In this document: piece after piece, positions 1 through 64,000 of the stretch
Layout: every line of letters starts with the position of its first letter
How positions within the stretch are numbered: position 1 is the first letter of the stretch
NCBI GenBank assembly: GCA_017623595.1
Contig: JAGAOU010000044.1
Span: 68,914 to 132,913 of the forward strand
DNA: 64,000 bases
Direction of reading: 5' to 3'
From: Clostridia bacterium
Lineage (GTDB): Bacteria > Bacillota > Clostridia > Oscillospirales > UBA644
Position numbers and translations under genes: made by a program
The notes under the pieces: generated by a model
Databases searched by the model: none
Seen by the model: only the letters and a program-made list of their open reading frames with translations
Told to the model about the DNA's origin: nothing

Positions 1-125
1 CCGGCTTCTTCTTTGATCTCTTTTGCTATGGCTACGATCTTCCCGTCATCGCCGATCAGCACGCATCCGTTTTCAATATCCTGGCCCACCATGGGCTTGA
101 TGTATCCGTTTTTAATCAATAACAT
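1..125 (-). CDS. amidohydrolase-family protein, N-terminal fragment (continues off window)
   Basis: Reverse complement of 125..1 reads MLLIKNGYIKPMVGQDIENGCVLIGDDGKIVAIAKEIKEEA, the usual N-terminal strand region of metal-dependent amidohydrolases. GGAGG (rc of 134-138) lies 8 nt upstream of the ATG. Too short for the ORF track. Confidence 0.5.
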   Translation of the reverse strand, partial: MLLIKNGYIKPMVGQDIENGCVLIGDDGKIVAIAKEIKEEA

Positions 126-209
126 GGGCTTATCCTCCGCTTTTTTCTTTTATTATAGCACGTCGATGCCCTGTTGTCAATATTTATTCGCAAAAAAGCG
201 TTTTTTTTC

Positions 210-238
210 TTGACACCGAATAAGATTTGTGCTATAAT
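210..238 (+). promoter_or_regulatory. sigma-70-type promoter (TTGACA-17-TATAAT)
   Basis: TTGACA at 210-215, exact 17-nt spacer, TATAAT at 233-238. This implies the downstream CDS starts at 285, not 174 or 240. Confidence 0.55.
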
Positions 239-284
239 AATGTCGTTTCGGAAAGGGGTGCTTATAATTTTGAAAAAGCCTCAT

Positions 285-950
285 ATGTCCAGAGAGTTCT
301 GCTATATTCCCGCCACATTGTTTCTTGCCCTCGGTGCCGCCCTGATGACCAAAGCGGATTTCGGCCTTTCTGCCGTGGTGGCGCCTGCCTATCTTTTGTC
401 TCAGATCTTCGGCATTTCCTTTGGTACGGCGGAATATTGCCTGCAGGGATTGCTGGTGATTGCCGTGTGTCTCATCGTGCGCCGATTCCGCCCCACATAT
501 CTGCTCTCCTTTGTTTCTGCCTTTTTGTACGGGATGGTTTTGGACGGAATGATCTGGCTTCTGTCTCTGACAGGACCGTGGAATGTTCCGGTCCGCCTCT
601 GTATGATGGTGGTGGGGCTGGTTCTTTCTTCCTTGGGCGTTGCATTCTTCTTCAAAACCTATCTGGCGCCCGGTGCTTATGAACTCTTTGTGAAAGAGAT
701 TTCTTTGCGGTATCGGCTGAATATGGGACGGTTTAAGGTGATTTATGACCTGTCCTCCTGTCTGGTTGCCGTGATTCTTTCCCTTGCAATCTTTCAATCT
801 TTTTTTGATCACGGTATCGGCGTGGGAACGCTTCTGGTCGCCCTTGTCAACGGACTTGTTATCGGTTTGTTTTCCGGATGGCTGGATCGTACCTTTGAAT
901 TTTTTGATCGCTTTGATCTTGCAAAATATTTTGAATCTCGGGAGGAATAA
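285..950 (+). CDS. polytopic membrane protein, DUF6198 / YczE-YitT-like
   Basis: ORF 174..950. Start moved to ATG 285 (MSREFCYIPATLFLALGAALMTKADFGLS...) because the consensus promoter sits at 210-238. About six hydrophobic helices. Confidence 0.7.
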   Translation: MSREFCYIPATLFLALGAALMTKADFGLSAVVAPAYLLSQIFGISFGTAEYCLQGLLVIAVCLIVRRFRPTYLLSFVSAFLYGMVLDGMIWLLSLTGPWNVPVRLCMMVVGLVLSSLGVAFFFKTYLAPGAYELFVKEISLRYRLNMGRFKVIYDLSSCLVAVILSLAIFQSFFDHGIGVGTLLVALVNGLVIGLFSGWLDRTFEFFDRFDLAKYFESREE

Positions 951-953
951 TCT

Positions 954-1970
954 ATGAAACGTGTAAAAGTTTGTCTTTTGGGCTTCGGTGGAATTGCTCG
1001 ATCCCATTTAAAGGCATACCACAAACTTACCGAACGCAATGCTCCTGTGGATCTTGTCGCTATTTGCGATATTGATCCTTCTCAGTTTACCAAGGGTGTT
1101 TCCATGAATCTCGGCGGAAGCGGTGCGGAATCACTTGAAGCTTATCATCTGTACACCGATGCGGAGGAAATGATTCGCAACGAGCAGCCCGATGTGGTTG
1201 ATATTTGTCTACCATCCTTTCTTCATTGCGAATATGCCATAAAAATGATGAAGATGGGTTGTAATGTGCTTTCTGAGAAGCCTATGGCGCTCTCTTCCGC
1301 TCAGTGTGCCGAGATGATTTCCGTGGCAAAGGAAACGGGAAAGTATCTGATGGTTGGACAATGCCTGCGCTTTGAGCCTGCCTATAACTTCTTGAAGGAT
1401 CGCCTTTCGGACGGTTCTTTCGGACCGATTCATTATGCCCATTTCGACCGTCTTTCCGCTCTTCCGTTGTGGGGCTTTGAGCAATGGTTCCGCGATTCCG
1501 AGCGCAGCGGCGGATGCATTCTTGATATGCATATTCATGACGTGGATATGGTCCGCTATCTGTTCGGAGAACCAAAATCTGTTTCTGCTGTCACGACGGG
1601 CTACGAATGTCAGTGGCAGGTGGTAAACAGCCGCTTTGAGTATGAAAACGGGACGTTGATTGTTGCCGACGGCTCTTGGGATGAGGCTCGGTCCTCTAAG
1701 TTCTATGCGGGCTATCGGGTCCGTTTTGCCGATGCTGAGGTCTTTTACGATGATAGCACTGTTACCGTTCGTCCAAACGATGGAGAAGAGTATGTTGCGG
1801 ATCTTCCCAAATCCACCCGTATGGCGGACGAAATCGAATGTCTCGCCCTTACCGTTCTCGGCGTTTCTACCGATCAACGAATCTCCGCCACCGAAGCCGC
1901 CAAAACCGTCGCCCTCGTGGAAAAGCTCCGCGAAAGCGCCGCCCACAACGGCACCCCCATCAGAATCTGA
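954..1970 (+). CDS. Gfo/Idh/MocA family NAD(P)-dependent oxidoreductase
   Basis: N-terminal Rossmann motif VCLLGFGGIARSHLKAY, the EKP motif (LSEKPMA) and overall length are typical of the family. Confidence 0.85.
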   Translation: MKRVKVCLLGFGGIARSHLKAYHKLTERNAPVDLVAICDIDPSQFTKGVSMNLGGSGAESLEAYHLYTDAEEMIRNEQPDVVDICLPSFLHCEYAIKMMKMGCNVLSEKPMALSSAQCAEMISVAKETGKYLMVGQCLRFEPAYNFLKDRLSDGSFGPIHYAHFDRLSALPLWGFEQWFRDSERSGGCILDMHIHDVDMVRYLFGEPKSVSAVTTGYECQWQVVNSRFEYENGTLIVADGSWDEARSSKFYAGYRVRFADAEVFYDDSTVTVRPNDGEEYVADLPKSTRMADEIECLALTVLGVSTDQRISATEAAKTVALVEKLRESAAHNGTPIRI

Positions 1971-1984
1971 CAAATTGATTTTAA

Positions 1985-2018
1985 GAAGCGCATCCTTGTG
2001 GATGCGCTTCTTTTTTTT
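1985..2018 (+). terminator. rho-independent terminator
   Basis: gaagcgcatcc-ttgt-ggatgcgcttc (11-bp perfect stem) followed by T8. Confidence 0.85.
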
Positions 2019-2785
2019 GCATCAAAATAACATTAACATTGATTTTTTGTTAAATAATGTGTTTTTGTTTTTATAACAAGTGGTTTGTATTTGTAAAATA
2101 ACAAATGTAATTATGTTTATGATCGATGTTGGTTTTTGATGAATTTTAATGAGGAAAAATTATGAATAACTATTGTTAATAACACATGTTATAATCTGTA
2201 TATTTTGCAGTAAAATCGCTGAAATCGTCATGTTTTTTCGCTTCTAAACTTTTTTGTCACCTGTGAGCACTGTTACTTATAATTTGCACGCTGATTTTTT
2301 TGTAATTATTTTTTTAATTTTACTTGCTTTTTCAATTTTGTCTTAATGATAATTTATTTTCCCTCTAAAAATGGTGTGTTTCTATCTGTTTTTGCACTGT
2401 AAAACATCAAAAAAACAATAAAAATGGAAGATGCAAAAAATTTCCTCTTTTTTCGATGCAATATTTTGCGCTTGAGCGAGGTTTTAACTGCGAAAGCGTA
2501 AATGAGTCGGATATTTTTTACTGTTTGCCTCGGATTTAACCCTCTTCTGTTCTTGTTCTTTTTGCAAGAGGAAAGATCCGAGCCGTCTCTGCGTGTTTTT
2601 TTAGTGCGTATCTCTTTTTGCTCTCTCGTTTTTTGCATGGTTGGTTTTGTGAAAATGTATTTTTTTCTTTTTGTGTTGACTCTTTCGAGGGATGCTTTGG
2701 AGGCTCTTTTCGTATGCCTCTTCTCGCGCAATCAGCTTGATTGAAAAGAGAAGTCAACAAAAAACCGAAAAAACTGTAAACTCCA

Positions 2786-2814
2786 TTGCTTTTTTACCTG
2801 TGATGTGCTATAAT
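2786..2814 (+). promoter_or_regulatory. candidate extended -10 promoter of the surface locus
   Basis: TTGCTT (2786-2791), 17-nt spacer, TGcTATAAT (2806-2814). It would give a ~255-nt leader before the start at 3077. Other TATAAT-like hexamers exist further upstream (~2198, ~2275). Confidence 0.4.
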
Positions 2815-3076
2815 CTCTATGTGTTATAGTTAAGTCACGGAAATACTGTAATCTTTTAGTCGATCTGTGTGGTGCTTTGGTGCCTTGCGAGCTACCTCGC
2901 GTTGCCCTCTGTCCACATCAACAGTCGATGAATGTTGCGATCCGACGTGTTCGGATGCTTCTTTTGAGATTGTTTGCAGATTTGCGAAAAAGCGCAGTTG
3001 AACTTCACTATGTACGACGCGTTCATACCGCGCATTGCGTATGAGAATAAATTTCTTTTCTAGGAGGAGAAGGAAA

Positions 3077-6000
3077 ATGCGAAAGCATGCAAAACTTTTC
3101 AAACAGGCTCAGTCCTGGGTTCTTGCAGTGGCCATTATTGTGTCCCTGTTCACACCTATGTTGAGTCTGACCTCGTCCGCTCAAACGAACGAGAAGACCA
3201 AGACAGACGGTCAGATTGTCGCTGACAATTATGCCGGTCTGTCGCCTGAGGAGAAGGCTTTGATTGGCTCCGGCCTCTTGATCGGTGAGACTCACACCTA
3301 TCAGGTCCCCGGTGCCAGCGATGATCTGATTGATGTCGATACTGACCATCAGAAAATCGTAGCCGACAGTTACGAAGGTACTGACGGCTATGTATTCAAG
3401 CCTATCTCTGCTAAGATCGTTGTCGACAACGATGTGAAGGAGACAGTCACCCTTACGGATGGCGAAGGCTCCTACGAGTATGACGGAAATGCGTTTTCCG
3501 TTAGAGTCGAGTACGTTTTGGATGTCACTATTGATGCCGATGTTCAAAACACCTTGCTCAATGCCCCCGGATATTTCGTTGATGGCCTTTCCGGTATTGA
3601 TGCCGTTGTTGCTCAAGATGGAAACCTCGAGATCTTCTCTCGTGACGAGGTTCAAAACATTCTTTTTCAAATGGCTACCTCGAATTATTTGGCCCCTGCG
3701 TACGGGACGTATGTTCCTGTCTACTTGGTTTCTACCGATGCGAAAAATGCTGTGTTGGCTCTGAATTCTCAGATTAAAAGCAACGGACAATTAAATCTTG
3801 CTGGGTTGATTGACGCATATCAGTCCGCTAACAGCAAAGTCCAGTTCCTGGTTGAGAATGGTGCTTCTTTTAGAGCCGAAGCTTTGCAGACAAAGGCTTA
3901 TTTGGAGGCAATTCTTGCTGACAGTGTTTGGTGGATCAAAGATCATGATACTTCTGTCAAGTTGTTTTGGGATGCAATGAATGCTTTGGTCAATATTCTC
4001 AATGCAGAATGTGTAGACGAATGGCCTGCAACCACCACAAAACTTGTAAAAGACGGTATTTCCGATGCTGAATATAAAACACTGGACGAATTGGTTTCCA
4101 AAATCGGTGCTGTTACTGATGTTTCTGATGTTTTGATCAAAAATCCTCTTCGTGTTGAAACCGTAACGATTCAACACAATCTGAGCATGAACGATGTTTC
4201 TGTTAGTGTCGTTTTGAAAACCACGCAGAACAATGTGGTTGCTCAGTTTGGTAATGCAACAACCGTAACGGTTACCCTCCCCACCGGTGCAACTGCCGCT
4301 GACGTTCTTTCCGCGATCGAAGAAAGTGGCGTGGAAGCCGATGCAATTGCCTACTGGGATAAAGCATATGTTGCCGGTAAATTTGAGTCTGAGACAGTTG
4401 GTGTTCCCGACACTCTGACCGAAGACGTCAGTGTTACCGTTACTTATACCCCTAAGTATTATGATGTTACTTTTGACTACACCGATGACGCTTCCTATCC
4501 TTACCGTTATGTGATCACTTTCGATAATCACGCGGATGTTTCCCAGGCTTATGACTATACCGTCAACGGTCAGTATTATGCTCAGGGTTCTTCTTATACC
4601 GTTGAAGGTGATACCAACATCACTCGTGAGGTTGGCAAGGCCTACACTCCCGGTGATCTCTATCAGATCGTTTCTGACAACTATCTGTCCGGTAAGGGTG
4701 CTTCCATCCTGACCTCCGGCGCTATCCTTGGCAACGTAGAGATCAACGTTCGTTATCCCGATAATAGCGGGAAGATTGTTGCTCTTAACGGTAACACCCT
4801 GACTGCTAAGCCTTTTGATTCGAGTTATAAGGGACTTCAGTGGACTCCTTCCTTGTATACTCTTGAAGATGGTACTACCGGAGAGTTTACCTATAACGGT
4901 GGTGTCTACGAAGCTGAATTGAGCAACTTTGAAACCGTTAAGGTTACATATTGCCTCAATTTGATGAGAAACAATGTGATTTCCAAGGATACTGTCCTTG
5001 CCGCAACGAATATCCCCCATGTTCTCAATGAAGAAGCAAAGGACCAGCTTGCAGCTCTTGAAAGCATGGCCGGTTTGAATGATAGCCTTGCTCTTTTGAC
5101 CGGGAATAATGTTGACATCTTCACATCTCTTATTGGTAGTGCTACTCTGCATTCCGATTCTGCCGTGAATGCTGCGCTGAAGGATAACTTCACCGATGTT
5201 TTGGCTAAGATTAAGACCCGTCAGACGGAAGGTCAGTTGAATCTTGCTCGTTACATCTCTGAATATGCTGCAGCGCAAGACGGTCTTCTGTACTATTATA
5301 GTAATAGCAAGGCCATCATTAGTGAGGTCAACGAGTTCTCTGCTCTCATGACTCAGATGCTTGGTGACGATGGGAATGCTCTTCTCTCCAAAGATATGAA
5401 GCAGCAAGCATTGAAGGACCTGATGGATACTTATGGTTCCGGCTTCTTATCTGCAGAGCAGTTGGAAAAATATAAGAGTAAACTGCCTGAACTTGAAGAT
5501 AAGATGAAGCAGTTGTCTGAAAATCTGAAGGCTCCCAACGAAGCCATTGATTTGAATAGTTCTAATCTTTATGTTCTGACCGCTGCGCTTCAGGAGAGTG
5601 GTGACACCAGAGAGTTCAGCGCTGTTGAAATCGGAACGCTCCTTTTGGAAGATTCCTCCATGCCTGCCTTGACATCCAACGAGAAGGTTGCTCTTTCTGT
5701 CGTTATTAAGGTAGAAGGTGGAAAAACCGTTACCGTGACCTCTAAGGCGTTTGTAAAGACTAAGGAAATTACTCAGAATGATATCGCAGAACTGAAGGGT
5801 GCTGTTGAGGCTGCCTATAGTTCTCTGTTGATTGCCGGTGCATTGTATGATAACAATTATAATTCCGGTGTGGAATTGGATGCCTTGGTTGGAATGACTG
5901 CAGGTGCGATCTCAAAAACTGTTTACGAGTATTCTTGGACCTACAGCGTGTTCTCTGTCGATGTTCCGATGGTCGGATCTCAGAATGTTTCCTACAAGAA

Positions 6001-9000
6001 TCCTGTTATTACCTTTGCGACCAGCGCCGATCCTGCTTACCGTTATGATTATTACATCAACGGAGTTAAGGTAAACGGAACCTCTTATACCTTGTCTCCC
6101 GCCGAGCTTAACAGTGTCGCAAACGGAACCTTCAAGGTTACTTTTGAATCTGTGTTTGTTCTCGAGGAGAATCTTATTAACTATGTAAACGAGTTGAATG
6201 CGTCCCTTGATTCCGATGTTGCGGTCTTTGCTTTGGTCAAAGATGCGAAGGGCGACTACTCCATCGTTCTGAAGATCGATGCCGCTCAGCCCGATGCTCT
6301 CATGGGGGCTGTTCAGGGAATTGCAATGGGCATTGCTCAGGGTAATTACCCCTATGTTGGTATTGATGGAAATGGCTTCTTTGCCGACGGTAAGATTTCT
6401 CTGCAGTGTCTGATCGATGCCCTGACCAACAGTGGCTTCGGTTCTGAAACCATCCTCAAGATGATGGACGCCAATGGCAATATCAACCATATTAATATTA
6501 ATGGTAATATTATCAGCAATCAGGCGGTTGCTCCTTGGGGCGGTCTGTTGATGGAAACTTCCATGCAGCTCGGCTCTTCCGCTGCTTCTGTTACCGACCT
6601 TCCCTTCTATGTTACCCTTGGCTCTGTTTCTTCTGAACTTGTTCAGGTTAGAAATGCTTTCGCCGGTGACCTTGGTAAATTCTTCGGTTTCGAATGCTCT
6701 AACGGTGCCTTCGGTCTGAAACTGAATCTCCCCGAAAAAGCATATGAAGCCTTCCTCGCAGTTCTTCTGATCACCGAAAAGATTGATATCACCGATATCA
6801 ATGCAGTGAACGGTGAAATCGCAATCAGCTTCTTCAATGAAATGCTGATTCCTCTCTTCAAGGGTGACATTACCGTCGAAACCTTTGAAAATACTCTGGC
6901 GAAGTTTGGCGCAAACTACGACCTTTCTTCTCAGAAGGGCGCCGAAACCCTCTTCTCCTACCTTAAGAATTTCTATACAGGTGCTACTTTTACCTACGGT
7001 GCTGATAACGGTACCGCCACCGGAACGGTGAGCATTAAGTCCTTTGTTGATTCTATGGATCTTGGGGCCCTCGGCGGTCTTATCGCTGAGTATGAGTCCG
7101 GCCTCGAGATTGGTATTGATATCGCTCTCGAAGACCTCGGTACGGATTATGAAGCCCTCTTCGTTGATGTCAACGCTTCCGGTGTTGCCAACAAGATTGG
7201 TCTTACCACCGACCTTTCTGCGAAACTCAATGATATTTCCGGCACTTCCGTCATCGTTCTTCTGAAGGACATCTCGGATGATCTCGTCATCAACACCACT
7301 ACTTTGCTTAACCTCAACGGCTTCACCGTTGATGCTAACCTGACTGCGAACGGTAAGACCATCGTCGTTGATAGCTATGTCAATGATGATAAGGTTGGTA
7401 CTGTTACCGGTAAGCTTTCCGGAAACCTGACGCTGGTTGCCGGTAAGTACACTGACGATGCCACCAACTTTGTTAAGAACGGTTTCGTTCAGGGCAATGA
7501 CGGTATTGTCAACAACAAGTTCTATTCCATCGATGAAGACGCCAACGGCAACCTCGTTGTCTCCATCAATGCCGGTCTGATTCATACCAATGAGCTCCCC
7601 GATGTTACTGGTCTTGCTCTGGATCTCGCTTGCGACCTTCTGTTCAACGGCTATTCCAGCAATTACCTGGAACTGGATGGTAACACCATCTATGACATCA
7701 CCCTCAATGAACTGATCGGCCTGTACACCTCCAGCAATCGCCTTGATTCTGTTATCGATGAAGCCCTCGGCATGATCGACAGTGCAGAACTCTCTACCTT
7801 TATTAATACTGTTCTTGACGACGTGATGGATTTCGCCGCAATCAGCGAGGCCATTGCGAAGAACGAACCCATCGTTTCCTATCCCATGATCACCAAGCCC
7901 TGGGCTGTGGAATTCCTCCACATCACCGACGGCAACTACATTGACACCAGCATCGTTTCCGGTTCTCCCGCAACCGAAAGAACCCTTCAGGTGAAGCTTG
8001 TTGGCGATGATGCCGATAAGAAGTACTTTGAAGATCTCTTTGCTGAACTTGGTAACACTGTAGACTCCGATGTCAATGTCAATATTGCTCACGGTAAGAA
8101 TGATCTCAACATCTTCGTAAATGCTGAAGCCAATGTTAACGTTACTGTTGACTGGTCTAATCCCAACTATGGAATTATGTTCAGCATCATCGTTGCCGAT
8201 GGTATCGGCGCTCCCGCAAATGCTAAGCTTGTTGCCGCGATCCGTTCTTATTACGAGACCGGTGACATCGACGCTCTCAGCGTTGCATTCAACTCTCTGA
8301 CCACCGCACAGGTAATTACTGCACTGAAGAATGTTGCTAAGGACGATTCCTTCACTGCAATGATCAGCGCTCTTGGCCTGGCCGACGTGGTTTCCGCAGA
8401 CGTTGTTACTCTTGAAGCTCTCTATGACAAGATCGGCAAGATCGCTGCTTTCGCAGTTCGCAAGGCTGATCTCGTCGGCGGTTCCCGTACCCTCTCTTCT
8501 TACCTCGGTGCAAACGGTTTCTATGACATGAGCCGTGAAAACGTTGAAAGACTCTTCAACAGAGGTCTCTTCCGCGGTTACACCATCTCTGTAGATGTTG
8601 CAATCACCGACTTCTACTTCGGTCTGAAACTGTTTGACACTGTTCCCGCTCCCGAATTCGTTGACGATCACGGTAATGCTACCGTTGGTACCAGCGACCT
8701 GCTCTTCGGTTCTCGCGTGGATCTCGACAAGCAGATGATTATCCTGGATACTGTTGCTTCCGGTGTTACCGTTGCTCAGTTGAAGGCTCTTCTGAATCTT
8801 GAAACGATCAACGCTACTTCTGTTGAACTTGTCTTCATGGTAGGAGAGACCGTCCTCGCCGACACCGATCTCGTTCCCAACGGAACTAAGGTTATTGCCA
8901 CCGCTGTCAGCACGGCTACCAAGCAGACCGACACCACTGAATACACCATCGTTATTCTTGGTGACACCAACTGTGATGGTAGAATTGCCATCGGTGACGC

Positions 9001-9169
9001 AGTTCAGATTGCTAACAACATCGTTGGCAACAATACCTTCTCCGAACTTCAGAACCTTGCCGCTGATACCAATAACAATACTCGTATTGATATCGGTGAC
9101 GCGGTCCGTATCGCAATTAAGATCACGGATAGTGCAAACTACACGTCCTTAATTGTGGTTGGACAATAA
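3077..9169 (+). CDS. giant secreted surface protein (2030 aa) with C-terminal type-I-like dockerin
   Basis: ORF 3035..9169; start set at ATG 3077 behind AGGAGGAGAAGGA. Sec signal peptide (AIIVSLFTPMLSLTSSA/QT). LNLNGFTV-type motif similar to MLDLNGHTI in the 622-aa protein. C-terminal duplicated Ca-loop segments. No recognisable enzymatic domain. Confidence 0.85.
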   Translation: MRKHAKLFKQAQSWVLAVAIIVSLFTPMLSLTSSAQTNEKTKTDGQIVADNYAGLSPEEKALIGSGLLIGETHTYQVPGASDDLIDVDTDHQKIVADSYEGTDGYVFKPISAKIVVDNDVKETVTLTDGEGSYEYDGNAFSVRVEYVLDVTIDADVQNTLLNAPGYFVDGLSGIDAVVAQDGNLEIFSRDEVQNILFQMATSNYLAPAYGTYVPVYLVSTDAKNAVLALNSQIKSNGQLNLAGLIDAYQSANSKVQFLVENGASFRAEALQTKAYLEAILADSVWWIKDHDTSVKLFWDAMNALVNILNAECVDEWPATTTKLVKDGISDAEYKTLDELVSKIGAVTDVSDVLIKNPLRVETVTIQHNLSMNDVSVSVVLKTTQNNVVAQFGNATTVTVTLPTGATAADVLSAIEESGVEADAIAYWDKAYVAGKFESETVGVPDTLTEDVSVTVTYTPKYYDVTFDYTDDASYPYRYVITFDNHADVSQAYDYTVNGQYYAQGSSYTVEGDTNITREVGKAYTPGDLYQIVSDNYLSGKGASILTSGAILGNVEINVRYPDNSGKIVALNGNTLTAKPFDSSYKGLQWTPSLYTLEDGTTGEFTYNGGVYEAELSNFETVKVTYCLNLMRNNVISKDTVLAATNIPHVLNEEAKDQLAALESMAGLNDSLALLTGNNVDIFTSLIGSATLHSDSAVNAALKDNFTDVLAKIKTRQTEGQLNLARYISEYAAAQDGLLYYYSNSKAIISEVNEFSALMTQMLGDDGNALLSKDMKQQALKDLMDTYGSGFLSAEQLEKYKSKLPELEDKMKQLSENLKAPNEAIDLNSSNLYVLTAALQESGDTREFSAVEIGTLLLEDSSMPALTSNEKVALSVVIKVEGGKTVTVTSKAFVKTKEITQNDIAELKGAVEAAYSSLLIAGALYDNNYNSGVELDALVGMTAGAISKTVYEYSWTYSVFSVDVPMVGSQNVSYKNPVITFATSADPAYRYDYYINGVKVNGTSYTLSPAELNSVANGTFKVTFESVFVLEENLINYVNELNASLDSDVAVFALVKDAKGDYSIVLKIDAAQPDALMGAVQGIAMGIAQGNYPYVGIDGNGFFADGKISLQCLIDALTNSGFGSETILKMMDANGNINHININGNIISNQAVAPWGGLLMETSMQLGSSAASVTDLPFYVTLGSVSSELVQVRNAFAGDLGKFFGFECSNGAFGLKLNLPEKAYEAFLAVLLITEKIDITDINAVNGEIAISFFNEMLIPLFKGDITVETFENTLAKFGANYDLSSQKGAETLFSYLKNFYTGATFTYGADNGTATGTVSIKSFVDSMDLGALGGLIAEYESGLEIGIDIALEDLGTDYEALFVDVNASGVANKIGLTTDLSAKLNDISGTSVIVLLKDISDDLVINTTTLLNLNGFTVDANLTANGKTIVVDSYVNDDKVGTVTGKLSGNLTLVAGKYTDDATNFVKNGFVQGNDGIVNNKFYSIDEDANGNLVVSINAGLIHTNELPDVTGLALDLACDLLFNGYSSNYLELDGNTIYDITLNELIGLYTSSNRLDSVIDEALGMIDSAELSTFINTVLDDVMDFAAISEAIAKNEPIVSYPMITKPWAVEFLHITDGNYIDTSIVSGSPATERTLQVKLVGDDADKKYFEDLFAELGNTVDSDVNVNIAHGKNDLNIFVNAEANVNVTVDWSNPNYGIMFSIIVADGIGAPANAKLVAAIRSYYETGDIDALSVAFNSLTTAQVITALKNVAKDDSFTAMISALGLADVVSADVVTLEALYDKIGKIAAFAVRKADLVGGSRTLSSYLGANGFYDMSRENVERLFNRGLFRGYTISVDVAITDFYFGLKLFDTVPAPEFVDDHGNATVGTSDLLFGSRVDLDKQMIILDTVASGVTVAQLKALLNLETINATSVELVFMVGETVLADTDLVPNGTKVIATAVSTATKQTDTTEYTIVILGDTNCDGRIAIGDAVQIANNIVGNNTFSELQNLAADTNNNTRIDIGDAVRIAIKITDSANYTSLIVVGQ
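8963..9100 (+). other. dockerin module (two F-hand Ca-binding repeats) within the giant CDS
   Basis: DTNCDGRIAIGD (8963-8998) and DTNNNTRIDIGD (9065-9100), each followed by AV(Q/R)IA. This is the classic D-x-N-x-D-G-x-I-x-x-x-D dockerin duplication. Confidence 0.8.
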
Positions 9170-9186
9170 GAAAGGAGGAGACTGAA

Positions 9187-10758
9187 ATGAAAAACATGAA
9201 AAAAGTTCTCGTTCTGCTCCTTGCTGTTCTGCTCCTTGCTACTTCTGTAGTTTCTTCTTTCGCTGAGGTTACCCCCGAGGTAACCAAGGCGAAAGCCGGT
9301 GAGACTGTTGAAATTGTTTTCAGCTACGATGATATCCCCGGCATCAGCGGTACCTTCGAATTTACGAATCCCGCACTTGTAAAAGAGTACACGATCACTT
9401 CTGACCCCGAGGCTGCCGCTAAAGGTACTTCCTACGCTTGGTTTGCCGGCAACGGAGCTGCTACCGGTGTTAAAATCACCGTCAAAGTCGTTGTTGCTGA
9501 TACAGTTCAGCCCGGCGATAAGTGCGATGTGATCTTTACCTATGAGCTCTCTGATAAAGACGGTAAGTTGCCTGCAACCCCCGACTATAAGGTCGATACC
9601 GCAACCATCGAGATTATAGACTCTTCTGTTTCTATTGATTATACCGGTTTGGATGAGCAAATTACCCGGTACGGCAATCTTATCAAGGATCAGTATACTG
9701 TAGATTCTTGGGCCGTCGCCGAAGCTGCTTATGAAGAAGCGATGAAGGTTCGCAACCAGTCCCCTGTAACACAGACGGAAGTTGATCATGCTGCAGATGC
9801 TCTGAAAAAGGCAATCGACAACCTTGTCCCCGTGCCTTCGGTTGATTACTCCAGACTGGAAAAGTTGATCGCTGATGCAAAGAGCATCAGTTCCCTCTTT
9901 GCTGAGTATACCGAAGATTCTTGGAATGCTCTGGAAGTTGCTCTGGCTGCCGGTGAAGCAGCTTTGAATTCCGATAGCCAGAAGGTTGTTAACGAGGCTG
10001 CGGATAACCTCGAAGCCGCTCTTCATGGTCTTAAAAGACTTGATTATAAGAAACTGAATGAGCAAATTGATGCGGCGAATGCCCTGAAGAAGGAAGACTA
10101 CACCGCAGATTCTTGGACCAAGCTGGAAAAGGCTCTTGCGGATGCTGTCGCCGCCAAGACCTCCAGAGTTCAGAAGGTTATCGATGACGCTGCCGATGCT
10201 TTGGAGGCTGCTATTAAAGCCCTCGTTCCTGTGTCTGTTCCTTCTGTTGATTACACTGAACTGAACAAGCAGATCGAAATTGCACAGGGCTTGAACAAGG
10301 ACGAATACACTGCAGATTCCTGGGCTAAGCTGGAAAAAGCTCTCGCCGACGCCATTGCTGCCAGAGAATCCAAGGTCCAGCAGGAAGTAGACGATGCCGC
10401 AAAGGCTCTTGCCGACGCCATCGCCGCTCTTGAAAAGAAGCCTGTGGTTATTCCTGTTGACTACACCAAGCTGGAAGAGGCCATCGAGAAGGCTCTGAGC
10501 CTGAAGGAAGAAGACTATACTCCCAATTCTTGGGCAAACCTGCAGAAGGCTCTTGCCGATGCAATTGCCGCAAGAAAGTCGAACGTTCAGTCTGAGGTTG
10601 ACGCTGCAATGAATGCTCTGAATGCCGCTATTGATGCTCTTGTTCCTGCAACCTCCGATAGCGTGGTCTCTCACCTCTGGATTGCACTCGCTGCATGCGT
10701 GGTAGTCCTCCTCGGCGTTCTTGCTCTGCGTTTCAGAAAAAGAACCTCTGAAAGATAA
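9187..10758 (+). CDS. membrane-anchored surface protein: signal peptide, cohesin-like N-domain, 5 FIVAR-like repeats, C-terminal TM helix
   Basis: Signal peptide ...SVVSSFA/EV. N-domain KAGETVEIVFSYDDIPGISGTFEFTNPALVKEY ... GDKCDVIFTYEL resembles the cohesin strand pattern. Repeats of form DY(T/S)xLxxxIxxAxxLxxxxYTxDSWxxLxxALxxA...VDxAAxAL. C-terminal helix HLWIALAACVVVLLGVLAL then RFRKR. Confidence 0.75.
   Translation: MKNMKKVLVLLLAVLLLATSVVSSFAEVTPEVTKAKAGETVEIVFSYDDIPGISGTFEFTNPALVKEYTITSDPEAAAKGTSYAWFAGNGAATGVKITVKVVVADTVQPGDKCDVIFTYELSDKDGKLPATPDYKVDTATIEIIDSSVSIDYTGLDEQITRYGNLIKDQYTVDSWAVAEAAYEEAMKVRNQSPVTQTEVDHAADALKKAIDNLVPVPSVDYSRLEKLIADAKSISSLFAEYTEDSWNALEVALAAGEAALNSDSQKVVNEAADNLEAALHGLKRLDYKKLNEQIDAANALKKEDYTADSWTKLEKALADAVAAKTSRVQKVIDDAADALEAAIKALVPVSVPSVDYTELNKQIEIAQGLNKDEYTADSWAKLEKALADAIAARESKVQQEVDDAAKALADAIAALEKKPVVIPVDYTKLEEAIEKALSLKEEDYTPNSWANLQKALADAIAARKSNVQSEVDAAMNALNAAIDALVPATSDSVVSHLWIALAACVVVLLGVLALRFRKRTSER
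9634..10650 (+). repeat. five tandem ~65-aa FIVAR-like repeats (intragenic)
   Basis: Repeat units begin IDYTGLDEQ, VDYSRLEKL, LDYKKLNEQ, VDYTELNKQ and VDYTKLEEA. DNA-level similarity is visible, e.g. gattcttggaccaagctggaaaaggctcttgcggatgc versus gattcctgggctaagctggaaaaagctctcgccgacgc. Confidence 0.7.
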
Positions 10759-10800
10759 TTATTGAATCCATCGGCACCATCAATAAGTTCGGTGACCAGT

Positions 10801-10828
10801 CCGGTGCGCCGCCTGTGCGGCGTGCCGG
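10801..10828 (+). promoter_or_regulatory. intercistronic GC-rich hairpin without U-tail
   Basis: ccggtgcgccgc-ctgt-gcggcgtgccgg, a 12-bp stem including two G-U pairs, followed by gtgggattt rather than a T-run. Confidence 0.4.
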
Positions 10829-10849
10829 GTGGGATTTCAAAACAAGGAT

Positions 10850-12355
10850 ATGAAAGATATGAAAAGAAAGTTAGTTAATTTAATATCGGTTTTGTTGCTC
10901 ATCGTTGTGTTATTGATGGCTACCGGTCTTTCGTCTTCTGCGAAGGTTATCACTCCTATGGCGGTTAATGTGACCCCGGGGGAGACGGTAACTGTTAAAT
11001 TCCAGTATGAAAAAATCATGGGATTTCAGGGACGTATTGTGTTTTCTTCCCCATCAGCTATCTCCAAATATACAGTTACCGGTGATACCCTGCAGACCAT
11101 GCCCGGTTCGGATGGTACGATTGCCGGATTTGGCCTGGCTGTGGTTGACCAATATACAATCACGCTGGTTCTTACTGTATCCGAAACCGCAAAAATAGGG
11201 GAGACCGTTACCGTTTCCTTAAAGGGCTATGGTACTGTTGATGGCGCGAACGATCCTCCTGAAGATCAATGGGGTGTTGAAAGCGTTTCTCTTACTATTG
11301 TGGAAAAACTTGAAACCGCAACTTTGCGCGACCTTATTTCTCAGGCGGAAGCCCTGAATCCCTCTGCTTACACCTCCAATACCTGGAAAACGTTGCAGTC
11401 CGCACTTACCAATGCGAAAAGTGCATTGAACAATGCCACCACTCAGCGGGATATCAATGCGGCCGCAGATGCTCTTCGGGATGCAATCAAAGGCCTTGAA
11501 GAACTTCCCAAGCCTCCCACCATTGACTACTCTTCTCTTTTGAAGCAAATCAAAATTGCAGAGGGTCTTGTGGAGCAGGACTATACCGCGGCTTCTTGGA
11601 AAAACATGAAGACCGCTTTGACCGCAGCACGTGCTGCCAAGTCCAGCACGAATCAGTCTGCGGTTGATTCTGCCGCAAATGCTCTGAAGGATGCAATCAA
11701 TGCCTTGGTTCCCGTTTCCGGAAGCAAAGTTGTCAATTTTGATGAGTTGAATAAGCAAATTGCCGCCGCAGAAGCATTGAAGGAATCCGATTATACCGCA
11801 GCTTCCTGGTCTGCCTTGGTTACTGCCCTTGCGAATGCAAAGGAAGCCAGAAGTTATACCTCTCAAAGCCGCGTAAATGCCGCAATGGAAGATCTGAAGA
11901 GTGCGATTGCTTCCCTTGAGAAGCTCAACCTTCAGCGTCTTTTGGATGCGATTGCCGCTTTGAAGGGATATGCAGATCAAGATGAACTTGCACAGTTGAT
12001 TGCTCAGATCAACGGGCTTTTGGCGAAGGCAGAGGAAGCGCTTCATAGCGGAGATCAGGCGATCATTGATTCCTGCGCTGTTGAACTGGAAAATCTGCTT
12101 CGCTCAATCCTCAGCAAACTGGAAGATCTCAAGCAGACGAACACCGTGATTGTTGAGAAGCCTGTTCCTACCGATCCCACCGATGATTTCTGTAATATCG
12201 GATCTCATATTGTTTGGATTGTTCTCTTCTGGATCAGCTTTGCTTCGAACGTTGCGGTTGCTGCATTTATTATCTCTTACTATTTCATGAAGAAAAAGAA
12301 GACCTCTGACGACACTCCTTTGGTGGATTATGACATCACCGATGATGTAGAGTAA
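10850..12355 (+). CDS. second membrane-anchored cohesin-like / FIVAR-repeat protein
   Basis: ORF 10829..12355; likely start ATG 10850 or 10859 (MKDMKRKLVNLISVLLLIVVLLMATGLSSSA/K). N-domain PGETVTVKFQYEKIMGFQGRIVFSSPSAISKY is paralogous to the previous gene. Three YT(S/A)xxW repeats. C-terminal TM helix IVWIVLFWISFASNVAVAAFIISYYF. Confidence 0.75.
   Translation: MKDMKRKLVNLISVLLLIVVLLMATGLSSSAKVITPMAVNVTPGETVTVKFQYEKIMGFQGRIVFSSPSAISKYTVTGDTLQTMPGSDGTIAGFGLAVVDQYTITLVLTVSETAKIGETVTVSLKGYGTVDGANDPPEDQWGVESVSLTIVEKLETATLRDLISQAEALNPSAYTSNTWKTLQSALTNAKSALNNATTQRDINAAADALRDAIKGLEELPKPPTIDYSSLLKQIKIAEGLVEQDYTAASWKNMKTALTAARAAKSSTNQSAVDSAANALKDAINALVPVSGSKVVNFDELNKQIAAAEALKESDYTAASWSALVTALANAKEARSYTSQSRVNAAMEDLKSAIASLEKLNLQRLLDAIAALKGYADQDELAQLIAQINGLLAKAEEALHSGDQAIIDSCAVELENLLRSILSKLEDLKQTNTVIVEKPVPTDPTDDFCNIGSHIVWIVLFWISFASNVAVAAFIISYYFMKKKKTSDDTPLVDYDITDDVE
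11314..11925 (+). repeat. three tandem FIVAR-like repeats (intragenic)
   Basis: Units centre on AYTSNTWKTLQSAL, DYTAASWKNMKTAL and DYTAASWSALVTAL, each followed by a (V/I)(D/N)xAAxxL segment. Confidence 0.6.
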
Positions 12356-12398
12356 AAACCGTTTGGAAACAACATAATTGCAAAAGGAGGTGTTTGCC

Positions 12399-13865
12399 TT
12401 GAGAGAACAGAATTGGAAACGGAAAGAATATGAATCCTGGGACGAAGCCTTTCGAGGCTTGACCCCGGTGGTTCGCCAGCAATCGGTTCGTGTCGCTGCA
12501 TATACTCAAGTTCTCTATGTTCAAGCTGTGAAAATGCATTTTGGAGAGAATACCGAGGCAGGCGCCGAGCGAATGAATGGTAAATATGCTGACTTTATGT
12601 ATAAATGCGGCATGTATCATCAGCTCGGCAAAGCCCTTGTTCCTCCGGAATATCAAGTGTTACAATCCGATTTTACCGAAGAAGAACATGCGGTATATAA
12701 AAAGTATACCACAGACGGACGCCTTTTGGTTGCAACATTGCAACAAAGAGGTGCGCGCGCTTCGGAGCGTCGGAAGAGCGAGTATGTTGAGCGCCCGACC
12801 AAAAACATCCTTTGGATGATCCTCCGTGAATGCTGCGAGCAGCACATGGAACGCTGGGACGGTTCGGGATATCCCCACGGCCTTCTCGGCAGTGACATCA
12901 GTGCACCCGCACAGATTGTGGGACTTGCCAAGGAATTGGATCGTCTGGCTTCCGAGATCCGCTCCGAAACCCCCTTCGATATCGCTTTTGACACCATTGT
13001 TGCCGCTTCCGGCAGGGATTGGTCTCCCGAATTGATTGAGGTTTTGAAAGCATCCCGCGAAAATTGTCTTTCTGTATACAATAAGTACATCAATTATACC
13101 CGCACCCTCCCCCGAACCGTTCCTCTTGTGGAGCGCCGTCCCGATCGTTCTATGGGGCTGAAGTACCGTCCCATGGCAGGGGCAGAGCTCAACAGTGTGC
13201 CTCTTTATGAAGCAATTCCTTGGTTTGGCGGTGTTGCGGATCAGCCCGGTGAAACCGAGCCCATTGAGGCTCTCCGGGAACTGTTCAAGCGAACTAATCT
13301 CGTGGAAGATATCTCTTGGTATCTTCTCTATGAAGCCGCCGACACTGTCTTGCGTATGCGTAACTGCAACCTGGCCGTGGAAGGTGTGCTCCTGCAGATG
13401 ATTCCCGAATTCTATAATCTTGGGACTCAGCTGCAACATTTCAACCGTCTTTTTGTCGATCAGCCCATTCCTAAGGAGAGCCTTCTTCTCACCATTCCTG
13501 CGGAGATTCTCCGTGGGGCAGGGAAGACCGCCCTTGAGATTCTCGAACGTTATCCCCGCAACGGTATTTGCCTTGTGGTGGACGATTTCCGTCCCGATGA
13601 CGAATGGACTCCCGAGCGTCTCATTGCCATGGGCATCACCCGTGTCCGCCTTCCTGTGGATCTTTATCTGACCCCCGAGGGGACTGTGATCCTTCAGGAT
13701 CTTCGCATTAAGGGCATCACCGTTCTCGGCAAGCATGCCGATACGCCCGAAGCCCTTGCGTGGCTCAATGACGGCGGCGCATACTGTTCTTCCGGCACCA
13801 TGGTTGGTGTTGAGGTCAGCGAGGACGAGATGATTCTCGACAGTCTGGCCCGAGAAGAATCCTGA
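12399..13865 (+). CDS. degenerate HD-GYP domain + degenerate EAL-like domain protein (probable c-di-GMP sensor, not an enzyme)
   Basis: Start at TTG 12399, 8 nt after GGAGG. The HD motif is replaced (CGMYHQLGKALVPPE) and HHExxDGxGYP reads QHMERWDGSGYPHGL. C-terminal half: YRPM...YEAIPWF (EAL becomes EAI), VVDDFRPDD (DDFGTG-like), VLGKHADTPE (EGVE lost). Confidence 0.6.
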   Translation: MREQNWKRKEYESWDEAFRGLTPVVRQQSVRVAAYTQVLYVQAVKMHFGENTEAGAERMNGKYADFMYKCGMYHQLGKALVPPEYQVLQSDFTEEEHAVYKKYTTDGRLLVATLQQRGARASERRKSEYVERPTKNILWMILRECCEQHMERWDGSGYPHGLLGSDISAPAQIVGLAKELDRLASEIRSETPFDIAFDTIVAASGRDWSPELIEVLKASRENCLSVYNKYINYTRTLPRTVPLVERRPDRSMGLKYRPMAGAELNSVPLYEAIPWFGGVADQPGETEPIEALRELFKRTNLVEDISWYLLYEAADTVLRMRNCNLAVEGVLLQMIPEFYNLGTQLQHFNRLFVDQPIPKESLLLTIPAEILRGAGKTALEILERYPRNGICLVVDDFRPDDEWTPERLIAMGITRVRLPVDLYLTPEGTVILQDLRIKGITVLGKHADTPEALAWLNDGGAYCSSGTMVGVEVSEDEMILDSLAREES

Positions 13866-13878
13866 TCGGTAAACTGTC

Positions 13879-14886
13879 ATGGCTGAGAATATCAAATCTC
13901 CCGAGCCCAAAATCCAAGGTGCCGCGAAAAAGCAGCGCGGACCCTTTAAAAAGCGCAGAGCAGGCGTCGTTCTTACCAAGGACGAGGTTATTGCCATCAA
14001 AGCGGGACGTAAGAAATTGCGCCGCGAAATGCGCGCTATGGGCATCAAAAACAGGAAGGAATTCGAGCTTACCGCTTCCAGCCTTGGGCTTTATTTCGAC
14101 AAGAATCGGCGGCTCGCCCTTCTTTGGTGGCTCCTGCGGGGGAGACTGTTCTGGCTGCTGCTTGGTTTGGGGGCATTGCTTTTGACGGCGTTGGCAGGGA
14201 TTTCCTACATCACCGAATTGCAAGGCCATTTCACCATCAGCATGACCGACGACCTCTTTCGGGAAGGCTTCACGCTTTCCGAGACCGTCGGCTTTGAGAA
14301 CCCCACCTCCCACCTCTTTGCCAGCCCGGCAGAAGGAGTCCCCTGTATCTCCATTAAGAATATCCCCACCAACGTGGATGATATTGACGGTCTGCACAAC
14401 GATGAGTATTTTGCTTACACCTTCTATGTCCGCAACGACGGCGAAACTGCCCAGGACTTGGAATGGAACCTTCTTGTCAATTCCGAGAGCCTTGGCATCT
14501 CCGATGCGGCATGGGTGATGCTCTTTGTTGACGGCAAAATGACCGTATACGCAAAGCCTGATGAAAACGGCAATTCTCAGATGTTGCCGGCGCAGGACGA
14601 CGACACCCGCGGTTATGAGAACCTGCCCCTTATTGAAAAAGCGGCAGATCCTCAAGGACAGTTCGAGACCGTTCGCAAGATCGGCGCAGCAGTTCGTTGG
14701 CGCGTTAAGCCAAAGAATTTCCTGTCCGGTACGGCGGTGGATGTCGGTCGGTTTTATAATGTACAGCCGAAGGAAGTCCACAAGTTTACAGTGGTGATTT
14801 GGCTGGAAGGGGACGATCCTCATTGTACCAACGAATTGATCGGCGGACATTTGGGGATGGAGTTCCATCTTGAACTTGTGGAATAA
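13879..14886 (+). CDS. TasA-like family member (335 aa) with ~75-aa basic cytoplasmic N-extension and a single TM helix
   Basis: K/R-rich N-terminus (GAAKKQRGPFKKRRAG ... GRKKLRREMRAMGIKNRKE). Helix LALLWWLLRGRLFWLLLGLGALLLTALAGISY. Ectodomain with FAYTFYVRNDGETAQDLEW, ending VVIWLEGDDPHCTNELIGGHLGMEFHLELVE, the motif shared with the 334- and 441-aa paralogues. Confidence 0.6.
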   Translation: MAENIKSPEPKIQGAAKKQRGPFKKRRAGVVLTKDEVIAIKAGRKKLRREMRAMGIKNRKEFELTASSLGLYFDKNRRLALLWWLLRGRLFWLLLGLGALLLTALAGISYITELQGHFTISMTDDLFREGFTLSETVGFENPTSHLFASPAEGVPCISIKNIPTNVDDIDGLHNDEYFAYTFYVRNDGETAQDLEWNLLVNSESLGISDAAWVMLFVDGKMTVYAKPDENGNSQMLPAQDDDTRGYENLPLIEKAADPQGQFETVRKIGAAVRWRVKPKNFLSGTAVDVGRFYNVQPKEVHKFTVVIWLEGDDPHCTNELIGGHLGMEFHLELVE

Positions 14887-15015
14887 TTCCACGTAACTTT
14901 GATTTTATCGGTGTTTGCGGGTTACGCTCCCCAAAAGCATCGCTAAAATAAACACATGGAAACATTCACGGTTGTTTCCGAAACAAAATTTTATTTCAGA
15001 AAGGAAATGAAAGAA

Positions 15016-17412
15016 ATGGAAAAAGACGAACGCAAAGTTGTCTACGGCATTCGTGGAAAACTCGTCTCTGCCGTGGCTATGCTCCTGGTCGCTTGCATCA
15101 TGGTTGTGTCTTCCACCTATGCATGGTTCACTCTTTCTACGGCTCCCGAAGTAAAGGGTATTTCCACTGCCGTCGGCGCCAACGGTGCCCTTGAAATGCT
15201 TCTTACTTCTTTTGATTCCAGTACCGGTGATATTTTTTCTGGAGACGGTCTGCAGACGGGTGTCACAGATGTTCCTACTCGAAACAAGTATTGGGGAAAC
15301 CTGGTCGATTTGAGCAGTAATACTGAGTATGGATCTAATTTGATTACACTCTACCCCTCCATGTTGGATTTGACCTTGACTGGCGGTTCTGTACCTGTTA
15401 CCGGTCCTGTTTTGTCTACTCCTGAGTATGGGGCAGATGGTCGGCTCGACGCTGTTGAGCGCAACGCAGTCTATGGCAAGTATGACGGTACGGCATTCTA
15501 TCCTGTTAATGACAATGACTACGGCTTCCGTGTCCTTGGTGTTGCTTCCGGTATGACTGAGCGCGAATTGGCATACCGCAATGCGCTTTCTAACATTAAA
15601 GTTAATATGGGTCTTGCCAAGAACTCTGCAGCTGCTTCTATTGAGAATAACGGATCGACTCTTGCCGATATTGCCGTTATTAAGGCTATGCTTGATAGTC
15701 CTAAATTCACTCAAGCACAGATTGATTCTATCTCTGCTATGATTCGTGAACTGAAGGTTGCTCTTGATAGCGTTGAAGAAGCTTACATCCAGTCTATCCT
15801 TGCTCTCGCTGCAAGTGCGGCTGTGCAAGATGAGGCTGGCTATACTGCTATATCGAACTCCATTAATGGATTGACTCGCGTTAGCGGTTCTTCGACTGAT
15901 CTTGATGGAATTATTTCTAACTTGGAAACTGTTGGGGTGTCTTTGCCCGCTAATCTTTCTGCAGGTATTGATGCGTATAAGGCTTCTTTGGCCAATGTTG
16001 TTGCTGCTGAAGGCTTGATTCCGACATCCGGTACAAGTGGTGACACAAATTCTCCCTATCTTTGGGAAGATTTTGATGACGCTTTAAATAAGTTGGTTAA
16101 TATCAACACTATTGAGGTTAATGGTAGTTCTACTATTGACAAAGACAAGATTGCAGGAGACGTTTTTGCAGGTAGAGGTATTACTGTTACTATGCCTACT
16201 GGTTCCGGTGTGTATGCTGATATTGCCGACCAGTGCGGCGACTATTCTGCAGGTATTAAAATTAGTGGCAAAGAGTTGGGTATTAACGAAAGCGCTCCTG
16301 CTACTATGAACACTAAAACTGATATGACAACCGCAGCTAAGGGCGGCTATGTTTATTTGGATGCTGCACACAATGCTGCGTCCGCCGCTGGAACGCCCGA
16401 CACCTCTGGTACTGCAAAGCCTCTTACGGAATTCTATGGTTATGTTATTGACCTTTCTTTCAGAACAAATGCTGCGCAGTCGAAGCTGTTGTTACAGGCT
16501 GAAGGTGTAGATCGTATATATGAGGATAACAATAACGATAATACCATGGGCAGCGGAAGCACCATGACATTCAAAACTGTTGATCCGAGTTTTACCACTG
16601 ATAATATGAGAAACCTCATGGGCAACATTCGAATTGTTTTCTTTGATACTAAGACCGGTACGATTTATGCTCAAGCTCGACTGGAAACCTCTGAAGATGA
16701 AACTCAGACTACGGCAGATGGTATTGTTGCAGAAATGTATATTCCTTTGACTGTTGATGCCTATAAGTATACAATAACGGAAGGTCAGACTTCGACGGAT
16801 TATATTGTGTTCAGAACAGAGACAACAACTGGTGAGGGTGATTCGGCCGTTACGACCTATACCTACTACTCTGACTATGAGAAGACTAAACTTGTTACTC
16901 TTCCCGCCGGTGTTTCTGATCAGGATGTAGTTGCAACAACGACTGAAATCAAGAGCTATGAAATCGCAGATTTGAATCAGAATCAGGCTAAGTATGTATC
17001 TGCACTTGTTTATTTGGATGGTACAACGATTACCAACGCAGATGTTGCTGCCTCTGCTGCTGCCTCTATGACCGGTAAGGTTAATTTCCAGTTTGCAAGC
17101 TCTGCCACCTTGGTTCCTATGGAATATAGTGATCTCCATATTACTGATCAGGTTCCCACTATTACGAAGGATGTAACTATTGAGGCTGACGGTACTGACA
17201 AAACGATCGTTCTTTCCGGGCAGAATGCTACAACCTTTGTGTTTGACGGAACTGCTCCTACAGGATTGTCTATCTCCGGTACAAACTTGACGGTTACCAA
17301 GGATGCCGTAGCGCGTGATTATATTATTCTCGGTAAGGCCTCGGCGGATGCTGATGCAGAAACCTTGGTAAAGATCAAGCTTACCGTAGTGAATAACTAC
17401 GTTGCTCCTTAA
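15016..17412 (+). CDS. large SipW-type-signal, TasA-like family protein (~798 aa)
   Basis: ORF 14956..17412; ATG 15016 has the best RBS spacing (15007 is possible). N-terminus LLVACIMVVSSTYAWFTLSTAPEVKGISTAVGANGALEM. Core motifs YVIDLSFRTNAAQSKLLLQA and ALVYLDGTTITNADVAASAAASMTGKVNFQFASSATLVPM are nearly colinear with the 1704-aa protein. Confidence 0.7.
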   Translation: MEKDERKVVYGIRGKLVSAVAMLLVACIMVVSSTYAWFTLSTAPEVKGISTAVGANGALEMLLTSFDSSTGDIFSGDGLQTGVTDVPTRNKYWGNLVDLSSNTEYGSNLITLYPSMLDLTLTGGSVPVTGPVLSTPEYGADGRLDAVERNAVYGKYDGTAFYPVNDNDYGFRVLGVASGMTERELAYRNALSNIKVNMGLAKNSAAASIENNGSTLADIAVIKAMLDSPKFTQAQIDSISAMIRELKVALDSVEEAYIQSILALAASAAVQDEAGYTAISNSINGLTRVSGSSTDLDGIISNLETVGVSLPANLSAGIDAYKASLANVVAAEGLIPTSGTSGDTNSPYLWEDFDDALNKLVNINTIEVNGSSTIDKDKIAGDVFAGRGITVTMPTGSGVYADIADQCGDYSAGIKISGKELGINESAPATMNTKTDMTTAAKGGYVYLDAAHNAASAAGTPDTSGTAKPLTEFYGYVIDLSFRTNAAQSKLLLQAEGVDRIYEDNNNDNTMGSGSTMTFKTVDPSFTTDNMRNLMGNIRIVFFDTKTGTIYAQARLETSEDETQTTADGIVAEMYIPLTVDAYKYTITEGQTSTDYIVFRTETTTGEGDSAVTTYTYYSDYEKTKLVTLPAGVSDQDVVATTTEIKSYEIADLNQNQAKYVSALVYLDGTTITNADVAASAAASMTGKVNFQFASSATLVPMEYSDLHITDQVPTITKDVTIEADGTDKTIVLSGQNATTFVFDGTAPTGLSISGTNLTVTKDAVARDYIILGKASADADAETLVKIKLTVVNNYVAP

Positions 17413-17450
17413 CCACGGTTGTTAATACATCTCTCTGATTGAGAATTTCG

Positions 17451-17480
17451 TCCCCCTGCCCGTGATTCGCGGGCGGGGGA
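17451..17480 (+). promoter_or_regulatory. intra-operon GC-rich hairpin (possible partial terminator or processing site)
   Basis: tccccctgcccg-tgattcg-cgggcggggga, 11 bp with one bulged T and no U-tail. Confidence 0.4.
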
Positions 17481-17530
17481 GACGCGGACTCGCCTCAATT
17501 CTTCGCTGACACTTAACGGAAGGTTTTAAC

Positions 17531-18535
17531 GTGGAACATCAAGCAAATACCCCAACCAAACGCAGACCAAGCAGAAAAACGATGCTCTTCATCTATTTCT
17601 ACCTGATTCTGCTCCTCTTGGCTCTCTCCACGGTGGCCACCTATACATGGTTTTCTCTCTCAAGAACGCCGCAAGTCAGCAATCTGTCCATGTACGTGAC
17701 CTCCCGCTCCGGTTTGGAGCTTGCTCTCGCCCCCGACAGCGAGACCTGGGGAAGCCACCTCTCTTACCTTGATATGGTGCAGGATTCCATACCACTCCGT
17801 CCTGTCACCTGGTCGGAAAAAGATCAAAGATTCTATGCAGCGGTTTTTGGCATCGACGGCAGGCTTACAGGTCAGTGGGAGCCTCTGTCGGATGAGCGTA
17901 ATGCCAATCGCGACAACTACGAAGGTTATTATGTTGTGGGAACCTTTTATGCCCGCACGGGCCAAGATGTTACCGTCTCCCTGACCCACGCCATGGAGGT
18001 TGAAGAGGGCATCAACGGATCGGGCACCTATCTTATCGGTACCCCCAAATGGGACGCCGACCAACTCGCACATTCCAACGCCGGTCAGGGCGCCGAAAAC
18101 GCCGTCCGCATCGGCATCCGCATTACTCCTTTGGACGCAAACAATCAACCCATCTCCCAAGAAGAGACCTTTTTTATCTACGAGCCCAACTGTGACACTC
18201 ATCTCGACGGCTCGCAAGGATACAAAGAGACCCTCAGCATCGACGGAGATACCTCACTTATCCCCAAGGATCGCTTGATTCTTCAGTCTCACACCACGTG
18301 GACCGAATCCGATCCTGTGCAAAATGGTGTGCAAAACTTCACCTTCGGAGAGTTCTTGACCCCGGTCGAGCTCTTTTCTCTGGATTCCAATCAGAAGGTG
18401 ATGATCCGTGTCTATCTTTGGTTGGAGGGCCAGGACGTGGATTGCACAAACGCCATCAAGGAAGCTCAAATCCTTGCAAACCTCCAGTTCCGAGCAGATC
18501 CGGACAATCAATCCGGTATGACTCCATACGAGTAA
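17531..18535 (+). CDS. SipW-type-signal, TasA-like family protein (334 aa)
   Basis: GTG start 7 nt after GGAAGG. N-terminus LLLLALSTVATYTWFSLSRTPQVSNLSMYVTSRSGLELA. Motifs VRIGIRITP, FFIYEPNCDTHLDG and RVYLWLEGQDVDCTNAIKEAQILANLQFRA. Confidence 0.7.
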   Translation: MEHQANTPTKRRPSRKTMLFIYFYLILLLLALSTVATYTWFSLSRTPQVSNLSMYVTSRSGLELALAPDSETWGSHLSYLDMVQDSIPLRPVTWSEKDQRFYAAVFGIDGRLTGQWEPLSDERNANRDNYEGYYVVGTFYARTGQDVTVSLTHAMEVEEGINGSGTYLIGTPKWDADQLAHSNAGQGAENAVRIGIRITPLDANNQPISQEETFFIYEPNCDTHLDGSQGYKETLSIDGDTSLIPKDRLILQSHTTWTESDPVQNGVQNFTFGEFLTPVELFSLDSNQKVMIRVYLWLEGQDVDCTNAIKEAQILANLQFRADPDNQSGMTPYE

Positions 18536-18620
18536 GCCTCGGTTTTTGCCCATACAAAACTTTTTTCGCGCCGTGCCCATTAATTTTATGTGACCGACTT
18601 CCCGCGGTCAGGAGGCATTT

Positions 18621-19442
18621 ATGAACGATAATATCCCTACGAATAATGTAGAGACAACGGTTGTGCCGGAAGTTCCCGCTTCTGCACCCAATCCTTCCCC
18701 CAGAATGAAAAAGAGAAAGAAGAAGAACAACTCCAAGAAAACATTGAATATTGTCATCAATGTGATTCTTGTCGTGGCCATTGTAATTGCCGCAGTTTGT
18801 ACTTACATCTCTTTTGTTACCACCTCCGGGAACGGCGTTCCCAATGTGTTCGGTCTCCGACTTCTGTCGATTCAGACCGACTCCATGTATCCTAAATTTA
18901 AGTCCGGAGATCTGATTATTTCCGTTGGCATCGACGATCCTTCAGAGCTCCGTCCAAAAGATATTATTACCTATTGGACCGTCATCAACGGTGAACGTGT
19001 CCTGAATACCCACCGTATTGAGAACATCTACGATGGCGGCGGGTATCTGATCTTTGAGACCAAGGGTGATAACAACGCCAACGTCGACCCCCTGACCGTC
19101 CATGAATCGGAACTGGTGGGTGTGTACAAGTTCTGTATCCCCGGCGTCGGTAAAGCCCTTGATTACCTGCAGACAAGCACCGGCTTTTTGCTGGTGGTTC
19201 TGATCCCCGTTCTGCTCTTCTTCCTGTATCATCTCGTTCAGTTCTTCCGCGTTTTGTTTGAATATCAGAACGTTAAGAACCGTATTAAGTTTGAGCAGGA
19301 AAGAGGCAAGACGGAAGATCTTCTTGCCGAACAGGCTCAACGTGAGGCTGAGCGTGCCCAGATGGAGGCTGAGTTGCGGGAAAAACTCCGTGCCGAACTT
19401 CTGGAAAGCATGGCCAGAGAAAAAGAATCGAAGGACGAATAA
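18621..19442 (+). CDS. signal peptidase I, SipW-like (ER/archaeal type, S26B), paralogue 1
   Basis: AGGAGG RBS. TM helix, catalytic Ser box QTDSMYPKFKSGDLI, His box NTHRI, and ETKGDNNANVD. Second TM helix near the C-terminus, as in B. subtilis SipW, then a charged tail (...ELREKLRAELLESMAREKESKDE). Confidence 0.8.
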   Translation: MNDNIPTNNVETTVVPEVPASAPNPSPRMKKRKKKNNSKKTLNIVINVILVVAIVIAAVCTYISFVTTSGNGVPNVFGLRLLSIQTDSMYPKFKSGDLIISVGIDDPSELRPKDIITYWTVINGERVLNTHRIENIYDGGGYLIFETKGDNNANVDPLTVHESELVGVYKFCIPGVGKALDYLQTSTGFLLVVLIPVLLFFLYHLVQFFRVLFEYQNVKNRIKFEQERGKTEDLLAEQAQREAERAQMEAELREKLRAELLESMAREKESKDE

Positions 19443-19492
19443 TTTTACCCCGTCCGTTTCGGGGGAACTATTTGGTTTAGAGAGCTTTTGTT

Positions 19493-21088
19493 ATGGATAA
19501 TTTTTTCAGATACTTTTTCCAGGATATCGGGAATGTTTTCCGCGCTTTCGTGGATGCACTTGTTGCGTTTTGGGACTTTATTTACCTGTTGTTTAACTTC
19601 CCCAAACGCATGGATATTATTGCTCAGTACAACGAATCCTTCTCCACAACGGAGTGGGTTTTGTTGCTGGTGGTCAATCTCATCCTCGTTGCGCTGATTA
19701 TTGTTCTGATTGTCTTTCTTGTAAAACTTTTCCGCAAGATATTCCGTTTCCGCATTTCGCCGAAAAAATACGATGATGTGGTGCGTCAGTTGCGTGCTCT
19801 TCAACGGGATTTGATCCGCGCAAACTACGAAAAGGATCGCCTTCTGGCCATGCGAGTGACTGAAATGGGCGGGAAAGATCCTCTTCCGCAGTTCGAGGGA
19901 ATGGAAGATCAAGAAGAAAATACGGAGCAAACAGAGCCGAAGGAAGATGTTCCCCTCGTATCCGCGAACCGCAATCGGTTCGATTCTCCCTGCGTGGATC
20001 CCGCCGACAGCCGTTTCTTCCGTCTGACCGGTGTGGACAACTTCTATAAAACCGAATATTATCCCCCCGTGTATGATGATAATGTCACCTTAAGTGAGTT
20101 CTGTGAGCGATTCCGCCTCTTTGCGGCATCCAGATTGCATCTGTATTATGATCTTGACATGATGCGGTTCTTTGTTGCGTCTATGGGTGCTGCCAGAATT
20201 ATCATTTTGCAAGGTATTTCCGGTACCGGTAAAACCAGTTTGCCCTATGCCTTCGGTAAGTTTGTTCAGAAGGACTCTACCGTGGTTTCTGTCCAGCCTT
20301 CCTGGCGTGAACGTACTGAGCTTTACGGTTATTTTAACGAATTTACCAAGCGCTATTCCGAAACCGAATTTTTGCGCGCCATTTACGAAGGAAACTATTA
20401 TCGCGATCCCCATGTGGTAATCCTGGACGAAATGAACATCGCCCGCGTGGAATACTACTTTGCGGAGATGCTCTCCATTCTTGAAATGCCGCTTCAGGAA
20501 GAATGGAAGGTCGATATTGTTACTTCTGTTTGGGATAACGACCCCTGCTTGATTGAAGGCGGTACCGTTCGTATTCCCAATAATATTTGGTTCGTCGGTA
20601 CCATCAATAACGACGACTCCACCTTTGCCGTCGCCGATAAGGTGTACGACCGTGCCATCCCCATCGACTTGGACAGCCGTGCGGAACCCTTTGAATGCGA
20701 GGATACCGATCCGATTTTTGTCTCTACAGATCGTCTTAGCTATCTGTTCGAAGAAGCAAAGAGTATGTATCCGGTATCGAATGAAATTCTTGAAAAGCTG
20801 GAGATCGTCAACGAATACGTTATTAAGAATTTCCGTCTGGCCTTCGGTAACCGTGTTATGAAGCAGATTAAGGACTTCGTTCCTTGCTTTGTTGCTTGCG
20901 GCGGAACCGAGCTTCAGGCTGTTGACTTTATTGTTGCGAAGAAAGTTCTCCGTAAACTGGAATCCTTGAGCCTTGGCTTTATGAAGGACGACCTGACGAA
21001 ATTCAGCAGTTTCTTGGATCGTACCTTTGGCAAGAACTCGATGATGTTCTGCAAGAATTATATTGAATTGTTGAAGAAGACCAACTGA
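19493..21088 (+). CDS. membrane-anchored McrB-like (AAA_5) AAA+ NTPase
   Basis: Two N-terminal hydrophobic segments (VFRAFVDALVAFWDFIYLLFNF; WVLLLVVNLILVALIIVLIVFLVKLF) and a short coiled coil. Walker A ILQGISGTGKTS. Walker B plus McrB-type helix VVILDEMNIARVEYYFAEMLSILE. IPNNIWFVGTINNDDSTFAVADKVYDRA matches the McrB 'N-x-x-i-i-G-T-M-N-t-a-D-r-S' region as I recall it. Confidence 0.7.
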   Translation: MDNFFRYFFQDIGNVFRAFVDALVAFWDFIYLLFNFPKRMDIIAQYNESFSTTEWVLLLVVNLILVALIIVLIVFLVKLFRKIFRFRISPKKYDDVVRQLRALQRDLIRANYEKDRLLAMRVTEMGGKDPLPQFEGMEDQEENTEQTEPKEDVPLVSANRNRFDSPCVDPADSRFFRLTGVDNFYKTEYYPPVYDDNVTLSEFCERFRLFAASRLHLYYDLDMMRFFVASMGAARIIILQGISGTGKTSLPYAFGKFVQKDSTVVSVQPSWRERTELYGYFNEFTKRYSETEFLRAIYEGNYYRDPHVVILDEMNIARVEYYFAEMLSILEMPLQEEWKVDIVTSVWDNDPCLIEGGTVRIPNNIWFVGTINNDDSTFAVADKVYDRAIPIDLDSRAEPFECEDTDPIFVSTDRLSYLFEEAKSMYPVSNEILEKLEIVNEYVIKNFRLAFGNRVMKQIKDFVPCFVACGGTELQAVDFIVAKKVLRKLESLSLGFMKDDLTKFSSFLDRTFGKNSMMFCKNYIELLKKTN

Positions 21089-21112
21089 TAAAACAGGAAA
21101 GGAGTGTACGCC

Positions 21113-23002
21113 GTGGCTGAAAGCAAAAAGAAGGCCCCTGCGGTTGAACAGAAAGAAAGCGATAATGTCGAGATTCTGTTTCAAAAGTATGTGAAAAGCG
21201 TAGTGCGCGCTCTCGGTAGTACACAGTTTTATCAGTATTTTATGGAATCTGTTGCAAGCGCGGAAAATGAAATTCAATTTTCCAACCGCCGCATGGAAAA
21301 AATTGTGGATACCGAATGGATCGATGCGGTTGAAAGTGCGTTGACCGGATTCCAAAACATTATCGAAAGTCCCCGTAATGTTATTCGCGAGGACGAATTG
21401 ATTGTTAATGTCGCCAATGCGAAAAAGACCGGCAGTGATGTGGTTCGTCACCTTTCTATGCATGCTTCTCTTGTTGAAGATTTCAACGAAGAAAGCGGCG
21501 ATGTTCGTCCCAGCAAGTTGATGCAGAAGTATCGCGAGGACTCGATCGGTCAGGTTTATGAGAACCGTGTTGTTTTTACAACACTGGAAATGGCTTATCA
21601 GTTTGTCAAGATCCGTCATGACGCACTTCTGAGTGCCATGAGTGAGGAGTTCGGCGCAAAGCTTAAGGTTAAGACCGATATGTCCAATCCTGTGGAATCG
21701 GTCCATATGGATATGTTTTTGCATATTCGTGACGTAGACGGTGCGCTGGATACGGACGATAAAAATCGGGAGGTTTTTGACCGTATTTCCCGTCTCTATC
21801 GGTTGCTTGCCAATGATATGAACAGCCATTTTGCCCGTCATATGTCTCGCTATCCTCGCGTGAAGGGTTCTGTTACAAAAACCAACGTGTTGAAGCGGAA
21901 TAAGAATTACCGTGTTATTTTGGAGCTTTTGGAGTATTTGCGGAGTTACGGTGATATTGGTTATACCATAAAAATCATTGAGCAAAACCCGCAGATTGAC
22001 GAAGTGTTCGAAAAGAATATTTTCCACAACGTATTGTTTCAGTATCTTCTGTTGAAAAACCATTTGGAACGGGATAAGGATCGTCGCCTCCCCTCTCCGA
22101 TGAAGGAGAAGAAGCGTGTTCTGAAGCCCAAATTTATCAAGGAAATTATCGAAGAGCTCACCGAAGATTATGATCTTCCCGACGTTGAGGTTCGTAAGGT
22201 TCTGATTGAAGAACTTACCAAGGAACAGCTGCTTCAGGAAGAAGCCGCGGAACGCAGACGTCTTGTGGAAGAGCAGGCACAGCGTAAGAAGGAAGAAGAA
22301 GCCCGTCGCAAGCAGGAAAAAGAAGCCGAGAAAGAGCGTCTCCGTCAGGAGCGTGAGGCTGAAAAGGAACGCCTGCGCCAAGAGCGTGAAGCCGAAGAAC
22401 AACGTTTGTTGATCGAACGCATGGAACGTGAGCAGGAAGACCGTCGCCGCAGTCGCTTGTTTAAGGCAGATCTTGACTTGTTTGCTAAGAATTTTGACGA
22501 GCGTTTGGAGCTTCGTGCACAGGCAAAAGCGATCAGAGAAACGGTTTCGCAGGATTTTGAAGATGCTGCATACATTTTGGAAGAGACCGAACGTCTGAAA
22601 AAAGAAGAAGCCGATCGAAAGAGACAGCGCAGACGGGAGGAGATGGAGCGTCGCCGTCAAGAAGAACGGGATGCTCAACTTCGGGCTTTGGCCGAAGAAG
22701 AAGCCAGACGTCAGGAAGAGATCCGTCAACAACAAGAGGCGGAAGCACTCTTGCGACAGCAATTGGCAGAACAGGAAGAGGCTGAGCGCAGAGAGCAGGA
22801 ATTCCGTGATCAGCAGGCCGTTGCCATATTTGTGAATGAGTTGGCTCTCTTTGGAAACGGTTTTCAAGCGCGATTGTTCTTGCGAGCGCAGGAGGAGCAG
22901 AGACTTCTGCAGCTTCGTGCCGCATTTGATGAAGAAAAGAGAAAGCGGCAGGATGCAAAAACCGCAGAGGAAAATCGCCGTTGGAGATTTGGTAAACGAT
23001 GA
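21113..23002 (+). CDS. partner of the AAA+ protein: ~330-aa N-domain + ~280-aa E/R/K/Q-rich coiled-coil or single-alpha-helix region; no nuclease motif seen
   Basis: ORF 21104..23002; GTG 21113 is 8 nt after AGGAAAGGAG. The N-domain contains ...DSIGQVYENRVVFTTLEMAYQFV... and sits in the position McrC/DUF2357 proteins occupy next to McrB. The C-terminus is extremely charged. The stop overlaps the next start (ATGA at 22999-23002). Confidence 0.6.
   Translation: MAESKKKAPAVEQKESDNVEILFQKYVKSVVRALGSTQFYQYFMESVASAENEIQFSNRRMEKIVDTEWIDAVESALTGFQNIIESPRNVIREDELIVNVANAKKTGSDVVRHLSMHASLVEDFNEESGDVRPSKLMQKYREDSIGQVYENRVVFTTLEMAYQFVKIRHDALLSAMSEEFGAKLKVKTDMSNPVESVHMDMFLHIRDVDGALDTDDKNREVFDRISRLYRLLANDMNSHFARHMSRYPRVKGSVTKTNVLKRNKNYRVILELLEYLRSYGDIGYTIKIIEQNPQIDEVFEKNIFHNVLFQYLLLKNHLERDKDRRLPSPMKEKKRVLKPKFIKEIIEELTEDYDLPDVEVRKVLIEELTKEQLLQEEAAERRRLVEEQAQRKKEEEARRKQEKEAEKERLRQEREAEKERLRQEREAEEQRLLIERMEREQEDRRRSRLFKADLDLFAKNFDERLELRAQAKAIRETVSQDFEDAAYILEETERLKKEEADRKRQRRREEMERRRQEERDAQLRALAEEEARRQEEIRQQQEAEALLRQQLAEQEEAERREQEFRDQQAVAIFVNELALFGNGFQARLFLRAQEEQRLLQLRAAFDEEKRKRQDAKTAEENRRWRFGKR
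22328..22393 (+). repeat. tandem 33-nt (11-aa) duplication EKERLRQEREA x2 inside the charged region
   Basis: gagaaagagcgtctccgtcaggagcgtgaggct / gaaaaggaacgcctgcgccaagagcgtgaagcc give an identical peptide with synonymous differences. Confidence 0.8.
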
Positions 23003-24324
23003 AAAATACAGTTGGCAAGCTGCTTGCAGCTTCTATGGCTCTGATTCTTTCGGTTGCGATGGTGGTTACAATCACTTACGCATGGACCACACTTTCCACG
23101 ACTCCCGTTGTGGAGGGGGTGCAGATTGCTATCAGCGGAAGCAGCACCATTCTGATTGCCCCCGATCTTTCTGAGGTTGTTGATGGAACTACTTATCACT
23201 ATCCGGGACATTTCAGTGATAATTTGAATTTTTCTCGTTATGAAAATTACTCGTATCTGTCCTCGCTTGATGCCCTTTCTCCCGTTTCGACCTCGAATGG
23301 CTTGCATTGGTTTCTTCCCGAGTATTATGATATTTCCGATGAAGCGGTTAAGAACGGTGAAGCTCGGGTCGGTGATGTGAAGCCTGTCCGTGATTTTGTT
23401 TTGGATACTGAGTTGGAGTTTGCAAATCTCAGCGGATCGGATGCTTCGACCGACGGACATTATCTCTATTTGGATTTTTGGGTTGTTTCTCCTTCCACGA
23501 ATTATACGCTTCGCATTTCCCGCGGAGATGAAAGTGGCGGCAGTTATTTGCTGGAGCTTCCTACCGTTTCTTCGAATGAGAGCGGATATACCTTGACGGA
23601 CAGTGATGGCTCTTTTGCGGCCGCTGCCCGCATCGGATTTTTGGCAAATACGGACTATGTTACAGATAACACCATGGTGTATTATCAAAAAAGTCCTGCC
23701 TATAATGACCAATTTCGTCGTTTGAGCGGTTTTTATCAGGAAAAGGGTTCTCTTCTCTATTCCGGAGATTATCGGTTCTTAATTTACGAGCCAAACGGGG
23801 ATCTGCATCCCGGGACGGAAAATACCGGATATGTTGCCACAACGCCGGTTGCAACCGATGGAAATCAAGTGTTCCTTGCCGATATCCGAGATCGTTTGAG
23901 TGTACAGCTTAATAATATTTGGAAAAAGAACGGCTCGGAATCTATTCTCCTGGAGCAGATTTTTCAAACTGCAATCTCCGGGAAGGATGTGGAGTCTCCC
24001 CAAGATGCTGCATCTCTCTTTTATGACGATTATTTGCAGGGGCAGTTTGCTCCTTATGTAACTACAGGGTCTTTTGTTTCGAATATATCCGCTTTGTACG
24101 GATGTATGGAAAATGATGGTTTCTCGGTGAGTGCTGAGGCCATGAATTCACTGAATTTATCAGGTGCTACAGAAGATACTTATATTGTAAAATTGGAAAA
24201 AAACGTACCGCAACGGATCCGTATGTTTGTTTGGATTGAGGGGCAGGATGTAGACTGCGATTCCTCTGCAAGCAACCGACGGTTTGCGTTGAGCATTGAA
24301 CTTGCGGGAAGCAATCAAGATTGA
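22999..24324 (+). CDS. SipW-type-signal, TasA-like family protein (441 aa)
   Basis: N-terminus LILSVAMVVTITYAWTTLSTTPVVEGVQIAISGSSTILIA. Motifs YLYLDFWVVSPSTNYTLRISRG, AAARIGFL, FLIYEPNGDLHPG and RMFVWIEGQDVDCDSSASNRRFALSIELAG. Confidence 0.7.
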   Translation: MKNTVGKLLAASMALILSVAMVVTITYAWTTLSTTPVVEGVQIAISGSSTILIAPDLSEVVDGTTYHYPGHFSDNLNFSRYENYSYLSSLDALSPVSTSNGLHWFLPEYYDISDEAVKNGEARVGDVKPVRDFVLDTELEFANLSGSDASTDGHYLYLDFWVVSPSTNYTLRISRGDESGGSYLLELPTVSSNESGYTLTDSDGSFAAAARIGFLANTDYVTDNTMVYYQKSPAYNDQFRRLSGFYQEKGSLLYSGDYRFLIYEPNGDLHPGTENTGYVATTPVATDGNQVFLADIRDRLSVQLNNIWKKNGSESILLEQIFQTAISGKDVESPQDAASLFYDDYLQGQFAPYVTTGSFVSNISALYGCMENDGFSVSAEAMNSLNLSGATEDTYIVKLEKNVPQRIRMFVWIEGQDVDCDSSASNRRFALSIELAGSNQD

Positions 24325-24326
24325 TT

Positions 24327-25055
24327 ATGAAGCATGCAGACAACAGAACGAAGATTCGGAACAGAATAATATCGGCATCGGTCACAGTCCTGTTGGTTCT
24401 ATCACTGTTTTGCTGTTTGTATGTGATTGTTCAGGTCTTGACCTGTGGATATGTTTCTTTTGGCGGTCATTGCTTTTTTCGGGTTGTGACCGGCAGTATG
24501 GAGCCTTCCCTCTCTGTGGGAGAATTGATTCTGACCGATGATGTGGACATCAAAGAGATCTGCGTCGGGGATGTTGTCAGTTTCCGTTCTCAATCGATCG
24601 ATACCATGGGGAATATTATTACCCACCGGGTGGTGGATGTTTCGCACAATGCAATGGGTGAAATCCAACTTTTGACGAAGGGGGATGCGAATCTGTCTGT
24701 GGATGGAATGTATGTAACCGCCTCGAATTTAATCGGAAAAGTTGTTTGGTCTTCCGGAGACAGTTTCCTTGCCTCCGTGATGTCGTTTTTGTCCGGTCGG
24801 TATGGTTTTCTCGCATGTATTGTATTTCCCTGTCTGCTAATTCTTGGCTTTGTGTTGAAAGACAATGTTAAGTCTATGAGACGCGACATGAAGAAGCTTG
24901 TAGATACAATGGAAAAATCCGGGGAAGATGTGGCACTGGTGTCTTCGGATGTTATTGCAGAAGAAGATTATGATGCTATGCGTGAACGCCTTCGTGCGGA
25001 ATTGATGGAGGAGCTATTGAATCGTGATGTTGAAGCACAGTCGAGAGAAGAATAA
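24327..25055 (+). CDS. signal peptidase I, SipW-like, paralogue 2
   Basis: ATG 24327 (TTG 24321 possible). Ser box VVTGSMEPSLSVGELI, His box ITHRVV, and LTKGDANLSVD. C-terminal TM helix FLACIVFPCLLILGFVL, then a charged tail ...MRERLRAELMEELLNRDVEAQSREE. Confidence 0.8.
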   Translation: MKHADNRTKIRNRIISASVTVLLVLSLFCCLYVIVQVLTCGYVSFGGHCFFRVVTGSMEPSLSVGELILTDDVDIKEICVGDVVSFRSQSIDTMGNIITHRVVDVSHNAMGEIQLLTKGDANLSVDGMYVTASNLIGKVVWSSGDSFLASVMSFLSGRYGFLACIVFPCLLILGFVLKDNVKSMRRDMKKLVDTMEKSGEDVALVSSDVIAEEDYDAMRERLRAELMEELLNRDVEAQSREE

Positions 25056-26892
25056 TTCTGCCGGCGGTCTGCTTGGGCTTCTGAAGGTATTGCAAAAAAA
25101 GGTATTGCTCCGCATTGTTTTGGTAGGATTGATCTTAGTTTTGACTTTGATCCTTGTTTTTGCTTTTACGATTGCGTGGCAAACAAATATTGTTCAGACC
25201 GGCGGCTTGATGTTTTCCGCAGAAACTTGGAATTTCAGCGGAGAAATCTCTGTTTCCGGGCAACCCGATGCGATTGCGCCCGGTGATAGCGGAACAATCG
25301 GGATTCAACTGAAGAATGAAAGTTCCAATTTGGTCGCAGCAAGCGTTACGGTGTCGAAAGATGGCCTGAACGAATTTGTGCGTCCCCGTATGTATTTTTA
25401 TGTTGATACTACTGTGGCACGAAATGAGGAAACCCTTTCCCGTGTTTATGTCAGCAGTAAGAGTAGTTATACTTATGTTGTTTTTCCTTATAGCGATCTT
25501 CAACTGAACGAAGATTCCGATTACTATCCTGTTCTGAAGTGGGAATGGGTTTATGACAACCTTGGTTACTATGTTCTCGGTCAGCCCGGCACAGATTCGT
25601 TTCAGATTGACGAATATATTCGACCGATCGAATATGAGTACGACCCCATGAGCACTTCGTTTGACGCAGACGGTAACTTGATTCAGTTGGAAGGAAAGAG
25701 TGTTTCCGAGTTCTTGCAAGCGTTTTCGCAAACCGACGGTTATGTCGGCACGATAGATACCACTGCTGCACAACAGGGGTATTATCCCGTCTCGGTTGAC
25801 GCTAATAATTACGGTGTTTGGGCTTATTTGTGCACCTATGATGAGATCCAATCCGGTGCGACTAAGGATTCCGAATTGGGGACGGGTAGTGCGACGTTGG
25901 GTTCTGCGTCTGTTGTTGTGACCGGCTGGAATAGCCAAGAAGCCGGTTCTCCTGTATACAATGAGGATACGTTGCTCCAAGCTTTGAGTTCTCCCGGGTT
26001 CAATCATGTCACACTGTCTCAGGATGTAACATTAACAGAGTCTGTTCTTTTGAAGTCGGGCTCTCAGACAATGCTTGATTTGAACGGCCATACTATCTCT
26101 TCCTCTGCACAAAGTGTTATTTCTGCAGAAGAAGGGGCAACCGTGATGATTTGCGACGGTGATATCGTCGGTCAGAACGGTGCTGAAAACGGCATTTATT
26201 CGGTTGGTTCTTCTGTTACTTTGAACAATGTAAACATCCGCGATGTTGTGGAAGGTATTACGGTTTTTGATCATAAGAACTCGCTTGGTTTGGATTCTTC
26301 GATTCACTTGGTCGATTGTAATGTCGTCGGTAAATTGGACGGTCTTTGGATCTATGGCAACGGCAGCGATTCCGCAAAGAACACCTCGGTTGTTATTGAA
26401 CACAGTACAATTGAAGGCTCCGGCTATATCGGTGTTCTTTGCAACGGTACGTATTTCGGTACGGATATTCGTATTTCGGAAGGAAGCGTTATCAAAGGTC
26501 ATTATGCTGCAATTTATTTCCCGCAGAGGGACAGCTTCTTGACGGTCAGCGATTCTACCCTTGAGGGTGGTACTGCATTGGCCGTAAAGGGCGGCGCTGT
26601 CAGGGTAATTGATTCTGTTATTATAGGAATAGGAGAGGCAAATCCTCCTCCCGCTGATCCCGCAAATCTTTCCAAGAGCGGTTTCTGGGATACCGGCGAT
26701 GGTGTTTATCTGGAAGCAAATTATACCGAATGGACTACAACTATCACTATTGAAGGCGATAATACAAATATCAGCAGTGCCAATGGTGAGGCCGTTCGCA
26801 TGTATCCTACGGGCGGTACCCATGCGAGTATCGTCATTTACGGTGGGACTTATAGTTCGGATGTTTCCGAATATTGGGCAGCCGATTCTTGA
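25024..26892 (+). CDS. SipW-type-signal, TasA-like N-domain fused to a parallel beta-helix (PbH1-like) C-terminal half (622 aa)
   Basis: GTG 25024 or ATG 25027 after GGAGGAG; overlaps the peptidase gene end. N-terminus LTLILVFAFTIAWQTNIVQTGGLMFSAETWNFSGEIS, then APGDSGTIGIQLKNESS (camelysin-like PGD...N motif). C-terminal half has repetitive V/I-x-G/N turns (MLDLNGHTISSS, VTLNNVNIRDV, IHLVDCNVVG, VVIEHSTIEGSG, IRISEGSVIKG, LTVSDSTLEGG). Confidence 0.65.
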   Translation: MMLKHSREKNNSAGGLLGLLKVLQKKVLLRIVLVGLILVLTLILVFAFTIAWQTNIVQTGGLMFSAETWNFSGEISVSGQPDAIAPGDSGTIGIQLKNESSNLVAASVTVSKDGLNEFVRPRMYFYVDTTVARNEETLSRVYVSSKSSYTYVVFPYSDLQLNEDSDYYPVLKWEWVYDNLGYYVLGQPGTDSFQIDEYIRPIEYEYDPMSTSFDADGNLIQLEGKSVSEFLQAFSQTDGYVGTIDTTAAQQGYYPVSVDANNYGVWAYLCTYDEIQSGATKDSELGTGSATLGSASVVVTGWNSQEAGSPVYNEDTLLQALSSPGFNHVTLSQDVTLTESVLLKSGSQTMLDLNGHTISSSAQSVISAEEGATVMICDGDIVGQNGAENGIYSVGSSVTLNNVNIRDVVEGITVFDHKNSLGLDSSIHLVDCNVVGKLDGLWIYGNGSDSAKNTSVVIEHSTIEGSGYIGVLCNGTYFGTDIRISEGSVIKGHYAAIYFPQRDSFLTVSDSTLEGGTALAVKGGAVRVIDSVIIGIGEANPPPADPANLSKSGFWDTGDGVYLEANYTEWTTTITIEGDNTNISSANGEAVRMYPTGGTHASIVIYGGTYSSDVSEYWAADS

Positions 26893-26963
26893 TTATTCGA
26901 GCGTAATAACGGGATGCGGTTAATCTGCAGCACAGTTTTTTTGCACGGAAAGGAGAGATGTGT

Positions 26964-27533
26964 ATGAACCGGAAAAAGAAAATATGTCTTCTTTCGTTGT
27001 GCATGATCTTTCTCTTTCTGACGGTTGTTTCGGTTTCTGTGGGTGATACATTTGCCCGCTATACAACGCAGTTTTCGGGCATCGTTTCCTATTCTGCAGG
27101 ATCCATCCCCTCATTTAAAGTAAACGATGAAAGTGTGGTTTCTTCCCATTCGTTGAAACCCGACGCGGATGCCTGGACTTCCTTGGGAGGCGAAAAGATT
27201 TATTCTTTTGATGTTTCTGCTACAGACTCCGCACGTAATACTCAGCTTCGGGTTCGCGTTTTTGTCGAGGAGGATGAATCTGCCACGATGCCAACCGTTG
27301 CTTTGACAATGGATGACACCCGCTATACTTCCCAATTCGACTACCTTGGTCAAAATACCCCCTTTTACCTGTTGCATAAAACCGAGGGATGGTATTACTG
27401 TTTTACCCTTGAAAATGAAGAAATTCTGTGTTTTTTGAATGGCAACGAAAGTAAAACCCTTACCGTTTCCGTCCACAACACCGAAATTGATTTGTCTCGC
27501 ATCTGGATTTGTATTGATCGAGTTTCTGCTTGA
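26964..27533 (+). CDS. small SipW-type-signal protein (~189 aa)
   Basis: ATG 26964 is 8 nt after GGAG. N-terminus KKKICLLSLCMIFLFLTVVSVSVGDTFARYTTQFSGIVSYSAGS (T-F/Y-A-x-F/Y motif). No other recognisable domain. Confidence 0.55.
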   Translation: MNRKKKICLLSLCMIFLFLTVVSVSVGDTFARYTTQFSGIVSYSAGSIPSFKVNDESVVSSHSLKPDADAWTSLGGEKIYSFDVSATDSARNTQLRVRVFVEEDESATMPTVALTMDDTRYTSQFDYLGQNTPFYLLHKTEGWYYCFTLENEEILCFLNGNESKTLTVSVHNTEIDLSRIWICIDRVSA

Positions 27534-27558
27534 TCCCATTGCTCACAGGAGAATGAAT

Positions 27559-30500
27559 ATGAGAGAATCGCAAAGAAGAATTAACGAGTACAAACGAGCC
27601 CTTCCCCGATTAAAGGAGAAGGTAATCGCTGTTGCTTTGTTGCTTGCCGTATCCGCATCTATGATGGTTACGGTTACTTTTGCATGGGTTGCTTTGTCTA
27701 CAAACCCTGAAGTGAGTGGTGTTAATACCAGCATTGCCTCCAACGGTAACCTGGAGATCGCCCTTGCTACGGGCACTCTGACCGATGCCTCCGCTCCCGG
27801 CGCATCTCAGATCGGCGACAGTAACCTCGATACCCTCCTGCGTAACGTCACCTGGGGCAACCTGATCAATTTGGGCGATGCCCGCTACGGCCTCGATAAT
27901 ATTGTTCTCCGTCCTGCTCTTCTCTATGAAAGTGAGTTAATCACCTCTCCTCTTTATGGTCCGGTGTATGATGCTTCTGGACGGGTGGTTGATTTGAATA
28001 CTAACTTTGGTTATTCTAAGTGGAAGGAGTCTGCAAGTCGTTTTGAAGATACGGATGAACTGGGAATTCGTGCCATTACCTCTATGGTATACGGTGAAGA
28101 TAGTGATGCAAGCATCTACGGAGAAAGACTGAATCGTATTAAATCTGACATTCGTAGAGCTCAGGTTAACTACCAGAATATGGCTTATAACCAAGAATAC
28201 ATGGATGCATTGGCATCTATGATGACGGGTTATATGGTTCAAAATGTTTTAAAGGTAAACTCTTCGGTTGGGGGTATGATTAGCGATGCGACAATTCTTA
28301 AAAACGATTTGAAACAATTTTCATCTATGTATAGAACATTGATGGATAGTTATGTTGAATTTGCAGATGTATTAGCCTCACTTCTCAACCTTCAGGCAGA
28401 GTTGAATGGTAAAAGCATTTCAATTACCGGCGCTCAAATAATGGAACTGCCGTATGATACAGATACAAAAAGTGCTTATAATGCGCTTTTGGAAATGGGG
28501 TTTGAGACCTGTTCTGCTGACGATAAAACGATCGGGTTTGTGGAGGAAGTCGACCTGTTTTTGTCGGATTATAATATTTTGGTGAATGATGTTGTTAGAA
28601 TTGACAATTTGATTTCCAGTATTAGCGGCACTTCTGTTTCTTGGCCTAAATCGCCTGTTGTTGAAGGAACGGAAAAGAAATTAATCGATGATATTATCGA
28701 TAATCTTGTCAATGTAAAGGAATGTACGATTACCGGTGGTGAGTATAAAAATTTAAAGATTAAGAGTGTTGGTGCGACTGCAGCAATGAGCTTGAAGAAT
28801 GCCGGAACTTGTGAAACAAAAATAACAAATGGTGTATTGTACAATTTCGATAGTATCACCGGTGCAAGAATTAAAAATCCCGATGGAAATCCTTTGAAAT
28901 TGACTGTTCAGGTAATGGGGACTCAGACCATTACTTCCAATGTTTCCACAAGCGCAGAGGGTGACTATTTTGCTAATGAAGTGACTTTGGTTAAGGGTAT
29001 TATTGACGATAAGTTTAGTGAGCCTAAGTTAATCGCCAACGATACCTACGGCTTTGCTGTGGATTTTTGGGTTCGCACCAATGCCGCAAATTCTTATCTT
29101 ACCCTTCAGGGTAATGTTCTTACCGATACCGAAATGGTTGATGTGAAAGGTAAAGACCTCGATGGTAACGAGGTTCAGCTTTATACCATTACTGTGAAGG
29201 TACAGACCGAAGAATCGGAAAGCACCTCCTCCGACTCTTCCTCAAACACTGAGGGCGGTGGGCTTCTTGAGGACTTGAATACTGTCTCCTATGATGTATA
29301 TTACTATCCTCAGAAGGATGCTGACGGAAAAGATGTAACGGATGATCAGGGCAAAGTTGTCAACGATCTTCGCTATGCCTCCAACCATCAGATCGTGACT
29401 GCGGAGAGCCTTGGTCTTGCGGAAGGGGATCCTATCCCTGAACCCAGTAAAAAGGTTGAGGAAGTGGAATACGTCATTGGCTTTGAGGGCGACAACCGTA
29501 TATGGGAAGGGGATCAGCACTCCCTGCTTTCCGTCAATAGCACTACTCAGGGTAGTGGTAGTTGTTATGTCTTTTATGCCGAGACTCCCGTTGATCAGGA
29601 ACGCAGTTTGGAGCTTCTGAAATCTATGAAGGTTGCCTTTGTTTCGGCGGATGGTACTCTTCTTGCTACTGCCTATATGGATTCCGATCGTCATTTTTCA
29701 GATAGTGGTAAGGTGATCGTTCCCATGGTTCTGGATAGCGAGAGCACCAGTATTGGTACCGACGAAGATGGTAATATTCGTTATGCAATTACTGCCCTTG
29801 AGCAGAATGTTCCTACCCGTATTACTGCTATTGTATATTTGGATGGCTCCGATTTGACCAATGATGATGTTCTTGCTTCTGCTGATATCGAAGGGCGCAT
29901 GAACATTCAGTTCGGTTCTTCTGCGGTTCTTTATCCTCTCGATAATGAAACTCTTTACAATGCCGAACTGTACGCGGAAGTGGATTCGATTTCTCCCGGA
30001 AGCTTCGACTATGATACTTTGGCCGAGGGCGATTCTATGACTTCCCACGTAAAGGTTCGTATTACGGGAACACAGCCAAAAGTTGTTATAGCAAACTTCA
30101 TTCGCCGCATCAATGCCACCCAGGGCTCTCCCGAAGACACCTTTATTCTTACGGATGCCGATGGTGACGGTGTTTGGGAAGGGGATTATACCTTCCTTTC
30201 TCCTGGTACGTATATCCTTCGCAGTGTCACCATGGACGGCGTGGAGCGCGACCTTCAGGTTCCCTCCGGCGTGGAGGGGAAACAATATCCCACAGTTGTA
30301 GTCAAAGGCTTTTCTATTTCTTCGGTTAATTACAGCATGTCCCGTTTTGTTATGACCGACGCAGGCTCTTATAGCGGAACGGTTTCCTTGAAGTTTGCTA
30401 CCGATGATCCTGAAAAGATGCCAACCTCCGTCATCGGGAAATTTACCCGTGGTGACGGTGTCGCCGTCAACGTCAATTTTGTTTATAACCCGACTTCTGG

Positions 30501-32553
30501 GGACTGGCAAGGACGTGCTGATTTTGTTTCTTCCGGGGAATATACTATGCAGTATGTGATTCTTGATGGTGAATATACTGAACTCGCTCAAAATCACCAG
30601 TGTACCGTCGAACTCATCCTCGGCATGCGCGTTCATGTTGAAACGCTCTCTGATACTAACATGATTTATGGTGATGAAAACACTCCCGAGACATTGGAAA
30701 TGCGTGTGCAGATTCTTGACAACAGTGGTAACCTTATTCCGTCTCTTGCAAACGCCGACCTGTATTATTCGATGGGTGGTCCCGAAATACTTCACACTCG
30801 CCTGATATGGAATGGTGATTTGGAGGTGTATGAAGGAGAGTTTAGGACTGCTGCCGGTACATGGCGTTTTAGTCGTGTTGAAATTGAAATGGGTAATAAC
30901 AGTAAGAATACTCTTACTGCAGTTAACTCGAATGCTCCCGTTTTTGTTATTATTCCTCCCACTCCTCCCACCTTTGTTAGGGGCGATGGCACATTGGCGC
31001 AACTGATGACCAAGGCTTCGGATAAGGGATCTGTTTTCGTCTATTTGAAGGATGCTACTTCTGCAAAGGTTGTGGCAATGCTTGTAAATGAAGAAGGCAA
31101 GGTTGATTATGTTCTGCCCAAGGCACAGGATAGTGGCGGAGACTTCTTTGTAGACGGTGACAAACAGGGCTTTATATTCCCTGTGGATGACGGTTTGTGG
31201 ACGTTGAAAGCTGTTTCTGCATTCAATGTCTTTGATAGTGACAGTAATCTCCACTCCCTGCCTTCTGATGGCACCGTTGATACGGAAGAGGACTTCGAAT
31301 CCGGTGTTGTCTTTGAGGTCAACGCTGAGCCCGTTGCAGTGCTTCATACTTCTGCCATTGAAATCAATGTGAACTATGATGAAACCCTTGCGGGCTTTTC
31401 CGCAAAGGATGAGGCAACAAAGACCTATTACTACGGTACCGATGCCAACAAGAATCCTACCGCCGGGTTTATGACCTCTCATGCTCTCGCAAAGGATAGT
31501 ATTGTAGTTACTTTCAGCGATCCCTACGGATTTATTCGTAGCGGTAAGTTTACTATTTCCAACGTTAAGGCTAATTTGGAATATGACACTGTAAATACTA
31601 CCTATGGTGGTTATACTGCGGTTTCCAATGCTCCTGTGAGTGGAGTAATTCATACGCCTCTTTCCTTTGTTGGTTCCGGAACGAGATTTACTCTTAGCGA
31701 TGCTGTTTCCTTGCAGTATGCTGCAAAATATGGATTCTCGGATAGTGATTCTCTGAATGACATCATCACCTATGATGTCACGCCGGCTATTGCAAAAGCA
31801 GAAGCAAAAACCGTGACTGGTGCAGCAAAGAATGCGTATACGTTTGAAGTTTGGTCGAAGGCACCGACGGTATATATTTCTGATATTACTATGGATGGTG
31901 CAGGGGCGTATTCTGTGGATCTACATACAACAGGATCGCTGGCAGATACATCTACGTATAAAACAGAGTCGAGCGGTTGCTTTACTGACTATGTTTATAC
32001 TTGTACAACAAATAAAAACCACATATTTGCAAGCAAAAACACAGGGTATATTTCAAGAATAGAAGAAGGTTCTTTGACTGCATGGTTGTATTTCAAGTGT
32101 AATCATGATGATGTTGAAACGTATGATGGTGGAAGGGTAAACGGATATAACGGAGGCGCGACTTTTAAGGGACATACTTATCTTTATAATAATGGAAACG
32201 GCGTCCCCGCTGCGACTTTGACACTTACAGACATGGGGAAGGCGACTAACGCTAAACTGACATTTGTTAAATCCGGTGGTGGTGAAGTTGTCATGATTAC
32301 TCAGTATACCGCTGATCGATCTGGTGGAACGTATTGGGGTGATTACAATACATATGGAACCGATTCTTATGTGTGGAATAGTAATGGTGAATGTAAACGT
32401 TTCATTGGTGTTATGGATAATGGTGCAGGCAGTAACAAGAGTGATACAAAAACTGTTGCTGGAACTATTATTGCGGATACCTTAACGTTGACATATAACG
32501 GGGTTCAGTATTCGGTTCCTATAGCAAAGATTACAATCAATAATCCTTATTAA
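27559..32553 (+). CDS. giant SipW-type-signal, TasA-like family protein (~1664 aa) with long C-terminal extension
   Basis: ORF 27439..32553; ATG 27559 is 7 nt after AGGAG. N-terminus AVALLLAVSASMMVTVTFAWVALSTNPEVSGVNTSIASNGNLEIA. Motifs FAVDFWVRTNAANSYLTLQG and AIVYLDGSDLTNDDVLASADIEGRMNIQFGSSAVLYPL at about residue 790. These are followed by ~900 aa of beta-rich sequence and a Cys/Gly/Asn/aromatic-rich terminal module. Confidence 0.75.
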   Translation: MRESQRRINEYKRALPRLKEKVIAVALLLAVSASMMVTVTFAWVALSTNPEVSGVNTSIASNGNLEIALATGTLTDASAPGASQIGDSNLDTLLRNVTWGNLINLGDARYGLDNIVLRPALLYESELITSPLYGPVYDASGRVVDLNTNFGYSKWKESASRFEDTDELGIRAITSMVYGEDSDASIYGERLNRIKSDIRRAQVNYQNMAYNQEYMDALASMMTGYMVQNVLKVNSSVGGMISDATILKNDLKQFSSMYRTLMDSYVEFADVLASLLNLQAELNGKSISITGAQIMELPYDTDTKSAYNALLEMGFETCSADDKTIGFVEEVDLFLSDYNILVNDVVRIDNLISSISGTSVSWPKSPVVEGTEKKLIDDIIDNLVNVKECTITGGEYKNLKIKSVGATAAMSLKNAGTCETKITNGVLYNFDSITGARIKNPDGNPLKLTVQVMGTQTITSNVSTSAEGDYFANEVTLVKGIIDDKFSEPKLIANDTYGFAVDFWVRTNAANSYLTLQGNVLTDTEMVDVKGKDLDGNEVQLYTITVKVQTEESESTSSDSSSNTEGGGLLEDLNTVSYDVYYYPQKDADGKDVTDDQGKVVNDLRYASNHQIVTAESLGLAEGDPIPEPSKKVEEVEYVIGFEGDNRIWEGDQHSLLSVNSTTQGSGSCYVFYAETPVDQERSLELLKSMKVAFVSADGTLLATAYMDSDRHFSDSGKVIVPMVLDSESTSIGTDEDGNIRYAITALEQNVPTRITAIVYLDGSDLTNDDVLASADIEGRMNIQFGSSAVLYPLDNETLYNAELYAEVDSISPGSFDYDTLAEGDSMTSHVKVRITGTQPKVVIANFIRRINATQGSPEDTFILTDADGDGVWEGDYTFLSPGTYILRSVTMDGVERDLQVPSGVEGKQYPTVVVKGFSISSVNYSMSRFVMTDAGSYSGTVSLKFATDDPEKMPTSVIGKFTRGDGVAVNVNFVYNPTSGDWQGRADFVSSGEYTMQYVILDGEYTELAQNHQCTVELILGMRVHVETLSDTNMIYGDENTPETLEMRVQILDNSGNLIPSLANADLYYSMGGPEILHTRLIWNGDLEVYEGEFRTAAGTWRFSRVEIEMGNNSKNTLTAVNSNAPVFVIIPPTPPTFVRGDGTLAQLMTKASDKGSVFVYLKDATSAKVVAMLVNEEGKVDYVLPKAQDSGGDFFVDGDKQGFIFPVDDGLWTLKAVSAFNVFDSDSNLHSLPSDGTVDTEEDFESGVVFEVNAEPVAVLHTSAIEINVNYDETLAGFSAKDEATKTYYYGTDANKNPTAGFMTSHALAKDSIVVTFSDPYGFIRSGKFTISNVKANLEYDTVNTTYGGYTAVSNAPVSGVIHTPLSFVGSGTRFTLSDAVSLQYAAKYGFSDSDSLNDIITYDVTPAIAKAEAKTVTGAAKNAYTFEVWSKAPTVYISDITMDGAGAYSVDLHTTGSLADTSTYKTESSGCFTDYVYTCTTNKNHIFASKNTGYISRIEEGSLTAWLYFKCNHDDVETYDGGRVNGYNGGATFKGHTYLYNNGNGVPAATLTLTDMGKATNAKLTFVKSGGGEVVMITQYTADRSGGTYWGDYNTYGTDSYVWNSNGECKRFIGVMDNGAGSNKSDTKTVAGTIIADTLTLTYNGVQYSVPIAKITINNPY

Positions 32554-32559
32554 GAATCT

Positions 32560-32593
32560 GGAGCTTGTCCTTAATAATATAAGGACAAGCTCC
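32560..32593 (+). terminator. perfect 14-bp hairpin after the giant gene (no U-tail)
   Basis: ggagcttgtcctta-ataata-taaggacaagctcc. The downstream sequence is gatggaagag, so intrinsic-terminator function is uncertain. Confidence 0.45.
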
Positions 32594-32608
32594 GATGGAA
32601 GAGAATAA

Positions 32609-33346
32609 ATGCAAGAGTATATTCAACAAATTCTGATAGACATTCGACAGGCAAATTTAGAGAATGTCATATATTATGGGACAACAATAATAGGAATTAT
32701 TGTAATGTTGTTTTATAGTTTATATTACGCAAAAAAGGTTAATATTAGTCGAACAAAAGCTGTTGTTAGCATACTTCTAGGGTCTACGATTGTCTTTTTC
32801 TTACTTCACGGCTCTTTGTTTGCAGTTAGGTTTATTGCAGAACACCAAATATTGAATATACATTCAGTTCAAAATAGCTTGGGGCGTGTCTTTGTTCTCG
32901 TTCCAATCGTTTCATTCCTTTTGAGTAAAATATTAAAAATACCACCAAATAAATTAAATGATCTGTTTGCTTTTAGTCAACCTCTAATTTGGGGAACAAC
33001 CTCGATTGGTTGTTTGTTTGCAGGGTGTTGTAATGGATATAGCTGTGAATGGGGCATATATAATGCAAGGTTAGACAGTTTTGTATTTCCTACGCAGTTC
33101 TTTAATGCATTGATATTGATTGGTATTTTCCTTGTTCTGATTAAAATATTTCAAAAGAATCACTATAATACAAAGGGGATTTTGTATCCATTGATGTTGA
33201 TTATGGTAGGTTTAACCCGCTTTTTTACCGAATTTTTGATGGATAGTGAAAAAATCCTTTTTGGTGTTTCTGCGGTTGGCGTCCATTGTCTAGTAATGCT
33301 TTTAGTTGGTTTTGTGTGGATTCAGAAATGTAGGTTAAAGAATTAA
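32609..33346 (+). CDS. polytopic membrane protein, Lgt-like (prolipoprotein diacylglyceryl transferase family paralogue)
   Basis: Six to seven hydrophobic helices. SIGCLFAGCCNGYSCEWGIYN resembles the GR-x-GCF-x-GCC-x-G variant of the Lgt signature seen in some Firmicutes paralogues (from memory). Markedly AT-rich gene. Confidence 0.4.
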   Translation: MQEYIQQILIDIRQANLENVIYYGTTIIGIIVMLFYSLYYAKKVNISRTKAVVSILLGSTIVFFLLHGSLFAVRFIAEHQILNIHSVQNSLGRVFVLVPIVSFLLSKILKIPPNKLNDLFAFSQPLIWGTTSIGCLFAGCCNGYSCEWGIYNARLDSFVFPTQFFNALILIGIFLVLIKIFQKNHYNTKGILYPLMLIMVGLTRFFTEFLMDSEKILFGVSAVGVHCLVMLLVGFVWIQKCRLKN

Positions 33347-33408
33347 ACACGCTGGTGTAAGATCTTTATGAAGTAAAAGTTTGTTTTTTGTTAATGAGGT
33401 AGGTATCT

Positions 33409-35184
33409 ATGATCCGTCTTAAGTCAAAATTGAATATCAAGCGGAGCATAGGTCTCCTTTTGGTGCTGGCCTGTCTGTTGGTCGGGTTGCCTGCCCGTGC
33501 CGCCGAAAGCGGCACCTGCGGTCAGAATCTGAACTGGACCTTCGATCAGGGCACCCTTACCATCACCGGGGAAGGGGCCATGACCGAGTTCAACGAGTAC
33601 CGTACCGCTCCTTGGTACCACCTCCGCGAACAAATCACCAAGGTTATCCTTCCCGACGGCCTTACCTCCATTGGCCGCCTCGCTTTTTACGGATGCACCG
33701 CCCTGCGCGCCGTTTCCTTCCCGGATTCTCTGCGCACGATCGGGGACAGTGCCTTCTATAATTGCGAAAAACTGGTGCAGGTGCGGATGTCCTCCACCCT
33801 CTCCAAAATCGGCCGCCAAGCCTTCTACGGCTGCACTTCTCTTGTGTTTATCTCCCTTCCCATCAGCCTGGAATCGGTGGGCGACAAGGCTTTTTATCTC
33901 TGTGAAAGCCTCGTTTCCATTACCCTTCCCCGCTATGCGGAAAAGCTGGGCACGCAGGTGTTCGCTTACTGCACCTCCCTTCTTCGCGTGCAGATTGACG
34001 CCCCCATTAAAACCGTCCCCGAATGGATGTTCTATGGATGCGAGAATCTCGCCGAGGTCGCTCTTCCTTCCACCGTCACAGAGGCTGAATATTATGCCTT
34101 TAAGCGGTGCGATTCTCTTACGGGTATTTACCATTCCGGCGATAAAAACACCCTCAATTCCCTGCGACAGGACATTTCCGAAAGCAATCCTTCCTTTGCT
34201 GCCTCCGGCTATATCGGCAACGGCACCTTGACGGACACCTCCCATTCCTCCTCTTTGGAATATGATCTTGACGGCGAGTTGATTTCTCAGACCAACACCA
34301 CCGTCACGCTGGAAGAAGGCGTGACCCTTGTCACAAAGGTGGAAAGCAAGCCTGCAGAGGAGGGATCTGCCGGTACTTATACCACCGATCTTTCCATTAC
34401 CGTGAATTCGGATTCTTGGGCCACTGCCACCGATGCGATCACCGATGCCTTGGGCCAAGTCAACGATACCTATTCTTCTTCTGCGATTTCTCAGGGGACA
34501 AAGGTCACGGTTTATACCGACGGATCCCCCGTGGATGAAGATTTTCTCAAGGAAATGGCGGGTCGTGACGTTCAGCTGGAGATTGTTACCCCCGGCGGGG
34601 ACACTTGGCGTGTGGACTGCTCGGGAATCGACACCTCCGATGTCAACGGCGCTCCCAATTACTCCTATACCGTCAATACTGCCCCCGATTCCTCTCGGGA
34701 GTCTTTGGGTACAGATAATTGCTTTGGCCTGAATTTCAACGATTCTTCTTCTTTGAAGAGCGAAATTCTCATTCGCCTTCCCGATTCCACCGCAAACACC
34801 AATGCCTTCCTCTATCAGGTGGAGTCGGACGGTTCCCACACCCGCTTGCAGGCCTCTGTGGTGGACAATGACGGCAATGCCCATTTTTATCTCTCTTCGG
34901 TAGACAAAGATACGCAGTATATTGTGGGAATCAATGTTCCGGGAGAAAACACGGATGATGTGATCATTCCCGATGAAATGAGCCCCGTCTACGGCGCTAT
35001 TCAGCGCTTGGAGCATATTGAATATGTCGAAACCGGTGTCCGCGAGATGGGAGGCTTGACCCTTGCCGATGTTATGCTCATTGCCATTGGTGGGTTGGTT
35101 CTTGTTTCCATCATCGTCGGTATTGTGATGTTCTTCCTGAACAAGCGAAAGCTGATGAACATGTATTCCGCAAAACATTCCTGA
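33409..35184 (+). CDS. BspA-type leucine-rich-repeat surface protein with C-terminal TM anchor
   Basis: Signal peptide ...LPARA/AE. Start-of-domain motif CGQNLNWTFDQGTLTITGEGAM. Repeated (I/L)P(D/S)xLxxIGxxAFYxCxxL units. C-terminal helix LADVMLIAIGGLVLVSIIVGIVMFFL followed by NKRK. Confidence 0.85.
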   Translation: MIRLKSKLNIKRSIGLLLVLACLLVGLPARAAESGTCGQNLNWTFDQGTLTITGEGAMTEFNEYRTAPWYHLREQITKVILPDGLTSIGRLAFYGCTALRAVSFPDSLRTIGDSAFYNCEKLVQVRMSSTLSKIGRQAFYGCTSLVFISLPISLESVGDKAFYLCESLVSITLPRYAEKLGTQVFAYCTSLLRVQIDAPIKTVPEWMFYGCENLAEVALPSTVTEAEYYAFKRCDSLTGIYHSGDKNTLNSLRQDISESNPSFAASGYIGNGTLTDTSHSSSLEYDLDGELISQTNTTVTLEEGVTLVTKVESKPAEEGSAGTYTTDLSITVNSDSWATATDAITDALGQVNDTYSSSAISQGTKVTVYTDGSPVDEDFLKEMAGRDVQLEIVTPGGDTWRVDCSGIDTSDVNGAPNYSYTVNTAPDSSRESLGTDNCFGLNFNDSSSLKSEILIRLPDSTANTNAFLYQVESDGSHTRLQASVVDNDGNAHFYLSSVDKDTQYIVGINVPGENTDDVIIPDEMSPVYGAIQRLEHIEYVETGVREMGGLTLADVMLIAIGGLVLVSIIVGIVMFFLNKRKLMNMYSAKHS

Positions 35185-35199
35185 TTTCGATTTCTTTCG

Positions 35200-35231
35200 T
35201 GTCCCCCAAAACGGGGGACATATTTTTTTTT
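35200..35231 (+). terminator. rho-independent terminator ending the surface locus
   Basis: tgtccccc-aaaac-gggggaca followed by tattttttttt. Confidence 0.85.
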
Positions 35232-35326
35232 GACCGAAAGTGCACACTTTTTGATTGAAAAAGACAAGAAAACGGAGGAGGAATGTGGTATAATGGTAGC
35301 CGGAAAAAGGTAGAAAAGAGGCTTTT

Positions 35327-36595
35327 ATGAAACGTCCGAATTATGCTTTCAGCCGCGTGATGTATATTATTGAGGTGGCGCTGGAATACTTCATTTCCAT
35401 GATGATCGGCGGTGCTTACCTTGCGAAAATCGCAGGGGAGATCGGGTTGTCCGACAGTACCACGGGCGTGCTTACGTCCTTTGTGTCGCTGGGACTCGGA
35501 TTTCAGATTTTTGCACTGTTTTTGCGGAACAAGACACCTGTGAAGCGTTGGGTATCCATTCTTCATATTGTCAATCAGTGCTTTTTTGCCCTTGTTTGGC
35601 TGACGCCTCTGTTTCCTCTTTCGGGGACGGGAAAAACCGTGTTGTTTATCGGATTCCTTCTGATTGGTCATGTGCTGTGTAATGTCATCACGCCGTCGAA
35701 GGTGAATTGGCTCATGTCCCTTGTGGATGATCGTAAACGGGGCGTCTTCACGGCAAATAAGGAAATTGTTTCTCTGATTTCGGGGATGATTTTCTCCTAT
35801 GTCATGGGGGCACTGTACGATTTCTTTGAGGCAAAAGGGGAGACGGTGCCCGCTTTGATCATAGGTGGCATCACCATTTTTGGTCTGATGATTTTGCATA
35901 CCGTTACCTTGCTTTTGTCGGATGAGAAGCCCACTCCCAAGTCGGAAAAAACCTCCTTGCGAACCCTGTTTTCCGACCGTCGACAGGTCAAGTCTATTTT
36001 TCTGGTGATCGGTGTGAATGTTCTGTGGGCGGTGGCACATTACATCACAACCCCCTTCTACGGTACATATCAGGTGAAAGAGCTCGGCTTTTCCATGACC
36101 TTTGTTTCGGTGTTGGGAATCCTGTATGCCGTTGCCCGCTCTGCCGTTTCCCGTCTTTTGGGGAAATTCGCCGACCGTCATTCCTTTGCCTCCATGCTGA
36201 ACATCTGCTTTGTTGTGGTGGCGGTTGCTTTTGGGGTAAACGTGTTCACCGTTCCCGAGAACGGAAAGGTCTTTTTTACGATCTATTACGTGCTGTTTGC
36301 CGTCGCAATGGCGGGAATCAACAGTTCTGCAATCAATCTGATTTATGACTATGTGGAGCCGCAAAAGCGAACGGTTGCCCTCGCCTTCAGTCAGAGTATT
36401 TCCGGGATTGTTGGATTTTTGGCTACCTATTTTGCAGGGTTTCTGGTGGAGTGGATTCAGGAGAATGGGCTCGTTGTGTTCGGACGAAATATCTATGCTC
36501 AGCAGGTGATGTCTCTCCTCGGCGTTGTCTGTGTGCTGATTGCACTGCTCTACACCAATTTGGCGGTGCGTAAATTGCCGAAAAAATCCGCATAA
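35327..36595 (+). CDS. MFS transporter
   Basis: 422 aa, about 12 predicted helices in a 6+6 arrangement with a central loop. Confidence 0.75.
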   Translation: MKRPNYAFSRVMYIIEVALEYFISMMIGGAYLAKIAGEIGLSDSTTGVLTSFVSLGLGFQIFALFLRNKTPVKRWVSILHIVNQCFFALVWLTPLFPLSGTGKTVLFIGFLLIGHVLCNVITPSKVNWLMSLVDDRKRGVFTANKEIVSLISGMIFSYVMGALYDFFEAKGETVPALIIGGITIFGLMILHTVTLLLSDEKPTPKSEKTSLRTLFSDRRQVKSIFLVIGVNVLWAVAHYITTPFYGTYQVKELGFSMTFVSVLGILYAVARSAVSRLLGKFADRHSFASMLNICFVVVAVAFGVNVFTVPENGKVFFTIYYVLFAVAMAGINSSAINLIYDYVEPQKRTVALAFSQSISGIVGFLATYFAGFLVEWIQENGLVVFGRNIYAQQVMSLLGVVCVLIALLYTNLAVRKLPKKSA

Positions 36596-36612
36596 ATGCA
36601 CATAAAATGCGA

Positions 36613-36649
36613 ACCCCGCATCCGATTTCGGACGCGGGGTGATTTTTTT
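36613..36649 (+). terminator. rho-independent terminator
   Basis: accccgcatccg-attt-cggacgcggggt (one A-C mismatch) followed by gattttttt. Confidence 0.75.
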
Positions 36650-36660
36650 GAATTCATGTT

Positions 36661-36674
36661 ATATAACAATTGTT
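36661..36674. repeat. copy 1 of ATATAACAATTGTT (contains palindrome AACAATTGTT)
   Basis: An exact 14-nt direct repeat of 36742-36755; the core is self-complementary. Confidence 0.7.
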
Positions 36675-36741
36675 CTGTTTTCTTTTTTGCAGAGGCTGTT
36701 GTTCGAAAAAATGAAAAGGTGATTTGGTAGAAAACGTTAAA

Positions 36742-36757
36742 ATATAACAATTGTTAT
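36742..36757. repeat. copy 2 of ATATAACAATTGTT, extended to the perfect 14-bp palindrome ATAACAATTGTTAT
   Basis: 36744-36757 equals its own reverse complement. It overlaps the stop codon (36754-36756) of the AraC-family gene. Confidence 0.7.
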
Positions 36758-37569
36758 TTTTTTCTGTATTCGCCCGGAGTGACGCCGAAGCGCCTGCGGA
36801 ATAATCGGATGTAACCGGATACGTCCGAGTATCCCGCACCGGTGCAGGCCTCGGTGACAGAGCGCCCTTCACGGAGAAGAATTCTGGAATATGCCAACTT
36901 CTTTGTTTCCAGATAACTCTTCGGCGAGGTGTGCAGGTGGGTGCGGAACAGCCTCCCCAAGGTGGAGGGACTGATGTAAAATTTTTCGGTCAGATCATTC
37001 AGCGATTCGATCTTCGAAAAGTTTACGGCAATCTCCTGCAAAATCTCCGTGAGGATGGGCGGAAGGTTTGTGTCGCTTTCTTTTCCCGTACCGATGCTCT
37101 CTTCAATCTCGCATAGGATCTGACAGAGCAAAGCGTATTCCCGACGATGCTTTTTCTCTTCCGTGGCCCGATAGAGCTCCTTGCAGAGGGATAGTATCTT
37201 CTTTTTTGTCTCCTGTGGAGGGGAGATCAAATTCCCTTCCGATCCGCAATTTTGCAGAATAGCGTCCAATAAAAAGCAGGAAGGCTCAAACCAAAGGCAA
37301 AAATGCTTATGTACCGTTTTTTCCGTCAGAATGCAGTTGTGCATTTCGTTCGGTGCGGTGATGAGAATGTCGCCTGCCTTCAGTCGGTACAGACGGTTTT
37401 CCACCGCAAAGCAGGCGGTTCCTTCTTCCAGAATGTAGATCTCGGGTACGTCGTGGATGTGGGGCGGAAAAGTGCGCGCCTCAAAGGGCTCGTCTTCTTT
37501 ACTGTAATAATATTTGAGTTCAAAAGCATCCGCCTTGGGGACCCGAAGGGTGTAGCGTGCGTTCAGCAT
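36754..37569 (-). CDS. AraC family transcriptional regulator (cupin sensor + HTH)
   Basis: ORF 36754..37722 trimmed to ATG 37569 (MLNARYTLRV...). Cupin motif FPPHIHDVPEIYILEEG ... GDILITAPNEMH. C-terminal AraC HTH (...SPSTLGRLFRTHLHTSPKSYL ... AGYSDVSGYIRLFRRRFGVTPGEY). Confidence 0.85.
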   Translation of the reverse strand: MLNARYTLRVPKADAFELKYYYSKEDEPFEARTFPPHIHDVPEIYILEEGTACFAVENRLYRLKAGDILITAPNEMHNCILTEKTVHKHFCLWFEPSCFLLDAILQNCGSEGNLISPPQETKKKILSLCKELYRATEEKKHRREYALLCQILCEIEESIGTGKESDTNLPPILTEILQEIAVNFSKIESLNDLTEKFYISPSTLGRLFRTHLHTSPKSYLETKKLAYSRILLREGRSVTEACTGAGYSDVSGYIRLFRRRFGVTPGEYRKK

Positions 37570-38015
37570 GGTTTTGAATTCCTTTCCAGAGTCAGCAACG
37601 TTTCTTTCAGCGGAATTCCTGCCCCGAAGCCCGTCATGCTTCCGTCTGCGCCGATGACGCGGTGGCAGGGGATCAGAATCAGGATAGGGTTGCGATGAAT
37701 GGCGCCTCCCACCGCTCGACATGCTTTGGGCGATCCGATGGCGCAGGCGATGTCTTTGTAAGAACGGGTTTCCGCATAGGGAATCTGCCTCAGCGCAGCC
37801 CAGACCTTTTCCTGAAAAGCAGTCCCCTTCGGTCTGCAGGGGAGATCAAATTCCGTCCGTTTGCCCGAAAAATATTCTGCCAATTGTTGCTCGGCCTTTT
37901 CCGCAAGAGGAGTACGGCTTGCGCATGTTCTTGCCGTTGTGTACAGTTCCGTAATGTATCCTTGTTCTTCGCGGATTCGTATGGCTCCGATGGGCGTCTC
38001 AATGATAGAATCCAT
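37563..38015 (-). CDS. ogt: methylated-DNA--protein-cysteine methyltransferase
   Basis: ORF 37563..38075 trimmed to ATG 38015 behind GGGAGGGGAG. Active-site IPCHRVIG. The 3' end overlaps the AraC start by 7 nt. Confidence 0.85.
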   Translation of the reverse strand: MDSIIETPIGAIRIREEQGYITELYTTARTCASRTPLAEKAEQQLAEYFSGKRTEFDLPCRPKGTAFQEKVWAALRQIPYAETRSYKDIACAIGSPKACRAVGGAIHRNPILILIPCHRVIGADGSMTGFGAGIPLKETLLTLERNSKPC

Positions 38016-38175
38016 TGACTCCCCTCCCTTTCTCATATCATACCATATCTTTTGTTTCTTGTCAAGACTTGACAATTCACTTTGTTTATGTTATTATTAA
38101 AATAAAGGGTTTTTCTTGAGGATTTTTCGTCTGTGATTCGTATAAGGGATGATGGACGGGAAGTTGGAGGCAATT

Positions 38176-38727
38176 ATGAGCAACGGGGAATCTGTCTATC
38201 GCCGATTTCTCGACGGAGACACGGAAGCCTTTGATGAGATCTGGAAAACATACCGCGACAGTCTGACCTTTTTTATTCAGCGCTATGTTTCGGATTTCGG
38301 TGCGGCAGAGGATATCGCTATTGATGTTTTTACCTACATCCTGGTTCATCCGCAGCGGTATAACTTTAAGGTTTCGCTGAAGACTTATATTTTTATGTTG
38401 GGGCGCTCCCGCGCTCTGGATCTGTTGCGCCATCGAAAAGCTCTGATCATGACTGAATTGTCCGAGGCGGACGGTGTGGCGGATGCTCTCTCGGTGGAGG
38501 AAACGGTTCTGCGGGCGGAGGATCGAAGACAGCTTAACCGTGCCCTGGAGCAACTGCCTCAGGATATGCGGATTGCGGTACATTTGGTCTATTTTGAGGA
38601 GCTGTCCTATGAGGAGACGGCTCGTGTGATGAAGAAAAACAAAAAGCAGATCGATAATTTGTTGTATCGGGCAAAGAAATCCCTACGGGAAATTTTGGAA
38701 AGGGGGAAGAACTGTGAGACGGAATGA
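38176..38727 (+). CDS. ECF-type sigma-70 family RNA polymerase sigma factor
   Basis: ATG 38176 is 5 nt after GGAGG. Region 2 (DSLTFFIQRYVSDFGAAEDIAIDVF) and region 4 (LPQDMRIAVHLVYFEELSYEETARVM). Confidence 0.8.
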   Translation: MSNGESVYRRFLDGDTEAFDEIWKTYRDSLTFFIQRYVSDFGAAEDIAIDVFTYILVHPQRYNFKVSLKTYIFMLGRSRALDLLRHRKALIMTELSEADGVADALSVEETVLRAEDRRQLNRALEQLPQDMRIAVHLVYFEELSYEETARVMKKNKKQIDNLLYRAKKSLREILERGKNCETE

Positions 38728-39445
38728 TGCGGAATTCAAAGCGGAAATTTACCATCGAAAGGATCTTCACGATCGGAAAATTGCAAAAATTCGTCGCAGT
38801 GTGACCGTGGCCGTATCCTCCCTTTGCGTGATCCTGATTGCGACGGTTGCTTTGTTTGGGGTTCAAAACAGCCCCTCGGAGCCCGATCAGTCGCCCTCCC
38901 TTGAGGTTCGCCCCCCTGTGCAAAAGCCGGGTTCGACGGATGTTGTCTTTGGTGAGGGTGTACCTTCCTCGACCACCGGAATCTCCACAGGAGGAGGTTC
39001 TTCCGCTACTCGGCTGCCTGCGGATACAAGCGATAACATTGATAAGACAACGAATTCCTCCACTGATAAGGAGTCCTGTGATGGGGAGAACCCCGAACAA
39101 GAATCCCGCGTGACAGTCAACGGTCGGGTGGTAGGGGAGATGTCGGCAGATACTGCGCTGGCCTTCCTTTCCTGCTATATTTCCGTTCCGGGATATGATG
39201 CGCCCATCTATACCGAGCCTGTTCCCCCTGCTTCCGACGGCTCCTCCGCCGACGGACCTTCCGTCGATGGCCCGGGCGATTCGGATGGGGGCTGGAGTTA
39301 TGGTATCGAGATCACAGACGGAGATAAGACCTTTTCGTATACCCTTTCCGCACATTGTCTTGCGGGGGAGGAAGAGATTGTTTTTCTGCAGACGGAGCAA
39401 ACCGAGGCGGTGCTGACCTTTTTCGGTCTTTTTGTCGAAAAGTAA
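38714..39445 (+). CDS. putative anti-sigma factor / single-pass membrane protein
   Basis: GTG start overlaps the sigma gene by 14 nt. Short cytoplasmic N-terminus, TM helix VTVAVSSLCVILIATVALFG, and a Ser/Pro/Gly-rich ectodomain. Confidence 0.5.
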   Translation: MRRNDAEFKAEIYHRKDLHDRKIAKIRRSVTVAVSSLCVILIATVALFGVQNSPSEPDQSPSLEVRPPVQKPGSTDVVFGEGVPSSTTGISTGGGSSATRLPADTSDNIDKTTNSSTDKESCDGENPEQESRVTVNGRVVGEMSADTALAFLSCYISVPGYDAPIYTEPVPPASDGSSADGPSVDGPGDSDGGWSYGIEITDGDKTFSYTLSAHCLAGEEEIVFLQTEQTEAVLTFFGLFVEK

Positions 39446-39540
39446 ATTTTTTGTTAACTTTTTGCTTTGTTTGTCACATTTCTAATTTTTTTTCGTGTAT
39501 ATAAGGTGAAACGCAATAATATTTAAAGGAGGCGTGTTGA

Positions 39541-40938
39541 ATGAAAAAATTATCTTACATTTTGCTGTCCCTCGTGGTGTTGCTTCTTTTTTCTTCTTGT
39601 GCCCCCTCGCAAACAGAACCTACGGAAGGTACCGATTCTTCCTCGACTTCCTCTGGGTATACTTGCGGCCTTCCCCCATCTCCCGTCGATCGAGAGGATC
39701 CTGTTGATGCTTTGATTCAGGTGAAGCCCTCGATTACCGTTCCTGCGGAATATAAGCTTTGGGATGCAGGGGAGTGGGATGTTGTTCCCGGGCAGACCTT
39801 TGAATGGAATCGCGCCGATGAGCAAAGTCGCCTTGCATGGATCAACGGAAAGGGACTGTCTTCCGACGGTCTTTGGAAATATTTGTGCTATGAGCATGCT
39901 TCCGGAGCTCGGAATGCAGGGTATAAATCCTTGCCTCGTCAGGCTTTGTCCGGAGGTTCTTACCATTATGCAACCTCTTCTTCGGGAGACAGTGTCTACA
40001 TTGCGAAAGTTTCCGATTTCGGAGAACGGTTTTCGGCAGGGGCTTATGTGGACGTTGTTAAATCCTTTGTCTGCCCTTCGGGAGGAAGAGTGCGGCTGAG
40101 TTCCGTACTGGAGGTCCTTTTGTCTTACAAGGACGGCGTCGTTTTTTCGGTGTATTTGGAAAACCTCCAGGTATATCCCACCGACGGCAGCCGCGGCATC
40201 TCTTTGTCCGAAGTCGGGCAGAAGCGTTTTGATGTTGAAATCGATGTCAAGAAAAATCAACGGATCTTCATTCACATCGGCAAGGGCGGAAGCACCGAGC
40301 ATTCAGGGGTTCGCATGTCCAACACTGTGGAGTATCTCTCCGTGAACGAGGAGGTTGCCACGACTTCGGAATTCTGTACCCATGAAATGGATGCATGGAA
40401 GGTGACTGTTCCGGCAACATTCCTGTCTGACGGTTCGTGTACCCGTGCTTGCAAGTTTTGTCCTCTGTTGCAGTATCGGGTGATTCCTCAAATCCCCCGC
40501 GAACAATGTACTAGCTGCGACGATTTCCCATATGTCCTTCAATTTGCCCCGACGATATATTATCCGGGACGAGAGTCAACTACCTGCGGTGTATGCGGTC
40601 GGAATCGGTCTCGTACTATACCTTGCTCCGAAACCGATGCCGCCACCGGCGTTACGGTATATCCCATCAACGGAATGATGACCCACGGCACAAGTTTGCG
40701 CGTGACGGCCACCGAGGATGGCTACGATGTTTCCCTGATTAAGGGCGGTGCAATTTTGTCTCCTTATAACGGGGATTTGAAGGTGGAAATGCCCTGTAAG
40801 GCAGGAACGGTTCCCCTAAAAGCCTACTATATCTCGCCCGACGGGACGCGCAGCGAGATTTCCTGTTCTCTTGTAAACGACAAGCTCTCCGTGGAAATTC
40901 CCGATTCGGGTCGGATTGTCCTTGTTTATAACGACTGA
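39541..40938 (+). CDS. lipoprotein of unknown function with Cys-rich central segment
   Basis: Lipobox LLLFSS-C at residues 15-20. Cys cluster CTHEMD...CTRACKFC...CTSC...CGVCG...C. Confidence 0.7.
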   Translation: MKKLSYILLSLVVLLLFSSCAPSQTEPTEGTDSSSTSSGYTCGLPPSPVDREDPVDALIQVKPSITVPAEYKLWDAGEWDVVPGQTFEWNRADEQSRLAWINGKGLSSDGLWKYLCYEHASGARNAGYKSLPRQALSGGSYHYATSSSGDSVYIAKVSDFGERFSAGAYVDVVKSFVCPSGGRVRLSSVLEVLLSYKDGVVFSVYLENLQVYPTDGSRGISLSEVGQKRFDVEIDVKKNQRIFIHIGKGGSTEHSGVRMSNTVEYLSVNEEVATTSEFCTHEMDAWKVTVPATFLSDGSCTRACKFCPLLQYRVIPQIPREQCTSCDDFPYVLQFAPTIYYPGRESTTCGVCGRNRSRTIPCSETDAATGVTVYPINGMMTHGTSLRVTATEDGYDVSLIKGGAILSPYNGDLKVEMPCKAGTVPLKAYYISPDGTRSEISCSLVNDKLSVEIPDSGRIVLVYND

Positions 40939-41176
40939 CGGAAGTCTTTTGCGATGAAAAAATGTTTCATGTTCCTATCGCCTGTGTTGACTGTAATGCG
41001 TGTAAGAATGCTGTGAAGATGCGTAGTAAGATCTTCTTTTGAAGTTGAGTCAACACTGCAATTTTAAATTGTGTTTGAGGGAAATGCCTTTTTGGGGAAA
41101 GATGTGCTTTTCCCTCTTGCTTTTTTCCGTTCTTTGTGGTATAATAAGAAAAACAAACGAAAACGAGGTTCTTACG

Positions 41177-42121
41177 ATGAAAATTGCCATTCTTGACGCC
41201 GCGACCCTTGGGGAAGATGTGAACCTTGCCCCTTTGAGAAATCTGGGCGAAACGGCGGAATTTCCCACTACAGCGCCGGATCAGGTCGCCGCATGTCTTG
41301 CCGATGCGGACATGGTGGTTGTGAACAAGATCAAACTCAATGCCTCCAATCTGGCGGGTTCTTCCGTAAAGTTGATCTGCGTGGCCGCCACAGGATATGA
41401 TAACATTGACATCGAGTATTGCCGTTCGGCGGGAATCGCTCTTTGTAATGTGCCCGGCTATTCTACCGACAGTGTGGCTCAGTTGACCGTTTCCATGGTT
41501 TTGTCCTTGGCGACCCATTTGCCCGAATATAATTCTTTTGTTGCAGATGGGTCCTATTCCGCTTCGGGCGTTGCCAATAAGCTGACCCCCATTTATCATG
41601 AAATCTCCGCTATGACCTGGGGTGTGGTCGGTGGGGGCGGAATCGGCTCCAAGGTGGCGCAGATTGCCGAGGCGTTTGGGTGTAAGGTGTTGATGTGCCG
41701 CAGAAAACCCGATCTCCGCTATGAACAGGTTTCTTTGGATGAATTGTGCGAGCGCTCTGATATTATTACCCTGCACGTTCCTCTCTCCGATGAGACCCGC
41801 GGAATGATCAATGAAGATCGGATTGGCAAAATGAAGAAGAATGTCATTTTGGTCAATGTGGCACGTGGTGCTGTCACCGATGAGGAAGCACTCGCCTGTG
41901 CACTGGAAGAAGGTCGCTTGGGCGGTCTGGGCGTGGACGTGTATTCTGCTGAGCCTTTTCCTGTGTCCCATCCCTTTACCCGCCTTCTCGGTCGGGACAA
42001 TGTGTGCCTGACTCCTCATATGGCATGGGGAAGTGCGGAGGCGCGAAACCGCTGTGTTGCGATTATGGCGGAGAATGCACGGGTGTTTTTTGACGGCGGA
42101 AGACAAAATCGCATTGTTTGA
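41177..42121 (+). CDS. D-isomer-specific 2-hydroxyacid dehydrogenase (glycerate/hydroxypyruvate reductase-like)
   Basis: ORF trimmed to ATG 41177 (MKIAILDAATLG...). NAD motif WGVVGGGGIGSKVA. Catalytic-region motifs NVARGAVTDE and TPHMAWGS. Confidence 0.85.
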   Translation: MKIAILDAATLGEDVNLAPLRNLGETAEFPTTAPDQVAACLADADMVVVNKIKLNASNLAGSSVKLICVAATGYDNIDIEYCRSAGIALCNVPGYSTDSVAQLTVSMVLSLATHLPEYNSFVADGSYSASGVANKLTPIYHEISAMTWGVVGGGGIGSKVAQIAEAFGCKVLMCRRKPDLRYEQVSLDELCERSDIITLHVPLSDETRGMINEDRIGKMKKNVILVNVARGAVTDEEALACALEEGRLGGLGVDVYSAEPFPVSHPFTRLLGRDNVCLTPHMAWGSAEARNRCVAIMAENARVFFDGGRQNRIV

Positions 42122-42166
42122 CGTATATTTTTACCGATTTTGTCTAAAATTGTACCATTTAGCCCC

Positions 42167-42195
42167 TTGACGAATGAAAAAAAACGTGCTATAAT
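42167..42195 (+). promoter_or_regulatory. sigma-70-type promoter of the ferredoxin gene
   Basis: TTGACG, 17-nt spacer, TATAAT (42190-42195). Confidence 0.55.
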
Positions 42196-42247
42196 AGGCT
42201 ATACTGAGTATCACAACGATACCCGAAATTTATAGGAGGTACATACC

Positions 42248-42421
42248 ATGGCTTATCAGATTTCCGACGATTGCATCGCTTGCGGCGCTTGCGCAGATGA
42301 ATGCCCCGTCAGCGCTATTTCCGAAAAGGACGGCAAGTTTGTCATCAACGCCGATGACTGCATCGATTGCGGTGCTTGCGCTTCCGCTTGCCCCGTTGGT
42401 GCTCCCAACCCCGCTGAATAA
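42248..42421 (+). CDS. 2x[4Fe-4S] clostridial-type ferredoxin (57 aa)
   Basis: Not in the ORF track (under 60 aa). Hand translation: MAYQISDDCIACGACADECPVSAISEKDGKFVINADDCIDCGACASACPVGAPNPAE with two CxxCxxCxxxCP motifs; AGGAGG RBS. Confidence 0.9.
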   Translation: MAYQISDDCIACGACADECPVSAISEKDGKFVINADDCIDCGACASACPVGAPNPAE

Positions 42422-42431
42422 TTGGGCAAAA

Positions 42432-42473
42432 ATGCGTAATGAGGTCTCATCAGGCTCTCATTACGCATTTTTT
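42432..42473 (+). terminator. rho-independent terminator
   Basis: atgcgtaatgag / ctcattacgcat, a perfect 12-bp stem with a 13-nt loop, then a T-run. Confidence 0.8.
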
Positions 42474-42492
42474 ATACCCTTCGGAGGTTTTT

Positions 42493-43200
42493 ATGATTCG
42501 CCTCGATGATCTGTTCGTGCATGGCTGGAAGATTTATCAGGATACCGACGGCTTTTGTTTCGGTACCGATGCCATTCTGCTTTCCGCCTTTGCCGCAGAA
42601 AAGCGCTTTTCCCATGCGGTGGATCTCTGTTGCGGTACGGGGATTCTGCCCCTGCTTCTTGCTTCCTACGACTGTGCAAAGCATGTGTGCGGTGTGGAGA
42701 TTTCGCCTCACAGCGTTGATCTTGCCCGCAGGTCGGTCTCTCTGAACGGGATCGGGGATCGGGTGGAGATTTTGTGCGAGGATCTTCGGTCCTGCTCCTT
42801 GCCCTGCGGAAAAGCCGATTTGGTTACCGCAAATCCCCCGTATTTTCTTCCCGGCAGCGGAAAAGAGCCCCGTAAAGAGGTTTTGATCGGTCGACAGGAA
42901 GATTTATGTACCTTTTCCGATGTTACGGACTGTGCTTCCCGCCTTCTGAAATTCGGCGGCCGTTTTTGTTTTGTGCATAAGCCCGAGCGCCTTTGTGAGG
43001 TTATGTCGGTTGCTTCCGCCTGCGGTCTTGAACCGAAGGTTTTGCGCCTTGTTTATCCCAAAGCGGACCGCCCTCCCGAGTTGATTCTTGTGGAATGTAA
43101 AAAAGGTGCGGCGTCCGGGCTGAAGGTGGAACCTCCCTTTGTTCTTTATGAATCCGACGGCAGTGAAACTGAGATGTTTCATGCCGTTCACCGTTTTTGA
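42493..43200 (+). CDS. SAM-dependent methyltransferase, tRNA1(Val) m6A37 (TrmN6/YfiC)-like
   Basis: ATG 42493 after GGAGG. SAM motif VDLCCGTGILPL; NPPY motif VTANPPYF. Confidence 0.75.
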   Translation: MIRLDDLFVHGWKIYQDTDGFCFGTDAILLSAFAAEKRFSHAVDLCCGTGILPLLLASYDCAKHVCGVEISPHSVDLARRSVSLNGIGDRVEILCEDLRSCSLPCGKADLVTANPPYFLPGSGKEPRKEVLIGRQEDLCTFSDVTDCASRLLKFGGRFCFVHKPERLCEVMSVASACGLEPKVLRLVYPKADRPPELILVECKKGAASGLKVEPPFVLYESDGSETEMFHAVHRF

Positions 43201-43211
43201 AAGGATCGGAT

Positions 43212-44045
43212 ATGGATCGGATTTCCCTCTATCTTGTCGCAACGCCCATCGGTAATCGGAACGATTTTTCTCCCCGTGCCCGAGAGATTCTCTCTTCCGT
43301 GGATTTTATTGCCGCCGAGGATACCCGAACCTCGGGAATTCTTCTTTCTGCGTTCGACATCCATAAGCCAATGATCAGTTATCATGATCACAACCGCCGC
43401 GCTCATGGGGAAAAGATTCTCGCTCGCTTGCTGGCGGGGGAGACCTGTGCGCTGGTATCCGATGCGGGGATGCCCGCTGTCTCCGATCCGGGAGCGGATC
43501 TTGTGGCGGAATGTCTGGATGCCGGGTTGAAGGTCAGCGCAATCCCCGGTCCCTGCGCTTTTATTACTGCCCTTGCTATGTCGGGGCTTCCTACCCGCCG
43601 TTTTTCCTTTGAGGGATTCTTGCCCACGGCAAATAAGGAGCGCCGTGCTCTGTATGAGGCATTGAAAATCGACCCCCGCACCTTGATTTTTTACGAGGCG
43701 CCCCACCGTCTGCGGGATACTCTTGAGGAGTTTTGTCAAGTGTTTGGCCCCGACCGCCGCATCTCCTGTGTGCGTGAAATCTCCAAAATATACGAAGAAT
43801 GTGTCCGCTCCACTTTGGAAGAGGCGGTTGCCCGCTTTTCTCAGACCGACCCTCGTGGAGAATTTGTTTTAGTGGTGGAGGGGTATGTTCCCGGCGAAGC
43901 AGACGCACCCGATTCCGATCGTATTCTGGCCCTTTGGAAGGAAAAAGCCGCCGAAGGTCTGGGAAAATCCGCCGCCGCGAAAGCCATTGCTAAGGAGTAT
44001 TCTCTTCCCAAACAGGAAGTGTATGATTTGATCAAGGATCTGTAA
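43212..44045 (+). CDS. rsmI: 16S rRNA (cytidine1402-2'-O)-methyltransferase
   Basis: LYLVATPIGNRNDFSPRAREILSSVDFIAAEDTR and SDAGMPAVSDPG are hallmark RsmI motifs. Confidence 0.9.
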   Translation: MDRISLYLVATPIGNRNDFSPRAREILSSVDFIAAEDTRTSGILLSAFDIHKPMISYHDHNRRAHGEKILARLLAGETCALVSDAGMPAVSDPGADLVAECLDAGLKVSAIPGPCAFITALAMSGLPTRRFSFEGFLPTANKERRALYEALKIDPRTLIFYEAPHRLRDTLEEFCQVFGPDRRISCVREISKIYEECVRSTLEEAVARFSQTDPRGEFVLVVEGYVPGEADAPDSDRILALWKEKAAEGLGKSAAAKAIAKEYSLPKQEVYDLIKDL

Positions 44046-44057
44046 GGAGTTTGTTTT

Positions 44058-44507
44058 ATGGAAACCATTGCCAGCTTTGAAGTAGACCATACCGTATTGA
44101 AGCCGGGAATTTATCTTTCCCGTGTGGATCACGGTGTTCGCACCTATGATATCCGCGTGACCGTGCCCAACAAGGAATTTTTGCCCAATCCCGCCATGCA
44201 TACGGTGGAGCATCTCTTTGCCGTACATGCCCGAAACGGTGCCATGGGGGATCATATCATCTATTTCGGCCCCATGGGATGTCGCACCGGATTTTATCTT
44301 CTTACCCTCGGCATGACCGATGGAGAGGCGGTTGATCTGATTCGGGAAACCTTCGCCTTTATTGCGTCTTATGAGGGCGCCGTGCCCGGAACCTCGGAGA
44401 AGGAGTGCGGGAATTATCGGGAACACGACCTTGTTGCTGCAAAGGAAATTGTTGCCCGATACAGCGATGTGATCCGTGATTGGACGGCAGATCGCATCTT
44501 TTATTGA
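44058..44507 (+). CDS. luxS: S-ribosylhomocysteine lyase
   Basis: FEVDHT..., the HTVEHL metal motif and GCRTGFY. Confidence 0.9.
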   Translation: METIASFEVDHTVLKPGIYLSRVDHGVRTYDIRVTVPNKEFLPNPAMHTVEHLFAVHARNGAMGDHIIYFGPMGCRTGFYLLTLGMTDGEAVDLIRETFAFIASYEGAVPGTSEKECGNYREHDLVAAKEIVARYSDVIRDWTADRIFY

Positions 44508-44667
44508 CAAAAATGTAAAAACAATCGCACGAATTGGGGAATTTTCTTCTCTCACGCCGGAAAGAAGGAAATTCCCCTTGCTTTTTTTAAATTTTCATAG
44601 TATAATATATAAATATATCGTTTGTCCTGCGAATATTTCTGATGATCACTCTTTGAAGGAGGCCTTT

Positions 44668-46254
44668 ATGCCCCAGAGGAATACCTCGGAGAAACGGGAC
44701 GGTTTTTCCCTCAGTTCTTTGTTCCGTTTCCGTTTCTTCCGTCGCTTGCGCCGTCGGTACTATGGGCTGCGCCGCCGCAAAATGCGGGCGCACTATGAAA
44801 AGTTCCGTCATATGACCGTGCGCAATACCTCGCCCTTTTATCGCTTTCTGCTGCTCTTCCGTCGGGGATTTCATGCCGTGCGGACGAGAGTTTCTTTGGT
44901 TATGTCCTTTTTGTCTCCCGTCTTCTTTCCCCTGTTGGGGGCATGTCTTGTGCTCTGCTCCCTTTGGTTCTTTTCCAACTACTCCGTGGCTCTTGCCGTG
45001 GAGGTGGACGGAGAATTGATCGGTTATGTGGAAGACTCCGAGGATTATACCCGCATCAACGATATGGTTGAGACCCGCGTGAAAAACGAAAGTGTTTTCC
45101 AAACGGGCGCTGAGATGTATCTGATTGAAGCCTTTCCCACCCTGCGATATGCCATTGTTGCCAACGATCAGTTTACCTCCGAGGAGGATATTTTCTCTGC
45201 CCTTTATACCATGGCTTCCGAGTATACTCGCCGTTCCTACGGCCTTTTCCTGGACGGTGAATTGGTTGCCACCAGCCGTGACCGTGCGGTTCTCGACCGT
45301 GTGATCGATGAGGTTATGGAGGCATATGCCATGAGCGAGGAGGACAGTCTGGAAATCCTCAATTACGTTGAAATCATCCGTGGCGAATACGATGCTTCCT
45401 ACGACCTGGGCTACGCCCGTATTCTCGGTCAGTTCAAGACCGGTGCAAATCTGAAAACCTATACCGTCCAATCCAAGGATACCCTGGAATCTATTTCCGA
45501 GCGCTCCGGAGTCAGCGTGCCTGTGTTGCGTCTTCTCAACGATATGTCTCCCGACCAGCAGGTGAAGACAGGGCAGACCATCCTTTATGGCAAGCCCTAT
45601 CTCCAGCTGACCGTGAAAAACACCCTCACCGTCTCCCATACCGAGACCGAAGCCTATAAGACAGAATATGTTTATTCCGCCGACTATTGGGAGGGCACCT
45701 CCGTGGTTCTGCGCAGTGGCTCCGAAGGGGTGTATGAGGTTATCTCCAACAACGTTTATGTCAACGGACAGGCTTCCTCCTCGGCCCTTGTTGCCCGCAA
45801 TAAAATCAAAGATTCGGTCTCCCGTCAGATTTTGATCGGAACCAAGACCATTGCTCCTTCCGGGCATTTCATTTTCCCGTTGAAATCTTATCAGTTCATT
45901 TCCTCCCGTTTTGGCTGGCGTTGGTTGCGCGGACAACGTAACTACCATCGCGGTCTGGATATCGCCGCCTCCCGAGGGACCTCCATCTATGCCGCCGATG
46001 CCGGCACTGTGGTGGACGTTGGGTATGAAAGCGGCGGTCTTGGCTATTTTGTTAAGATCGACCATGGCAACGGGATTCAGACTGTCTACGGTCACTGCAT
46101 GAAGCTTCCCCACGTCAAAAAAGGGCAGAAGGTCCATCAAGGGCAGGTCATTGCCTACGTGGGCAGCACCGGTAACAGTACAGGGAACCATCTCCATTTC
46201 GGTGTTTACAACAAATCCTCCGGCTCTTATCTCGATCCGGAAAAATACATATAA
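44668..46254 (+). CDS. M23 family metallopeptidase with TM anchor and LysM domain
   Basis: ATG 44668 after GAAGGAGG. TM helix; LysM (YTVQSKDTLESISERSGVSVPVLRLLN); M23 motifs HRGLDIA and GNHLHFGV. Confidence 0.85.
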   Translation: MPQRNTSEKRDGFSLSSLFRFRFFRRLRRRYYGLRRRKMRAHYEKFRHMTVRNTSPFYRFLLLFRRGFHAVRTRVSLVMSFLSPVFFPLLGACLVLCSLWFFSNYSVALAVEVDGELIGYVEDSEDYTRINDMVETRVKNESVFQTGAEMYLIEAFPTLRYAIVANDQFTSEEDIFSALYTMASEYTRRSYGLFLDGELVATSRDRAVLDRVIDEVMEAYAMSEEDSLEILNYVEIIRGEYDASYDLGYARILGQFKTGANLKTYTVQSKDTLESISERSGVSVPVLRLLNDMSPDQQVKTGQTILYGKPYLQLTVKNTLTVSHTETEAYKTEYVYSADYWEGTSVVLRSGSEGVYEVISNNVYVNGQASSSALVARNKIKDSVSRQILIGTKTIAPSGHFIFPLKSYQFISSRFGWRWLRGQRNYHRGLDIAASRGTSIYAADAGTVVDVGYESGGLGYFVKIDHGNGIQTVYGHCMKLPHVKKGQKVHQGQVIAYVGSTGNSTGNHLHFGVYNKSSGSYLDPEKYI

Positions 46255-46278
46255 CAACAAACATTTGAGGTGTTCATT

Positions 46279-47580
46279 TTGGAAAAGTTTATCATTCACG
46301 GCGGCCATCCGTTAGAGGGTGTCGTGACGGTCAGCGGATGTAAGAACTCCGCCGTGGGAATCATTCCCGCGACCGTGCTCGTAAACGGTCCCTGTATTTT
46401 GGACAATGTTCCCGAAATCAGTGACGTATTCCTGTTGTTTGACATTCTGCGCTCCTTCGGCGCAGAGGTAACTCGGCTGGAAAAATCCACCTATCGCATC
46501 AATTGTGCCTCGCTGAAGGCTCCCATCGTTGCCGATCAGCCTGCGGTGCGCAAAATGCGTGCGTCCTATTATCTGATCGGTGCTCTTCTCGGGCGCTTCG
46601 GTAAGGCCAAGGTTGGACTCCCCGGTGGGTGCGATTTCGGCTCCCGTCCCATCGACCAGCACATCAAGGGCTTTGAATCCATGGGGGCGAAGGTCACCGT
46701 GGATCTGGACGAATGTAACGTGGTTGCTGAGTCCGATGGGCTGAAGCCCGCTTCTGTTTATTTCGATATCGTCAGCGTCGGTGCTACCATCAACGTCATG
46801 CTGGCCGCGGTGGGTGTTCCCGGACGTGTGACCATTGAAAACGCCGCAAAAGAGCCCCATATCGTTGATATTGCAAACTTCCTCAATGCCATGGGTGCCG
46901 ACATCAAGGGGGCAGGCACCAACGTGATCCGCGTCAATGGCGGTCGTGAACTGCGGGGCGGACGGTATGAGGTTCTGCCCGATCAGATTGAAGCAGGGAC
47001 CTATATGGTGGCGGCAGCGGTTGCAGGCGGCAGGGTAGAGGTCCGTAATGTGATTCCCAAGCATATGGAATCCATCTCCGCAAAGCTGGAGGAGGCGGGC
47101 ATCGGCATCGAGGAACTGGATGATTCCATCATCGTTACCCGTTTTGACCGCCCGAGCCGTATTAACATCAAAACACAGCCCTATCCCGGCTTCCCTACCG
47201 ATATGCAGCCTCAGTTTGCTACTATGCTTACTACTTCGGCAGGTACCTCTGTGATCACCGAGGGAATTTACAATCAGCGCTTCCGTTATGCGGCAGAATT
47301 GCGTAAGATGGGCGCAAAGATAGAAGTGGACGGCAACGTGTGCGTTATCGACGGTGTGGATCAGCTGAAGGGCGCAAAGGTGCGAGCCTGCGATCTGCGC
47401 GCCGGTGTTTCCATGGTTCTTGCGGGGCTTGCCGCGGAAGGAACTACCGAGGTTTTGGATATTCATCATATCGAACGTGGTTATGAGGGCCTTGTGGACA
47501 AGCTTCGTGCCCTTGGTGCCGATATCGATAAGGTGGATGACGGTGTTCCCGCATCCTATTCTCCGGAGATCTCGCAGTGA
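46279..47580 (+). CDS. murA: UDP-N-acetylglucosamine 1-carboxyvinyltransferase
   Basis: (M)EKFIIHGGHPLEGVVTVSGCKNSAV..., the LPGGCDFGSRPID active-site Cys loop. TTG 46279 is 8 nt after GAGG (GTG 46270 is the alternative). Confidence 0.9.
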   Translation: MEKFIIHGGHPLEGVVTVSGCKNSAVGIIPATVLVNGPCILDNVPEISDVFLLFDILRSFGAEVTRLEKSTYRINCASLKAPIVADQPAVRKMRASYYLIGALLGRFGKAKVGLPGGCDFGSRPIDQHIKGFESMGAKVTVDLDECNVVAESDGLKPASVYFDIVSVGATINVMLAAVGVPGRVTIENAAKEPHIVDIANFLNAMGADIKGAGTNVIRVNGGRELRGGRYEVLPDQIEAGTYMVAAAVAGGRVEVRNVIPKHMESISAKLEEAGIGIEELDDSIIVTRFDRPSRINIKTQPYPGFPTDMQPQFATMLTTSAGTSVITEGIYNQRFRYAAELRKMGAKIEVDGNVCVIDGVDQLKGAKVRACDLRAGVSMVLAGLAAEGTTEVLDIHHIERGYEGLVDKLRALGADIDKVDDGVPASYSPEISQ

Positions 47581-48374
47581 GTGGGTTGAAGCTCTGTACG
47601 CTGGTCAGCGGAAGCAGTGCAAACTGTACTTACGTGGAATCTGAGGGCTGTGGGCTTCTTATTGATGCCGGGGCCGGAATTCGTCGGACCGAAGCTCTGT
47701 TGCAATCGGTGGATTCCTCCCTTTCCAAGGTTCGGGGAATCTTTATTACGCATGAGCACTCCGATCATATTTCGGGTCTGAAGACCATTCTGAAAAAGCA
47801 TCGGATTCCCATTCTTGCCAACGAAAAGACCCTTTATGAGATTTCTCTTGCCTATCCCGAAATTTCCCCCGATCTCTTTTGTACCCTTCCCACGGGAGGG
47901 GATGCGAAGAACGATTTCTTTTCGGTTTCCTCCTTTCCTTGCATGCATGACTCTGCGGAATGCGCAGGCTATGTGATTGACACCCCACACGGAAAAGTGG
48001 GTATTGCCACCGACTTGGGACAGGTCACCGATGAGGTGCGCACCGCACTCTCGGGTTGCAAAGCCTTGGTTTTTGAGGCGAACCACGATGCGGATATGCT
48101 CCGCAACGGTCCCTATCCCTTCCCTCTGAAGCAACGCATTGCAGGTCCTTGCGGTCATCTGTCCAATCAGCAAAGCGGAGATGCCTTGACCGAGCTTGTG
48201 CGTGAAGGTGCCGAGCGGGTGTTTCTTGCTCACCTGAGCCGCGAAAACAATACCGAATCTCTTTGTCTTTGCACGGTGGAGAATATTCTGCGCCGCAACG
48301 GAATCGCCTGTGGAAAAGACGTTTCTGTGTCTGTGGCTCCCCGCAATGAACGGTCGGAGGTGTTCGAGATATGA
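47577..48374 (+). CDS. MBL-fold metallo-hydrolase (YycJ/WalJ-like)
   Basis: ITHEHSDHISG motif. GTG start overlaps the murA stop. Confidence 0.8.
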   Translation: MSGLKLCTLVSGSSANCTYVESEGCGLLIDAGAGIRRTEALLQSVDSSLSKVRGIFITHEHSDHISGLKTILKKHRIPILANEKTLYEISLAYPEISPDLFCTLPTGGDAKNDFFSVSSFPCMHDSAECAGYVIDTPHGKVGIATDLGQVTDEVRTALSGCKALVFEANHDADMLRNGPYPFPLKQRIAGPCGHLSNQQSGDALTELVREGAERVFLAHLSRENNTESLCLCTVENILRRNGIACGKDVSVSVAPRNERSEVFEI

Positions 48375-48805
48375 TGACTGTTAAAATCGTCTGTGTCGGA
48401 AATCTGAAAGAGGCTTATTGGCGCCAGGCCTGCGCAGAATACGAAAAACGTCTTTCCGCCTTCTGCAAGCTGAAGCTTGTGGAATTGCCCGAATCCACCC
48501 TTGCTGCGGAAAAGGATGCTATTTTGAAGGAATGTGAAGGCTTTATTATCGCTCTTTGTGTGGAGGGTAAGCCTATGACATCGGAAGGTTTGGCTGATAA
48601 AATCGCCGCTGTTTCCCAGATTTCTTCCAAAATCACCTTTATCATCGGTTCCTCCTGCGGGTTGGATCCTGTTGTGAAGAGTCGCGCGGATCTGAAACTG
48701 TCCTTTTCCTCCTTTACCTTTCCCCACCAGATGATGCGAGTGATTTTGCTGGAACAGATCTATCGGGCCTTTACCATTCAGCGAAATATGACTTATCACA
48801 AATAA
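48371..48805 (+). CDS. rlmH: 23S rRNA (pseudouridine1915-N3)-methyltransferase
   Basis: SPOUT-family pattern: VKIVCVGNLKEAYW ... ITFIIGSSCGL ... LSFSSFTFPHQMMRVILLEQIYRAF. Confidence 0.85.
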   Translation: MMTVKIVCVGNLKEAYWRQACAEYEKRLSAFCKLKLVELPESTLAAEKDAILKECEGFIIALCVEGKPMTSEGLADKIAAVSQISSKITFIIGSSCGLDPVVKSRADLKLSFSSFTFPHQMMRVILLEQIYRAFTIQRNMTYHK

Positions 48806-48842
48806 TTTTGCATATAATATCCAAAAGGAGACCATTATAAAC

Positions 48843-49100
48843 ATGAAAAGTTATGATTACCGCACCCGCGGCGTCTGTTCCCGCGGAATTCATATCGAGG
48901 TCGATGACAACGATGTTATCACCTGTGTCCGTTTCCAGGGCGGTTGCATGGGAAATACCCAAGGCGTTGCCCGCTTGGCAGAGGGGCGTAAGATCGATGA
49001 TGTAATCAACATTGTTAAAGGAATCAACTGCGGTATGAAGGGGACCTCCTGCCCCGATCAGCTGGCACAAGCCCTGGAAGAAATGAAGAAATCTATGTAA
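48843..49100 (+). CDS. TSCPD-domain protein (TIGR03905-like)
   Basis: YRTRGVCSRGIHIEVDDNDVITCVRFQGGCMGNTQG ... GTSCPDQL. Confidence 0.8.
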   Translation: MKSYDYRTRGVCSRGIHIEVDDNDVITCVRFQGGCMGNTQGVARLAEGRKIDDVINIVKGINCGMKGTSCPDQLAQALEEMKKSM

Positions 49101-49128
49101 TCTCACCCCTGCGCATAAGGAGTATATT

Positions 49129-50817
49129 ATGAATCAAGCATTGCAACGTTGGCTCACGTCCCCTGTCGTGGATGCCGACACAAAAGAAGAGCTTTCCGCC
49201 ATCGCTCAGGACGAAAAGGAAGTGCTCAGCCGTTTCGGATCCTCTCTGACCTTCGGAACGGGCGGTATTCGCGGTCTTTTGGGTGCCGGAAGTAACCGCA
49301 TGAATATCTACGTGGTGCGCCATGCCACTCAGGGGCTGGCCGACCTGATCCGAAAGACCGGTGCCGAAGCCTGCCGCCGTGGCGTGATTGTCGGACACGA
49401 CAGCCGCAATTTTTCCCGCGAGTTCGCTTTTGAAGCCTGTCGAGTCCTTGTGGCAAACGGCATTAAGGCCTATCTTTTTGACGAACTTCGCCCCACCCCC
49501 GAGGTTTCCTTTGCCATTCGGGAACTGAATTGTATTGCGGGTATCAATATTACCGCATCTCACAATCCCAAGGAGTACAACGGCTACAAGGTCTATTGGG
49601 AGGACGGTGCACAGTTGGGCCTGGAGCAGGCCGACGTGGTCTACGCATCCATCTGTGCCAAAGATATTTTTGAGGATGTGAAGGTCGCATCCGTTGCACA
49701 GACCGAATCGGAAACCGAGCTTGTTTATAAGGATTTTGATGATAAATTCTTGGCCAATGTTCTGGCTTGCTCCATTGATCCCCAGGTCATTCACCGTCAG
49801 AAGGAAATGACCATCATTTATACGCCCTTCCACGGTACGGGCTATCGCCTTGTCCCCGAGGTTCTGAAACGGGCAGGCTTTGATAATGTAGTCTGTGTTC
49901 CCGAGCAGATGGTTCTTTCCGGTGAATTTCCCACCGTGGAATCGCCTAATCCCGAGAACAAGGAGGGTTTTGCCATCGCCATGAAAATGGCGGACGATCT
50001 TGGAGCTGATTTTATTATCGGCACCGATCCCGATGCTGATCGTGTCGGCGTTATAATTCGCGATAAAAACGGTGATTTTGTGGCTTTGACGGGAAATCAG
50101 ACGGGTGCGCTCCTTCTGGATTATGTTCTCGGCGCCCGTAAGGCAACGGGAAACCTGCCCGTGAATGCCGCCGCCGTCAAATCCATCGTCTCTACCGAAA
50201 TGGCAACTGCCATCTGTAAAAAATACGGCGTTGCTATGATCAATGTGTTGACCGGCTTCAAGTTTATTGGCGAAAAAATCAAGGAATTTGAGGCAGACGG
50301 GAATCACACCTATGTGTTCGGCTTTGAGGAATCCTACGGCTATTTGACCGGAACCTATGCCCGTGACAAGGATGCCGTTGCCGCATCCCTTCTGGTCGCC
50401 GAAATGGCTGCTCATTATCGTGAAAAGGGCATGACTCTGGCTGATGCACTGAATGCTCTCTATGAAGAATACGGATATTACGGTGAAAAAACCGTTTCCA
50501 TTACTATGAAGGGAGTGGACGGAGCCGAAAAAATGAAGGCGCTCATGTCCCGCCTCCGCAATATCCGTCCTCAATCCCTTGCGGGAATTGATGTGGTTCA
50601 GGTATTTGATCTTCAAAATGGTGCAATGGGGCTGCCTGCATCGGATGTTATGTATTACCGCTTGGCCGACGGCTCGGTTTTGGTGGTCCGTCCCTCCGGT
50701 ACCGAACCAAAGGTGAAGTTCTACGTCCTCGTGAAGGGCACATCTTCCACCGACGTAACCGCAAAAATCGACAGCCTGCGCACTGAATTCTTCTCCTTCG
50801 CTGAAATTAACAACTGA
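49129..50817 (+). CDS. phospho-sugar mutase (phosphoglucomutase/phosphomannomutase family)
   Basis: Active-site TASHNPKEYNGYKV; Mg loop GTDPDADR. Confidence 0.9.
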   Translation: MNQALQRWLTSPVVDADTKEELSAIAQDEKEVLSRFGSSLTFGTGGIRGLLGAGSNRMNIYVVRHATQGLADLIRKTGAEACRRGVIVGHDSRNFSREFAFEACRVLVANGIKAYLFDELRPTPEVSFAIRELNCIAGINITASHNPKEYNGYKVYWEDGAQLGLEQADVVYASICAKDIFEDVKVASVAQTESETELVYKDFDDKFLANVLACSIDPQVIHRQKEMTIIYTPFHGTGYRLVPEVLKRAGFDNVVCVPEQMVLSGEFPTVESPNPENKEGFAIAMKMADDLGADFIIGTDPDADRVGVIIRDKNGDFVALTGNQTGALLLDYVLGARKATGNLPVNAAAVKSIVSTEMATAICKKYGVAMINVLTGFKFIGEKIKEFEADGNHTYVFGFEESYGYLTGTYARDKDAVAASLLVAEMAAHYREKGMTLADALNALYEEYGYYGEKTVSITMKGVDGAEKMKALMSRLRNIRPQSLAGIDVVQVFDLQNGAMGLPASDVMYYRLADGSVLVVRPSGTEPKVKFYVLVKGTSSTDVTAKIDSLRTEFFSFAEINN

Positions 50818-50830
50818 CCGATTCTGTTTT

Positions 50831-50859
50831 ATCCACCCGTTCGTTCGGGTGGATTTTTT
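50831..50859 (+). terminator. rho-independent terminator
   Basis: atccacccg-ttcgtt-cgggtggat followed by ttttt. Confidence 0.8.
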
Positions 50860-50907
50860 CTGTCAGAAAAATTGTTCTTCTTTTTTGTGACTTTTTGTGC
50901 GTAGCGA

Positions 50908-50936
50908 TTGACTTTACTAAAATAATAATTTATAAT
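50908..50936 (+). promoter_or_regulatory. promoter of TIM-barrel paralogue 1
   Basis: TTGACT, 17-nt spacer, TATAAT. Preceded by the conserved element TTTTTTGTGACTTTTTGT (50881-50898). Confidence 0.55.
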
Positions 50937-50985
50937 GTAGTCAGAATTGTGGGGGAGATCCCGCAAAATACGGAGGTATATGCTT

Positions 50986-51772
50986 ATGACAGATCGCAGA
51001 ATGTGGAAAACCGGCCTTTCTTTTGGTGCGGTTTCGGAAGAAAAACTTCATAACGCAGCGATTGCAGGTTTGGATCTTGTGGAAATTTCCGGAATTGACG
51101 ATCCTGCAAATTGGTCCAAAATTCCCGAATGGGAAAAGAAAACCGGAGTAAAGGCCTGGTCCTTCCATTTGCCCTTCCGTTGGCCCAACAGACCCCCCTG
51201 TTGCCGATCCCGCAACCTTTGATGCGGAAGAATGGAAGCAGACGTTGGAGCAGGATACAAAGTGGATTGAATGCTGTGGACAGGGCGGCGTAAAGCACAT
51301 GGTTATCCATCCCAGCCTGGAGCCTTACAAGGAAGAAGAGCGAGAAGCCCGCTTGCAGATTGCCATTGAGCATCTGGGGATCCTTTCCGATATTTGTAAA
51401 AAGAACGGTTGTATCCTTTGTGTGGAAAATATTCCCCGTACCTGCCTTGGCCGTGATTCCGGTGAAATGCTTCGTATGATGGAGAGTAATTCTGATCTTC
51501 GTATCTGCTTCGACGTGAACCATCTTTTGAGAGAAGATCACGTTCAGTTTGTCAAAACTGTCGGAAAATATATCGTTACCACTCATATTTCCGACTATGA
51601 CTTCAAGGATGAGAAGCACTGGTTCCCCTTGCAGGGTGAAATCAACTGGAGAGCACTTCAGTCTGCATTGGAATTGGCGGACTACAAGGGTCCCTTCCTT
51701 TATGAAACCATGCCTATGGGGCACACCTGGGCGGACGTGAAGAAGAATCACAATCTGCTCAAGGATCTTTAA
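50986..51772 (+). pseudogene. sugar-phosphate isomerase/epimerase (xylose-isomerase-like TIM barrel), paralogue 1, frameshifted
   Basis: Frame 1 (50986-51222) gives MTDRRMWKTGLSFGAVSEEKL...FHLPFRW, then nonsense and a stop. Frame 2 (open from 51152) continues ...DPPVADPATFDAEEWKQTLEQDTKWIECCGQGGVKHMVIHPS... to 51772. Both halves are colinear with paralogues 2-4. The shift is probably in the CCC at 51184-86 or the C6 run at 51193-98. Confidence 0.75.
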
Positions 51773-51783
51773 TTTGTTCTGCA

Positions 51784-51811
51784 GCGTCGGTCGGAAACGG
51801 CCGACGCTTTT
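51784..51811 (+). terminator. rho-independent terminator (cassette copy)
   Basis: gcgtcggtcg-gaaa-cggccgacgc followed by tttt; near-identical to 52714-52743. Confidence 0.75.
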
Positions 51812-51845
51812 CTATTGCTTTTTTATGACTTTTTGTGAGAAACCA

Positions 51846-51874
51846 TTGACAAATCCCTCTTTTTTCTCTATAAT
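51846..51874 (+). promoter_or_regulatory. promoter of paralogue 2
   Basis: TTGACA, 17-nt spacer, TATAAT. Upstream conserved element TTTTTTATGACTTTTTGT at 51819-51836. Confidence 0.6.
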
Positions 51875-51886
51875 GAAGGCAAATAA

Positions 51887-51905
51887 AAACCGAGAAAATC
51901 GGTTT
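51887..51905 (+). promoter_or_regulatory. conserved leader hairpin just 5' of the RBS (paralogue 2)
   Basis: aaaccga-gaaaa-tcggttt, identical to 52818-52836; GGAGG follows 3 nt later. Confidence 0.5.
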
Positions 51906-51920
51906 GTGGAGGTATATATT

Positions 51921-52703
51921 ATGACCGATCGTAAAATGTGGAAATCTGGCCTTTCCATCGGCCAGTTGTCCGAGGCGGCGCTGGAGCGTGCCGCAGCTGC
52001 GGGGCTGGATTTGGTTGAAATCGGCGGAATTGATGATGTTGCTAACTGGGAAAAGGTTCCCGAATGGGAGAAGAAGACCGGCGTAAAGGTTTGGTCTTTC
52101 CATCTTCCTTTCCGTTGGTGGGGAGACCGTTGGGCGGATCCCACAGCAACAGACCCTGAAAGATGGCAGCAAACCTTGGATTGGGATGTTCCCTTGATCG
52201 AAGGTTGCGGCAAGGCGGGAATTAAGCATATTGTCATCCATCCCAGCCGCGAACCTTTCAAGGATGAAGAACGTGAAACTTATATGCAGGTTGCTATCGA
52301 GCATCTGACCATCCTTTCCGATATCTGTAAGAAGAACGGCTGTATCCTTTGTCTCGAAGACCTTCCCCGTACCTGCCTTGGCCGTGACGGAGATGAAATG
52401 CTCCGCTTTATCGAAGCCATTCCCGATGCTCGTGTTTGCTTTGACGTGAATCATCTTTTGCGGGATACGCATGTCGATTTTGTTAAGAAGGTCGGCAAAT
52501 ACATTGTCACCACCCACATTTCCGACTATGATTTCATCGATGAAAAGCATTGGTTCCCCCTGCAGGGTGAAATCAACTGGAGAGAACTGCAATCCGCTTT
52601 GGAATTGGCCGATTATAAAGGACCGTTCCTTTATGAAACCATGCCCATGGGCTTCACCTGGGCAGATGTGAAGAAAAATCACAACATGTTGAAAAATCTT
52701 TAA
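51921..52703 (+). CDS. sugar-phosphate isomerase/epimerase (TIM barrel), paralogue 2
   Basis: ORF 51774..52703 trimmed to ATG 51921 (MTDRKMWKSGLSIG...). Motifs IVIHPS, LCLEDLPRTCLGR, FDVNHLL and THISDYDFIDEKHWFPLQGEINW. Confidence 0.8.
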   Translation: MTDRKMWKSGLSIGQLSEAALERAAAAGLDLVEIGGIDDVANWEKVPEWEKKTGVKVWSFHLPFRWWGDRWADPTATDPERWQQTLDWDVPLIEGCGKAGIKHIVIHPSREPFKDEERETYMQVAIEHLTILSDICKKNGCILCLEDLPRTCLGRDGDEMLRFIEAIPDARVCFDVNHLLRDTHVDFVKKVGKYIVTTHISDYDFIDEKHWFPLQGEINWRELQSALELADYKGPFLYETMPMGFTWADVKKNHNMLKNL

Positions 52704-52713
52704 TTTATCTTGT

Positions 52714-52743
52714 GCGTCGGTCGGAAACGGCCGACGTTTTTTT
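52714..52743 (+). terminator. rho-independent terminator (cassette copy)
   Basis: cgtcggtcg-gaaa-cggccgacg followed by T7. Confidence 0.75.
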
Positions 52744-52777
52744 CTATTGCTTTTTTATGACTTTTTGTTGGAAAGCA

Positions 52778-52806
52778 TTGACAATGCCGACTTTTTTCAC
52801 TATAAT
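52778..52806 (+). promoter_or_regulatory. promoter of paralogues 3-4
   Basis: TTGACA, 17-nt spacer, TATAAT. Upstream conserved element TTTTTTATGACTTTTTGT at 52751-52768. Confidence 0.6.
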
Positions 52807-52817
52807 GAAGACAGAGA

Positions 52818-52836
52818 AAACCGAGAAAATCGGTTT
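52818..52836 (+). promoter_or_regulatory. conserved leader hairpin (paralogue 3)
   Basis: aaaccga-gaaaa-tcggttt, identical to the paralogue-2 leader. Confidence 0.5.
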
Positions 52837-52850
52837 ATGGAGGTATTGTT

Positions 52851-53624
52851 ATGACCGATCGTAAAATGTGGAAAACTGGTCTTTCTTTTGGAGCGGTTTC
52901 CGAAGCGAAATTGAAGAAAGCTGCCATTGACGGACTGGATCTTGTGGAAATCAACGGTATTGACGATCCCGCAAACTGGGAAAAGGTTCCTCAGTGGGAA
53001 AAGAACTTCGGTGTGAAGGTGTGGTCGATCCATTTGCCCTTTGGTCCGGTCTATCCGGACGATCCCGACGATAAGTGGGAGTCCTTTTTGTCCGTTCATA
53101 AAGCGTTGATTGAAGGCGGCGGAATTGCGGGAATTCCTTATATGGTGATTCATGCCAGTGGCGAACATCGGGAGCTTGCTTCTCCCGAAACCCGTGAAAT
53201 TCGTATGCAGAGATCCATTGCCCATCTTTCCGCTTTGTCTGATCTTTGCAAAGCAAACGGCAGTACTCTTTGTGTAGAGGTGTTGCCTCGTACCTGCCTT
53301 GGCAATTGTTCCGATGAGATTCAGCGGATCATGGACAGTAATTCCGATCTGCGTCTCTGCTTTGATGTGAACCACCTTTTGAAGGAAGATCATGTGGAAT
53401 TTGTGAAAAAGGTTGGCAAATATGCAGTTACCACTCATATCTCCGACTATGATTTCATCGATGAAAAGCATTGGTTCCCCCTGCAGGGGCAGATCAACTG
53501 GCGAGCCCTTCAGTCCGCCTTGGAATTGGTCGATTACAAGGGGCCGTTCCTTTATGAAACTATGCCCATGGGCTTTACTTGGGCAGATGTGAAGAAGAAT
53601 CACAATTACTTGAAAAATCTGTAA
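52851..53624 (+). CDS. sugar-phosphate isomerase/epimerase (TIM barrel), paralogue 3
   Basis: MTDRKMWKTGLSFGAVSEAKL..., VIHASGE, LCVEVLPRTCLGN, FDVNHLL and THISDYDFIDEKHWFPLQGQINW. Confidence 0.8.
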   Translation: MTDRKMWKTGLSFGAVSEAKLKKAAIDGLDLVEINGIDDPANWEKVPQWEKNFGVKVWSIHLPFGPVYPDDPDDKWESFLSVHKALIEGGGIAGIPYMVIHASGEHRELASPETREIRMQRSIAHLSALSDLCKANGSTLCVEVLPRTCLGNCSDEIQRIMDSNSDLRLCFDVNHLLKEDHVEFVKKVGKYAVTTHISDYDFIDEKHWFPLQGQINWRALQSALELVDYKGPFLYETMPMGFTWADVKKNHNYLKNL

Positions 53625-53665
53625 TTTATTCGTAACTGAGCGTAATTTTAATAGGAGTATTTGTT

Positions 53666-54442
53666 ATGACCGATCGTAAAATGTGGAAAACCGGGTTTTC
53701 CTTTGGGGCTGTTTCTGAGGCGAAGCTGCAGAGAGCGGCTCGCGCGGGATTGGACCTGGTAGAGATCAACGGGATCGACGATCCCGAAAATTGGAGCAAG
53801 GTTCCTCAGTGGGAAAAGGAAACGGGTGTGAAGGTTTGGTCCCTCCACCTGCCCTTCAAAAAGGTGGGAAGACCCGATGATCCCGATGAATTGTGGAATG
53901 AAGTTTTTCCCAGACATCAGGAATTGATCTCCCGTTGCGGAGAGGCCGGGATCAAGCATCTTGTCATCCATTCCAGCGGCGAATCCAAGGAACTTTGGAC
54001 GCCTGAGGGCCGTGAAATCCGTATGCAGCGTGCCATCGAACGTCTGAATACCCTTTCCGATCTTTGTAAAGCAGCAGGTTGTGTCCTTTGTGTTGAGGTC
54101 CTTCCCCGTGTTTGTATCGGAAACTGCTCCGACGAAATTCTTCGTATTATGAATACAAACCCCGATCTTCGGGTCTGTTTTGACGTCAATCACCTGCTGA
54201 AGGAAAGTCATGTGGAGTTTATTGAGAAGGTCCATCCCTATATCGTTACCACCCACATTTCCGACTATGACTTCAAGGATGAATGTCATCTGATTCCCAT
54301 GCGCGGTCAGATCAACTGGAGAGAGCTTCAGACCGCATTGGAGTTGGTCGACTTTAAGGGGCCCTTCCTCTATGAAGGTGTCGGTATCGGTCATACGATG
54401 GAAGATGTCCGTCCCAACCACGAATATCTGAAGAATCTGTAA
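53666..54442 (+). CDS. sugar-phosphate isomerase/epimerase (TIM barrel), paralogue 4
   Basis: MTDRKMWKTGFSFGAVSEAKL..., the same motif set. Only 41 nt after paralogue 3 with no promoter or terminator cassette, so likely co-transcribed. Confidence 0.8.
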   Translation: MTDRKMWKTGFSFGAVSEAKLQRAARAGLDLVEINGIDDPENWSKVPQWEKETGVKVWSLHLPFKKVGRPDDPDELWNEVFPRHQELISRCGEAGIKHLVIHSSGESKELWTPEGREIRMQRAIERLNTLSDLCKAAGCVLCVEVLPRVCIGNCSDEILRIMNTNPDLRVCFDVNHLLKESHVEFIEKVHPYIVTTHISDYDFKDECHLIPMRGQINWRELQTALELVDFKGPFLYEGVGIGHTMEDVRPNHEYLKNL

Positions 54443-54450
54443 GCATAATA

Positions 54451-54487
54451 AAAAACACCCCGAAACACTTGCTTTCGGGGTGTTTTT
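54451..54487. terminator. bidirectional rho-independent terminator between convergent genes
   Basis: aaaaacaccccgaaa-cacttgc-tttcggggtgttttt, with A-run and T-run flanks serving both strands. Confidence 0.85.
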
Positions 54488-54492
54488 GCACG

Positions 54493-54690
54493 TTAAAAGA
54501 GCATGCATCCTTGTTTCTTGAACTGCTCTGCCATTTCGGGCAGTTTTTCTTCATCCAGGTCGAATTGCTCCGCCAGACAGTGATAGCACAGACAGTTTTC
54601 CCCGTCCCTCCGCACCAACTTTCGGTAGAGGGCAAATTCATCTGCCGTCAACTCTTTTTTGCAGACGGAACAGAAATAGACGAAGCTCAC
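54493..54690 (-). CDS. small Cys4 zinc-ribbon-like protein (65 aa), unknown function
   Basis: MSFVYFCSVCKKELTADEF...ENCLCYHCLAEQF has CxxC...CxxC. The start overlaps the GH27 stop (ATGA), and the gene ends at the terminator. Confidence 0.6.
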   Translation of the reverse strand: MSFVYFCSVCKKELTADEFALYRKLVRRDGENCLCYHCLAEQFDLDEEKLPEMAEQFKKQGCMLF

Positions 54691-55835
54691 AGCATTTTGA
54701 CCGGCTTTGCCCGGAAGATACGGCAGCCGCCTTTCGGAACCTTCACCGAAGCGAATTCACGGATGGGATCCATCTCTTCTCCGCTGTAAAGATCGGTCAA
54801 TTGCAGACCGTAACCGCTGGATGCGGACAGGCCCAATTCGTCAAAGATGAAATATGCATGGGTGTCACGGTCGGCAAAGTTGAAGCAGGCAATGGCGAAA
54901 TCTCCGTTGGACAGACGTTTTGCATAGGTGGGACATTGGGTGGTGTAGGTGGAATCGCCCGTAGCTGTGATCAGGAAGGGAGGACGGGCATCCTCGTCCT
55001 GATCAATGGCAATCAGTTCTTTATTGGTGAGAATGGCCATGGATTTTTCGCTCAGCTTGCGGATGTCACATCCGATGAACAGGGGAGAGGATGCCATGCA
55101 CCACATGGCAAACTGGAGCTCATAGTTTGCGTCGTTGCAGCCTTCCGTTCCGCAGAAGCCTTCGCCGTACATGCCGATGGTCATCATATCCAAATCGTTG
55201 AAGCAGTTTGGCGCGGAGTATTGCAGTTTTCCGTCGTATTGGCTCATTCCGAAGGTGGTGAAGTTTTTGAAATTGTCCTTCAGATCGTAGGTGGAACGGT
55301 ACATGTGGGCGCCTGCGGAGCGAATCCAGGACCAGACATCATCCTTGCCCCAGTTGCAGGCCGAGAAGACAATATCCCGTCCGCACAGGGACAAGGCTGT
55401 TCCCATACGGTGGTACAGTTGGGGGCCGTTTGCGTTTGCGGGATGGAAGCAGTTGTCATATTTCAGCAGATCTACGCCATAGCTTGCAAAGGTTTTTGCA
55501 TCGAGAAATTCGTGATCAAAGGAGCCGGGGTAGTTTCCGCAGGTGCGGATACCGCAGCAGGAATACATGCCGAATTTCAGCCCCTTGGAATGGATATAAT
55601 CCCCTACCGACTTCATACCGTTGGGGAATTTGTCGGGATCGGGCACCAGTTCATCGGTCTTCGGATCTCTTCGCTTCAGCGACCAGCCATCGTCGATGAC
55701 AATGTACTCGTAGCCTGCGTCCTTCAGACCGAGATCAATCATGGCATCGGCGGATTGACGGATCAGGGCATCGTTGCATTCCAAGCCAAAGGTGTTCCAC
55801 GTGTTCCATCCCATGGGCGGTTTTCTTACGTTCAT
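54687..55835 (-). CDS. alpha-galactosidase, GH27
   Basis: PPMGWNTWNTFG, YEYIVIDDGWS and LKYDNC, the hallmark GH27 motifs. Confidence 0.9.
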   Translation of the reverse strand: MNVRKPPMGWNTWNTFGLECNDALIRQSADAMIDLGLKDAGYEYIVIDDGWSLKRRDPKTDELVPDPDKFPNGMKSVGDYIHSKGLKFGMYSCCGIRTCGNYPGSFDHEFLDAKTFASYGVDLLKYDNCFHPANANGPQLYHRMGTALSLCGRDIVFSACNWGKDDVWSWIRSAGAHMYRSTYDLKDNFKNFTTFGMSQYDGKLQYSAPNCFNDLDMMTIGMYGEGFCGTEGCNDANYELQFAMWCMASSPLFIGCDIRKLSEKSMAILTNKELIAIDQDEDARPPFLITATGDSTYTTQCPTYAKRLSNGDFAIACFNFADRDTHAYFIFDELGLSASSGYGLQLTDLYSGEEMDPIREFASVKVPKGGCRIFRAKPVKML

Positions 55836-55856
55836 AGCAAACCCTTCCTTATTCGG

Positions 55857-58043
55857 TTAAATTTCGGTTAAATGAATCTTGAAGGATGTGAAATCCTCAC
55901 GGTATTCGGGGAAGATAAGTCCCGCATTCATCAATGTTTTTCCGTTATAAATTTTTCCGGTCTCTTCGTCCTTGTAGTTCTTTTCCGGATCCAGCCCCCG
56001 CAGCTTGATGTAGCGGTTACGATGCAGCTTTGTCATCATTACAACCACTGTGACCAGGGCTTCTTTCTTGTCGGGCGAGACGAACATCCACGCTGCTTCC
56101 TCTCGTGTATAGGGCGGAATCAAACGATAAAGGTCGCCGTTGTGAATAACGTTGAAATATTTATGGTATTCCTCGCACTGCACCTTGACCAGCTCTTTTT
56201 CCTCGTCGGTCAGCTTTGTAATATCCAACTCATACCCAAAGGTTCCCCAAAGGGCCACGTTTCCTCTTGTTTCGAAGGGGGTGGTCCGCTTCATATGGTG
56301 GCTGGGACAACGGGAGACATGGGCGCCCATGGAGGAAGCCGGATAGCACATGGAGCTTCCGAATTGAATGGGAAGACGTTCCATGGCATCGGTTTCGTCG
56401 CTGGCCCAGTATTGGGGGGAGTAGTAAAGCATGGCGGGATCATACCGTCCGCCGCCGCTGGCGCATCCCTCCAAAAGCAGGTTCGGATAGCGATCCAAAA
56501 GACGTTCCAACAGATCGTACAATCCCAAAACAAAGCGGTGGAAAACTTCCTTCTGCCGTTCTGCGGGGAGCAAGGCAGAGCCAACCTCGGTCAAGGGGCG
56601 GTTGAAGTCCCATTTAATATAATCGATCTGACAGGAATCCATGATTTTTGCCATGCAGTCCAGCAGATAATCTCGCACATCCTCTCTCGACATATCCAGT
56701 ACGTACTGGTTGCGGGAGGTGGACATGGTGCGTCCGTCAACCTTCAGACACCAATCGGGATGGGCTTCGTAGAGGTCACTTAATGGGTTGACCATTTCGG
56801 GCTCAAACCAGATACCGAATTTCATTCCGAGGCCGTGAATGCGATCGACCAGATCCTTCAAGGGACCGTTCAGCTTTTTCTCGTTTACATACCAGTCTCC
56901 CAAGCCGTGCTTGTCATCATCCCGTGTGCCAAACCAGCCGTCGTCCATGACCATCATTTCAATGCCCAGTTTGGAGGCCTCTTCTGCGATGGAATAGATT
57001 TTGTTTCCGTCGAAGGTGAATCGGGTTGCTTCCCAGTTGTTGATCAGAATGGGGCGTTTCTTGGTTTTCCAGGGACCGCGGCAAAGATTGTGGCGGTAAA
57101 GCTTGTGGTAGGTTCTGCTCATTTCTCCGAGGCCTTCGTTGGAATAGACCATCACCGCCTCGGGGGTGTAAAAGGTTTCCCCCACATCCAAACGCCAACC
57201 GAAGCCTTCGGGGTTGATTCCCATCAGCATTCGGGTTGTATAAAAGGCATCAACCTGGGTTTCGGATGCAAAGTTTCCGCTATAAATCAAGCTGATTCCG
57301 TAGGCTTCTCCTTGATCCTCCGTGGTTTCGGATCGGACAAGTGCTACAAAGGGATTGTGCTGATGCCCCGCATATCCCCGCTTGGAGGAAACCGTTTTGA
57401 TGCAGCGGGTCAGCGCTTCCCGTTCCACGGTGCATTCTCTCGACCAGGATCCGTCCAGATGCAGAAGCCGGTAATCCGCGTCAACAAAATCAAGGCAGGT
57501 CGACGCAATGCGTTCCAGATCTACAGCGCAAGCGGTGTTATTTGCTACCATAGTGTGACGGGTGATTACGTCTGCCTTGCGGAATACTGTATAGAACAGG
57601 GTGATTTCGATGCCTGTGGCAGGGTCCTTGCAGAAAACTTCCAGTGTATCGGCTTCTTCTGCTGTCGCATATGTAGCAGGTTGGTGGGGAATGGCGGGCT
57701 TGCCCTTGTAAATTTTATGGGAAACATAGCGAAGATCTGTGGAGTTGTGGCCGCCCCCGTCACGGATCTGCAATGCACTGATACGAAAGTCGCCGCTTCC
57801 GTTGGTGCTGTATTCCATGGGCGCCAATGCCGGAGAGAACTCGCGGTTATTCACATCGGGAGAGTTGGGGTAGGTTCCGTTGCGTTTGCCTCGGGCACAG
57901 AGATATCTCAGATCGTCCTCTCCCACCGTAGCGCCGTAATAGTCATGAATCAAATAATTCCCTTCATGAATGTGGAACAGGTATGTTGCTTTTGGCGTAT
58001 CTAAACGGAAGCTTTTTGTTTCCTGTAAAAAGCGAATGGACAT
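55857..58043 (-). CDS. alpha-galactosidase, GH36 (paralogue A)
   Basis: ORF trimmed to ATG 58043 (MSIRFLQETKSFRLDTP...) behind AGGAG. Motifs MVMDDGWFG, YIKWDFNR and EGCASGGGRYD. Confidence 0.9.
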   Translation of the reverse strand: MSIRFLQETKSFRLDTPKATYLFHIHEGNYLIHDYYGATVGEDDLRYLCARGKRNGTYPNSPDVNNREFSPALAPMEYSTNGSGDFRISALQIRDGGGHNSTDLRYVSHKIYKGKPAIPHQPATYATAEEADTLEVFCKDPATGIEITLFYTVFRKADVITRHTMVANNTACAVDLERIASTCLDFVDADYRLLHLDGSWSRECTVEREALTRCIKTVSSKRGYAGHQHNPFVALVRSETTEDQGEAYGISLIYSGNFASETQVDAFYTTRMLMGINPEGFGWRLDVGETFYTPEAVMVYSNEGLGEMSRTYHKLYRHNLCRGPWKTKKRPILINNWEATRFTFDGNKIYSIAEEASKLGIEMMVMDDGWFGTRDDDKHGLGDWYVNEKKLNGPLKDLVDRIHGLGMKFGIWFEPEMVNPLSDLYEAHPDWCLKVDGRTMSTSRNQYVLDMSREDVRDYLLDCMAKIMDSCQIDYIKWDFNRPLTEVGSALLPAERQKEVFHRFVLGLYDLLERLLDRYPNLLLEGCASGGGRYDPAMLYYSPQYWASDETDAMERLPIQFGSSMCYPASSMGAHVSRCPSHHMKRTTPFETRGNVALWGTFGYELDITKLTDEEKELVKVQCEEYHKYFNVIHNGDLYRLIPPYTREEAAWMFVSPDKKEALVTVVVMMTKLHRNRYIKLRGLDPEKNYKDEETGKIYNGKTLMNAGLIFPEYREDFTSFKIHLTEI

Positions 58044-58057
58044 AAATTGCTCCTTTA

Positions 58058-60232
58058 TTATTGAATCTCGGAAAGATAAACCTTGAAGGTGGTTCCGTCT
58101 GCCATGGATTTGGGATAGTTTACGCCAATATTCATCCATGCACTTCCGGGAAGGACGGTTCCCTGCTCATCGGCATAATTCTTGTTTGGATCCAGACCTC
58201 TAAAGTGTACTGTACGGCGGATCTGAGGATGGTTACGGATACAGACAAAGGTCAGAAGGGCTTCGCTCTTGTCCTCTGAAACATAGATCCAGGCACATTC
58301 TTCTCCGTTGGGAGGAATGACCCGATAGAGGTCTCCAAAGTGGATCACATCATAATATTTATGGTATTCCTTGACTTGTTCTCTGACCTCTTCCTTCTCC
58401 GCCTCGGACATTTTTGTCATGTCCAGCTCATAGCCGAAGGAGCCCGCCAAAGCTACATCGCCTCTTGTGCGAAGAGGAACGGTGCGCTTTGTCTGATGAT
58501 TTGGGCAGACCGAAACGTGAGAGGAAATGGCCGAGGTCGGATAGCAGATGGAGGTGCCGTACTGAATGTCCAGCCGTTCCATGGCATCGGTGTCATCGCT
58601 GGTCCAGATCTGGGGGGAATAGTAGAGCATGGCCGGATCGAATCGTCCGCCACCGCCCGAGCATCCCTCCAACAGAAGGTCGGGGTGGGCGGTCATAAGG
58701 CGATCCAGAAGATCATATACGCCCAGAACATAGCGATGGAACATTTCCTTCTGTCGTTCTGCGGGCAACAGGAAACTTGCAACCTCGGTCAAATTGCGGT
58801 TAAAGTCCCACTTGACGTATTCGATCTGTGCCGTGTTAAGAATATCATCCATGCATTTGAACAGATAATCCCGAACATCTTCGCGGGACATGTCCAGCAC
58901 ATACTGGGTGCGGCCGATGCTCATGGGGCGGTTCTCTACCTGCAGGCACCAATCGGGATGCGCGCGGAACAGATCACTGTCGGGGTTGATCATCTCGGGC
59001 TCAAACCAAAGACCGAACTTCATTCCCAATCCGTGAATCCGTTCGGAAAGATTGCTCAGGCCGCCTTTCAGTTTTTCTTCGTTAACGAACCAGTCTCCCA
59101 AACCTGCCTTGTCGTTGTTGCATGCGCCGAACCAACCGTCATCGAGGACCAGCATTTCCACGCCCAGCTCTCCCGCATCCTTTGCGATGTTGAAGATCTT
59201 CTCCTCGTCGAAATTGAAATAAGTACCTTCCCAGTTGTTGATCAGCAGGGGGCGCTTTTTCGTCTTCCATGGGCCTCTGCACAGGTTGTTTCGATAAAGC
59301 TTGTGGAAAATGCGGCTCATTCCGCCCAGACCATCTTTGGAGAAAACCATGATCCCTTCGGGCGTTTCAAAGGCTTCTCCCGGCTCCAGTCTCCAACCGA
59401 AATCGGTGGGGTTGATGCCCATGATCAGACGAAGGTCTCCGTCGTAGTCTTTTTCCACCTGAATGGAGAAGTTACTGCTGTATACCAAATTGAATCCGTA
59501 AGCGGCTCCTGTGTCTTCCGAGGTGTTTTTGTCTACAATGGCGGCAAAGGGATTGTGATGATGACTGGAGGAGCCTCGCTTGCTCTCGATGGCGGTGATT
59601 CCATGGGGAATTTCCTTCCGTTCAAAGGTGCGTTCCTTAGCCCAGGATCCGTAAAGATGACCAAGCTCCCAATTTCCGAAGGGAATCTCCACGCACAGAG
59701 AATAGATCCGCTCCAGGTCCATCACCTTTTCGGAATTGTTCTCCGCTTTGACCCGACGAGAAATGGCATCCTGCTGTTCAAATACGGTATAATATAATGT
59801 AATTCTTGCACCGGTAACCCCATCCTCGGTCAGAACCTCCAGTGTAGTAGTTTCTTCGTCGGTGCCATAGGTTGCAGGTTGCCCTTGAATAGCAGGCTTT
59901 CCGGGATAAACTTTATGAGATACATAACGGATATCTGTGGCGGCGTTGCCTCGGGATTCACGGATTTGCAGGGCGCTGATGCGATAATCTCCCGTTCCGT
60001 TGCAGGAATATTCCTGAGGCGCCGTTTCGGGAACTGTGGTCAGATCGGCGCTTCTCGGACTAAAAGATGCTTTTCCGATGCGGGCGGAGGCAGAGCGAAG
60101 ATCGCACATGGGAAGAATCTCTCCGTAATAATCGTGGATCAGAAATCCGCCCTCGTTGATATGAAAGAAATAGGCGGTGTTCGGGGTTGCAAGGCGGAAC
60201 AAACGCAGTTCTTCGGAATATTGAATAGGCAC
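58058..60232 (-). CDS. alpha-galactosidase, GH36 (paralogue B)
   Basis: GTG 60232 is 8 nt after GGAG ((M)PIQYSEELRLFRLATP...); ATG 60286 is the ORF-track alternative. Motifs LVLDDGWFG, YVKWDFNR and EGCSGGGGRFD. Confidence 0.85.
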   Translation of the reverse strand: MPIQYSEELRLFRLATPNTAYFFHINEGGFLIHDYYGEILPMCDLRSASARIGKASFSPRSADLTTVPETAPQEYSCNGTGDYRISALQIRESRGNAATDIRYVSHKVYPGKPAIQGQPATYGTDEETTTLEVLTEDGVTGARITLYYTVFEQQDAISRRVKAENNSEKVMDLERIYSLCVEIPFGNWELGHLYGSWAKERTFERKEIPHGITAIESKRGSSSHHHNPFAAIVDKNTSEDTGAAYGFNLVYSSNFSIQVEKDYDGDLRLIMGINPTDFGWRLEPGEAFETPEGIMVFSKDGLGGMSRIFHKLYRNNLCRGPWKTKKRPLLINNWEGTYFNFDEEKIFNIAKDAGELGVEMLVLDDGWFGACNNDKAGLGDWFVNEEKLKGGLSNLSERIHGLGMKFGLWFEPEMINPDSDLFRAHPDWCLQVENRPMSIGRTQYVLDMSREDVRDYLFKCMDDILNTAQIEYVKWDFNRNLTEVASFLLPAERQKEMFHRYVLGVYDLLDRLMTAHPDLLLEGCSGGGGRFDPAMLYYSPQIWTSDDTDAMERLDIQYGTSICYPTSAISSHVSVCPNHQTKRTVPLRTRGDVALAGSFGYELDMTKMSEAEKEEVREQVKEYHKYYDVIHFGDLYRVIPPNGEECAWIYVSEDKSEALLTFVCIRNHPQIRRTVHFRGLDPNKNYADEQGTVLPGSAWMNIGVNYPKSMADGTTFKVYLSEIQ

Positions 60233-60419
60233 AGTAAAAGCTCCTTTGCAATACTTTCTTTGACAGGGGAGAGGTGTATTTTTCATATTATAGCATGGAA
60301 TTGTGACGATTTGTTGTTTTTATAGGATCTTATTGTTGTATCCTTTTGTAGGTTTGTTTGTTTTTTGTCGGGAGATTTTTTTTATGTGTGAAGAAAATGT
60401 GAAATCGTTTGCAAAGACC

Positions 60420-60448
60420 TTGACAAATAGCATTAATTGTGCTATTAT
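60420..60448 (+). promoter_or_regulatory. promoter of the ABC transporter operon
   Basis: TTGACA, 17-nt spacer, TATTAT with a TG at the extended -10 position. Confidence 0.5.
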
Positions 60449-60502
60449 GTTAGCATGCTAAAGTGGTTGGCATGAAAACATTGTATTAAAGGAGTCTTCA
60501 TT

Positions 60503-61288
60503 ATGAAAAAGTTTTTGTCTTTACTGATGGCGGTTGTGCTGTCTCTCTGTCTGTTCTGCGCATGCGGCGGAAATGATTCCGCAGGCGACCTTCAGTATGT
60601 TAAAGATAACGGAAAAATCATCATCGGTGTTACCGTCTTCAAGCCCATGGATTGGCAGGAAGGGGACGAATGGGTCGGTTTTGATGCGGAAATGGCAAAG
60701 GAATTTGCCGAATATTTGGGCGTTGATGCGGAATTCCTGATTATCGCCGACTGGAGTAAGAAGGCAATGGAGCTGGATACCAAGGGTGTTGACGTTGTCT
60801 GGAACGGCATGACCATTACTGACGAAGTCAAAGGTCTGATGGGAGTATCCGATGCTTACTGCAAAAACGCACAGGTCGTTGTTGTGAAATCCGAAATTGC
60901 GGATACTATTAAGACCGTGGACGATGTGAAAAAATTGACCTTCGCGGTGGAAAACGGCTCTGCCGGCGCAGAAGCCCTGGATGCTATTGGGGTTAGCTAT
61001 ACCACCATGGATACTCAGGATAAAGCCCTGCTTGAGGTTAAGTCCGGTTCCGTCCAGGCTTGTGTTATCGACCTTTTGATGGCAGGCGCTATGGTTGGCG
61101 AAGGAACCTCTATGGCAGACCTTTCCATCACTATCAGCCTGACCGAGGAAGAATACGGTGTCGGCTTCCGTAAGGATAGCGATTTGGTTGCTGAATTCAA
61201 TAAGTTCTGGAAAGAAGCTTATGATGCGGGCACGGTCATGCAGATGGCTGAAAAATACGGTATTGCCAAGAATATCATCGCGAAATAA
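60503..61288 (+). CDS. amino-acid ABC transporter substrate-binding lipoprotein
   Basis: Lipobox LFCA-C; type-3 periplasmic-binding-protein-like sequence. Confidence 0.85.
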   Translation: MKKFLSLLMAVVLSLCLFCACGGNDSAGDLQYVKDNGKIIIGVTVFKPMDWQEGDEWVGFDAEMAKEFAEYLGVDAEFLIIADWSKKAMELDTKGVDVVWNGMTITDEVKGLMGVSDAYCKNAQVVVVKSEIADTIKTVDDVKKLTFAVENGSAGAEALDAIGVSYTTMDTQDKALLEVKSGSVQACVIDLLMAGAMVGEGTSMADLSITISLTEEEYGVGFRKDSDLVAEFNKFWKEAYDAGTVMQMAEKYGIAKNIIAK

Positions 61289-61354
61289 TCAACCTGTTAT
61301 TACCGCAAGGCAGGAAGGTTTTCCTTTCTGCCTTGCGTCTTTTGCGGAGTATTT

Positions 61355-62023
61355 ATGCTGTTAGCTTTTTCCACAGATACCTCCTTTTGGAGCGTTACTC
61401 TTACCCTGTTGGAGGGCCTTTTTGTTGCGGGGAAACTTTTTTTCCTGACCCTGCTTCTGGCTCTTCCGTTGGGACTTTTGATCTGCTTTGCTTCCATGAG
61501 CAAGATTGCACCGCTGCGTTGGTGCTCCAAGACGCTTGTCTGGATCATTCGCGGTTCCCCTCTGATGTTACAGATTTTGATCGTTTATTACGGTCCCGGG
61601 CTGATCTTTGATCTGCCTCTGTTGCCTCGTTTTACTGCGGCATTGGTGACCTTTGCGTTGAATTACGCCTGCTATTTTTCCGAGATTTACCGCGGCGGGA
61701 TTCAGTCGGTTCCCAAGGGGCAGTATGAGGCGGGACAGGTTTTGGGTATGACCCGTACCCAGATCTTTTTCCGAGTAACCCTTCTTCAGTTGATCAAGCG
61801 TATTGTGCCTCCTATGGGCAACGAGTTTATCACCCTTGTGAAGGATACCGCTCTTGTTCGTATTATTTCGGTTTACGAGGTGATTTGGGCCGGGGAGTCC
61901 TATATTAAGTTGGGTATCATTTGGCCTTTGTTCTATACCGGCGTCTTTTATCTTGTCGTCAACGGGCTCTTGACAATCTTCCTTTCCCGTTTTGAGAAAA
62001 AACTGGATTACTTTAGGGGGTGA
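61355..62023 (+). CDS. amino-acid ABC transporter permease
   Basis: HisM/GlnP-like; EAA-loop region ...YEAGQVLGMTRTQIFFRVTLLQ. Confidence 0.85.
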   Translation: MLLAFSTDTSFWSVTLTLLEGLFVAGKLFFLTLLLALPLGLLICFASMSKIAPLRWCSKTLVWIIRGSPLMLQILIVYYGPGLIFDLPLLPRFTAALVTFALNYACYFSEIYRGGIQSVPKGQYEAGQVLGMTRTQIFFRVTLLQLIKRIVPPMGNEFITLVKDTALVRIISVYEVIWAGESYIKLGIIWPLFYTGVFYLVVNGLLTIFLSRFEKKLDYFRG

Positions 62024-62029
62024 CGGTAT

Positions 62030-62827
62030 ATGGCAATGCTTGAAGTGCGTGATATTTATAAATCCTTTGGCGACGTGCAGGTTCTCAAGGGTATCGAATT
62101 TTCTCTGGAAAAGGGAGAGGTTTTGTCTATTATCGGTTCCTCGGGAAGCGGCAAGACTACATTGCTTCGTTGCTTGAATTTCCTTGAAAAAGCAGACCGT
62201 GGTACCGTTTCGGTTAACGGTGAGGTCGTTTTTGACGGGAACTTTAAGGGGAAAATTTCCGACAGTGAACTGCGTCGCAGAAGACTTTCCTTCGGATTGG
62301 TGTTCCAGTCCTTCAATCTGTTTCCGCAGTATACGGTGCTGCAGAATATGACCTTGGCACCCTCGCTGATGCTGAAGGAACAGTTGCGAAACAAAGCAAT
62401 TTCCCGCGAGGAATACAAACTCCAATCGGAGGGGCTGGAAGAGAAATGCCTCCATATCCTGGATCAGGTGGGACTTCTTGATAAAAAGGATTCCTATCCC
62501 TATCAGATTTCGGGCGGTCAGCAGCAGCGTGCCGCCATCTCCCGTGCCCTTGCCATGGAGCCGGCAATCCTCTGCTTCGATGAACCCACCTCAGCCCTTG
62601 ACCCCGAGTTGACGGGTGAGGTCTTAAAAGTGATTAAAGGTTTGAAGACTTCCGACCGTACCATGGTAATCGTTACCCATGAAATGGAATTTGCCCGCAA
62701 TGTGTCGGATAAGGTTCTTTTTATGGCCGATGGTCAGGTCTGCGAGTACGGTTCCCCTGAGGAAGTGTTCGGAAATCCGAAAACAGAGCGCCTGCGCGCC
62801 TTCCTTCGGGTCCTTTCCGAAAAATAA
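62030..62827 (+). CDS. amino-acid ABC transporter ATP-binding protein
   Basis: Walker A GSSGSGKTT, signature ISGGQQQR, Walker B ILCFDEPTSALD. Confidence 0.9.
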   Translation: MAMLEVRDIYKSFGDVQVLKGIEFSLEKGEVLSIIGSSGSGKTTLLRCLNFLEKADRGTVSVNGEVVFDGNFKGKISDSELRRRRLSFGLVFQSFNLFPQYTVLQNMTLAPSLMLKEQLRNKAISREEYKLQSEGLEEKCLHILDQVGLLDKKDSYPYQISGGQQQRAAISRALAMEPAILCFDEPTSALDPELTGEVLKVIKGLKTSDRTMVIVTHEMEFARNVSDKVLFMADGQVCEYGSPEEVFGNPKTERLRAFLRVLSEK

Positions 62828-62834
62828 AGAACGG

Positions 62835-62862
62835 TTGCTCTCCTTCGGGAGAGCAATCTTTT
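62835..62862 (+). terminator. rho-independent terminator
   Basis: ttgctctcc-ttcg-ggagagcaa followed by tctttta. Confidence 0.75.
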
Positions 62863-62933
62863 ATAAAAAAGACACATCCTTGCCCCGAAAAGGAAACGGT
62901 AGGGTTGTATAATAAGAGAAGAGGAGGGAGAAT

Positions 62934-64000
62934 ATGGATCGTTTTTTGTATGCAAAGGCTACATCCGCCGATGCTGGACGCAATGTAAAGGATTTTTTGC
63001 GTGCCCGTTGGGGCATTTCCTCCGCCCTCCTGATCGCTTTGAAGCAGTACGATGATGGGATCACCGTCAACGGAGTTCGGGTCAGCGTTACCTATCGACT
63101 GTCTGATGGGGACAGCGTCTGCATTTCTGTGGGCGATCACGGTGTCGATTCGGGCTTTGAAGCCACCGAAATGCCTTTGGAAATTCTGTACGAGGATTCC
63201 GATCTGATCCTGCTGAACAAGCCTCCCTTTCTTCCCGTGCACCCCTCCAAGGGGCATGTGAACGATACCTTGGCCAACGGTCTTACCGATTATTATCATA
63301 AAAAAGGGGAGACCTTTGTCTCCCGCTGTGTCCTTCGCCTTGACGCAAATACGTCGGGGGCGGTGTTGTTTGCCAAAAATCAGTATGCTCATGACCGTCT
63401 TCGTCGCAGGCTGGAAGATGGAACAGTGCATAAGGAGTATCTTGCTCTTGTTCACGGGCAACCATCCTTTCACGGGCAGATTGACGCTCCGATCTATCGC
63501 CCCGAGGAGGCGACCTTGCGGCGGATTGTGGACCCGAGAGGAAAGGCGGCGCTGACCGAATATGTCACCGAAAAAAGCAACGGTACTCTGTCCCTGCTTC
63601 GCGTGAGTCCCCATACGGGCCGCACCCATCAGATTCGCCTGCATTTGTCTTACTTGGGAACACCCATGGTGTCAGATTTTCTCTACGGAGAAGAGCATGA
63701 CGGTGTGTTGTCTCGCCACGGTCTGCATTGCGCCTCCATCTCCTTTCCACACCCTGTGACCGGAAAACAGATCTGTGTGAAAGCCCCCTTGGCAGCGGAT
63801 ATGAGGTCTGTTTGCGATGATCTTCCAATGGCAGATCGTTACCGCTCTCTGGATAGTCATCTTCGCCGTACCTATGGAGAAAAGCTGGTGAAGCTTGCTC
63901 TGAATGGTGGCTTTTCCTGCCCAAATCGGGAACATGGCGGACGGGGCTGCAGTTTTTGCTCGGCGGGGGGAAGCGGTGAGTTTGCCGTAGCCCCTTGTCC
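62934..64000 (+). CDS. RluA-family pseudouridine synthase reading in frame into a TIGR01212-type radical SAM N-terminus (open at window end)
   Basis: Absent from the ORF track because no stop is reached. Hand translation codon by codon from ATG 62934: MDRFLYAKATSADAGRNVKDFL... with RLDANTSGAVLFAK and HTGRTHQIRLHL (RluA motifs). It continues without a stop through ...APLAADMRSVCDDLPMADRYRSLDSHLRRTYGEKLVKLALNGGFSCPNREHGGRGCSFCSAGGSGEFA (radical SAM Cys motif). Confidence 0.75.
   Translation, partial: MDRFLYAKATSADAGRNVKDFLRARWGISSALLIALKQYDDGITVNGVRVSVTYRLSDGDSVCISVGDHGVDSGFEATEMPLEILYEDSDLILLNKPPFLPVHPSKGHVNDTLANGLTDYYHKKGETFVSRCVLRLDANTSGAVLFAKNQYAHDRLRRRLEDGTVHKEYLALVHGQPSFHGQIDAPIYRPEEATLRRIVDPRGKAALTEYVTEKSNGTLSLLRVSPHTGRTHQIRLHLSYLGTPMVSDFLYGEEHDGVLSRHGLHCASISFPHPVTGKQICVKAPLAADMRSVCDDLPMADRYRSLDSHLRRTYGEKLVKLALNGGFSCPNREHGGRGCSFCSAGGSGEFAVAPC

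What the first reader, a model, noticed from the sequence alone, without database searches (positions are those of the whole stretch)
3077..12355. Self-contained cohesin-dockerin-like trio: a 2030-aa dockerin protein followed by two membrane-anchored cohesin-like/FIVAR proteins
The giant protein ends in a clear duplicated dockerin (DTNCDGRIAIGD ... DTNNNTRIDIGD). The next two genes encode signal peptide + ~120-aa beta-domain + FIVAR-like helical repeats + C-terminal TM helix with a basic stop-transfer. The beta-domain strand pattern (G-E-T-V-x-(I/V)-x-F ... G-(I/F)-x-G-x-(F/I)-x-F ... then hydrophobic alternation) resembles cohesins. If they are cohesins, this is a minimal non-cellulosomal anchoring system: the helical repeats would act as a stalk holding the giant protein away from the membrane. 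It lies directly upstream of, and on the same strand as, the TasA-like fibre genes. Anchoring by a C-terminal TM helix rather than SLH or sortase is uncommon for scaffoldins.
Basis: partly seen in the sequence, partly recalled or inferred. Interest (0 to 1): 0.65.

Follow-up and report, generated by a model that had tools for sequence, protein, structure and literature searches.

The report
Membrane-stalk cohesins holding a giant dockerin protein
A gut Clostridia (Oscillospiraceae) operon encodes a 2,030-residue secreted protein ending in a genuine dockerin, followed by two membrane-anchored stalk proteins whose unannotated tip domains are most likely divergent cohesins, so this is probably a dedicated plug-and-socket system for displaying one giant protein on the cell surface.

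Summary
Gene 3077-9169 encodes a secreted 2,030-aa protein whose last ~70 residues are a dockerin: 27.5 bits against Pfam's 22.9-bit cut-off, and an ortholog profile hits about 30 solved dockerins. Genes 9187-10758 and 10850-12355 each encode a signal peptide, a ~120-aa beta domain, FIVAR repeats (5 and 3) and a C-terminal TM helix.

The beta domains get no Pfam Cohesin hit, and sequence similarity to cohesins is weak. Two independent family profiles both rank the R. flavefaciens ScaE cohesin first (E 8e-5 and 1e-3). Profile-profile probability is only 12-35%.

AlphaFold models of both paralogs match cohesins best (TM 0.57, and 0.69 to ScaB Coh5).

The strongest evidence is genomic. In 27 related Oscillospiraceae loci a dockerin-ended giant gene sits 0-110 nt upstream of the cohesin-like gene. 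In 5 loci without the giant gene, the same membrane protein has lost the beta domain; four carry SH3b instead. Dockerin and beta-domain divergence co-vary (partial r 0.55).

Binding is untested. TM-anchored single cohesins were already predicted in ruminococci. New here are the FIVAR stalk, an invariant cytoplasmic tail, the dedicated giant cargo, and embedding in a conserved SipW signal-peptidase cluster. Verdict: a new variant of a known kind.

The parts
2786..2814 (+). Promoter-like site TTGCTT-17 nt-TATAAT with a TG extension, about 260 nt upstream of the giant gene (tentative)
   Evidence: Read from the sequence. It is a consensus match only and is not conserved in relatives.
3077..9169 (+). 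Gene for the giant secreted protein (2,030 aa), preceded by an AGGAGGAG ribosome-binding site. The body (residues 38-1886) matches no known family.
   Evidence: Pfam, NCBIfam and PDB give no hit outside the dockerin. Orthologs of 2,000-3,000 aa occur in more than 20 loci at 25-52% identity.
3077..3187 (+). Sec-type signal peptide of the giant protein (residues 1-37, ...SLTSSAQT)
   Evidence: Hydrophobic segment at residues 11-35; sequence.
8735..8959 (+). Conserved ~75-aa beta-rich module that runs directly into the dockerin (residues 1887-1961). It is a possible X-module analogue.
   Evidence: Conserved in all orthologs (IILDT..GITV..L...GTKVTATA...YTIIILGD). The X-module role is inferred only.
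8960..9151 (+). Dockerin module (residues 1962-2025) with Ca-binding loops at 8963-8998 and 9065-9100
   Evidence: Pfam Dockerin_1 at 27.5 bits against a 22.9-bit cut-off on the isolated tail, and 19 of 20 orthologs hit. The ortholog profile hits about 30 solved dockerins, E down to 1.9e-13.
9187..10758 (+). cohA gene (523 aa): signal peptide, cohesin-like domain, five FIVAR repeats, TM helix and a short basic tail
9265..9621 (+). cohA cohesin-like beta domain (residues 27-145)
   Evidence: AlphaFold2 model with pLDDT 76. Its highest TM-scores are to cohesins (4uyp_C 0.57). The family profile's top PDB hit is the ScaE cohesin, E 8e-5.
9631..10647 (+). cohA FIVAR stalk, five repeats (residues 149-487)
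   Evidence: Pfam FIVAR E 2.1e-23 with 5 stretches; repeat starts at residues 151, 220, 286, 355 and 425.
10672..10755 (+). cohA C-terminal TM helix (residues 496-514) and basic tail RFRKRTSER
   Evidence: Hydropathy; coordinates.
10850..12355 (+). cohB gene (501 aa from the ATG at 10850; the mechanical ORF starts at GTG 10829): signal peptide, cohesin-like domain, three FIVAR repeats, helical segment, juxtamembrane motif, TM helix and a conserved acidic tail
10943..11308 (+). cohB cohesin-like beta domain (residues 32-153)
   Evidence: AlphaFold2 model with pLDDT 80.6 and pTM 0.72. The top Foldseek hit is the R. flavefaciens ScaB cohesin 5 (5n5p_A): E 8.7e-5, TM 0.69, rmsd 3.7 A.
11309..12136 (+). 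cohB stalk: three FIVAR repeats (residues 154-359) and a further helical segment (residues 360-429)
   Evidence: Pfam FIVAR E 4.5e-13 with 3 stretches; alignment A3.
12161..12286 (+). cohB juxtamembrane motif P..DDFCN...H..W (invariant P, C, N, H and W) and TM helix (residues 454-479)
   Evidence: Invariant columns in A3 and A4; hydropathy.
12287..12352 (+). cohB cytoplasmic tail KKKKTSDDTPLVDYDITDDVE, whose DDTPLVDYDI core is nearly invariant across the subfamily
   Evidence: It is the only such motif in the window.

Best explanation
The trio is a dedicated, non-cellulosomal cohesin-dockerin display system of an Oscillospiraceae bacterium.

Proposed mechanism:
1. All three proteins are exported by Sec signal peptides.
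2. cohA and cohB stay in the membrane through a single C-terminal helix, N-terminus outside and basic residues inside.
3. Their FIVAR three-helix-bundle repeats (5 and 3, plus an extra helical segment in cohB) form a stalk through the cell wall.
4. The divergent cohesin-fold domain at the stalk tip binds, with Ca2+, the dockerin at the C-terminus of the 2,030-aa protein. That protein is thereby held non-covalently at the cell surface.
5. cohB is the ancestral, universally conserved receptor. Its invariant cytoplasmic tail (DDTPLVDYDI) probably contacts a cytoplasmic partner of the conserved gene cluster it belongs to (HD-domain protein, AAA+ ATPase, two SipW signal peptidases).
6. cohA is a later duplicate that lacks this tail.

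What is shown: the domain content, the topology signals, the dockerin identity, the conservation and the co-occurrence. What is inferred: the cohesin identity of the tip (probable), the binding, the stalk function and the role of the tail.
For: Dockerin identity:
- Pfam scores the isolated tail above its cut-off, and 19 of 20 orthologs hit.
- The ortholog profile hits about 30 solved dockerins.

Tip domain, structure:
- AlphaFold2 models of both paralogs (pLDDT 76 and 81) have cohesins as their best TM matches.
- For cohB, a type III cohesin (5n5p_A) is the top hit by E-value (8.7e-5) and by TM (0.69). The C. perfringens GH33 cohesin 2vo8 follows at 0.60.

Tip domain, sequence:
- Family profile A2 has the ScaE cohesin as top PDB hit at E 8e-5, and 5 of its top 10 hits are cohesins.
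- An independent profile from the other half of the family again ranks ScaE first, at E 1e-3.
- hhalign of A2 against the CohE sequence gives 92% probability over 94 columns.
- The experimentally proven CohE itself carries no precomputed Pfam domain, so the lack of a Pfam hit is not informative.

Genomic coupling:
- In 27 loci a dockerin-terminated ORF ends 0-110 nt upstream of the cohesin-like gene.
- L034 and L035 each carry two such dockerin-then-cohesin pairs in tandem.
- In the 5 loci lacking a dockerin gene (L013, L023, L025, L029, L030), the orthologous FIVAR-TM-tail protein has no beta domain. Four of them carry SH3_3 instead.
- Dockerin and cohB-domain distances correlate at r = 0.74. 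This exceeds either one's correlation with neighbouring genes (0.48-0.66). The partial r is 0.55 with permutation p about 2e-4 over 15 loci.

Spacer role of the stalk:
- FIVAR copy number ranges from 0 to 9 among relatives.
- Some relatives have a Pro/Thr-rich linker in the same place.

The window holds one dockerin and two cohesin-like domains and no others.
Against: - Pfam Cohesin does not match either protein. It matches only 4 of 64 relatives at E <= 1 (best 0.084), and it does not match the family consensus.
- Profile-profile comparison with an alignment of ScaE-family cohesins gives only 12% probability. After trimming it gives 34.5% (P 4e-4).
- The comparison with a type I cohesin (CipA Coh7) misaligned.
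- Foldseek lists other beta-sandwiches at similar E-values, with TM 0.45-0.56: the GH123 N-domain, pilus chaperones and MSP.
- Strand topology could not be inspected.
- No complex prediction or binding data exist.
- One locus (L010) has an extra cohB-type gene with no adjacent dockerin gene.
- The mirror-tree signal could partly reflect shared fast evolution of exposed proteins. The secreted neighbour g335 also shows partial r of 0.34-0.41.
- The rest of the genome is unseen, so other dockerins or cohesins may exist.
Confidence: 0.7

Rival explanations
1. The N-terminal beta domains are generic Ig-like or beta-sandwich surface domains (adhesin tips or assembly factors of the neighbouring SipW-dependent system), not dockerin receptors. 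The giant protein's dockerin binds a canonical cohesin encoded elsewhere, or acts only as a Ca2+-binding stabiliser. Gene adjacency reflects co-regulation only.
For: There is no Pfam Cohesin match. Profile-profile probability is weak, at 12-35%. Foldseek returns many non-cohesin beta-sandwiches at comparable E-values. L010 has a cohB-type gene without a neighbouring dockerin.
Against: Cohesins are the best structural match for both paralogs. ScaE cohesin is the best PDB sequence hit for two independent profiles. The strict co-presence in 27 loci and co-absence in 5 loci of the dockerin gene and the beta domain, with a domain swap to SH3b, is hard to explain by co-regulation alone. There is excess co-variation between the dockerin and the beta domain. 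The only established partners of dockerins are cohesins (established knowledge of the family).
Confidence: 0.18
2. cohA and cohB are anchoring scaffoldins of a larger cellulosome- or amylosome-like system. They receive many dockerin-bearing enzymes encoded elsewhere in the genome, and the giant protein is only one client. The system would then not be self-contained.
For: TM-helix-anchored single cohesins are predicted as anchors of multi-enzyme systems in R. difficilis, Ruminococcus sp. HUN007 and others (PMC13463774; PMC11557425). Only 64 kb of the genome is visible. The two diverged cohesin-like domains (about 25-32% identity) could have different specificities.
Against: There is no glycoside hydrolase and no second dockerin in the window. 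The pairing of one dockerin gene with one or two cohesin-like genes in a single operon is conserved across family-level divergence, and each extra dockerin gene comes with its own cohesin-like gene (L034, L035). The cohesin-like domain disappears exactly when the giant gene does.
Confidence: 0.1
3. The ORFs or motifs are chance features or assembly artefacts.
For: None beyond the sub-threshold Pfam score of the dockerin in the full-length protein.
Against: All three genes are conserved in order and orientation in dozens of independent metagenome-assembled genomes. There are 119 representative relatives of the beta domain.
Confidence: 0.01

Closest known systems
Ruminococcus flavefaciens ScaE cohesin with CttA/ScaB X-dockerin (type III cohesin-dockerin, sca gene cluster)
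   Same: A single-cohesin cell-surface anchor encoded next to a large non-catalytic protein with a C-terminal dockerin (PMC5301203). ScaE is the best PDB sequence hit of the tip-domain family, and ScaB Coh5 is the best structural hit. A conserved beta module abuts the dockerin, as an X-module does. Like the tip domains here, the ScaE cohesin has no Pfam match on record.
   Different: ScaE is sortase/LPXTG-anchored, has no FIVAR stalk and serves a multi-enzyme cellulosome. Here the anchor is a C-terminal TM helix, the stalk is FIVAR and the cargo is a 2,030-aa protein with no CBM or enzyme domain. The dockerin lacks the ScaB/CttA insertions. Sequence homology to the ScaE family is marginal.
Predicted transmembrane-anchored single-cohesin scaffoldins (R. 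difficilis, Ruminococcus sp. HUN007, Lachnoclostridium sp. MSJ-17, H. luporum, C. cibarium)
   Same: A single cohesin plus a C-terminal TM helix. The ruminococcal cohesins are often too divergent for sequence-based detection and were found by AlphaFold (PMC13463774; PMC11557425). The taxonomic neighbourhood is the same (Oscillospiraceae/Ruminococcus).
   Different: Those are interpreted as anchors of cellulosome- or amylosome-like enzyme complexes with dozens of dockerin proteins. No FIVAR stalk (the term does not occur in PMC13463774), conserved cytoplasmic tail, adjacent dedicated giant cargo or SipW-cluster context was found for them in the passages read.
Clostridium perfringens non-cellulosomal cohesin-dockerin pairs (NagH/NagJ toxin complexes, FIVAR-dockerin)
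   Same: Non-cellulosomal use of cohesin-dockerin pairs, with FIVAR modules in the same proteins (own knowledge of Adams et al. 2008). The dockerin profile hits 2jnk/2ozn at E 1e-3. The cohesin 2vo8 matches the cohB model at TM 0.60.
   Different: There, FIVAR adjoins the dockerin on secreted glycosidases, and the complexes are not membrane-anchored. Here FIVAR adjoins the cohesin-like domain and forms a membrane stalk.
Bacillus tapA-sipW-tasA type operons
   Same: The trio is co-oriented with, and conserved next to, two SipW-type signal peptidases (TIGR02228 at 89.5 and 84.7 bits against a cut-off of 51.85). It also adjoins several secreted proteins whose signal peptides end in a YAWF(T/S)LS-like motif.
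   Different: No TasA/Peptidase_M73 homology was detectable in the neighbours. No cohesin-dockerin component was found reported for TasA systems (own knowledge).

Membership tests
Dockerin (Pfam PF00404, type I-like) | Two tandem 12-residue EF-hand-like Ca2+-binding loops (D-x-N/D-x-D/N-x-x-I/V-x-x-x-D), each followed by a helix, within about 70 residues | tested here: met
   The loops are DTNCDGRIAIGD and DTNNNTRIDIGD, 34 residues apart, each followed by AV(Q/R)IA. They are conserved in orthologs.
Dockerin (Pfam PF00404, type I-like) | HMM score above Pfam's gathering threshold | tested here: met
   The isolated tail scores 27.5 bits against 22.9, and 19 of 20 orthologs match. In the full-length protein the score is 20 bits, below threshold.
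Dockerin (Pfam PF00404, type I-like) | Sequence homology to structurally solved dockerins | tested here: met
   The ortholog profile hits about 30 dockerin chains, E from 1.9e-13 to 1e-3.
Dockerin (Pfam PF00404, type I-like) | Ca2+-dependent binding to a cohesin | not testable with these tools
   No multimer prediction or experiment was available.
Cohesin (PF00963; types I-III) | Match to the Pfam Cohesin HMM | tested here: not met
   There is no hit for cohA or cohB. Only 4 of 64 relatives match at E <= 1, best 0.084. The family consensus does not match. Caveat: the proven ScaE cohesin also has no Pfam domain on record.
Cohesin (PF00963; types I-III) | Detectable sequence homology to experimentally proven cohesins | tested here: inconclusive
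   Profile against PDB: ScaE is the top hit at E 8e-5 and at E 1e-3 for two disjoint profiles. hhalign against CohE gives 92%. Against the ScaE-family profile it gives 12-35%. Against CipA Coh7 it misaligned.
Cohesin (PF00963; types I-III) | The closest solved structures to the domain's model are cohesins (beta-sandwich of about 120-150 residues) | tested here: met
   For the cohB model, 5n5p_A is the top hit (E 8.7e-5, TM 0.69/0.63, rmsd 3.7 A), with 2vo8 at 0.60, 5nrm_A at 0.55 and 4uyp_C at 0.55. For the cohA model, cohesins give the highest TM-scores (0.57, 0.54, 0.53).
Cohesin (PF00963; types I-III) | Nine-stranded jelly-roll topology (sheets 8-3-6-5 and 9-1-2-7-4) | not testable with these tools
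   No coordinates are returned. DSSP strings show 6-8 strands. Other beta-sandwiches score at similar E-values.
Cohesin (PF00963; types I-III) | Binds a dockerin | not testable with these tools
   The evidence is indirect only: adjacency in 27 loci, co-absence in 5 loci, and co-variation with partial r 0.55.
FIVAR (PF07554) | Repeated ~70-residue helical modules above the Pfam threshold | tested here: met
   cohA scores 83.2 bits with 5 stretches and cohB 50.1 bits with 3 stretches, against a cut-off of 29.2.
Cellulosomal anchoring scaffoldin | Cell-surface anchor through SLH domains or a sortase LPXTG signal | tested here: not met
   There is no SLH or LPXTG. Instead there is a C-terminal TM helix followed by basic residues.
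Cellulosomal anchoring scaffoldin | Clients are dockerin-bearing carbohydrate-active enzymes or enzyme-loaded scaffoldins | tested here: not met
   The only dockerin protein in the window has no CAZyme or CBM domain. There is no other dockerin in the 64 kb. The rest of the genome is unseen.
TapA-SipW-TasA type fibre operon (context claimed by the finding) | SipW-type (archaeal/ER-type) signal peptidase I | tested here: met
   TIGR02228 scores 89.5 and 84.7 bits against 51.85 for genes 18621-19442 and 24321-25055.
TapA-SipW-TasA type fibre operon (context claimed by the finding) | TasA/camelysin (Peptidase_M73) homolog | tested here: not met
   There is no Pfam, NCBIfam or PDB-profile hit for the neighbouring secreted proteins. 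Only a SipW-like signal-peptide motif is visible by eye.

The most novel reading that the evidence does not exclude
cohB-type proteins (FIVAR stalk, C-x4-H juxtamembrane motif, TM helix, invariant DDTPLVDYDI cytoplasmic tail) are the transmembrane hub of a so far undescribed cell-surface organelle of Oscillospiraceae. That organelle would be built by the conserved SipW / AAA+ / HD-domain cluster. The tip of the hub is a swappable socket: a cohesin that loads a giant dockerin protein, or SH3b that binds cell wall. The cytoplasmic tail would couple what happens at the tip to cytoplasmic machinery such as the c-di-GMP-type HD-domain protein encoded immediately downstream in every locus where that region is covered. 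This would make a cohesin-dockerin pair part of an outside-in mechanical or signalling device rather than a passive anchor.
Probability: 0.2. Interest if true: 0.8.

Novelty: new variant of a known kind. Interest (0 to 1): 0.55.

Why it matters
Cohesin-dockerin pairs are best known as the glue of cellulosomes. Uses outside polysaccharide degradation are few and poorly understood.

Here a pair appears to be dedicated to one giant protein of unknown function, in uncultured gut and rumen Oscillospiraceae. The anchor combines features not found described together in the papers searched: a FIVAR stalk, a C-terminal TM helix and an invariant cytoplasmic motif.

The tip domain is annotated publicly only as 'FIVAR domain-containing' or 'hypothetical' protein, and Pfam does not detect it. 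A family of at least 119 clusters of likely cohesins is therefore missing from annotation. This fits the recent finding that ruminococcal cohesins escape sequence-based detection (PMC13463774).

The natural co-loss and domain swap (cohesin-like to SH3b) provide a ready comparative test. They also point to a modular display platform inside a conserved, uncharacterised SipW-dependent surface system. If binding is confirmed, the pair would be a compact, orthogonal plug-and-socket module for protein display on Gram-positive cells.

Tried and rejected
- Word-indexed homolog search with the cohA N-domain found nothing. With the family alignment it found only 4 proteins, although the exhaustive library holds 119. 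This limited the depth of the alignments allowed for AlphaFold to 2 and 6 sequences.
- An exact look-up of cohA in public assemblies found nothing on record.
- tblastn of cohA against plasmids gave only FIVAR-repeat matches in Enterococcus and Carnobacterium, which are uninformative.
The conserved cohB C-terminus (A4) worked.
- hhalign of the family against the type I CipA cohesin 7 aligned the wrong strand (42%). I rejected it as evidence either way.
- Scanning the family consensus against Pfam gave no Cohesin hit.
- The giant protein's body has no Pfam, NCBIfam or PDB-profile hit, no internal repeats and no paralog in the cluster. Its function remains unknown.
- I looked for a riboswitch or leader upstream of the giant gene. 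There is no Rfam hit, and the upstream regions of 8 loci do not align.
- I tested 'TasA-like' for the 334-aa neighbour with an 11-ortholog profile against PDB. There was no TasA hit.
- I considered folding a cohesin-linker-dockerin fusion.
- Long antisense ORFs overlapping the three genes (for example 5912-8671 and 9139-10674 on the minus strand) were disregarded as mechanical ORFs. The conservation evidence gathered is all for the plus-strand genes; the antisense frames were not themselves tested.

Full report
**1. What is there**

Three co-oriented genes occupy 3077-12355 on the + strand, with short spacers of 17 and 91 nt.

The first gene encodes a 2,030-aa protein:
- It has a Sec-type signal peptide.
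- It is acidic and non-repetitive, with no detectable domain over residues 38-1886.
- A conserved ~75-aa beta-rich module runs directly into a C-terminal dockerin.

The second gene (cohA, 523 aa) and third gene (cohB, 501 aa) have the same plan: signal peptide, ~120-aa beta domain, FIVAR repeats (5 and 3; Pfam E 2.1e-23 and 4.5e-13), one C-terminal TM helix, then basic residues.

cohB has three additional elements:
- a helical segment after the FIVAR repeats;
- a juxtamembrane motif with invariant P, C, N, H and W;
- a cytoplasmic tail, KKKKTSDDTPLVDYDITDDVE.

No convincing terminator separates the trio from the genes downstream.

**2. The dockerin is genuine**

- In the context of the 2,030-aa protein, Pfam Dockerin_1 scores 20 bits, just under the 22.9-bit threshold.
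- The isolated tail scores 27.5 bits (E 3.6e-6), and 19 of 20 orthologous tails also match.
- A profile of these tails hits about 30 solved dockerins, from C. thermocellum, A. cellulolyticus, R. flavefaciens and the R. bromii amylases, with E from 1.9e-13 to 1e-3. True EF-hand proteins appear only below them.
- Both halves carry the same loop-plus-helix pattern (D-T-N-x-x-x-R-I-x-I-G-D-A-V-x-I-A). The module is therefore internally symmetric, as in dockerins with a dual binding mode. That last point is an inference.

**3. Are the beta domains cohesins?**

*Sequence evidence is weak but reproducible.*
- The two domains are paralogs (E 7e-11).
- An exhaustive profile search found 119 representative relatives. 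Nearly all have a signal peptide, this domain, 0-9 FIVAR-like repeats or a Pro/Thr linker, and a C-terminal TM helix.
- Pfam Cohesin matches neither protein, only 4 of 64 relatives at E <= 1, and not the family consensus.
- A 64-sequence family profile has the R. flavefaciens ScaE cohesin as its best PDB hit (E 8e-5). Four further cohesin entries are among its top ten.
- A second profile, built from the other, more distant half of the family, again puts ScaE first (E 1e-3).
- hhalign of the family against the CohE sequence gives 92% probability over 94 columns.
- Against an 18-sequence alignment of ScaE relatives, probability falls to 12%. After trimming it is 34.5% (P 4e-4), with a collinear alignment only at low stringency.
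- Against a type I cohesin the alignment was wrong.
- The proven ScaE cohesin itself has no Pfam domain on record. A 2026 study reports that ruminococcal cohesins commonly escape sequence-based detection (PMC13463774).

*Structure evidence.*
- cohA model (2 sequences, pLDDT 76): hits are weak, but the highest TM-scores are cohesins (0.57, 0.54, 0.53).
- cohB model (6 sequences, pLDDT 81, pTM 0.72): the type III cohesin ScaB Coh5 (5n5p_A) is the top hit by E-value (8.7e-5) and by TM-score (0.69, rmsd 3.7 A). It is followed among the cohesins by 2vo8 (0.60), 5nrm_A and 4uyp_C (0.55).
- Other beta-sandwiches (the GH123 N-domain, pilus chaperones, MSP) appear at similar E-values but lower TM. The fold assignment is therefore probable, not certain.

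**4. Genomic evidence**

Using the conserved cohB C-terminus as a probe, 37 loci were retrieved from Oscillospiraceae, Acutalibacteraceae, Faecousia, Vescimonas and related gut or rumen MAGs. None is close to the window. The best match, L007, shows 52% identity for the giant protein and 79% for the AAA+ protein.

The conserved gene order is: giant-dockerin, (cohA), cohB, HD-domain protein, 335-aa protein, 818-aa protein, 334-aa protein, SipW, AAA+ protein, coiled-coil protein.

Pattern of co-occurrence:
- In 27 loci, an ORF ending in the dockerin stops 0-110 nt before a gene starting with the beta domain.
- The giant bodies have diverged to 25-30% identity while the dockerin stays recognisable.
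- Distant loci have only the giant gene plus cohB. cohA is confined to the window's clade, so cohB is the ancestral partner.
- L034 and L035 have two dockerin genes, each followed by its own cohesin-like gene.
- Five loci lack a dockerin gene (L013, L023, L025, L029, L030). There the FIVAR-TM-tail protein is still present in front of the HD gene but has no beta domain. Four of them have a bacterial SH3 domain instead (Pfam SH3_3, E 1e-9 to 3e-12).
- One exception is L010, which has an additional cohB-type gene without a neighbouring dockerin.

Pairwise divergence of the dockerin and the cohB tip domain correlates at r = 0.74. This is more than either shows with three neighbouring genes. The partial correlation is 0.55 (permutation p about 2e-4, 15 loci). 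That is supportive, but another secreted neighbour also shows some excess correlation.

**5. Mechanism proposed**

- Export and topology follow from the sequence.
- The FIVAR repeats are three-helix bundles, known as rod-forming repeats in Gram-positive surface proteins (own knowledge). Their variable number, and their replacement by Pro/Thr linkers in relatives, fit a spacer that lifts the tip through the cell wall.
- The tip domain most likely binds the dockerin of the giant protein in a Ca2+-dependent way and so displays it on the surface.
- cohB's tail and juxtamembrane motif are nearly invariant while the tip evolves fast. Tips are about 42% identical within a type, against 55-71% for the HD protein. 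This points to a conserved cytoplasmic contact.
- What the giant protein does is unknown.

**6. Comparison and novelty**

- The nearest characterised system is R. flavefaciens ScaE with the X-dockerins of CttA and ScaB, which are encoded in the same sca gene cluster (PMC5301203). It differs in the anchor (sortase), the stalk and the cargo.
- TM-helix-anchored single cohesins have already been predicted in several Clostridia (PMC11557425, PMC13463774). The anchoring mode alone is therefore not new.
- I found no description of any of the following: a FIVAR stalk under a cohesin, the conserved cytoplasmic tail, a dedicated giant cargo gene, the cohesin/SH3b swap, or a link to a SipW cluster.
- Public records call family members 'FIVAR domain-containing protein' or 'hypothetical protein'.
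- I rate it a new variant of a known kind, with moderate interest.

**7. Limits**

- There is no multimer prediction, no coordinates and no binding data.
- Alignment depth for structure prediction was small.
- Only 64 kb of the genome is visible.
- 'TasA-like' for the neighbours rests on two confirmed SipW peptidases and a signal-peptide motif seen by eye. It does not rest on homology.

Noticed in passing
window 12161-12352 (cohB C-terminus); also L001-L037 and 38 of 119 representative relatives: The cytoplasmic tail (K/R)4-x2-DDTPLVDYDI-x-DD is nearly invariant, as is an extracellular juxtamembrane motif P-x4-C-N-x3-H-x2-W. Both stay conserved while the rest of the protein diverges. No partner or function is known to me.
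   Followed up: partly
window 12378-32553: A conserved downstream cluster comprises:
- an HD-domain (HD_5, c-di-GMP phosphodiesterase-like) protein;
- two SipW-type signal peptidases (18621-19442 and 24321-25055);
- an AAA_5/McrB-like ATPase (19493-21088);
- an E/R/K-rich coiled-coil protein (21104-23002);
- five or six secreted proteins of 334-1,704 aa whose signal peptides end in YAWF(T/S)LS-like motifs.
None of the secreted proteins has a detectable TasA or other family match. This looks like an uncharacterised surface-assembly system.
   Followed up: partly
L013:713-1666, L023:3403-4638, L025:9077-10177, L029:9215-10177, L030:9413-10303: In loci without the giant dockerin gene, the orthologous FIVAR-TM-tail protein carries a bacterial SH3 (SH3_3) domain in place of the cohesin-like tip, or no tip at all (L030). 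In L025 two recombinase-like genes lie just upstream.
   Followed up: yes
L034:3-10201 and L035:1-10213; L010:6740-10216: L034 and L035 each carry two tandem pairs of a dockerin gene followed by a cohesin-like gene. L010 carries an extra cohB-type gene between a BspA-type LRR membrane protein and the second SipW gene, with no adjacent dockerin.
   Followed up: partly
window 1971-3076: A 1.1-kb AT-rich non-coding region lies upstream of the giant gene. It holds two promoter-like sites (2254-2283, 11 of 12 matches; 2786-2814, TTGCTT-17-TATAAT) and a terminator-like hairpin with a T-run at 2940-2966 inside the putative leader. There is no Rfam match, and the region is not conserved in relatives.
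   Followed up: yes
window 10757-10850: The cohA-cohB spacer folds into a strong GC-rich hairpin (core 10801-10828; -36.8 kcal/mol for the 94-nt spacer) without a following T-run. It may be a processing, stability or partial-termination element setting the cohA:cohB ratio.
   Followed up: no
window 8735-8959: A conserved ~75-aa beta-rich module directly precedes the dockerin with no linker in all orthologs. Its position is reminiscent of the X-modules of type II and type III dockerins.
   Followed up: no
window 32609-35184: A prolipoprotein diacylglyceryl transferase (Lgt)-like gene and a BspA-type leucine-rich-repeat surface protein follow the cluster. In L010 the BspA-like gene sits inside the cluster, next to a cohB-type gene.
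   Followed up: no
P0120, P0055, P0121, P0122 (metagenome proteins of 257-268 aa): These short relatives have the same tip domain joined to the TM helix by a ~90-aa Pro/Thr-rich linker instead of FIVAR repeats. This suggests that the spacers are interchangeable.
   Followed up: partly

Follow-up and report, generated by a model that had tools for sequence, protein, structure and literature searches.

The window, the whole 64,000-nucleotide stretch of Clostridia DNA analysed here, holds seven open reading frames for mostly secreted proteins, two signal peptidase genes and an ATPase/coiled-coil pair, all on the + strand and where the first-pass annotation had placed them. These genes belong to a cluster that is strongly conserved among uncultured gut Clostridia; about 80 fetched species genomes retain the core order HD-P335-P818-P334-SipW-McrB-McrC-P441-SipW-P622-(P191)-P1704, which bears out the proposed check of the gene neighbourhood. 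The fixed order spans many Oscillospirales species, among which the identity of the locus is high and its chromosomal context the same, and all carriers found are metagenome-assembled genomes. Since start and stop codons overlap between genes, the arrangement indicates a single operon. The conserved unit reaches upstream to at least an HD-GYP-like gene (12378-13865, + strand), which is the first gene of the core and is syntenic in 58 fetched loci. It encodes a 495-aa HD-GYP-like regulator (Pfam HD_5, E 8.9e-14) with a weakly EAL-like C-terminal half (E 0.0013); the protein contains 'HMERWDGSGYP', but has 'YHQLGK' where the HD dyad would stand. Further upstream, Pfam and synteny delineate a clade-specific block (3035-12355, + strand) comprising a 2044-aa protein with a weak Pfam dockerin match (3035-9169) and two FIVAR proteins (9187-10758 and 10829-12355), each bearing a signal peptide and anchored by a C-terminal transmembrane segment. 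The order of this block is the same in loci L001, L002 and about 50 loci, and the distant locus L083 lacks the block. It is a possible part of the system. L083 holds the same core, with two paralogous P335-like anchors, A-W proteins, McrB and DUF2357, an HD/HD_5 gene at the position matching the HD-GYP-like gene, two peptidases of the SipW type and, as a third such candidate, a gene of 185 aa whose only match, a weak one, is S24-like. Neighbouring genes encode further surface proteins of dockerin-like, FIVAR and BspA-LRR type.

In six of the seven proteins, x-[YFI]-[AT]-W follows an N-terminal hydrophobic helix, the variant in P191 being A-R-Y. Directly after the hydrophobic region, the extended motif [ST]-Y-[AT]-W-F-x-L-S-x-x-P-x-V was found in 65/68 orthologues of P818 (14956-17412, + strand), 79/81 of P334 (17531-18535, +), 64/64 of P441 (22999-24324, +) and 3/3 of P1704 (27553-32553, +). 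A-W is invariant in 40 orthologues of P622 (25024-26892, +), and [GA]-R-Y is conserved, with R-Y invariant, in 11 aligned orthologues of P191 (26958-27533, +). Judged from these alignments, the motif is not a product of chance. The predicted SipW-type signal peptides end in …SSTYA before WFTLSTAPEVKG in P818, in …ITYA before WTTLSTTPVVEG in P441, in …FTIA before WQTNIVQTGG in P622, in the variant …DTFA before RYTTQFSG in P191 and in VTFA before WVALSTNPEVSG in P1704. P1704 probably starts at 27553 (MNMRESQ..., 1666 aa), right after the P191 stop codon, while the longest ORF starts at 27439. All N-terminal strings quoted in the first-pass annotation were found in the translations, and its assignment of a SipW-cognate motif to the seven proteins, among which it called P335 divergent, holds for six: the x-A-W motif occurs in none of the 40 aligned orthologues of P335.

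The N-termini resemble the SipW-cognate class. The corresponding model, TIGR04088, yielded a partial confirmation, matching 2/43 distant family members (best E 8.8e-4), and hhalign aligned aTyAWF with GTWAAF of TasA (E 0.0017), which SipW cleaves between GTWA and AF. The verified mature N-terminus of TasA sits directly after GTWA, as does its donor strand (residues 28-38; PMC9674648). Among the paralogues of our locus, conservation peaks in the first ~15 mature residues, with 42-50% identity compared to ~20-25% elsewhere. In the AF2 monomer of P334, the transmembrane helix (15-44) runs on across T-Y-T-W-F, so that cleavage at this site is predicted only by analogy.

Beyond the signal motif, which is the sole region common to all six secreted families, the proteins fall apart into related and unrelated members, and the proposal of seven paralogues must be narrowed: by sequence comparison, a common mature domain is confined to P335, P818, P334, P441 and P1704. 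Within this set, P818 is paralogous to P1704 over the N-terminal ~850 aa of the latter (BLASTP E 5e-19 and 4e-10), P441 is a full-length paralogue of P334 (hhalign probability 99.6%, E 1e-23, 299 columns), and the P818 family matches the superfamily over its N-terminal 106 columns (99.3%). The internal motifs reported earlier, RTNAA..S.L.LQ, IYEPN[CG]D.H and the WLEG/YLDG ... QF end, are present. P334 is the smallest full member of this WxEGxDxDC family, for which 961 cluster representatives were retrieved at E<=1e-3, and none of 1021 homologues contained a Pfam domain. In the AF2 model (pLDDT 85.4, pTM 0.79), the signal helix of P334 leads into an all-beta domain with ~19 strands and ~290 aa. 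P1704 carries, in addition to its P818-like N-terminal half, a C-terminal extension of ~850 aa without recognised domains, and a Pfam search of the protein gave no match. P622 combines an unrelated beta-rich N-domain with a beta-helix-like C-terminal region, its L001 orthologue showing a weak match to PF13229 (Beta_helix), and its match to the P334 superfamily is confined to the signal peptide; we consider it a candidate tip or enzymatic subunit. The same confinement to the signal region applies to the small, fast-evolving P191 (hhalign probability 42%; 11 orthologues at 22-31% identity), which tblastn found in just 9 loci.

P335 (13879-14886, + strand) has a different architecture. The transmembrane scan and the orthologue alignment describe a bitopic membrane protein with a basic, conserved cytoplasmic N-domain of ~75 aa, a single transmembrane helix (aa 90-108) and, outside the cell, a domain with WLEGDDPHC at its end; its homology to the P334 superfamily extends over the C-terminal 45 columns only (hhalign probability 97%, E 9e-11). 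None of the six cleavable proteins contains a second transmembrane helix according to the scan, while P335 retains its uncleavable helix. On the basis of its sequence, we propose that P335 is an uncleaved membrane anchor or base subunit.

The two signal peptidases are, by profile assignment, SipW-type, as the first-pass annotation had recognised. SipA (273 aa; 18621-19442, + strand) and peptidase B (244 aa; 24321-25055, +) score 89.5 and 84.7 bits against the archaeal/SipW-type model TIGR02228 (cutoff 51.85 bits), and both match the SipW model NF046067 (E 2e-30 for SipA); BLASTP relates them to each other with E 1e-16. SipA has transmembrane helices at its N- and C-terminus and a charged cytoplasmic tail of ~65 aa, and a charged cytoplasmic tail (…RLRAELMEELL…) is found in peptidase B, too. 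Most SipA orthologues retain the SMxP, THR and GDNN boxes, and in peptidase B the catalytic boxes persist in 60-66 of 66 orthologues; judged by sequence, both enzymes are catalytically intact.

What had been described as an embedded AAA+ module is, by profile and alignment, an NxD-type McrB-like GTPase with a DUF2357 (McrC N-domain) partner. The ATPase/coiled-coil pair is indeed present, but it is no embedded extra and ranks with the best-conserved genes around it: identities reach 58-79% for the GTPase and 40-83% for the McrC N-domain, comparable only to SipA (57-83%). The membrane-anchored GTPase (19493-21088, + strand) comprises a transmembrane helix (aa 56-74), a coiled coil (~85-125) and a GTPase domain (~225-400), which gave a profile match to E. 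coli McrB (6hz4, E 4.6e-4); AAA_5 was matched in 39/39 orthologues. A likeness of its N-terminus to FtsB was not reproduced with Pfam. Its partner (21104-23002, +) consists of a DUF2357 N-domain (aa 1-345), supported by PF09823 and hhalign, and of ~290 aa of E/R/K/Q-rich coiled coil, the fraction of these residues being 0.57 in the C-terminal half. It has neither a nuclease domain nor a transmembrane helix. PF09823 was matched by 34/39 orthologues (best E 1.4e-8), and hhalign aligned the protein with the DUF2357 protein of L083 with a probability of 100% (E 5e-72).

Based on the cleavage motif and the SipW peptidases, it seemed conceivable that the secreted proteins are enlarged jelly-roll subunits of the TasA/camelysin superfamily that polymerise by N-terminal donor strands exactly as TasA does, with the ATPase as an accessory. 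Homology of the mature domains to TasA, as proposed earlier, is however not supported. Pfam and NCBIfam gave no matches for the mature domains; Peptidase_M73 in particular was matched at E<=1 by neither the seven proteins nor 43 distant relatives, and PDB profile searches were empty. Against a 42-sequence TasA alignment, hhalign covered essentially the signal peptide only, with probabilities of at most 16%; in P622 the alignment extended over the first ~60 mature TasA residues, including PGD…N.GS (E 0.0017, probability 15.6%). The Foldseek comparison with TasA likewise went against the proposal: for the models of P334 (pLDDT 85) and the P622 N-domain (pLDDT 68), no match reached E<=1e-3, all matches having E >=0.014 and TM-scores <=0.36, and TasA (8aur, 5of1) was not among the top 50 of either. 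The sub-threshold matches of P334 include 7pnb (Saci_0406 thread, probability 0.57), 9dlo (CanA) and 7ueg (AbpA), whose subunits a 2026 preprint assigns to the TasA superfamily, and the C-terminal …LDG…N…G.hxFxF… resembles, by eye, the C-terminal strand of TasA. Yet a domain of ~290 aa and ~19 strands exceeds the TasA jelly roll in size, and we regard this explanation as unlikely.

A SipW-type peptidase gene likewise adjoins those of its substrates in the operons of Bacillus subtilis tapA-sipW-tasA, B. cereus CalY and C. perfringens sipW-bsaA. There, too, T-aromatic-A precedes an aromatic residue in the cleavage motif, function depends critically on the mature N-terminus, and TapA provides an accessory or anchor subunit comparable to P335. 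Those operons lack, however, the two peptidases with long cytoplasmic tails, the five to six large, diverse substrates and the cytoplasmic McrBC-like GTPase pair of our locus. The archaeal filaments AbpA, AbpX, CanA and Saci_0406 threads, donor-strand members of the TasA superfamily, similarly consist of secreted beta-sandwich subunits whose genes neighbour those for signal peptidase I, but these subunits have 150-200 aa and no NTPase takes part; neither these nor other known filament subunits gave a significant structural or profile match.

The diversity of the cargo (191-1704 aa, a beta-helix, a long extension), the unrelatedness of P622 and P191, the undetected filament-subunit fold in the two models and the other surface proteins encoded nearby would also suit a dedicated export and processing pathway for independent, non-polymerising surface or secreted proteins, with the McrBC-like GTPase as peptidase regulator or quality control. 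This seems to us improbable, as it would leave six proteins without an anchor once cleaved, a discarded or merely exposed N-terminus does not explain the identity of its first mature residues, and the uncleaved P335, whose cytoplasmic domain is conserved, suits the role of anchor or nucleator. A role of the locus in anti-phage defence or conflict, as a descendant of McrBC/CoCoNuT with the secreted proteins as envelope-level effectors or barrier, is very improbable: while the GTPase is closest to CoCoNuT-type CnuB (38% identity, E 2e-64, 'TINNDDS' standing gaplessly opposite 'TANHDET') and matches the PADLOC candidate-defence model PDC-M26A (E 6.6e-41), and DUF2357 is otherwise a restriction-system domain, Pfam and NCBIfam detected no nuclease, HEPN, helicase or DNA/RNA-binding domain in the locus, PADLOC matched no other gene of it, the GTPase matched only two of 50,697 phage records, the GC content is unremarkable, and the conserved order and context are unlike defence islands, which are generally patchy.

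CoCoNuTs, type IV restriction-like McrBC derivatives, share with our locus the NxD branch GTPase paired with a DUF2357 partner and coiled coils fused to both, but they are cytoplasmic and always contain nucleases or HEPN, often with helicases and TerY-P triads, all of which are missing from this membrane-tethered, secretion-linked system. Its composition matches CoCoPALM, a system type named once, in a single paragraph by Bell et al. (eLife 2024), with its description deferred, and never characterised (PMC11090510). The statement that no described system has this composition was therefore nearly right, the combination having been named without further description. In both, the operon combines genes of the signal peptidase family with an NxD-type McrB-like GTPase, which bears an N-terminal transmembrane helix and coiled coil, and with a nuclease-less McrC homologue in which DUF2357 is fused to a coiled coil. 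Neither the cargo proteins with their SipW-type signal motif nor the putative anchor P335 nor the HD-GYP-like gene is covered by the paper, in which the peptidases count as 'pilus assembly factors'; in our locus they retain their catalytic boxes. For loci of this kind its authors (PMC11090510) inferred a role in a fibre or pilus, as the first-pass annotation did with its heteropolymeric fibre.

The explanation towards which we lean, with moderate confidence, is an anchored heteromeric surface fibre with SipW processing and an McrBC-like GTPase pair, its assembly being what we infer from the features above. Precursors would insert via Sec and be held by their signal helices until the SipW enzymes cleave after T/S-x-A, freeing the conserved N-terminal segment W-F-x-L-S-x-x-P-x-V-x-G, which could act as a strand between subunits or as a tag that the machinery recognises. 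Lacking any wall or membrane anchor of their own, the mature proteins would be kept on the cell by assembly on the P335 anchor, with P334, P441 and P818 forming the shaft, and P622 (beta-helix) and P1704 (long extension) the distal adhesive or enzymatic parts. A cytoplasmic McrB hexamer with McrC may gate or power this assembly, with coiled coils as the link to the charged tails that both SipW proteins extend into the cytoplasm and/or to the cytoplasmic P335 domain, and the degenerate HD-GYP/EAL-like protein may tie the system to a second messenger. In these gut Clostridia, the large secreted proteins, the two SipW peptidases and the membrane-anchored McrB/McrC-like pair together probably build a cell-surface fibre.

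The locus consists of twelve tightly packed + strand genes between 12378 and 32553, with overlapping stop and start codons at several junctions. They encode, in this order, an HD-GYP-like protein, the large cargo proteins P335, P818 and P334 (named, like the other surface or secreted proteins of the locus, by their length in amino acids), the SipW-type signal peptidase SipA, an ATPase, a coiled-coil protein, P441, the second peptidase SipB, P622, P191 and P1704. P1704 probably begins at an in-frame ATG at 27553 (MNMRESQRR…), which follows the P191 stop codon by 20 nt and keeps the signal helix whole, giving a predicted protein of 1666 aa; the longest ORF, with a start region at 27439-27552, shares its first 95 nt with the end of P191. 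Further long ORFs, antisense or in another reading frame, overlap genes of the cluster at 18298-18624 (+), 20090-22867 (-), 29698-31653 (-) and 13816-14892 (-); among them is one of 925 aa that runs antisense to the ATPase and coiled-coil genes. These ORFs lack support, and most likely they only reflect how biased the composition of the sense genes is. A scan for promoters and terminators gave matches at the level of shuffled sequence.

All cargo proteins but P335 share an N-terminal pattern. Directly past the hydrophobic helix, the motif [ST]-Y-[AT]-W-F-x-L-S-x-x-P-x-V is found in 65 of 68 P818, 79 of 81 P334, all 64 P441 and all three P1704 orthologues, while A-W is invariant in the P622 family and P191 orthologues have [GA]-R-Y in place of x-A-W. 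The signal region of the P334 superfamily aligns with the 'GGGTWAAF' of the TasA family (hhalign E 0.0017); in PDB entry 8aur, the fibre chain begins at A28, immediately after GTWA, and TasA residues 28-38 constitute the donor strand (PMC9674648). TIGR04088, the SipW-cognate signal model that the first-pass annotation had put forward as a check, matches two of 43 distant family members (best E 8.8e-4) and none of the six cargo proteins of the window that were scanned, i.e. all except P1704, at E<=1. Because the motif is conserved, aligns with the TasA site and is recognized by TIGR04088 in two of the distant members, we infer with good support that the cargo other than P335 carries N-termini of the SipW-substrate type, for which cleavage is predicted. 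The predicted first mature residues are the most conserved stretch among the paralogues, with 42-50% identity compared to ~20-25% elsewhere. For the N-terminal donor-strand complementation by which, according to the first-pass annotation, the subunits would polymerise, the relevant observation is the conservation of this segment. In the AF2 monomer model of P334, the helix runs on unbroken through the signal motif. P335 stands apart: the signal motif is absent in every orthologue, and a basic, conserved cytoplasmic domain of ~75 aa precedes its single TM helix.

Both peptidases pass the archaeal/SipW-type model TIGR02228 (cutoff 51.85 bits), SipA (18621-19442, +) with 89.5 bits and SipB (24321-25055, +) with 84.7 bits, and both also match the Bacillus SipW model, with scores short of the 190-bit equivalog threshold; their SMxP, THR and GD[NA]N boxes are intact, as in most orthologues. 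The first-pass observation was for the most part correct and its interpretation partly so: the N-terminal strings and internal motifs that it quoted are all present in the translations, and its proposal that the cargo proteins are SipW substrates is borne out at the level of sequence. SipA and SipB also possess another TM helix near the C-terminus, beyond which extends a charged cytoplasmic tail of 65-70 aa. The window pair has an LRAEL(L/M)E-like motif in this tail, which a loose pattern recovers in 17 of 77 SipA and 34 of 66 SipB orthologues. B. subtilis SipW, at 190 aa, has space for a short tail only. We regard the tails of SipA and SipB as candidate docking sites for the coiled-coil protein, a McrC-like component discussed below.

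The seven cargo proteins had been taken for related paralogues, which holds for the five that have a mature domain in common (P335, P818, P334, P441 and P1704); the resemblance of P622 and P191 to the other cargo is limited to the signal peptide. BLASTP clearly identifies P818 and P1704 as paralogues (E 5e-19), and hhalign shows homology between the P441 and P334 families from end to end (probability 99.6%, E 1e-23). The P818 family joins the superfamily via its N-terminal ~100 residues (probability 99.3%) and a common C-terminal motif. The homology of P335 is confined to the last 45 columns, …VIWLEGDDPDCT… (probability 97%). The superfamily, with the invariant signature A-W … P … R(IGF) … (IY)EPN … W-EG-D-DC-N, is large: a search of 90% clusters yielded 1021 matches, and a search of 50% clusters 961 representatives at E<=1e-3. 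No Pfam or NCBIfam family was found in the members scanned, 43 distant members had no Pfam domain in common, and a look-up of cluster members gave no source names. Likewise, Pfam and PADLOC scans of the cluster proteins returned nothing for the seven cargo proteins, nor did NCBIfam for the six other than P1704. PDB sequence and profile searches, run with P334, P622, P191 and three family profiles, gave no matches or only noise.

The first-pass annotation had proposed that the mature domains are TasA-like too. PF12389 (Peptidase_M73) found no match at E<=1 in the six shorter cargo proteins, at E<=0.1 in P1704 or at E<=0.01 in the 43 distant relatives. Against an alignment of 42 PF12389 proteins, hhalign gave E-values from 0.28 to 0.0017 with probabilities of at most 16%, essentially in the signal-peptide region: the P334 orthologues reached E 0.28, P191 E 0.036, the diverse superfamily profile E 0.0017 (15.5%, signal peptide only) and the P622 N-domain E 0.0017 (15.6%), the last extending over the signal peptide and ~60 residues in which a PGD…N.GS pattern occurs. 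AF2 modelled P334 with confidence (pLDDT 85.4, pTM 0.79) as a helix at residues 15-44, followed by ~19 strands. With this model, Foldseek found nothing in the PDB at E<=1e-3, and TasA (5OF1, 8AUR) lay outside the top 50; the P622 N-domain model (pLDDT 68), limited by an alignment of only 11 homologues, gave no significant match either. Three of the 50 sub-threshold matches of P334, spotted after the fact, are 7pnb (the Sulfolobus 0406 thread), 9dlo (CanA) and 7ueg (AbpA), of which 7pnb had the highest Foldseek 'prob' (0.57), at TM-scores of at most 0.36 for the matches. According to a 2026 preprint, these three proteins belong to the TasA superfamily. This weak structural hint keeps the idea of true TasA-superfamily subunits alive without establishing it; on the models and profiles at hand we consider such membership improbable, and the proposed paralogy to TasA stays unproven.

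The first-pass annotation had also recorded an embedded AAA+ module. The ATPase is indeed present, but that reading missed a McrB-like GTPase with a McrC-like partner. The GTPase (531 aa; 19493-21088, +) contains a strong TM helix at aa 56-74, a heptad-like helix or coiled coil at ~85-125 and then a McrB-type GTPase domain, which is matched by a profile comparison to E. coli McrB (E 4.6e-4), by PADLOC PDC-M26A (E 6.6e-41) and, in 39 of 39 orthologues, by AAA_5. Among annotated relatives in the plasmid collection, the closest lies on Deinococcus sp. AJ005 plasmid p96k, in an operon (22358-41683) of the order VWA-PP2C-…-large AAA protein (helicase)-AAA-DUF2357; this gene set agrees with what has been published on CoCoNuT systems of type II/III that include a TerY-P triad. 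The two GTPase domains are 38% identical (E 2e-64), and 'GTINNDDST' of the window protein aligns without gaps to 'GTANHDETT' of the plasmid protein; N372 and D375 are invariant in the 39 orthologues, and the NxD(+D/E) signature defines this branch of McrB proteins (Bell et al., PMC11090510). The partner (21104-23002, +) belongs to a family of which 34 of 39 orthologues match PF09823 (DUF2357) and which is 37% identical (probability 100%) to a DUF2357 protein above the Pfam gathering score. In McrBC type IV restriction, McrC carries a PD-(D/E)xK nuclease and McrB a DNA-binding domain; here, the McrC-like protein, which has no nuclease match in Pfam or NCBIfam, instead ends in ~290 aa of coiled coil with an E/R/K/Q fraction of 0.57, and the GTPase has the TM helix and coiled coil at its N-terminus.

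The C-terminal half of the McrC-like protein (22140-23002, +) consists of ER/K-rich repeats, e.g. EKEAEKERLRQEREAEKERLRQ, that resemble a single-alpha-helix spacer. A short amphipathic motif breaks these repeats at two points, as DLDLFAKNFDERLELRAQ (aa 459) and as ELALFGNGFQARLFLRAQ (aa 582). A regular-expression search of the orthologous coiled coils for a repeated hydrophobic motif found none; by eye, two loosely conserved interruptions are discernible.

A system of this kind was named CoCoPALM by Bell et al. (PMC11090510), who described a GTPase of the NxD branch to which an FtsB-like domain of TM helix and coiled coil is fused, a McrC homologue (DUF2357) that, like the McrB homologue, bears a coiled coil, and associated signal-peptidase-family genes; they deferred the description of the system to a later paper. 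Three of these four features, namely the NxD branch, DUF2357 with a coiled coil, and signal-peptidase-family genes, are present in the window locus. For the fourth, the FtsB-like domain, the likeness of the window GTPase is purely architectural, with no match to the DivIC/FtsB Pfam models at E<=1 in 39 orthologues. We consider the locus very probably of CoCoPALM type. Since Bell et al. had already named it, the composition is not undescribed, and the earlier claim that no such system had been reported was overstated. A full-text search for the name retrieved only that paper and its preprint, and the supplements examined of the paper, which is devoted to CoCoNuT systems, do not mention it; beyond one paragraph, we found nothing in the literature. 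That text mentions neither the cargo family nor the cleavage motif, and it contains no account of the anchor-like P335 or of the HD-GYP-like gene.

A pattern scan with one genome per species gave 304 confirmed matches, and 80 loci were fetched for analysis of gene order. The order (FIVAR-FIVAR-)HD-P335-P818-P334-SipA-McrB-McrC-P441-SipB-P622-(P191)-P1704 is near-exceptionless in these 80 loci, and two TIGR02228-type peptidase genes flanking the McrBC pair and P441 are retained in more than 70 of them, so that the neighbourhood is conserved as had been anticipated. The carriers, mostly uncultured Oscillospirales of gut and rumen, are MAGs labelled Oscillospiraceae, Acutalibacteraceae, Faecousia, Vescimonas, Angelakisella etc. 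from human, ruminant and bird guts. The highest conservation is seen for SipA (57-83% identity), the GTPase (58-79%), the McrC N-domain (40-83%) and the HD protein (40-72%), whereas the cargo is more variable. Because the GTPase pair is among the best conserved genes of the locus, unlike the cargo, it is, judged by conservation, core machinery and not an insertion. A mobile-element or prophage origin was rejected, as the GTPase has just two weak matches in phage records and its plasmid matches are CoCoNuT-type loci, not this system. The core also recurs in a distant version of the locus, L083, which is organised along similar lines but from smaller components: a histidine kinase with a response regulator, HD, a pair of P335-like anchors, McrB, DUF2357, a P334-like protein of 39% identity, cargo signals reading TYAWF, TFAWY, AIAWY and RAKY, and two S26-family (SipW-like) peptidase genes. 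A third, short S24/S26-like gene of 185 aa (L083 20020-20577, +; Peptidase_S24 E 0.0023, below the gathering score) follows its P191-like gene. This comparison suggests that the number of dedicated peptidases differs between versions of the system.

In the HD-GYP-like protein (12378-13865, +), the catalytic HD dyad is replaced (HQ for HD, within 'YHQLGK'; the L083 counterpart reads 'YHEIG'), 'HMERWDGSGYP' is intact, and the C-terminal half is weakly EAL-like. The protein probably senses a second messenger in degenerate form and is probably not an active phosphodiesterase. Further upstream (3035-12355, +), a 2044-aa secreted protein with a weak C-terminal dockerin match (20 bits, under the 22.9 cutoff) is followed by two FIVAR-repeat proteins. 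Both of these have a signal peptide and are predicted to be anchored by a TM helix at the C-terminus; their N-terminal ~130 aa are cohesin-like by eye and gave no Pfam Cohesin match. This trio lies upstream of the locus in most relatives and is missing from L083; it may constitute a dockerin-cohesin surface display pair tied to the system. Directly downstream (32609-35184, +) are genes for a 245-aa Lgt-like membrane protein (prolipoprotein diacylglyceryl transferase family) and a 591-aa BspA-type LRR protein with a C-terminal TM helix. The flanks of the fetched loci reach only into the P1704 orthologues; in two other loci, L082 and L069, Lgt/LRR homologues lie upstream instead.

What is directly established is the parts list, the motif, the homologies and the synteny. 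Whether the locus makes a polymeric surface fibre we judge to be close to an even bet. In the mechanism we propose, the cargo would be inserted by Sec and cleaved by the SipW enzymes after T/S-x-A, and the new conserved N-terminus would mediate the joining of subunits or their recognition by the machinery. As the cleaved proteins have no other anchor, they would be retained through assembly on P335. A cytoplasmic McrB hexamer with McrC would gate or drive this assembly via coiled-coil contacts with the tails of SipA and SipB, with the cytoplasmic domain of P335 or with both, and the degenerate HD-GYP/EAL-like protein would supply second-messenger control. Taken as a whole, this would amount to an uncharacterised class of Gram-positive filament, sortase-independent and distinct from type IV pili, in which SipW-released subunits are joined by their new N-termini on a P335 anchor, while a McrB/McrC-type GTPase, tethered to the membrane and exapted from restriction, gates or powers their assembly or their extrusion across the cell wall; we offer this full scheme tentatively, as a possibility with the balance against it.

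The interest of the system lies in the repurposing of a restriction-type GTPase and in its wide spread in gut Clostridia, abundant commensals for which, to our knowledge, essentially no surface structures are known. If the mechanism is true, a GTPase machine known only from DNA restriction would have been recruited to build or control a surface fibre, which would represent a new assembly principle for biofilm fibres and pili of Gram-positive bacteria. CoCoPALM would thereby gain the description that it has lacked, with its cargo, the cleavage motif of this cargo and a candidate anchor, and the mechanism would provide a function for a protein family of ~1000 clusters that is now without any annotation.

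Follow-up and report, generated by a model that had tools for sequence, protein, structure and literature searches.

Two adjacent genes in a 64,000-nt stretch of DNA from a Clostridia bacterium (the window) very likely belong to the gene class that Bell et al. named "CoCoPALM" in 2024 (PMC11090510) and are tied in function to the SipW/fibre operon in which they lie. The upstream gene (19493..21088; all window features given here are on the + strand) encodes a 531-aa membrane-anchored McrB-like NTPase, the 'McrB' component of that class, and the downstream gene (21113..23002) encodes a protein in the McrC position that is assigned through its orthologs to the DUF2357 family. On the whole it appears probable that the pair is a McrBC-derived module that no longer has DNA-binding and nuclease parts and is coupled to the operon via a GTP-gated peptidase mechanism; that specific mechanism, taken by itself, is proposed only tentatively.

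A membrane-anchored NTPase of the McrB type

The 531-aa protein is a McrB-type NTPase of the NxD branch with intact catalytic residues. A profile search of the PDB gave E. coli McrB as the sole match (E=4e-4; structures 6HZ4, 6UT6 and 7VSR only), which, together with the motifs read in the sequence (GISGTGKTS, VVILDEMNIARVEYYFAEMLSILE and IWFVGTINNDDSTFAVADKVYDRA) and a strong match to PADLOC PDC-M26A (E=6.6e-41), forms the basis of the McrB assignment. The McrB/AAA_5 signature claimed in the original prediction stands as far as the motifs and the PDB profile go; the Pfam AAA_5 match (E=2.4e-4) falls short of the gathering score, and NCBIfam gives McrB weakly (E=3.5e-4). The AAA+ GTPase domain (aa ~170–531; 20000..21085) contains Walker A (GISGTGKTS, 20213-20239), Walker B (LDEMN, 20423-20437), the N-N-D-D signature (20606-20617) and a YDR387 motif. 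More than 8000 full-length relatives were found, and residues K247, D312, N315, R318, E320, N372, D374, S376, T377 and R387 do not vary in an alignment that includes sequences of as little as 30% identity. Among 135 representatives with a readable motif, 130 carry the N-x-D-[D/E] signature (DD in 99, DE in 31), and in both representatives and alignment the Asp at +2 is fixed while position +3 varies.

As originally predicted, a membrane anchor stands where a McrB would have its DNA-binding domain, a conclusion borne out by the PDB profile, the transmembrane (TM) analysis and the cluster representatives. The two strongly hydrophobic segments described earlier reduce to one, a helix at aa ~55–79 (19655..19729; Kyte-Doolittle 3.5) that is followed by a +5 charge cluster, RKIFRFRISPKK, and is found in all of the nearest 50%-cluster representatives. 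The aromatic-rich amphipathic or hydrophobic helix ahead of it (aa 1–36; 19493..19600) is a marginal TM segment: aa 15–36 reach a Kyte-Doolittle maximum of ~1.6 and include two Asp residues, and may be interfacial or re-entrant. AF2 places a helix at residues 2–34 with low confidence, and M1, D2, F4, Y7, F8, Q10, D11, L33, N35 and F36 are invariant among close homologs. An N-terminus lying wholly outside the membrane was also considered, and the strong helix is predicted to span it. Based on the positive-inside rule, the basic cluster following this helix places its C-terminal side in the cytoplasm, and the orientation is fixed by relatives in which a signal peptide, an ectodomain, a TM helix and RRRKKK precede the GTPase. 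The protein is thus predicted to be anchored by one strong TM helix, with its NTPase domain cytoplasmic. Beyond the anchor lies a short coiled-coil or leucine-zipper-like helix, the 'FtsB-like' part (aa 90–125; 19760..19867), which AF2 models as helical with low confidence, in which L103, E113 and a heptad-like pattern are conserved, and which leads into an acidic disordered linker (aa 126–170). Three of 12 orthologous N-termini gave weak DivIC matches; the predicted location of the coil is cytoplasmic, not extracytoplasmic, the reverse of FtsB topology.

A partner with a DUF2357 N-domain and a helical tail

Although the mechanical reading frame of the partner begins at 21104, the GTG at 21113 is probably the better start, because an AGGAG (21100-21104) precedes it with a spacing of 8 nt and homologs begin 'MA'. 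This gives a protein of 629 aa and the 24-nt gap to the NTPase gene noted previously; the other spacings noted then also hold, with 50 nt between the SipW-1 stop (19442) and the NTPase start (19493) and an ATGA overlap of the partner stop (23002) with the ATG (22999) of the next gene, g11.

A Pfam search with the window's own partner gave no match at E<=0.1, and assignment of its N-domain (ORF aa 1–352; 21104..22159) to the DUF2357/McrC N-terminal family runs through its orthologs. It is 56–63% identical to its seven closest relatives in an alignment of diverse N-domains (A4), 20 of whose 21 members match PF09823 (best E=6.4e-13), and in homologs DUF2357 spans roughly aa 38–208. The McrC-type N-domain looked for in the partner is in this way recognised in its family. 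Searches of eight full-length partners detected no nuclease domain, which agrees with the original reading that a PD-(D/E)xK nuclease is lacking. Comparison of the partner with E. coli McrC by hhalign was not significant, and Foldseek found nothing with the AF2 model of the partner, which, like that of the NTPase, is poor (pLDDT 65 and 50, respectively).

The E/R/K/Q-rich helical end of the partner, also part of the original description, extends over ~270 aa (ORF aa 363–631; 22190..22996) and comprises two ER/K-rich blocks, each ending in a short amphipathic motif (LFKADLDLFAKNFDERLELRAQ and IFVNELALFGNGFQARLFLRAQ). The ERKQ fraction is 0.5–0.78 across aa 351–632 and 0.7–0.78 inside the blocks, where LIVMF make up 0.12, and AF2 models aa 363–631 as one continuous helix with low to moderate confidence. 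Orthologous tails have a median length of 300 aa and an ERKQ fraction of 0.54. The partner of a Bacilli-type clade is 353 aa long and is without the long tail, which therefore cannot be essential to the core mechanism.

A conserved triad in a putative fibre operon

The genes of SipW-1, the NTPase and the partner lie close together as a triad that hardly varies, and no other gene of the cluster is as well conserved (median identity 70% for the NTPase, 68% for SipW-1 and 62% for the partner, against 37–52% for the putative fibre subunits). A SipW-type peptidase gene lies immediately upstream of the NTPase in 46 of 46 species-representative loci and 61 of 66 more distant metagenome loci, and the partner directly downstream in 46 of 46 and 65 of 70, respectively. 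Gene order is constant in 51 species-representative and 80 metagenome loci (42–70% identity), and across more than 100 loci of many genera the NTPase and partner hold the identical position, so that the SipW linkage expected at the outset is established. The triad also occurs in Ruminococcus, which includes a cultured carrier of the cluster (Ruminococcus sp. TF12-2), and in Bacilli/'Mollicutes' lineages. Close relatives were absent from plasmids, phages and IMG/VR viral contigs, which yielded only distant soluble ones (<=40% identity); on plasmids, distant soluble relatives of the GTPase domain do occur in stand-alone AAA+/DUF2357 cassettes. Stand-alone mobile cassettes, the finding that would speak against an exapted module, are therefore a feature of the distant soluble relatives and not of the membrane clade. 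The window flanks hold metabolic genes and neither an integrase nor a tRNA, and neither in the pair nor in the cluster could a nuclease or another toxic effector be recognised. The module is vertically inherited and fixed in a SipW-peptidase/surface-fibre operon of gut Clostridia; its fixed synteny and lack of close mobile relatives uphold the view that it is an exapted McrBC-type module rather than an inserted defence island.

SipW-1 (18621..19442) is an archaeal/ER-type signal peptidase I (TIGR02228, 89.5 bits, cutoff 51.85; NCBIfam SipW, E=2.3e-30). It shows SM(Y)P, THR and GDNN boxes, is extended at its N-terminus by a basic segment and has a helical cytoplasmic C-terminal tail ending in MEAELREKLRAELL. 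A second peptidase of this type, SipW-2 (24321..25055; TIGR02228, 84.7 bits, same cutoff), has GSMEP, THR and GDAN boxes and a cytoplasmic tail ending in RERLRAELMEEL. Both tails are conserved, and the motifs of the partner tail resemble them, a similarity that is short and could be compositional. In distant loci the SipW-2 ortholog adjoins the partner directly or forms a single protein with it: of 35 distant loci showing a downstream SipW, 31 have a SipW gene right next to the partner, and three diverged loci (L069, L105 and L112) encode natural DUF2357-coil-TM-SipW fusions. These fusions share 50–70% identity, keep the GSMEP motif and represent one diverged clade in which the partner tail runs straight into the N-terminal TM of the SipW domain.

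The cluster is headed by g04 (12378..13865), an HD_5 (HD-GYP-type) protein (Pfam E=8.9e-14) found in 34 loci (median identity 56%) and probably a cyclic-di-GMP-linked regulator; its ortholog in locus L003 has EAL as well, and an EAL-only gene takes its position in the Ruminococcus locus. The g05 product (13879..14886), a candidate membrane-anchored fibre base, has a basic cytoplasmic N-terminus, a predicted TM helix (aa 88–112) and an external domain ending in WLEGDDPHCTNE; hhalign relates its C-terminal region to that of the g07 family (E=2.3e-5), and it is kept beside SipW and the GTPase even in loci at 43–50% ATPase identity. Five genes encode putative SipW substrates with an N-terminal TM segment followed by an aromatic motif: g06 (14956..17412; 818 aa, TYAWFTLS), a secreted or fibre protein that is syntenic in 37 loci and poorly conserved (median 37%); g07 (17531..18535; 334 aa, TYTWFSLS, C-terminal WLEGQDVDCTN) and g11 (22999..24324; 441 aa, TYAWTTLS, C-terminal WIEGQDVDC; 39 loci, median 45%), both putative fibre subunits; g13 (25024..26892; 622 aa, TIAWQT), a secreted protein with a beta-helix-like C-terminal half, syntenic in 36 loci and with an ortholog that weakly matches Beta_helix; and g15 (27439..32553; 1704 aa, TFAWVALS), a giant secreted protein and putative SipW-processed adhesin or fibre component, at whose position related loci also have a giant ORF. 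The g07 product matched nothing in Pfam, NCBIfam or PDB sequences, and no sequence similarity of the neighbouring subunits to TasA or camelysin was detected in the sequence searches, leaving the label 'TasA-like' originally given to them unconfirmed by sequence.

Relationship to known systems

The idea of an exapted module is not new as a class, since CoCoPALM has already been named; it receives a few sentences in that paper, which defers its analysis (PMC11090510), and our literature search found no experimental study or follow-up of it. Like CoCoPALM, the window pair combines an NxD-type McrB-like GTPase, which begins with a TM and coiled-coil ('FtsB-like') domain, with a McrC homolog of the DUF2357 type encoded next to it. 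Both proteins carry coiled-coil or helical extensions, the genes are associated with those of the signal-peptidase family, and we see no architectural difference. What is added beyond the main text of that paper is the partner–SipW fusions, the conserved cytoplasmic tails of SipW, the two-peptidase layout, the predicted placing of the coil in the cytoplasm, opposite to FtsB, and the HD-GYP/EAL gene that heads the cluster.

With canonical McrBC (E. coli K-12 McrB/McrC) the pair has in common the McrB-clade AAA+ core and a partner gene after the NTPase. In contrast, McrB has a DNA-binding N-domain instead of a membrane anchor and an NxxD instead of an NxD signature, McrC has a PD-(D/E)xK nuclease whereas the window partner has a DUF2357 N-domain without one, and McrBC resides in restriction/defence islands, not in a conserved chromosomal fibre operon. 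CoCoNuT and other soluble NxD cassettes (e.g. PADLOC PDC-M26) belong to the same GTPase family (35–45% identity over aa ~170–530); they too carry the N-x-D-[D/E] signature, are paired with a DUF2357 protein and have long helical extensions. Unlike the window NTPase, these relatives are 650–870 aa long, with long N-terminal coils and no TM; their neighbours include nucleases, methyltransferases and transposases, and many are on mobile DNA (as in Deinococcus sp. AJ005 p96k and Bacillus pseudomycoides pN451-2.2), and none lies beside SipW.

Known SipW fibre systems (B. subtilis tapA-sipW-tasA, C. perfringens sipW-bsaABC and archaeal bundling pili) likewise combine an archaeal/ER-type peptidase with several secreted proteins, including several paralogs per operon. 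The T-[YFW]-A-[AW]-[FT] motif after the TM signal of the window proteins resembles the end of the TasA signal. Their sequences do not detectably match TasA or camelysin and include giant substrates (800–2000 aa). In the known systems there is a single SipW and an NTPase is lacking, whereas here two SipWs with cytoplasmic helical tails accompany a McrBC-derived pair. Because characterised SipW/TasA and SipW/Bsa fibres form without a dedicated NTPase (PMC11580942), a requirement for one here would be unprecedented.

Alternative explanations

The module could instead be a static scaffold or positioning device, in which the FtsB-like TM and coil and the long partner helix localise the SipW peptidases and the fibre base at the septum or pole, or set spacing, with NTP binding acting only as an assembly switch. 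The weak DivIC/FtsL matches of the TM and short coil, the description of this domain as FtsB-homologous (PMC11090510), the tethering demonstrated by the partner–SipW fusion and a tail whose hydrophobic content (~12%) is too low for a classical coiled coil and which looks more like a rigid single-helix spacer all fit such a device. We nevertheless consider it unlikely, because Walker A, Walker B, the sensor Asn and the Arg do not vary even at 30% identity, an argument for continued hydrolysis, because the predicted topology is the reverse of that of FtsB, and because the Bacilli-type clade dispenses with the long tail. A conflict or defence system, keeping watch on the fibre or pilus, which is likely a receptor for phages, or on the site of secretion, and responding to infection via the peptidases or the membrane, e.g. 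by fibre shedding or abortive infection, is a slim prospect. The nearest soluble GTPase-domain relatives do occur in candidate defence models (PADLOC PDC-M26A) and in stand-alone plasmid cassettes beside transposases and a methyltransferase, and Bell et al. class the clade among 'CoCoNuT-like systems' (PMC11090510). However, the lack of an effector and of close mobile relatives, and vertical, syntenic conservation across many genera with the NTPase as the most conserved gene, form a pattern opposite to that of patchy, fast-evolving defence islands.

The giant secreted proteins (g01 and g15) and signal-anchored substrates beside a membrane-anchored AAA+ ring could also suggest, as was first considered along with gating of the peptidases and tethering of the fibre base, an unfoldase or extractase that threads or pulls such substrates, or cleaved signal-anchor peptides, from the membrane in the manner of FtsH/Cdc48-type AAA+ proteins. 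This is quite improbable: McrC fills the pore in solved McrBC complexes and the DUF2357 partner is always present at these loci, the McrB clade is not known to thread polypeptides, the substrates are exported while the NTPase domain is predicted to be cytoplasmic, and in the fusions it is the peptidase, rather than a substrate, to which the module is joined, which favours peptidase coupling over substrate unfolding. Finally, the McrB-type motifs and the gene in the McrC position might reflect an ordinary McrBC-type restriction cassette inserted by chance in a surface-protein operon. The lack of a DNA-binding N-domain, a nuclease, the NxxD signature and mobile-element marks makes this exceedingly improbable, and the identical position in more than 100 loci effectively refutes it.

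A proposed role in fibre assembly

We propose that the pair likely acts as a GTP-driven cytoplasmic module that is tethered to SipW and controls the processing and assembly of fibre subunits. By extrapolation from the E. coli and Thermococcus McrBC complexes, six NTPase subunits would form a membrane-tethered ring, into which the partner N-domain would plug to stimulate GTP hydrolysis. The long helix of the partner, possibly with the cytoplasmic tails of SipW-1 and SipW-2, would tie this ring to the signal peptidases, and nucleotide-dependent movements might in turn organise the cleavage by SipW of the N-terminal signal-anchors of g06, g07, g11, g13 and g15, or gate it. Cleavage in TasA/Bsa-type fibres exposes the end that serves donor-strand polymerisation, and gated cleavage of this kind would therefore allow the module to control when and where the fibre is built.

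Results

The gene cluster that contains the McrB-like NTPase has an identical gene order, with all genes on one strand, in 51 loci from different GTDB species, a set that comprises Oscillospiraceae, Acutalibacteraceae and other Eubacteriales gut MAGs. The order runs from g04, which encodes an HD_5 domain, through g05, g06, g07, the signal peptidase gene SipW-1, the NTPase, its partner in the McrC position, g11, the second signal peptidase gene SipW-2 and g13 toward a giant ORF. The core g05-SipW-NTPase-partner-SipW is kept in 80 metagenome loci, at 42-70% NTPase identity. A SipW-like gene lies within 1 kb upstream of the NTPase on the same strand in 46 of 46 species representatives and 61 of 66 metagenome loci (median gaps of 33.5 and 56 nt, respectively), and the partner N-domain is encoded directly 3′ of the NTPase in 46 of 46 and 65 of 70 (26.5 and 36 nt); three of the five metagenome loci without an upstream SipW have one right behind the partner. 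The SipW-NTPase-partner triad is also present in a Bacilli/'Mollicutes' MAG lineage and in a Ruminococcus lineage, whose cluster has 5146 member sequences, including one from the cultured isolate Ruminococcus sp. TF12-2. Median identity across species is 70% for the NTPase, 68% for SipW-1, 62% for the partner, 56% for g04, 54% for g05, 52% for g07, 45% for g11, 43% for SipW-2 and 37% for both g06 and g13, which, judged from these sequence comparisons, is a pattern of conserved machinery beside diverging, putatively surface-exposed products. The flanks of the window carry metabolic genes, and no integrase, tRNA or Rfam element was found on them. Promoter and terminator scans gave nothing above chance, with no terminator-like site in the intergenic gaps of the core module.

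The NTPase ORF of 531 aa was found at 19493-21088 (+), with all three motifs quoted for it originally and a 50-nt spacer after the SipW-like gene at 18621-19442 (SipW-1), as had been claimed. Its matches to AAA_5 in Pfam (E=2.4e-4, under the gathering score) and to McrB in NCBIfam (E=3.5e-4) were weak, and a profile of its homologues matched E. coli McrB alone in the PDB (entries 6HZ4, 6UT6 and 7VSR; E=4.4e-4, aa 237-400, from Walker A to the signature motif). A strong match (E=6.6e-41, 138 bits) came from the PADLOC candidate-defence model PDC-M26A, on which a literature search found nothing. When 1.84 billion cluster representatives were searched exhaustively, 8269 relatives were recovered, 749 of which had E<=1e-30. 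Among the best 150 representatives of these 8269, N-x-D-[D/E] follows Walker B in 130 of 135 readable motifs (DD in 99, DE in 31), and three more have N-x-D followed by Q, G or A. The corresponding residues of the window NTPase are N372-N-D374-D375; an alignment whose members are as little as 30% identical shows no variation at N372 or D374, has D, E or Q at the +3 position, and is also invariant at K247, D312, N315, R318, E320 and R387. Because the window motif by itself reads as either NxD or NxxD, and was aligned by HMMER gap-free to NTAD, the NxD assignment rests on the family pattern. On that pattern, the signature corresponds to the NxD variant by which Bell et al. define a major non-canonical branch of McrB (PMC11090510).

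Two strongly hydrophobic segments had been predicted at the N-terminus of the NTPase. Hydropathy analysis upheld the second, an unambiguous TM helix at aa ~55-79 (KD 3.5) followed by RKIFRFRISPKK (+5 charge), and not the first, at aa 15-36, which is marginal (KD ~1.6) and contains two Asp residues. An additional helix, at aa 90-125, was predicted by AF2 in a low-quality model made from a shallow alignment (pLDDT 50, with the AAA+ core <50), from which the N-terminal helices alone were taken, with caution. The N-terminal 170 aa, consisting of an amphipathic helix, the TM, a coil and an acidic linker, matched no DNA-binding domain. Similarity to FtsB/DivIC was sub-threshold (PF04977 in 3 of 12 orthologous N-termini, with a best E=0.016, and FtsL_2 in one), and the coil is predicted to be cytoplasmic, the reverse of the FtsB topology.

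The N-terminal architecture of the family varies with distance from the window copy. The nearest relatives have the same layout, i.e. a conserved aromatic helix of ~35 aa, one TM, a basic cluster, a short coil and an acidic linker. Three other homologues (P0246, P0247 and P0252) possess a signal peptide, a PT-rich ectodomain of ~280 aa, a TM and the sequence RRRKKK directly ahead of the NxD GTPase domain, an arrangement by which that domain must be cytoplasmic. At greater distance, the N-terminal domains are polytopic, with 4-6 TMs (P0273-P0388), and beyond these forms lie soluble proteins of 700-870 aa of the CoCoNuT type, which explain the match to PDC-M26A. Because ectodomain and polytopic fusions occur in other lineages, membrane-coupled McrB-like GTPases are, by their predicted architectures, far more varied than the single FtsB-like form of the literature.

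The end of the partner ORF, at 23002, forms an ATGA overlap with the ATG of the next gene, in agreement with the original prediction. Its mechanical start, GTG 21104, overlaps an AGGAG Shine-Dalgarno sequence at 21100-21104, while a second in-frame GTG at 21113 is ideally spaced from it and gives MAESKKK..., and homologues also start with 'MA'; GTG 21113 is thus the likely start, and the predicted 24-nt gap to the NTPase is the better reading. An ORF of 925 aa antisense to both genes (20090-22867, minus strand) is almost certainly spurious, its frame being free of stops because the sense strand is GA-rich and codes for E, R and K.

No Pfam family matched the window partner at E<=0.1. PF09823/DUF2357, the N-terminal domain of McrC, was matched by 10 of 21 close homologues and by 20 of 21 diverse orthologous N-domains (best E=6.4e-13) that are 22-63% identical to the window copy; the window partner is 56-63% identical to the closest of the matching domains and is itself below threshold. 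Precomputed annotations also place DUF2357 on partner orthologues. Profile searches of the PDB with the partner gave no matches, nor did its AF2 model, which is dominated by a long helix (pLDDT 65, pTM 0.34), yield a meaningful Foldseek match in the PDB. An hhalign comparison of the N-domain profile with E. coli McrC was not significant, which neither supports nor refutes the DUF2357 assignment, since E. coli McrC is too distant and belongs to another Pfam family. The proposed absence of a nuclease was borne out at the sensitivity of HMMER and a low-confidence AF2 model, with no nuclease domain in the window copy (E<=0.1) or in 8 full-length orthologues (E<=0.01).

Downstream of the DUF2357 region, the AF2 model consists mostly of helices and then the tail, predicted with low to moderate confidence to be a single continuous helix at aa 363-631. 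The E/R/K/Q-rich character claimed for this tail was evident, as these residues make up 50-78% of its last ~270 positions, and the tails of orthologous partners have a median length of 300 aa. Hydrophobic residues account for ~12% of the ER/K blocks, fewer than a classical heptad coiled coil requires, and the blocks may be single α-helix spacers. In the Bacilli/'Mollicutes' clade, a DUF2357 partner of 353 aa (L139:6839-7900) has no ER/K tail and remains adjacent to SipW and the TM-GTPase, which makes the tail an add-on outside the minimal module.

Both window SipW genes pass TIGR02228 (89.5 and 84.7 bits, cutoff 51.85). They match the NCBIfam SipW equivalog at E=2.3e-30 and 9.3e-20, yet fall under its 190-bit cutoff, and are therefore SipW-like peptidases rather than orthologues of B. 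subtilis SipW. The partner abuts a SipW gene directly in 31 of the 35 distant loci in which a downstream SipW was seen. In three loci the two are joined in a single protein of ~1000 aa (L069:1948-5121, L105:9610-12579 and L112:9594-12548), composed of the DUF2357 N-domain, an ER/K helix, a TM and a complete SipW-like S26 peptidase with GSMEP intact. As these proteins are just 50-70% identical to one another, the fusion has been maintained in evolution and is not an assembly error. The N-terminus of SipW is cytoplasmic; in the fusion the partner is therefore cytoplasmic too, and its tail ends at the first TM of the peptidase. Both window peptidases also have charged, helical cytoplasmic tails at their C-termini (SipW-1 aa 214-273, 19262-19442; SipW-2 aa ~181-244, 24861-25055), which B. 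subtilis SipW, a protein of 190 aa, does not. The SipW-1 tail, ...MEAELREKLRAELL, is >=90% conserved at many positions across 49 orthologues, the SipW-2 tail carries ...RERLRAELMEEL, and the motif '(R/K)LRAEL' is common to both. The partner tail contains two amphipathic motifs that end in RLELRAQ and RLFLRAQ (RLxLRAQ; ORF aa ~466-472 and ~589-595); their likeness to the motif of the SipW tails is short and may be compositional.

Among the neighbouring genes, g04 (12378-13865), at the head of the conserved cluster, encodes an HD_5 (HD-GYP-type) protein, and its orthologues include an HD_5+EAL variant (L003:2133-3605) and EAL alone in Ruminococcus (L138:7776-8522). The HD_5 and EAL domains suggest cyclic-di-GMP-linked control of the putative fibre operon; no c-di-GMP riboswitch was found by an Rfam scan of the window. 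The products of g05 (13879-14886), g07 (17531-18535) and g11 (22999-24324) have a C-terminal motif in common, W-[LI]-E-G-x-D-x-x-C-[TD], in which the Cys is invariant and which follows a conserved beta-rich region (hhalign of g05 against g07, E=2.3e-5). Because no known family matches this region, it may represent an undescribed fibre-subunit fold. The g05 protein, whose cytoplasmic N-terminus is long and basic, may act as a membrane anchor that is not cleaved. Neither g07 nor its family profile matched TasA/camelysin (Peptidase_M73) in Pfam, NCBIfam or PDB sequence searches, and the 'TasA-like' label of g07 and its neighbours has its sole support in the paralogy among the neighbours and in an aromatic motif, similar to that of TasA, that follows the signal TM. 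The cluster is flanked by genes for further surface proteins: a 2044-aa protein with a dockerin-like C-terminus (3035-9169; a weak match), two FIVAR-repeat proteins (9187-10758 and 10829-12355), both with signal peptides and C-terminal TMs, and a BspA-type LRR protein (33409-35184). The window also contains an Lgt-like gene (32609-33346) and, unrelated to the NTPase and its partner, tandem GH36 alpha-galactosidase (melibiase) paralogues of 760 and 742 aa in slightly overlapping ORFs (55857-60286, minus strand).

Discussion

The NTPase and its partner belong to an already named class, CoCoPALM, and the basic finding of a membrane-anchored McrB-like GTPase beside a DUF2357 protein is expected from Bell et al. 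2024. They share with that class a GTPase of the McrB clade, the NxD signature, an adjacent DUF2357 partner, helical extensions (NTPase aa 90-125 and partner aa 363-631) and neighbours of the signal peptidase family. As defined, CoCoPALM consists of an NxD GTPase fused to an FtsB-homologous TM and coiled-coil domain (PMC11090510); the TM and helix architecture of the window NTPase fits this definition, with the reservation that its FtsB homology is sub-threshold and its coil topology reversed. Bell et al. named the clade and postponed its analysis to a later paper (PMC11090510). No such follow-up was found in the literature library searched, the supplements of Bell et al. that were searched contained no text on CoCoPALM, and a search for McrB together with SipW returned just a mention in an E. 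coli strain genotype. The cluster GTPase differs from that of CoCoNuT systems in being TM-anchored rather than a soluble coiled-coil form, and no HEPN or other nuclease domain was detected in any gene of the cluster, where HD_5 in g04 is the sole hydrolase-type domain. With SipW/TasA fibre operons the cluster shares a SipW-type (archaeal/ER-type) signal peptidase I, present in two copies in the window.

McrBC is a textbook restriction enzyme, and a defence reading of the pair has to be weighed. In contrast to canonical McrBC, the NTPase has no DNA-binding or specificity N-domain, no PD-(D/E)xK endonuclease domain was detected in the partner, and the genes occupy fixed synteny in >100 loci instead of a patchy, mobile defence-island context. 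This synteny refutes an inserted defence island and, together with the metabolic flanks, sustains the view of the original prediction that this is an exapted module. A mobile cassette was rejected as well, because plasmids, phages and IMG/VR contigs hold no close relatives of the NTPase and only distant relatives of its GTPase domain at <=40% identity. Two of the relatives on plasmids were examined; both are soluble AAA ATPases that adjoin genes for a 'DUF2357 domain-containing protein', and one also lies amid transposases and a methyltransferase. Insertion of a restriction cassette at this locus is accordingly highly improbable, whereas a residual defence role of the NTPase-partner pair is better described as improbable. 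Automated defence finders would probably flag the NTPase as a candidate defence gene through PDC-M26A, although its context argues otherwise, and in genomes of gut Clostridia this match is likely to give rise to false 'defence system' calls.

The interpretation of the pair as a restriction motor exapted for fibre biogenesis is thus supported, with the role in fibre biogenesis itself suggested by sequence and gene neighbourhood. In McrBC of E. coli and Thermococcus, the N-domain of McrC is inserted in a hexameric ring and stimulates GTP hydrolysis. By analogy, a membrane-tethered ring of the NTPase would be plugged by the partner, whose long helix would tie the ring to SipW, and nucleotide cycling would organise or gate SipW cleavage of signal-anchored subunits. 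In TasA/Bsa fibres, cleavage exposes an N-terminal donor strand (PMC11580942), so that control of cleavage would control polymerisation. Against such gating, known SipW fibres need no NTPase (PMC11580942), and the neighbouring genes gave no TasA-family match by sequence. We tentatively propose, as a possibility to which we give well under even odds, that a cytoplasmic, GTP-powered, McrBC-derived ring, mechanically coupled to archaeal-type signal peptidases via the partner helix and the SipW tails, drives or gates the processing and polymerisation of fibre subunits and giant adhesins in an ordered manner. The pair might instead hold the peptidases in place as a static positioning scaffold, which we consider unlikely; Walker A, Walker B, the sensor Asn and the Arg are conserved across the NTPase family alignment. 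The NTPase could also serve as an unfoldase, a role raised in the original prediction for giant substrates, which seems very unlikely.

If the GTP-powered ring is correct, SipW-class fibres would have their first NTPase-dependent assembly apparatus, and a non-defence function of an McrBC module would have been demonstrated for the first time; the TM-McrB relatives with ectodomains or polytopic N-termini would then suggest that membrane-coupled McrB motors form a wider family that is still unexplored. The partner-SipW fusion provides a concrete, testable physical model for CoCoPALM, on whose mechanism there has been no publication since it was named in 2024. A membrane-bound version of McrBC that lacks DNA binding and nuclease functions, and whose gene is better conserved than any other in a surface-fibre operon, would be a clear case of recruitment of a defence motor to cell-surface biogenesis. 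Because its carriers are abundant gut Clostridia, with one homologue cluster of >5000 member sequences that includes a cultured Ruminococcus isolate, the fibres and giant adhesins may matter for colonisation and substrate attachment.
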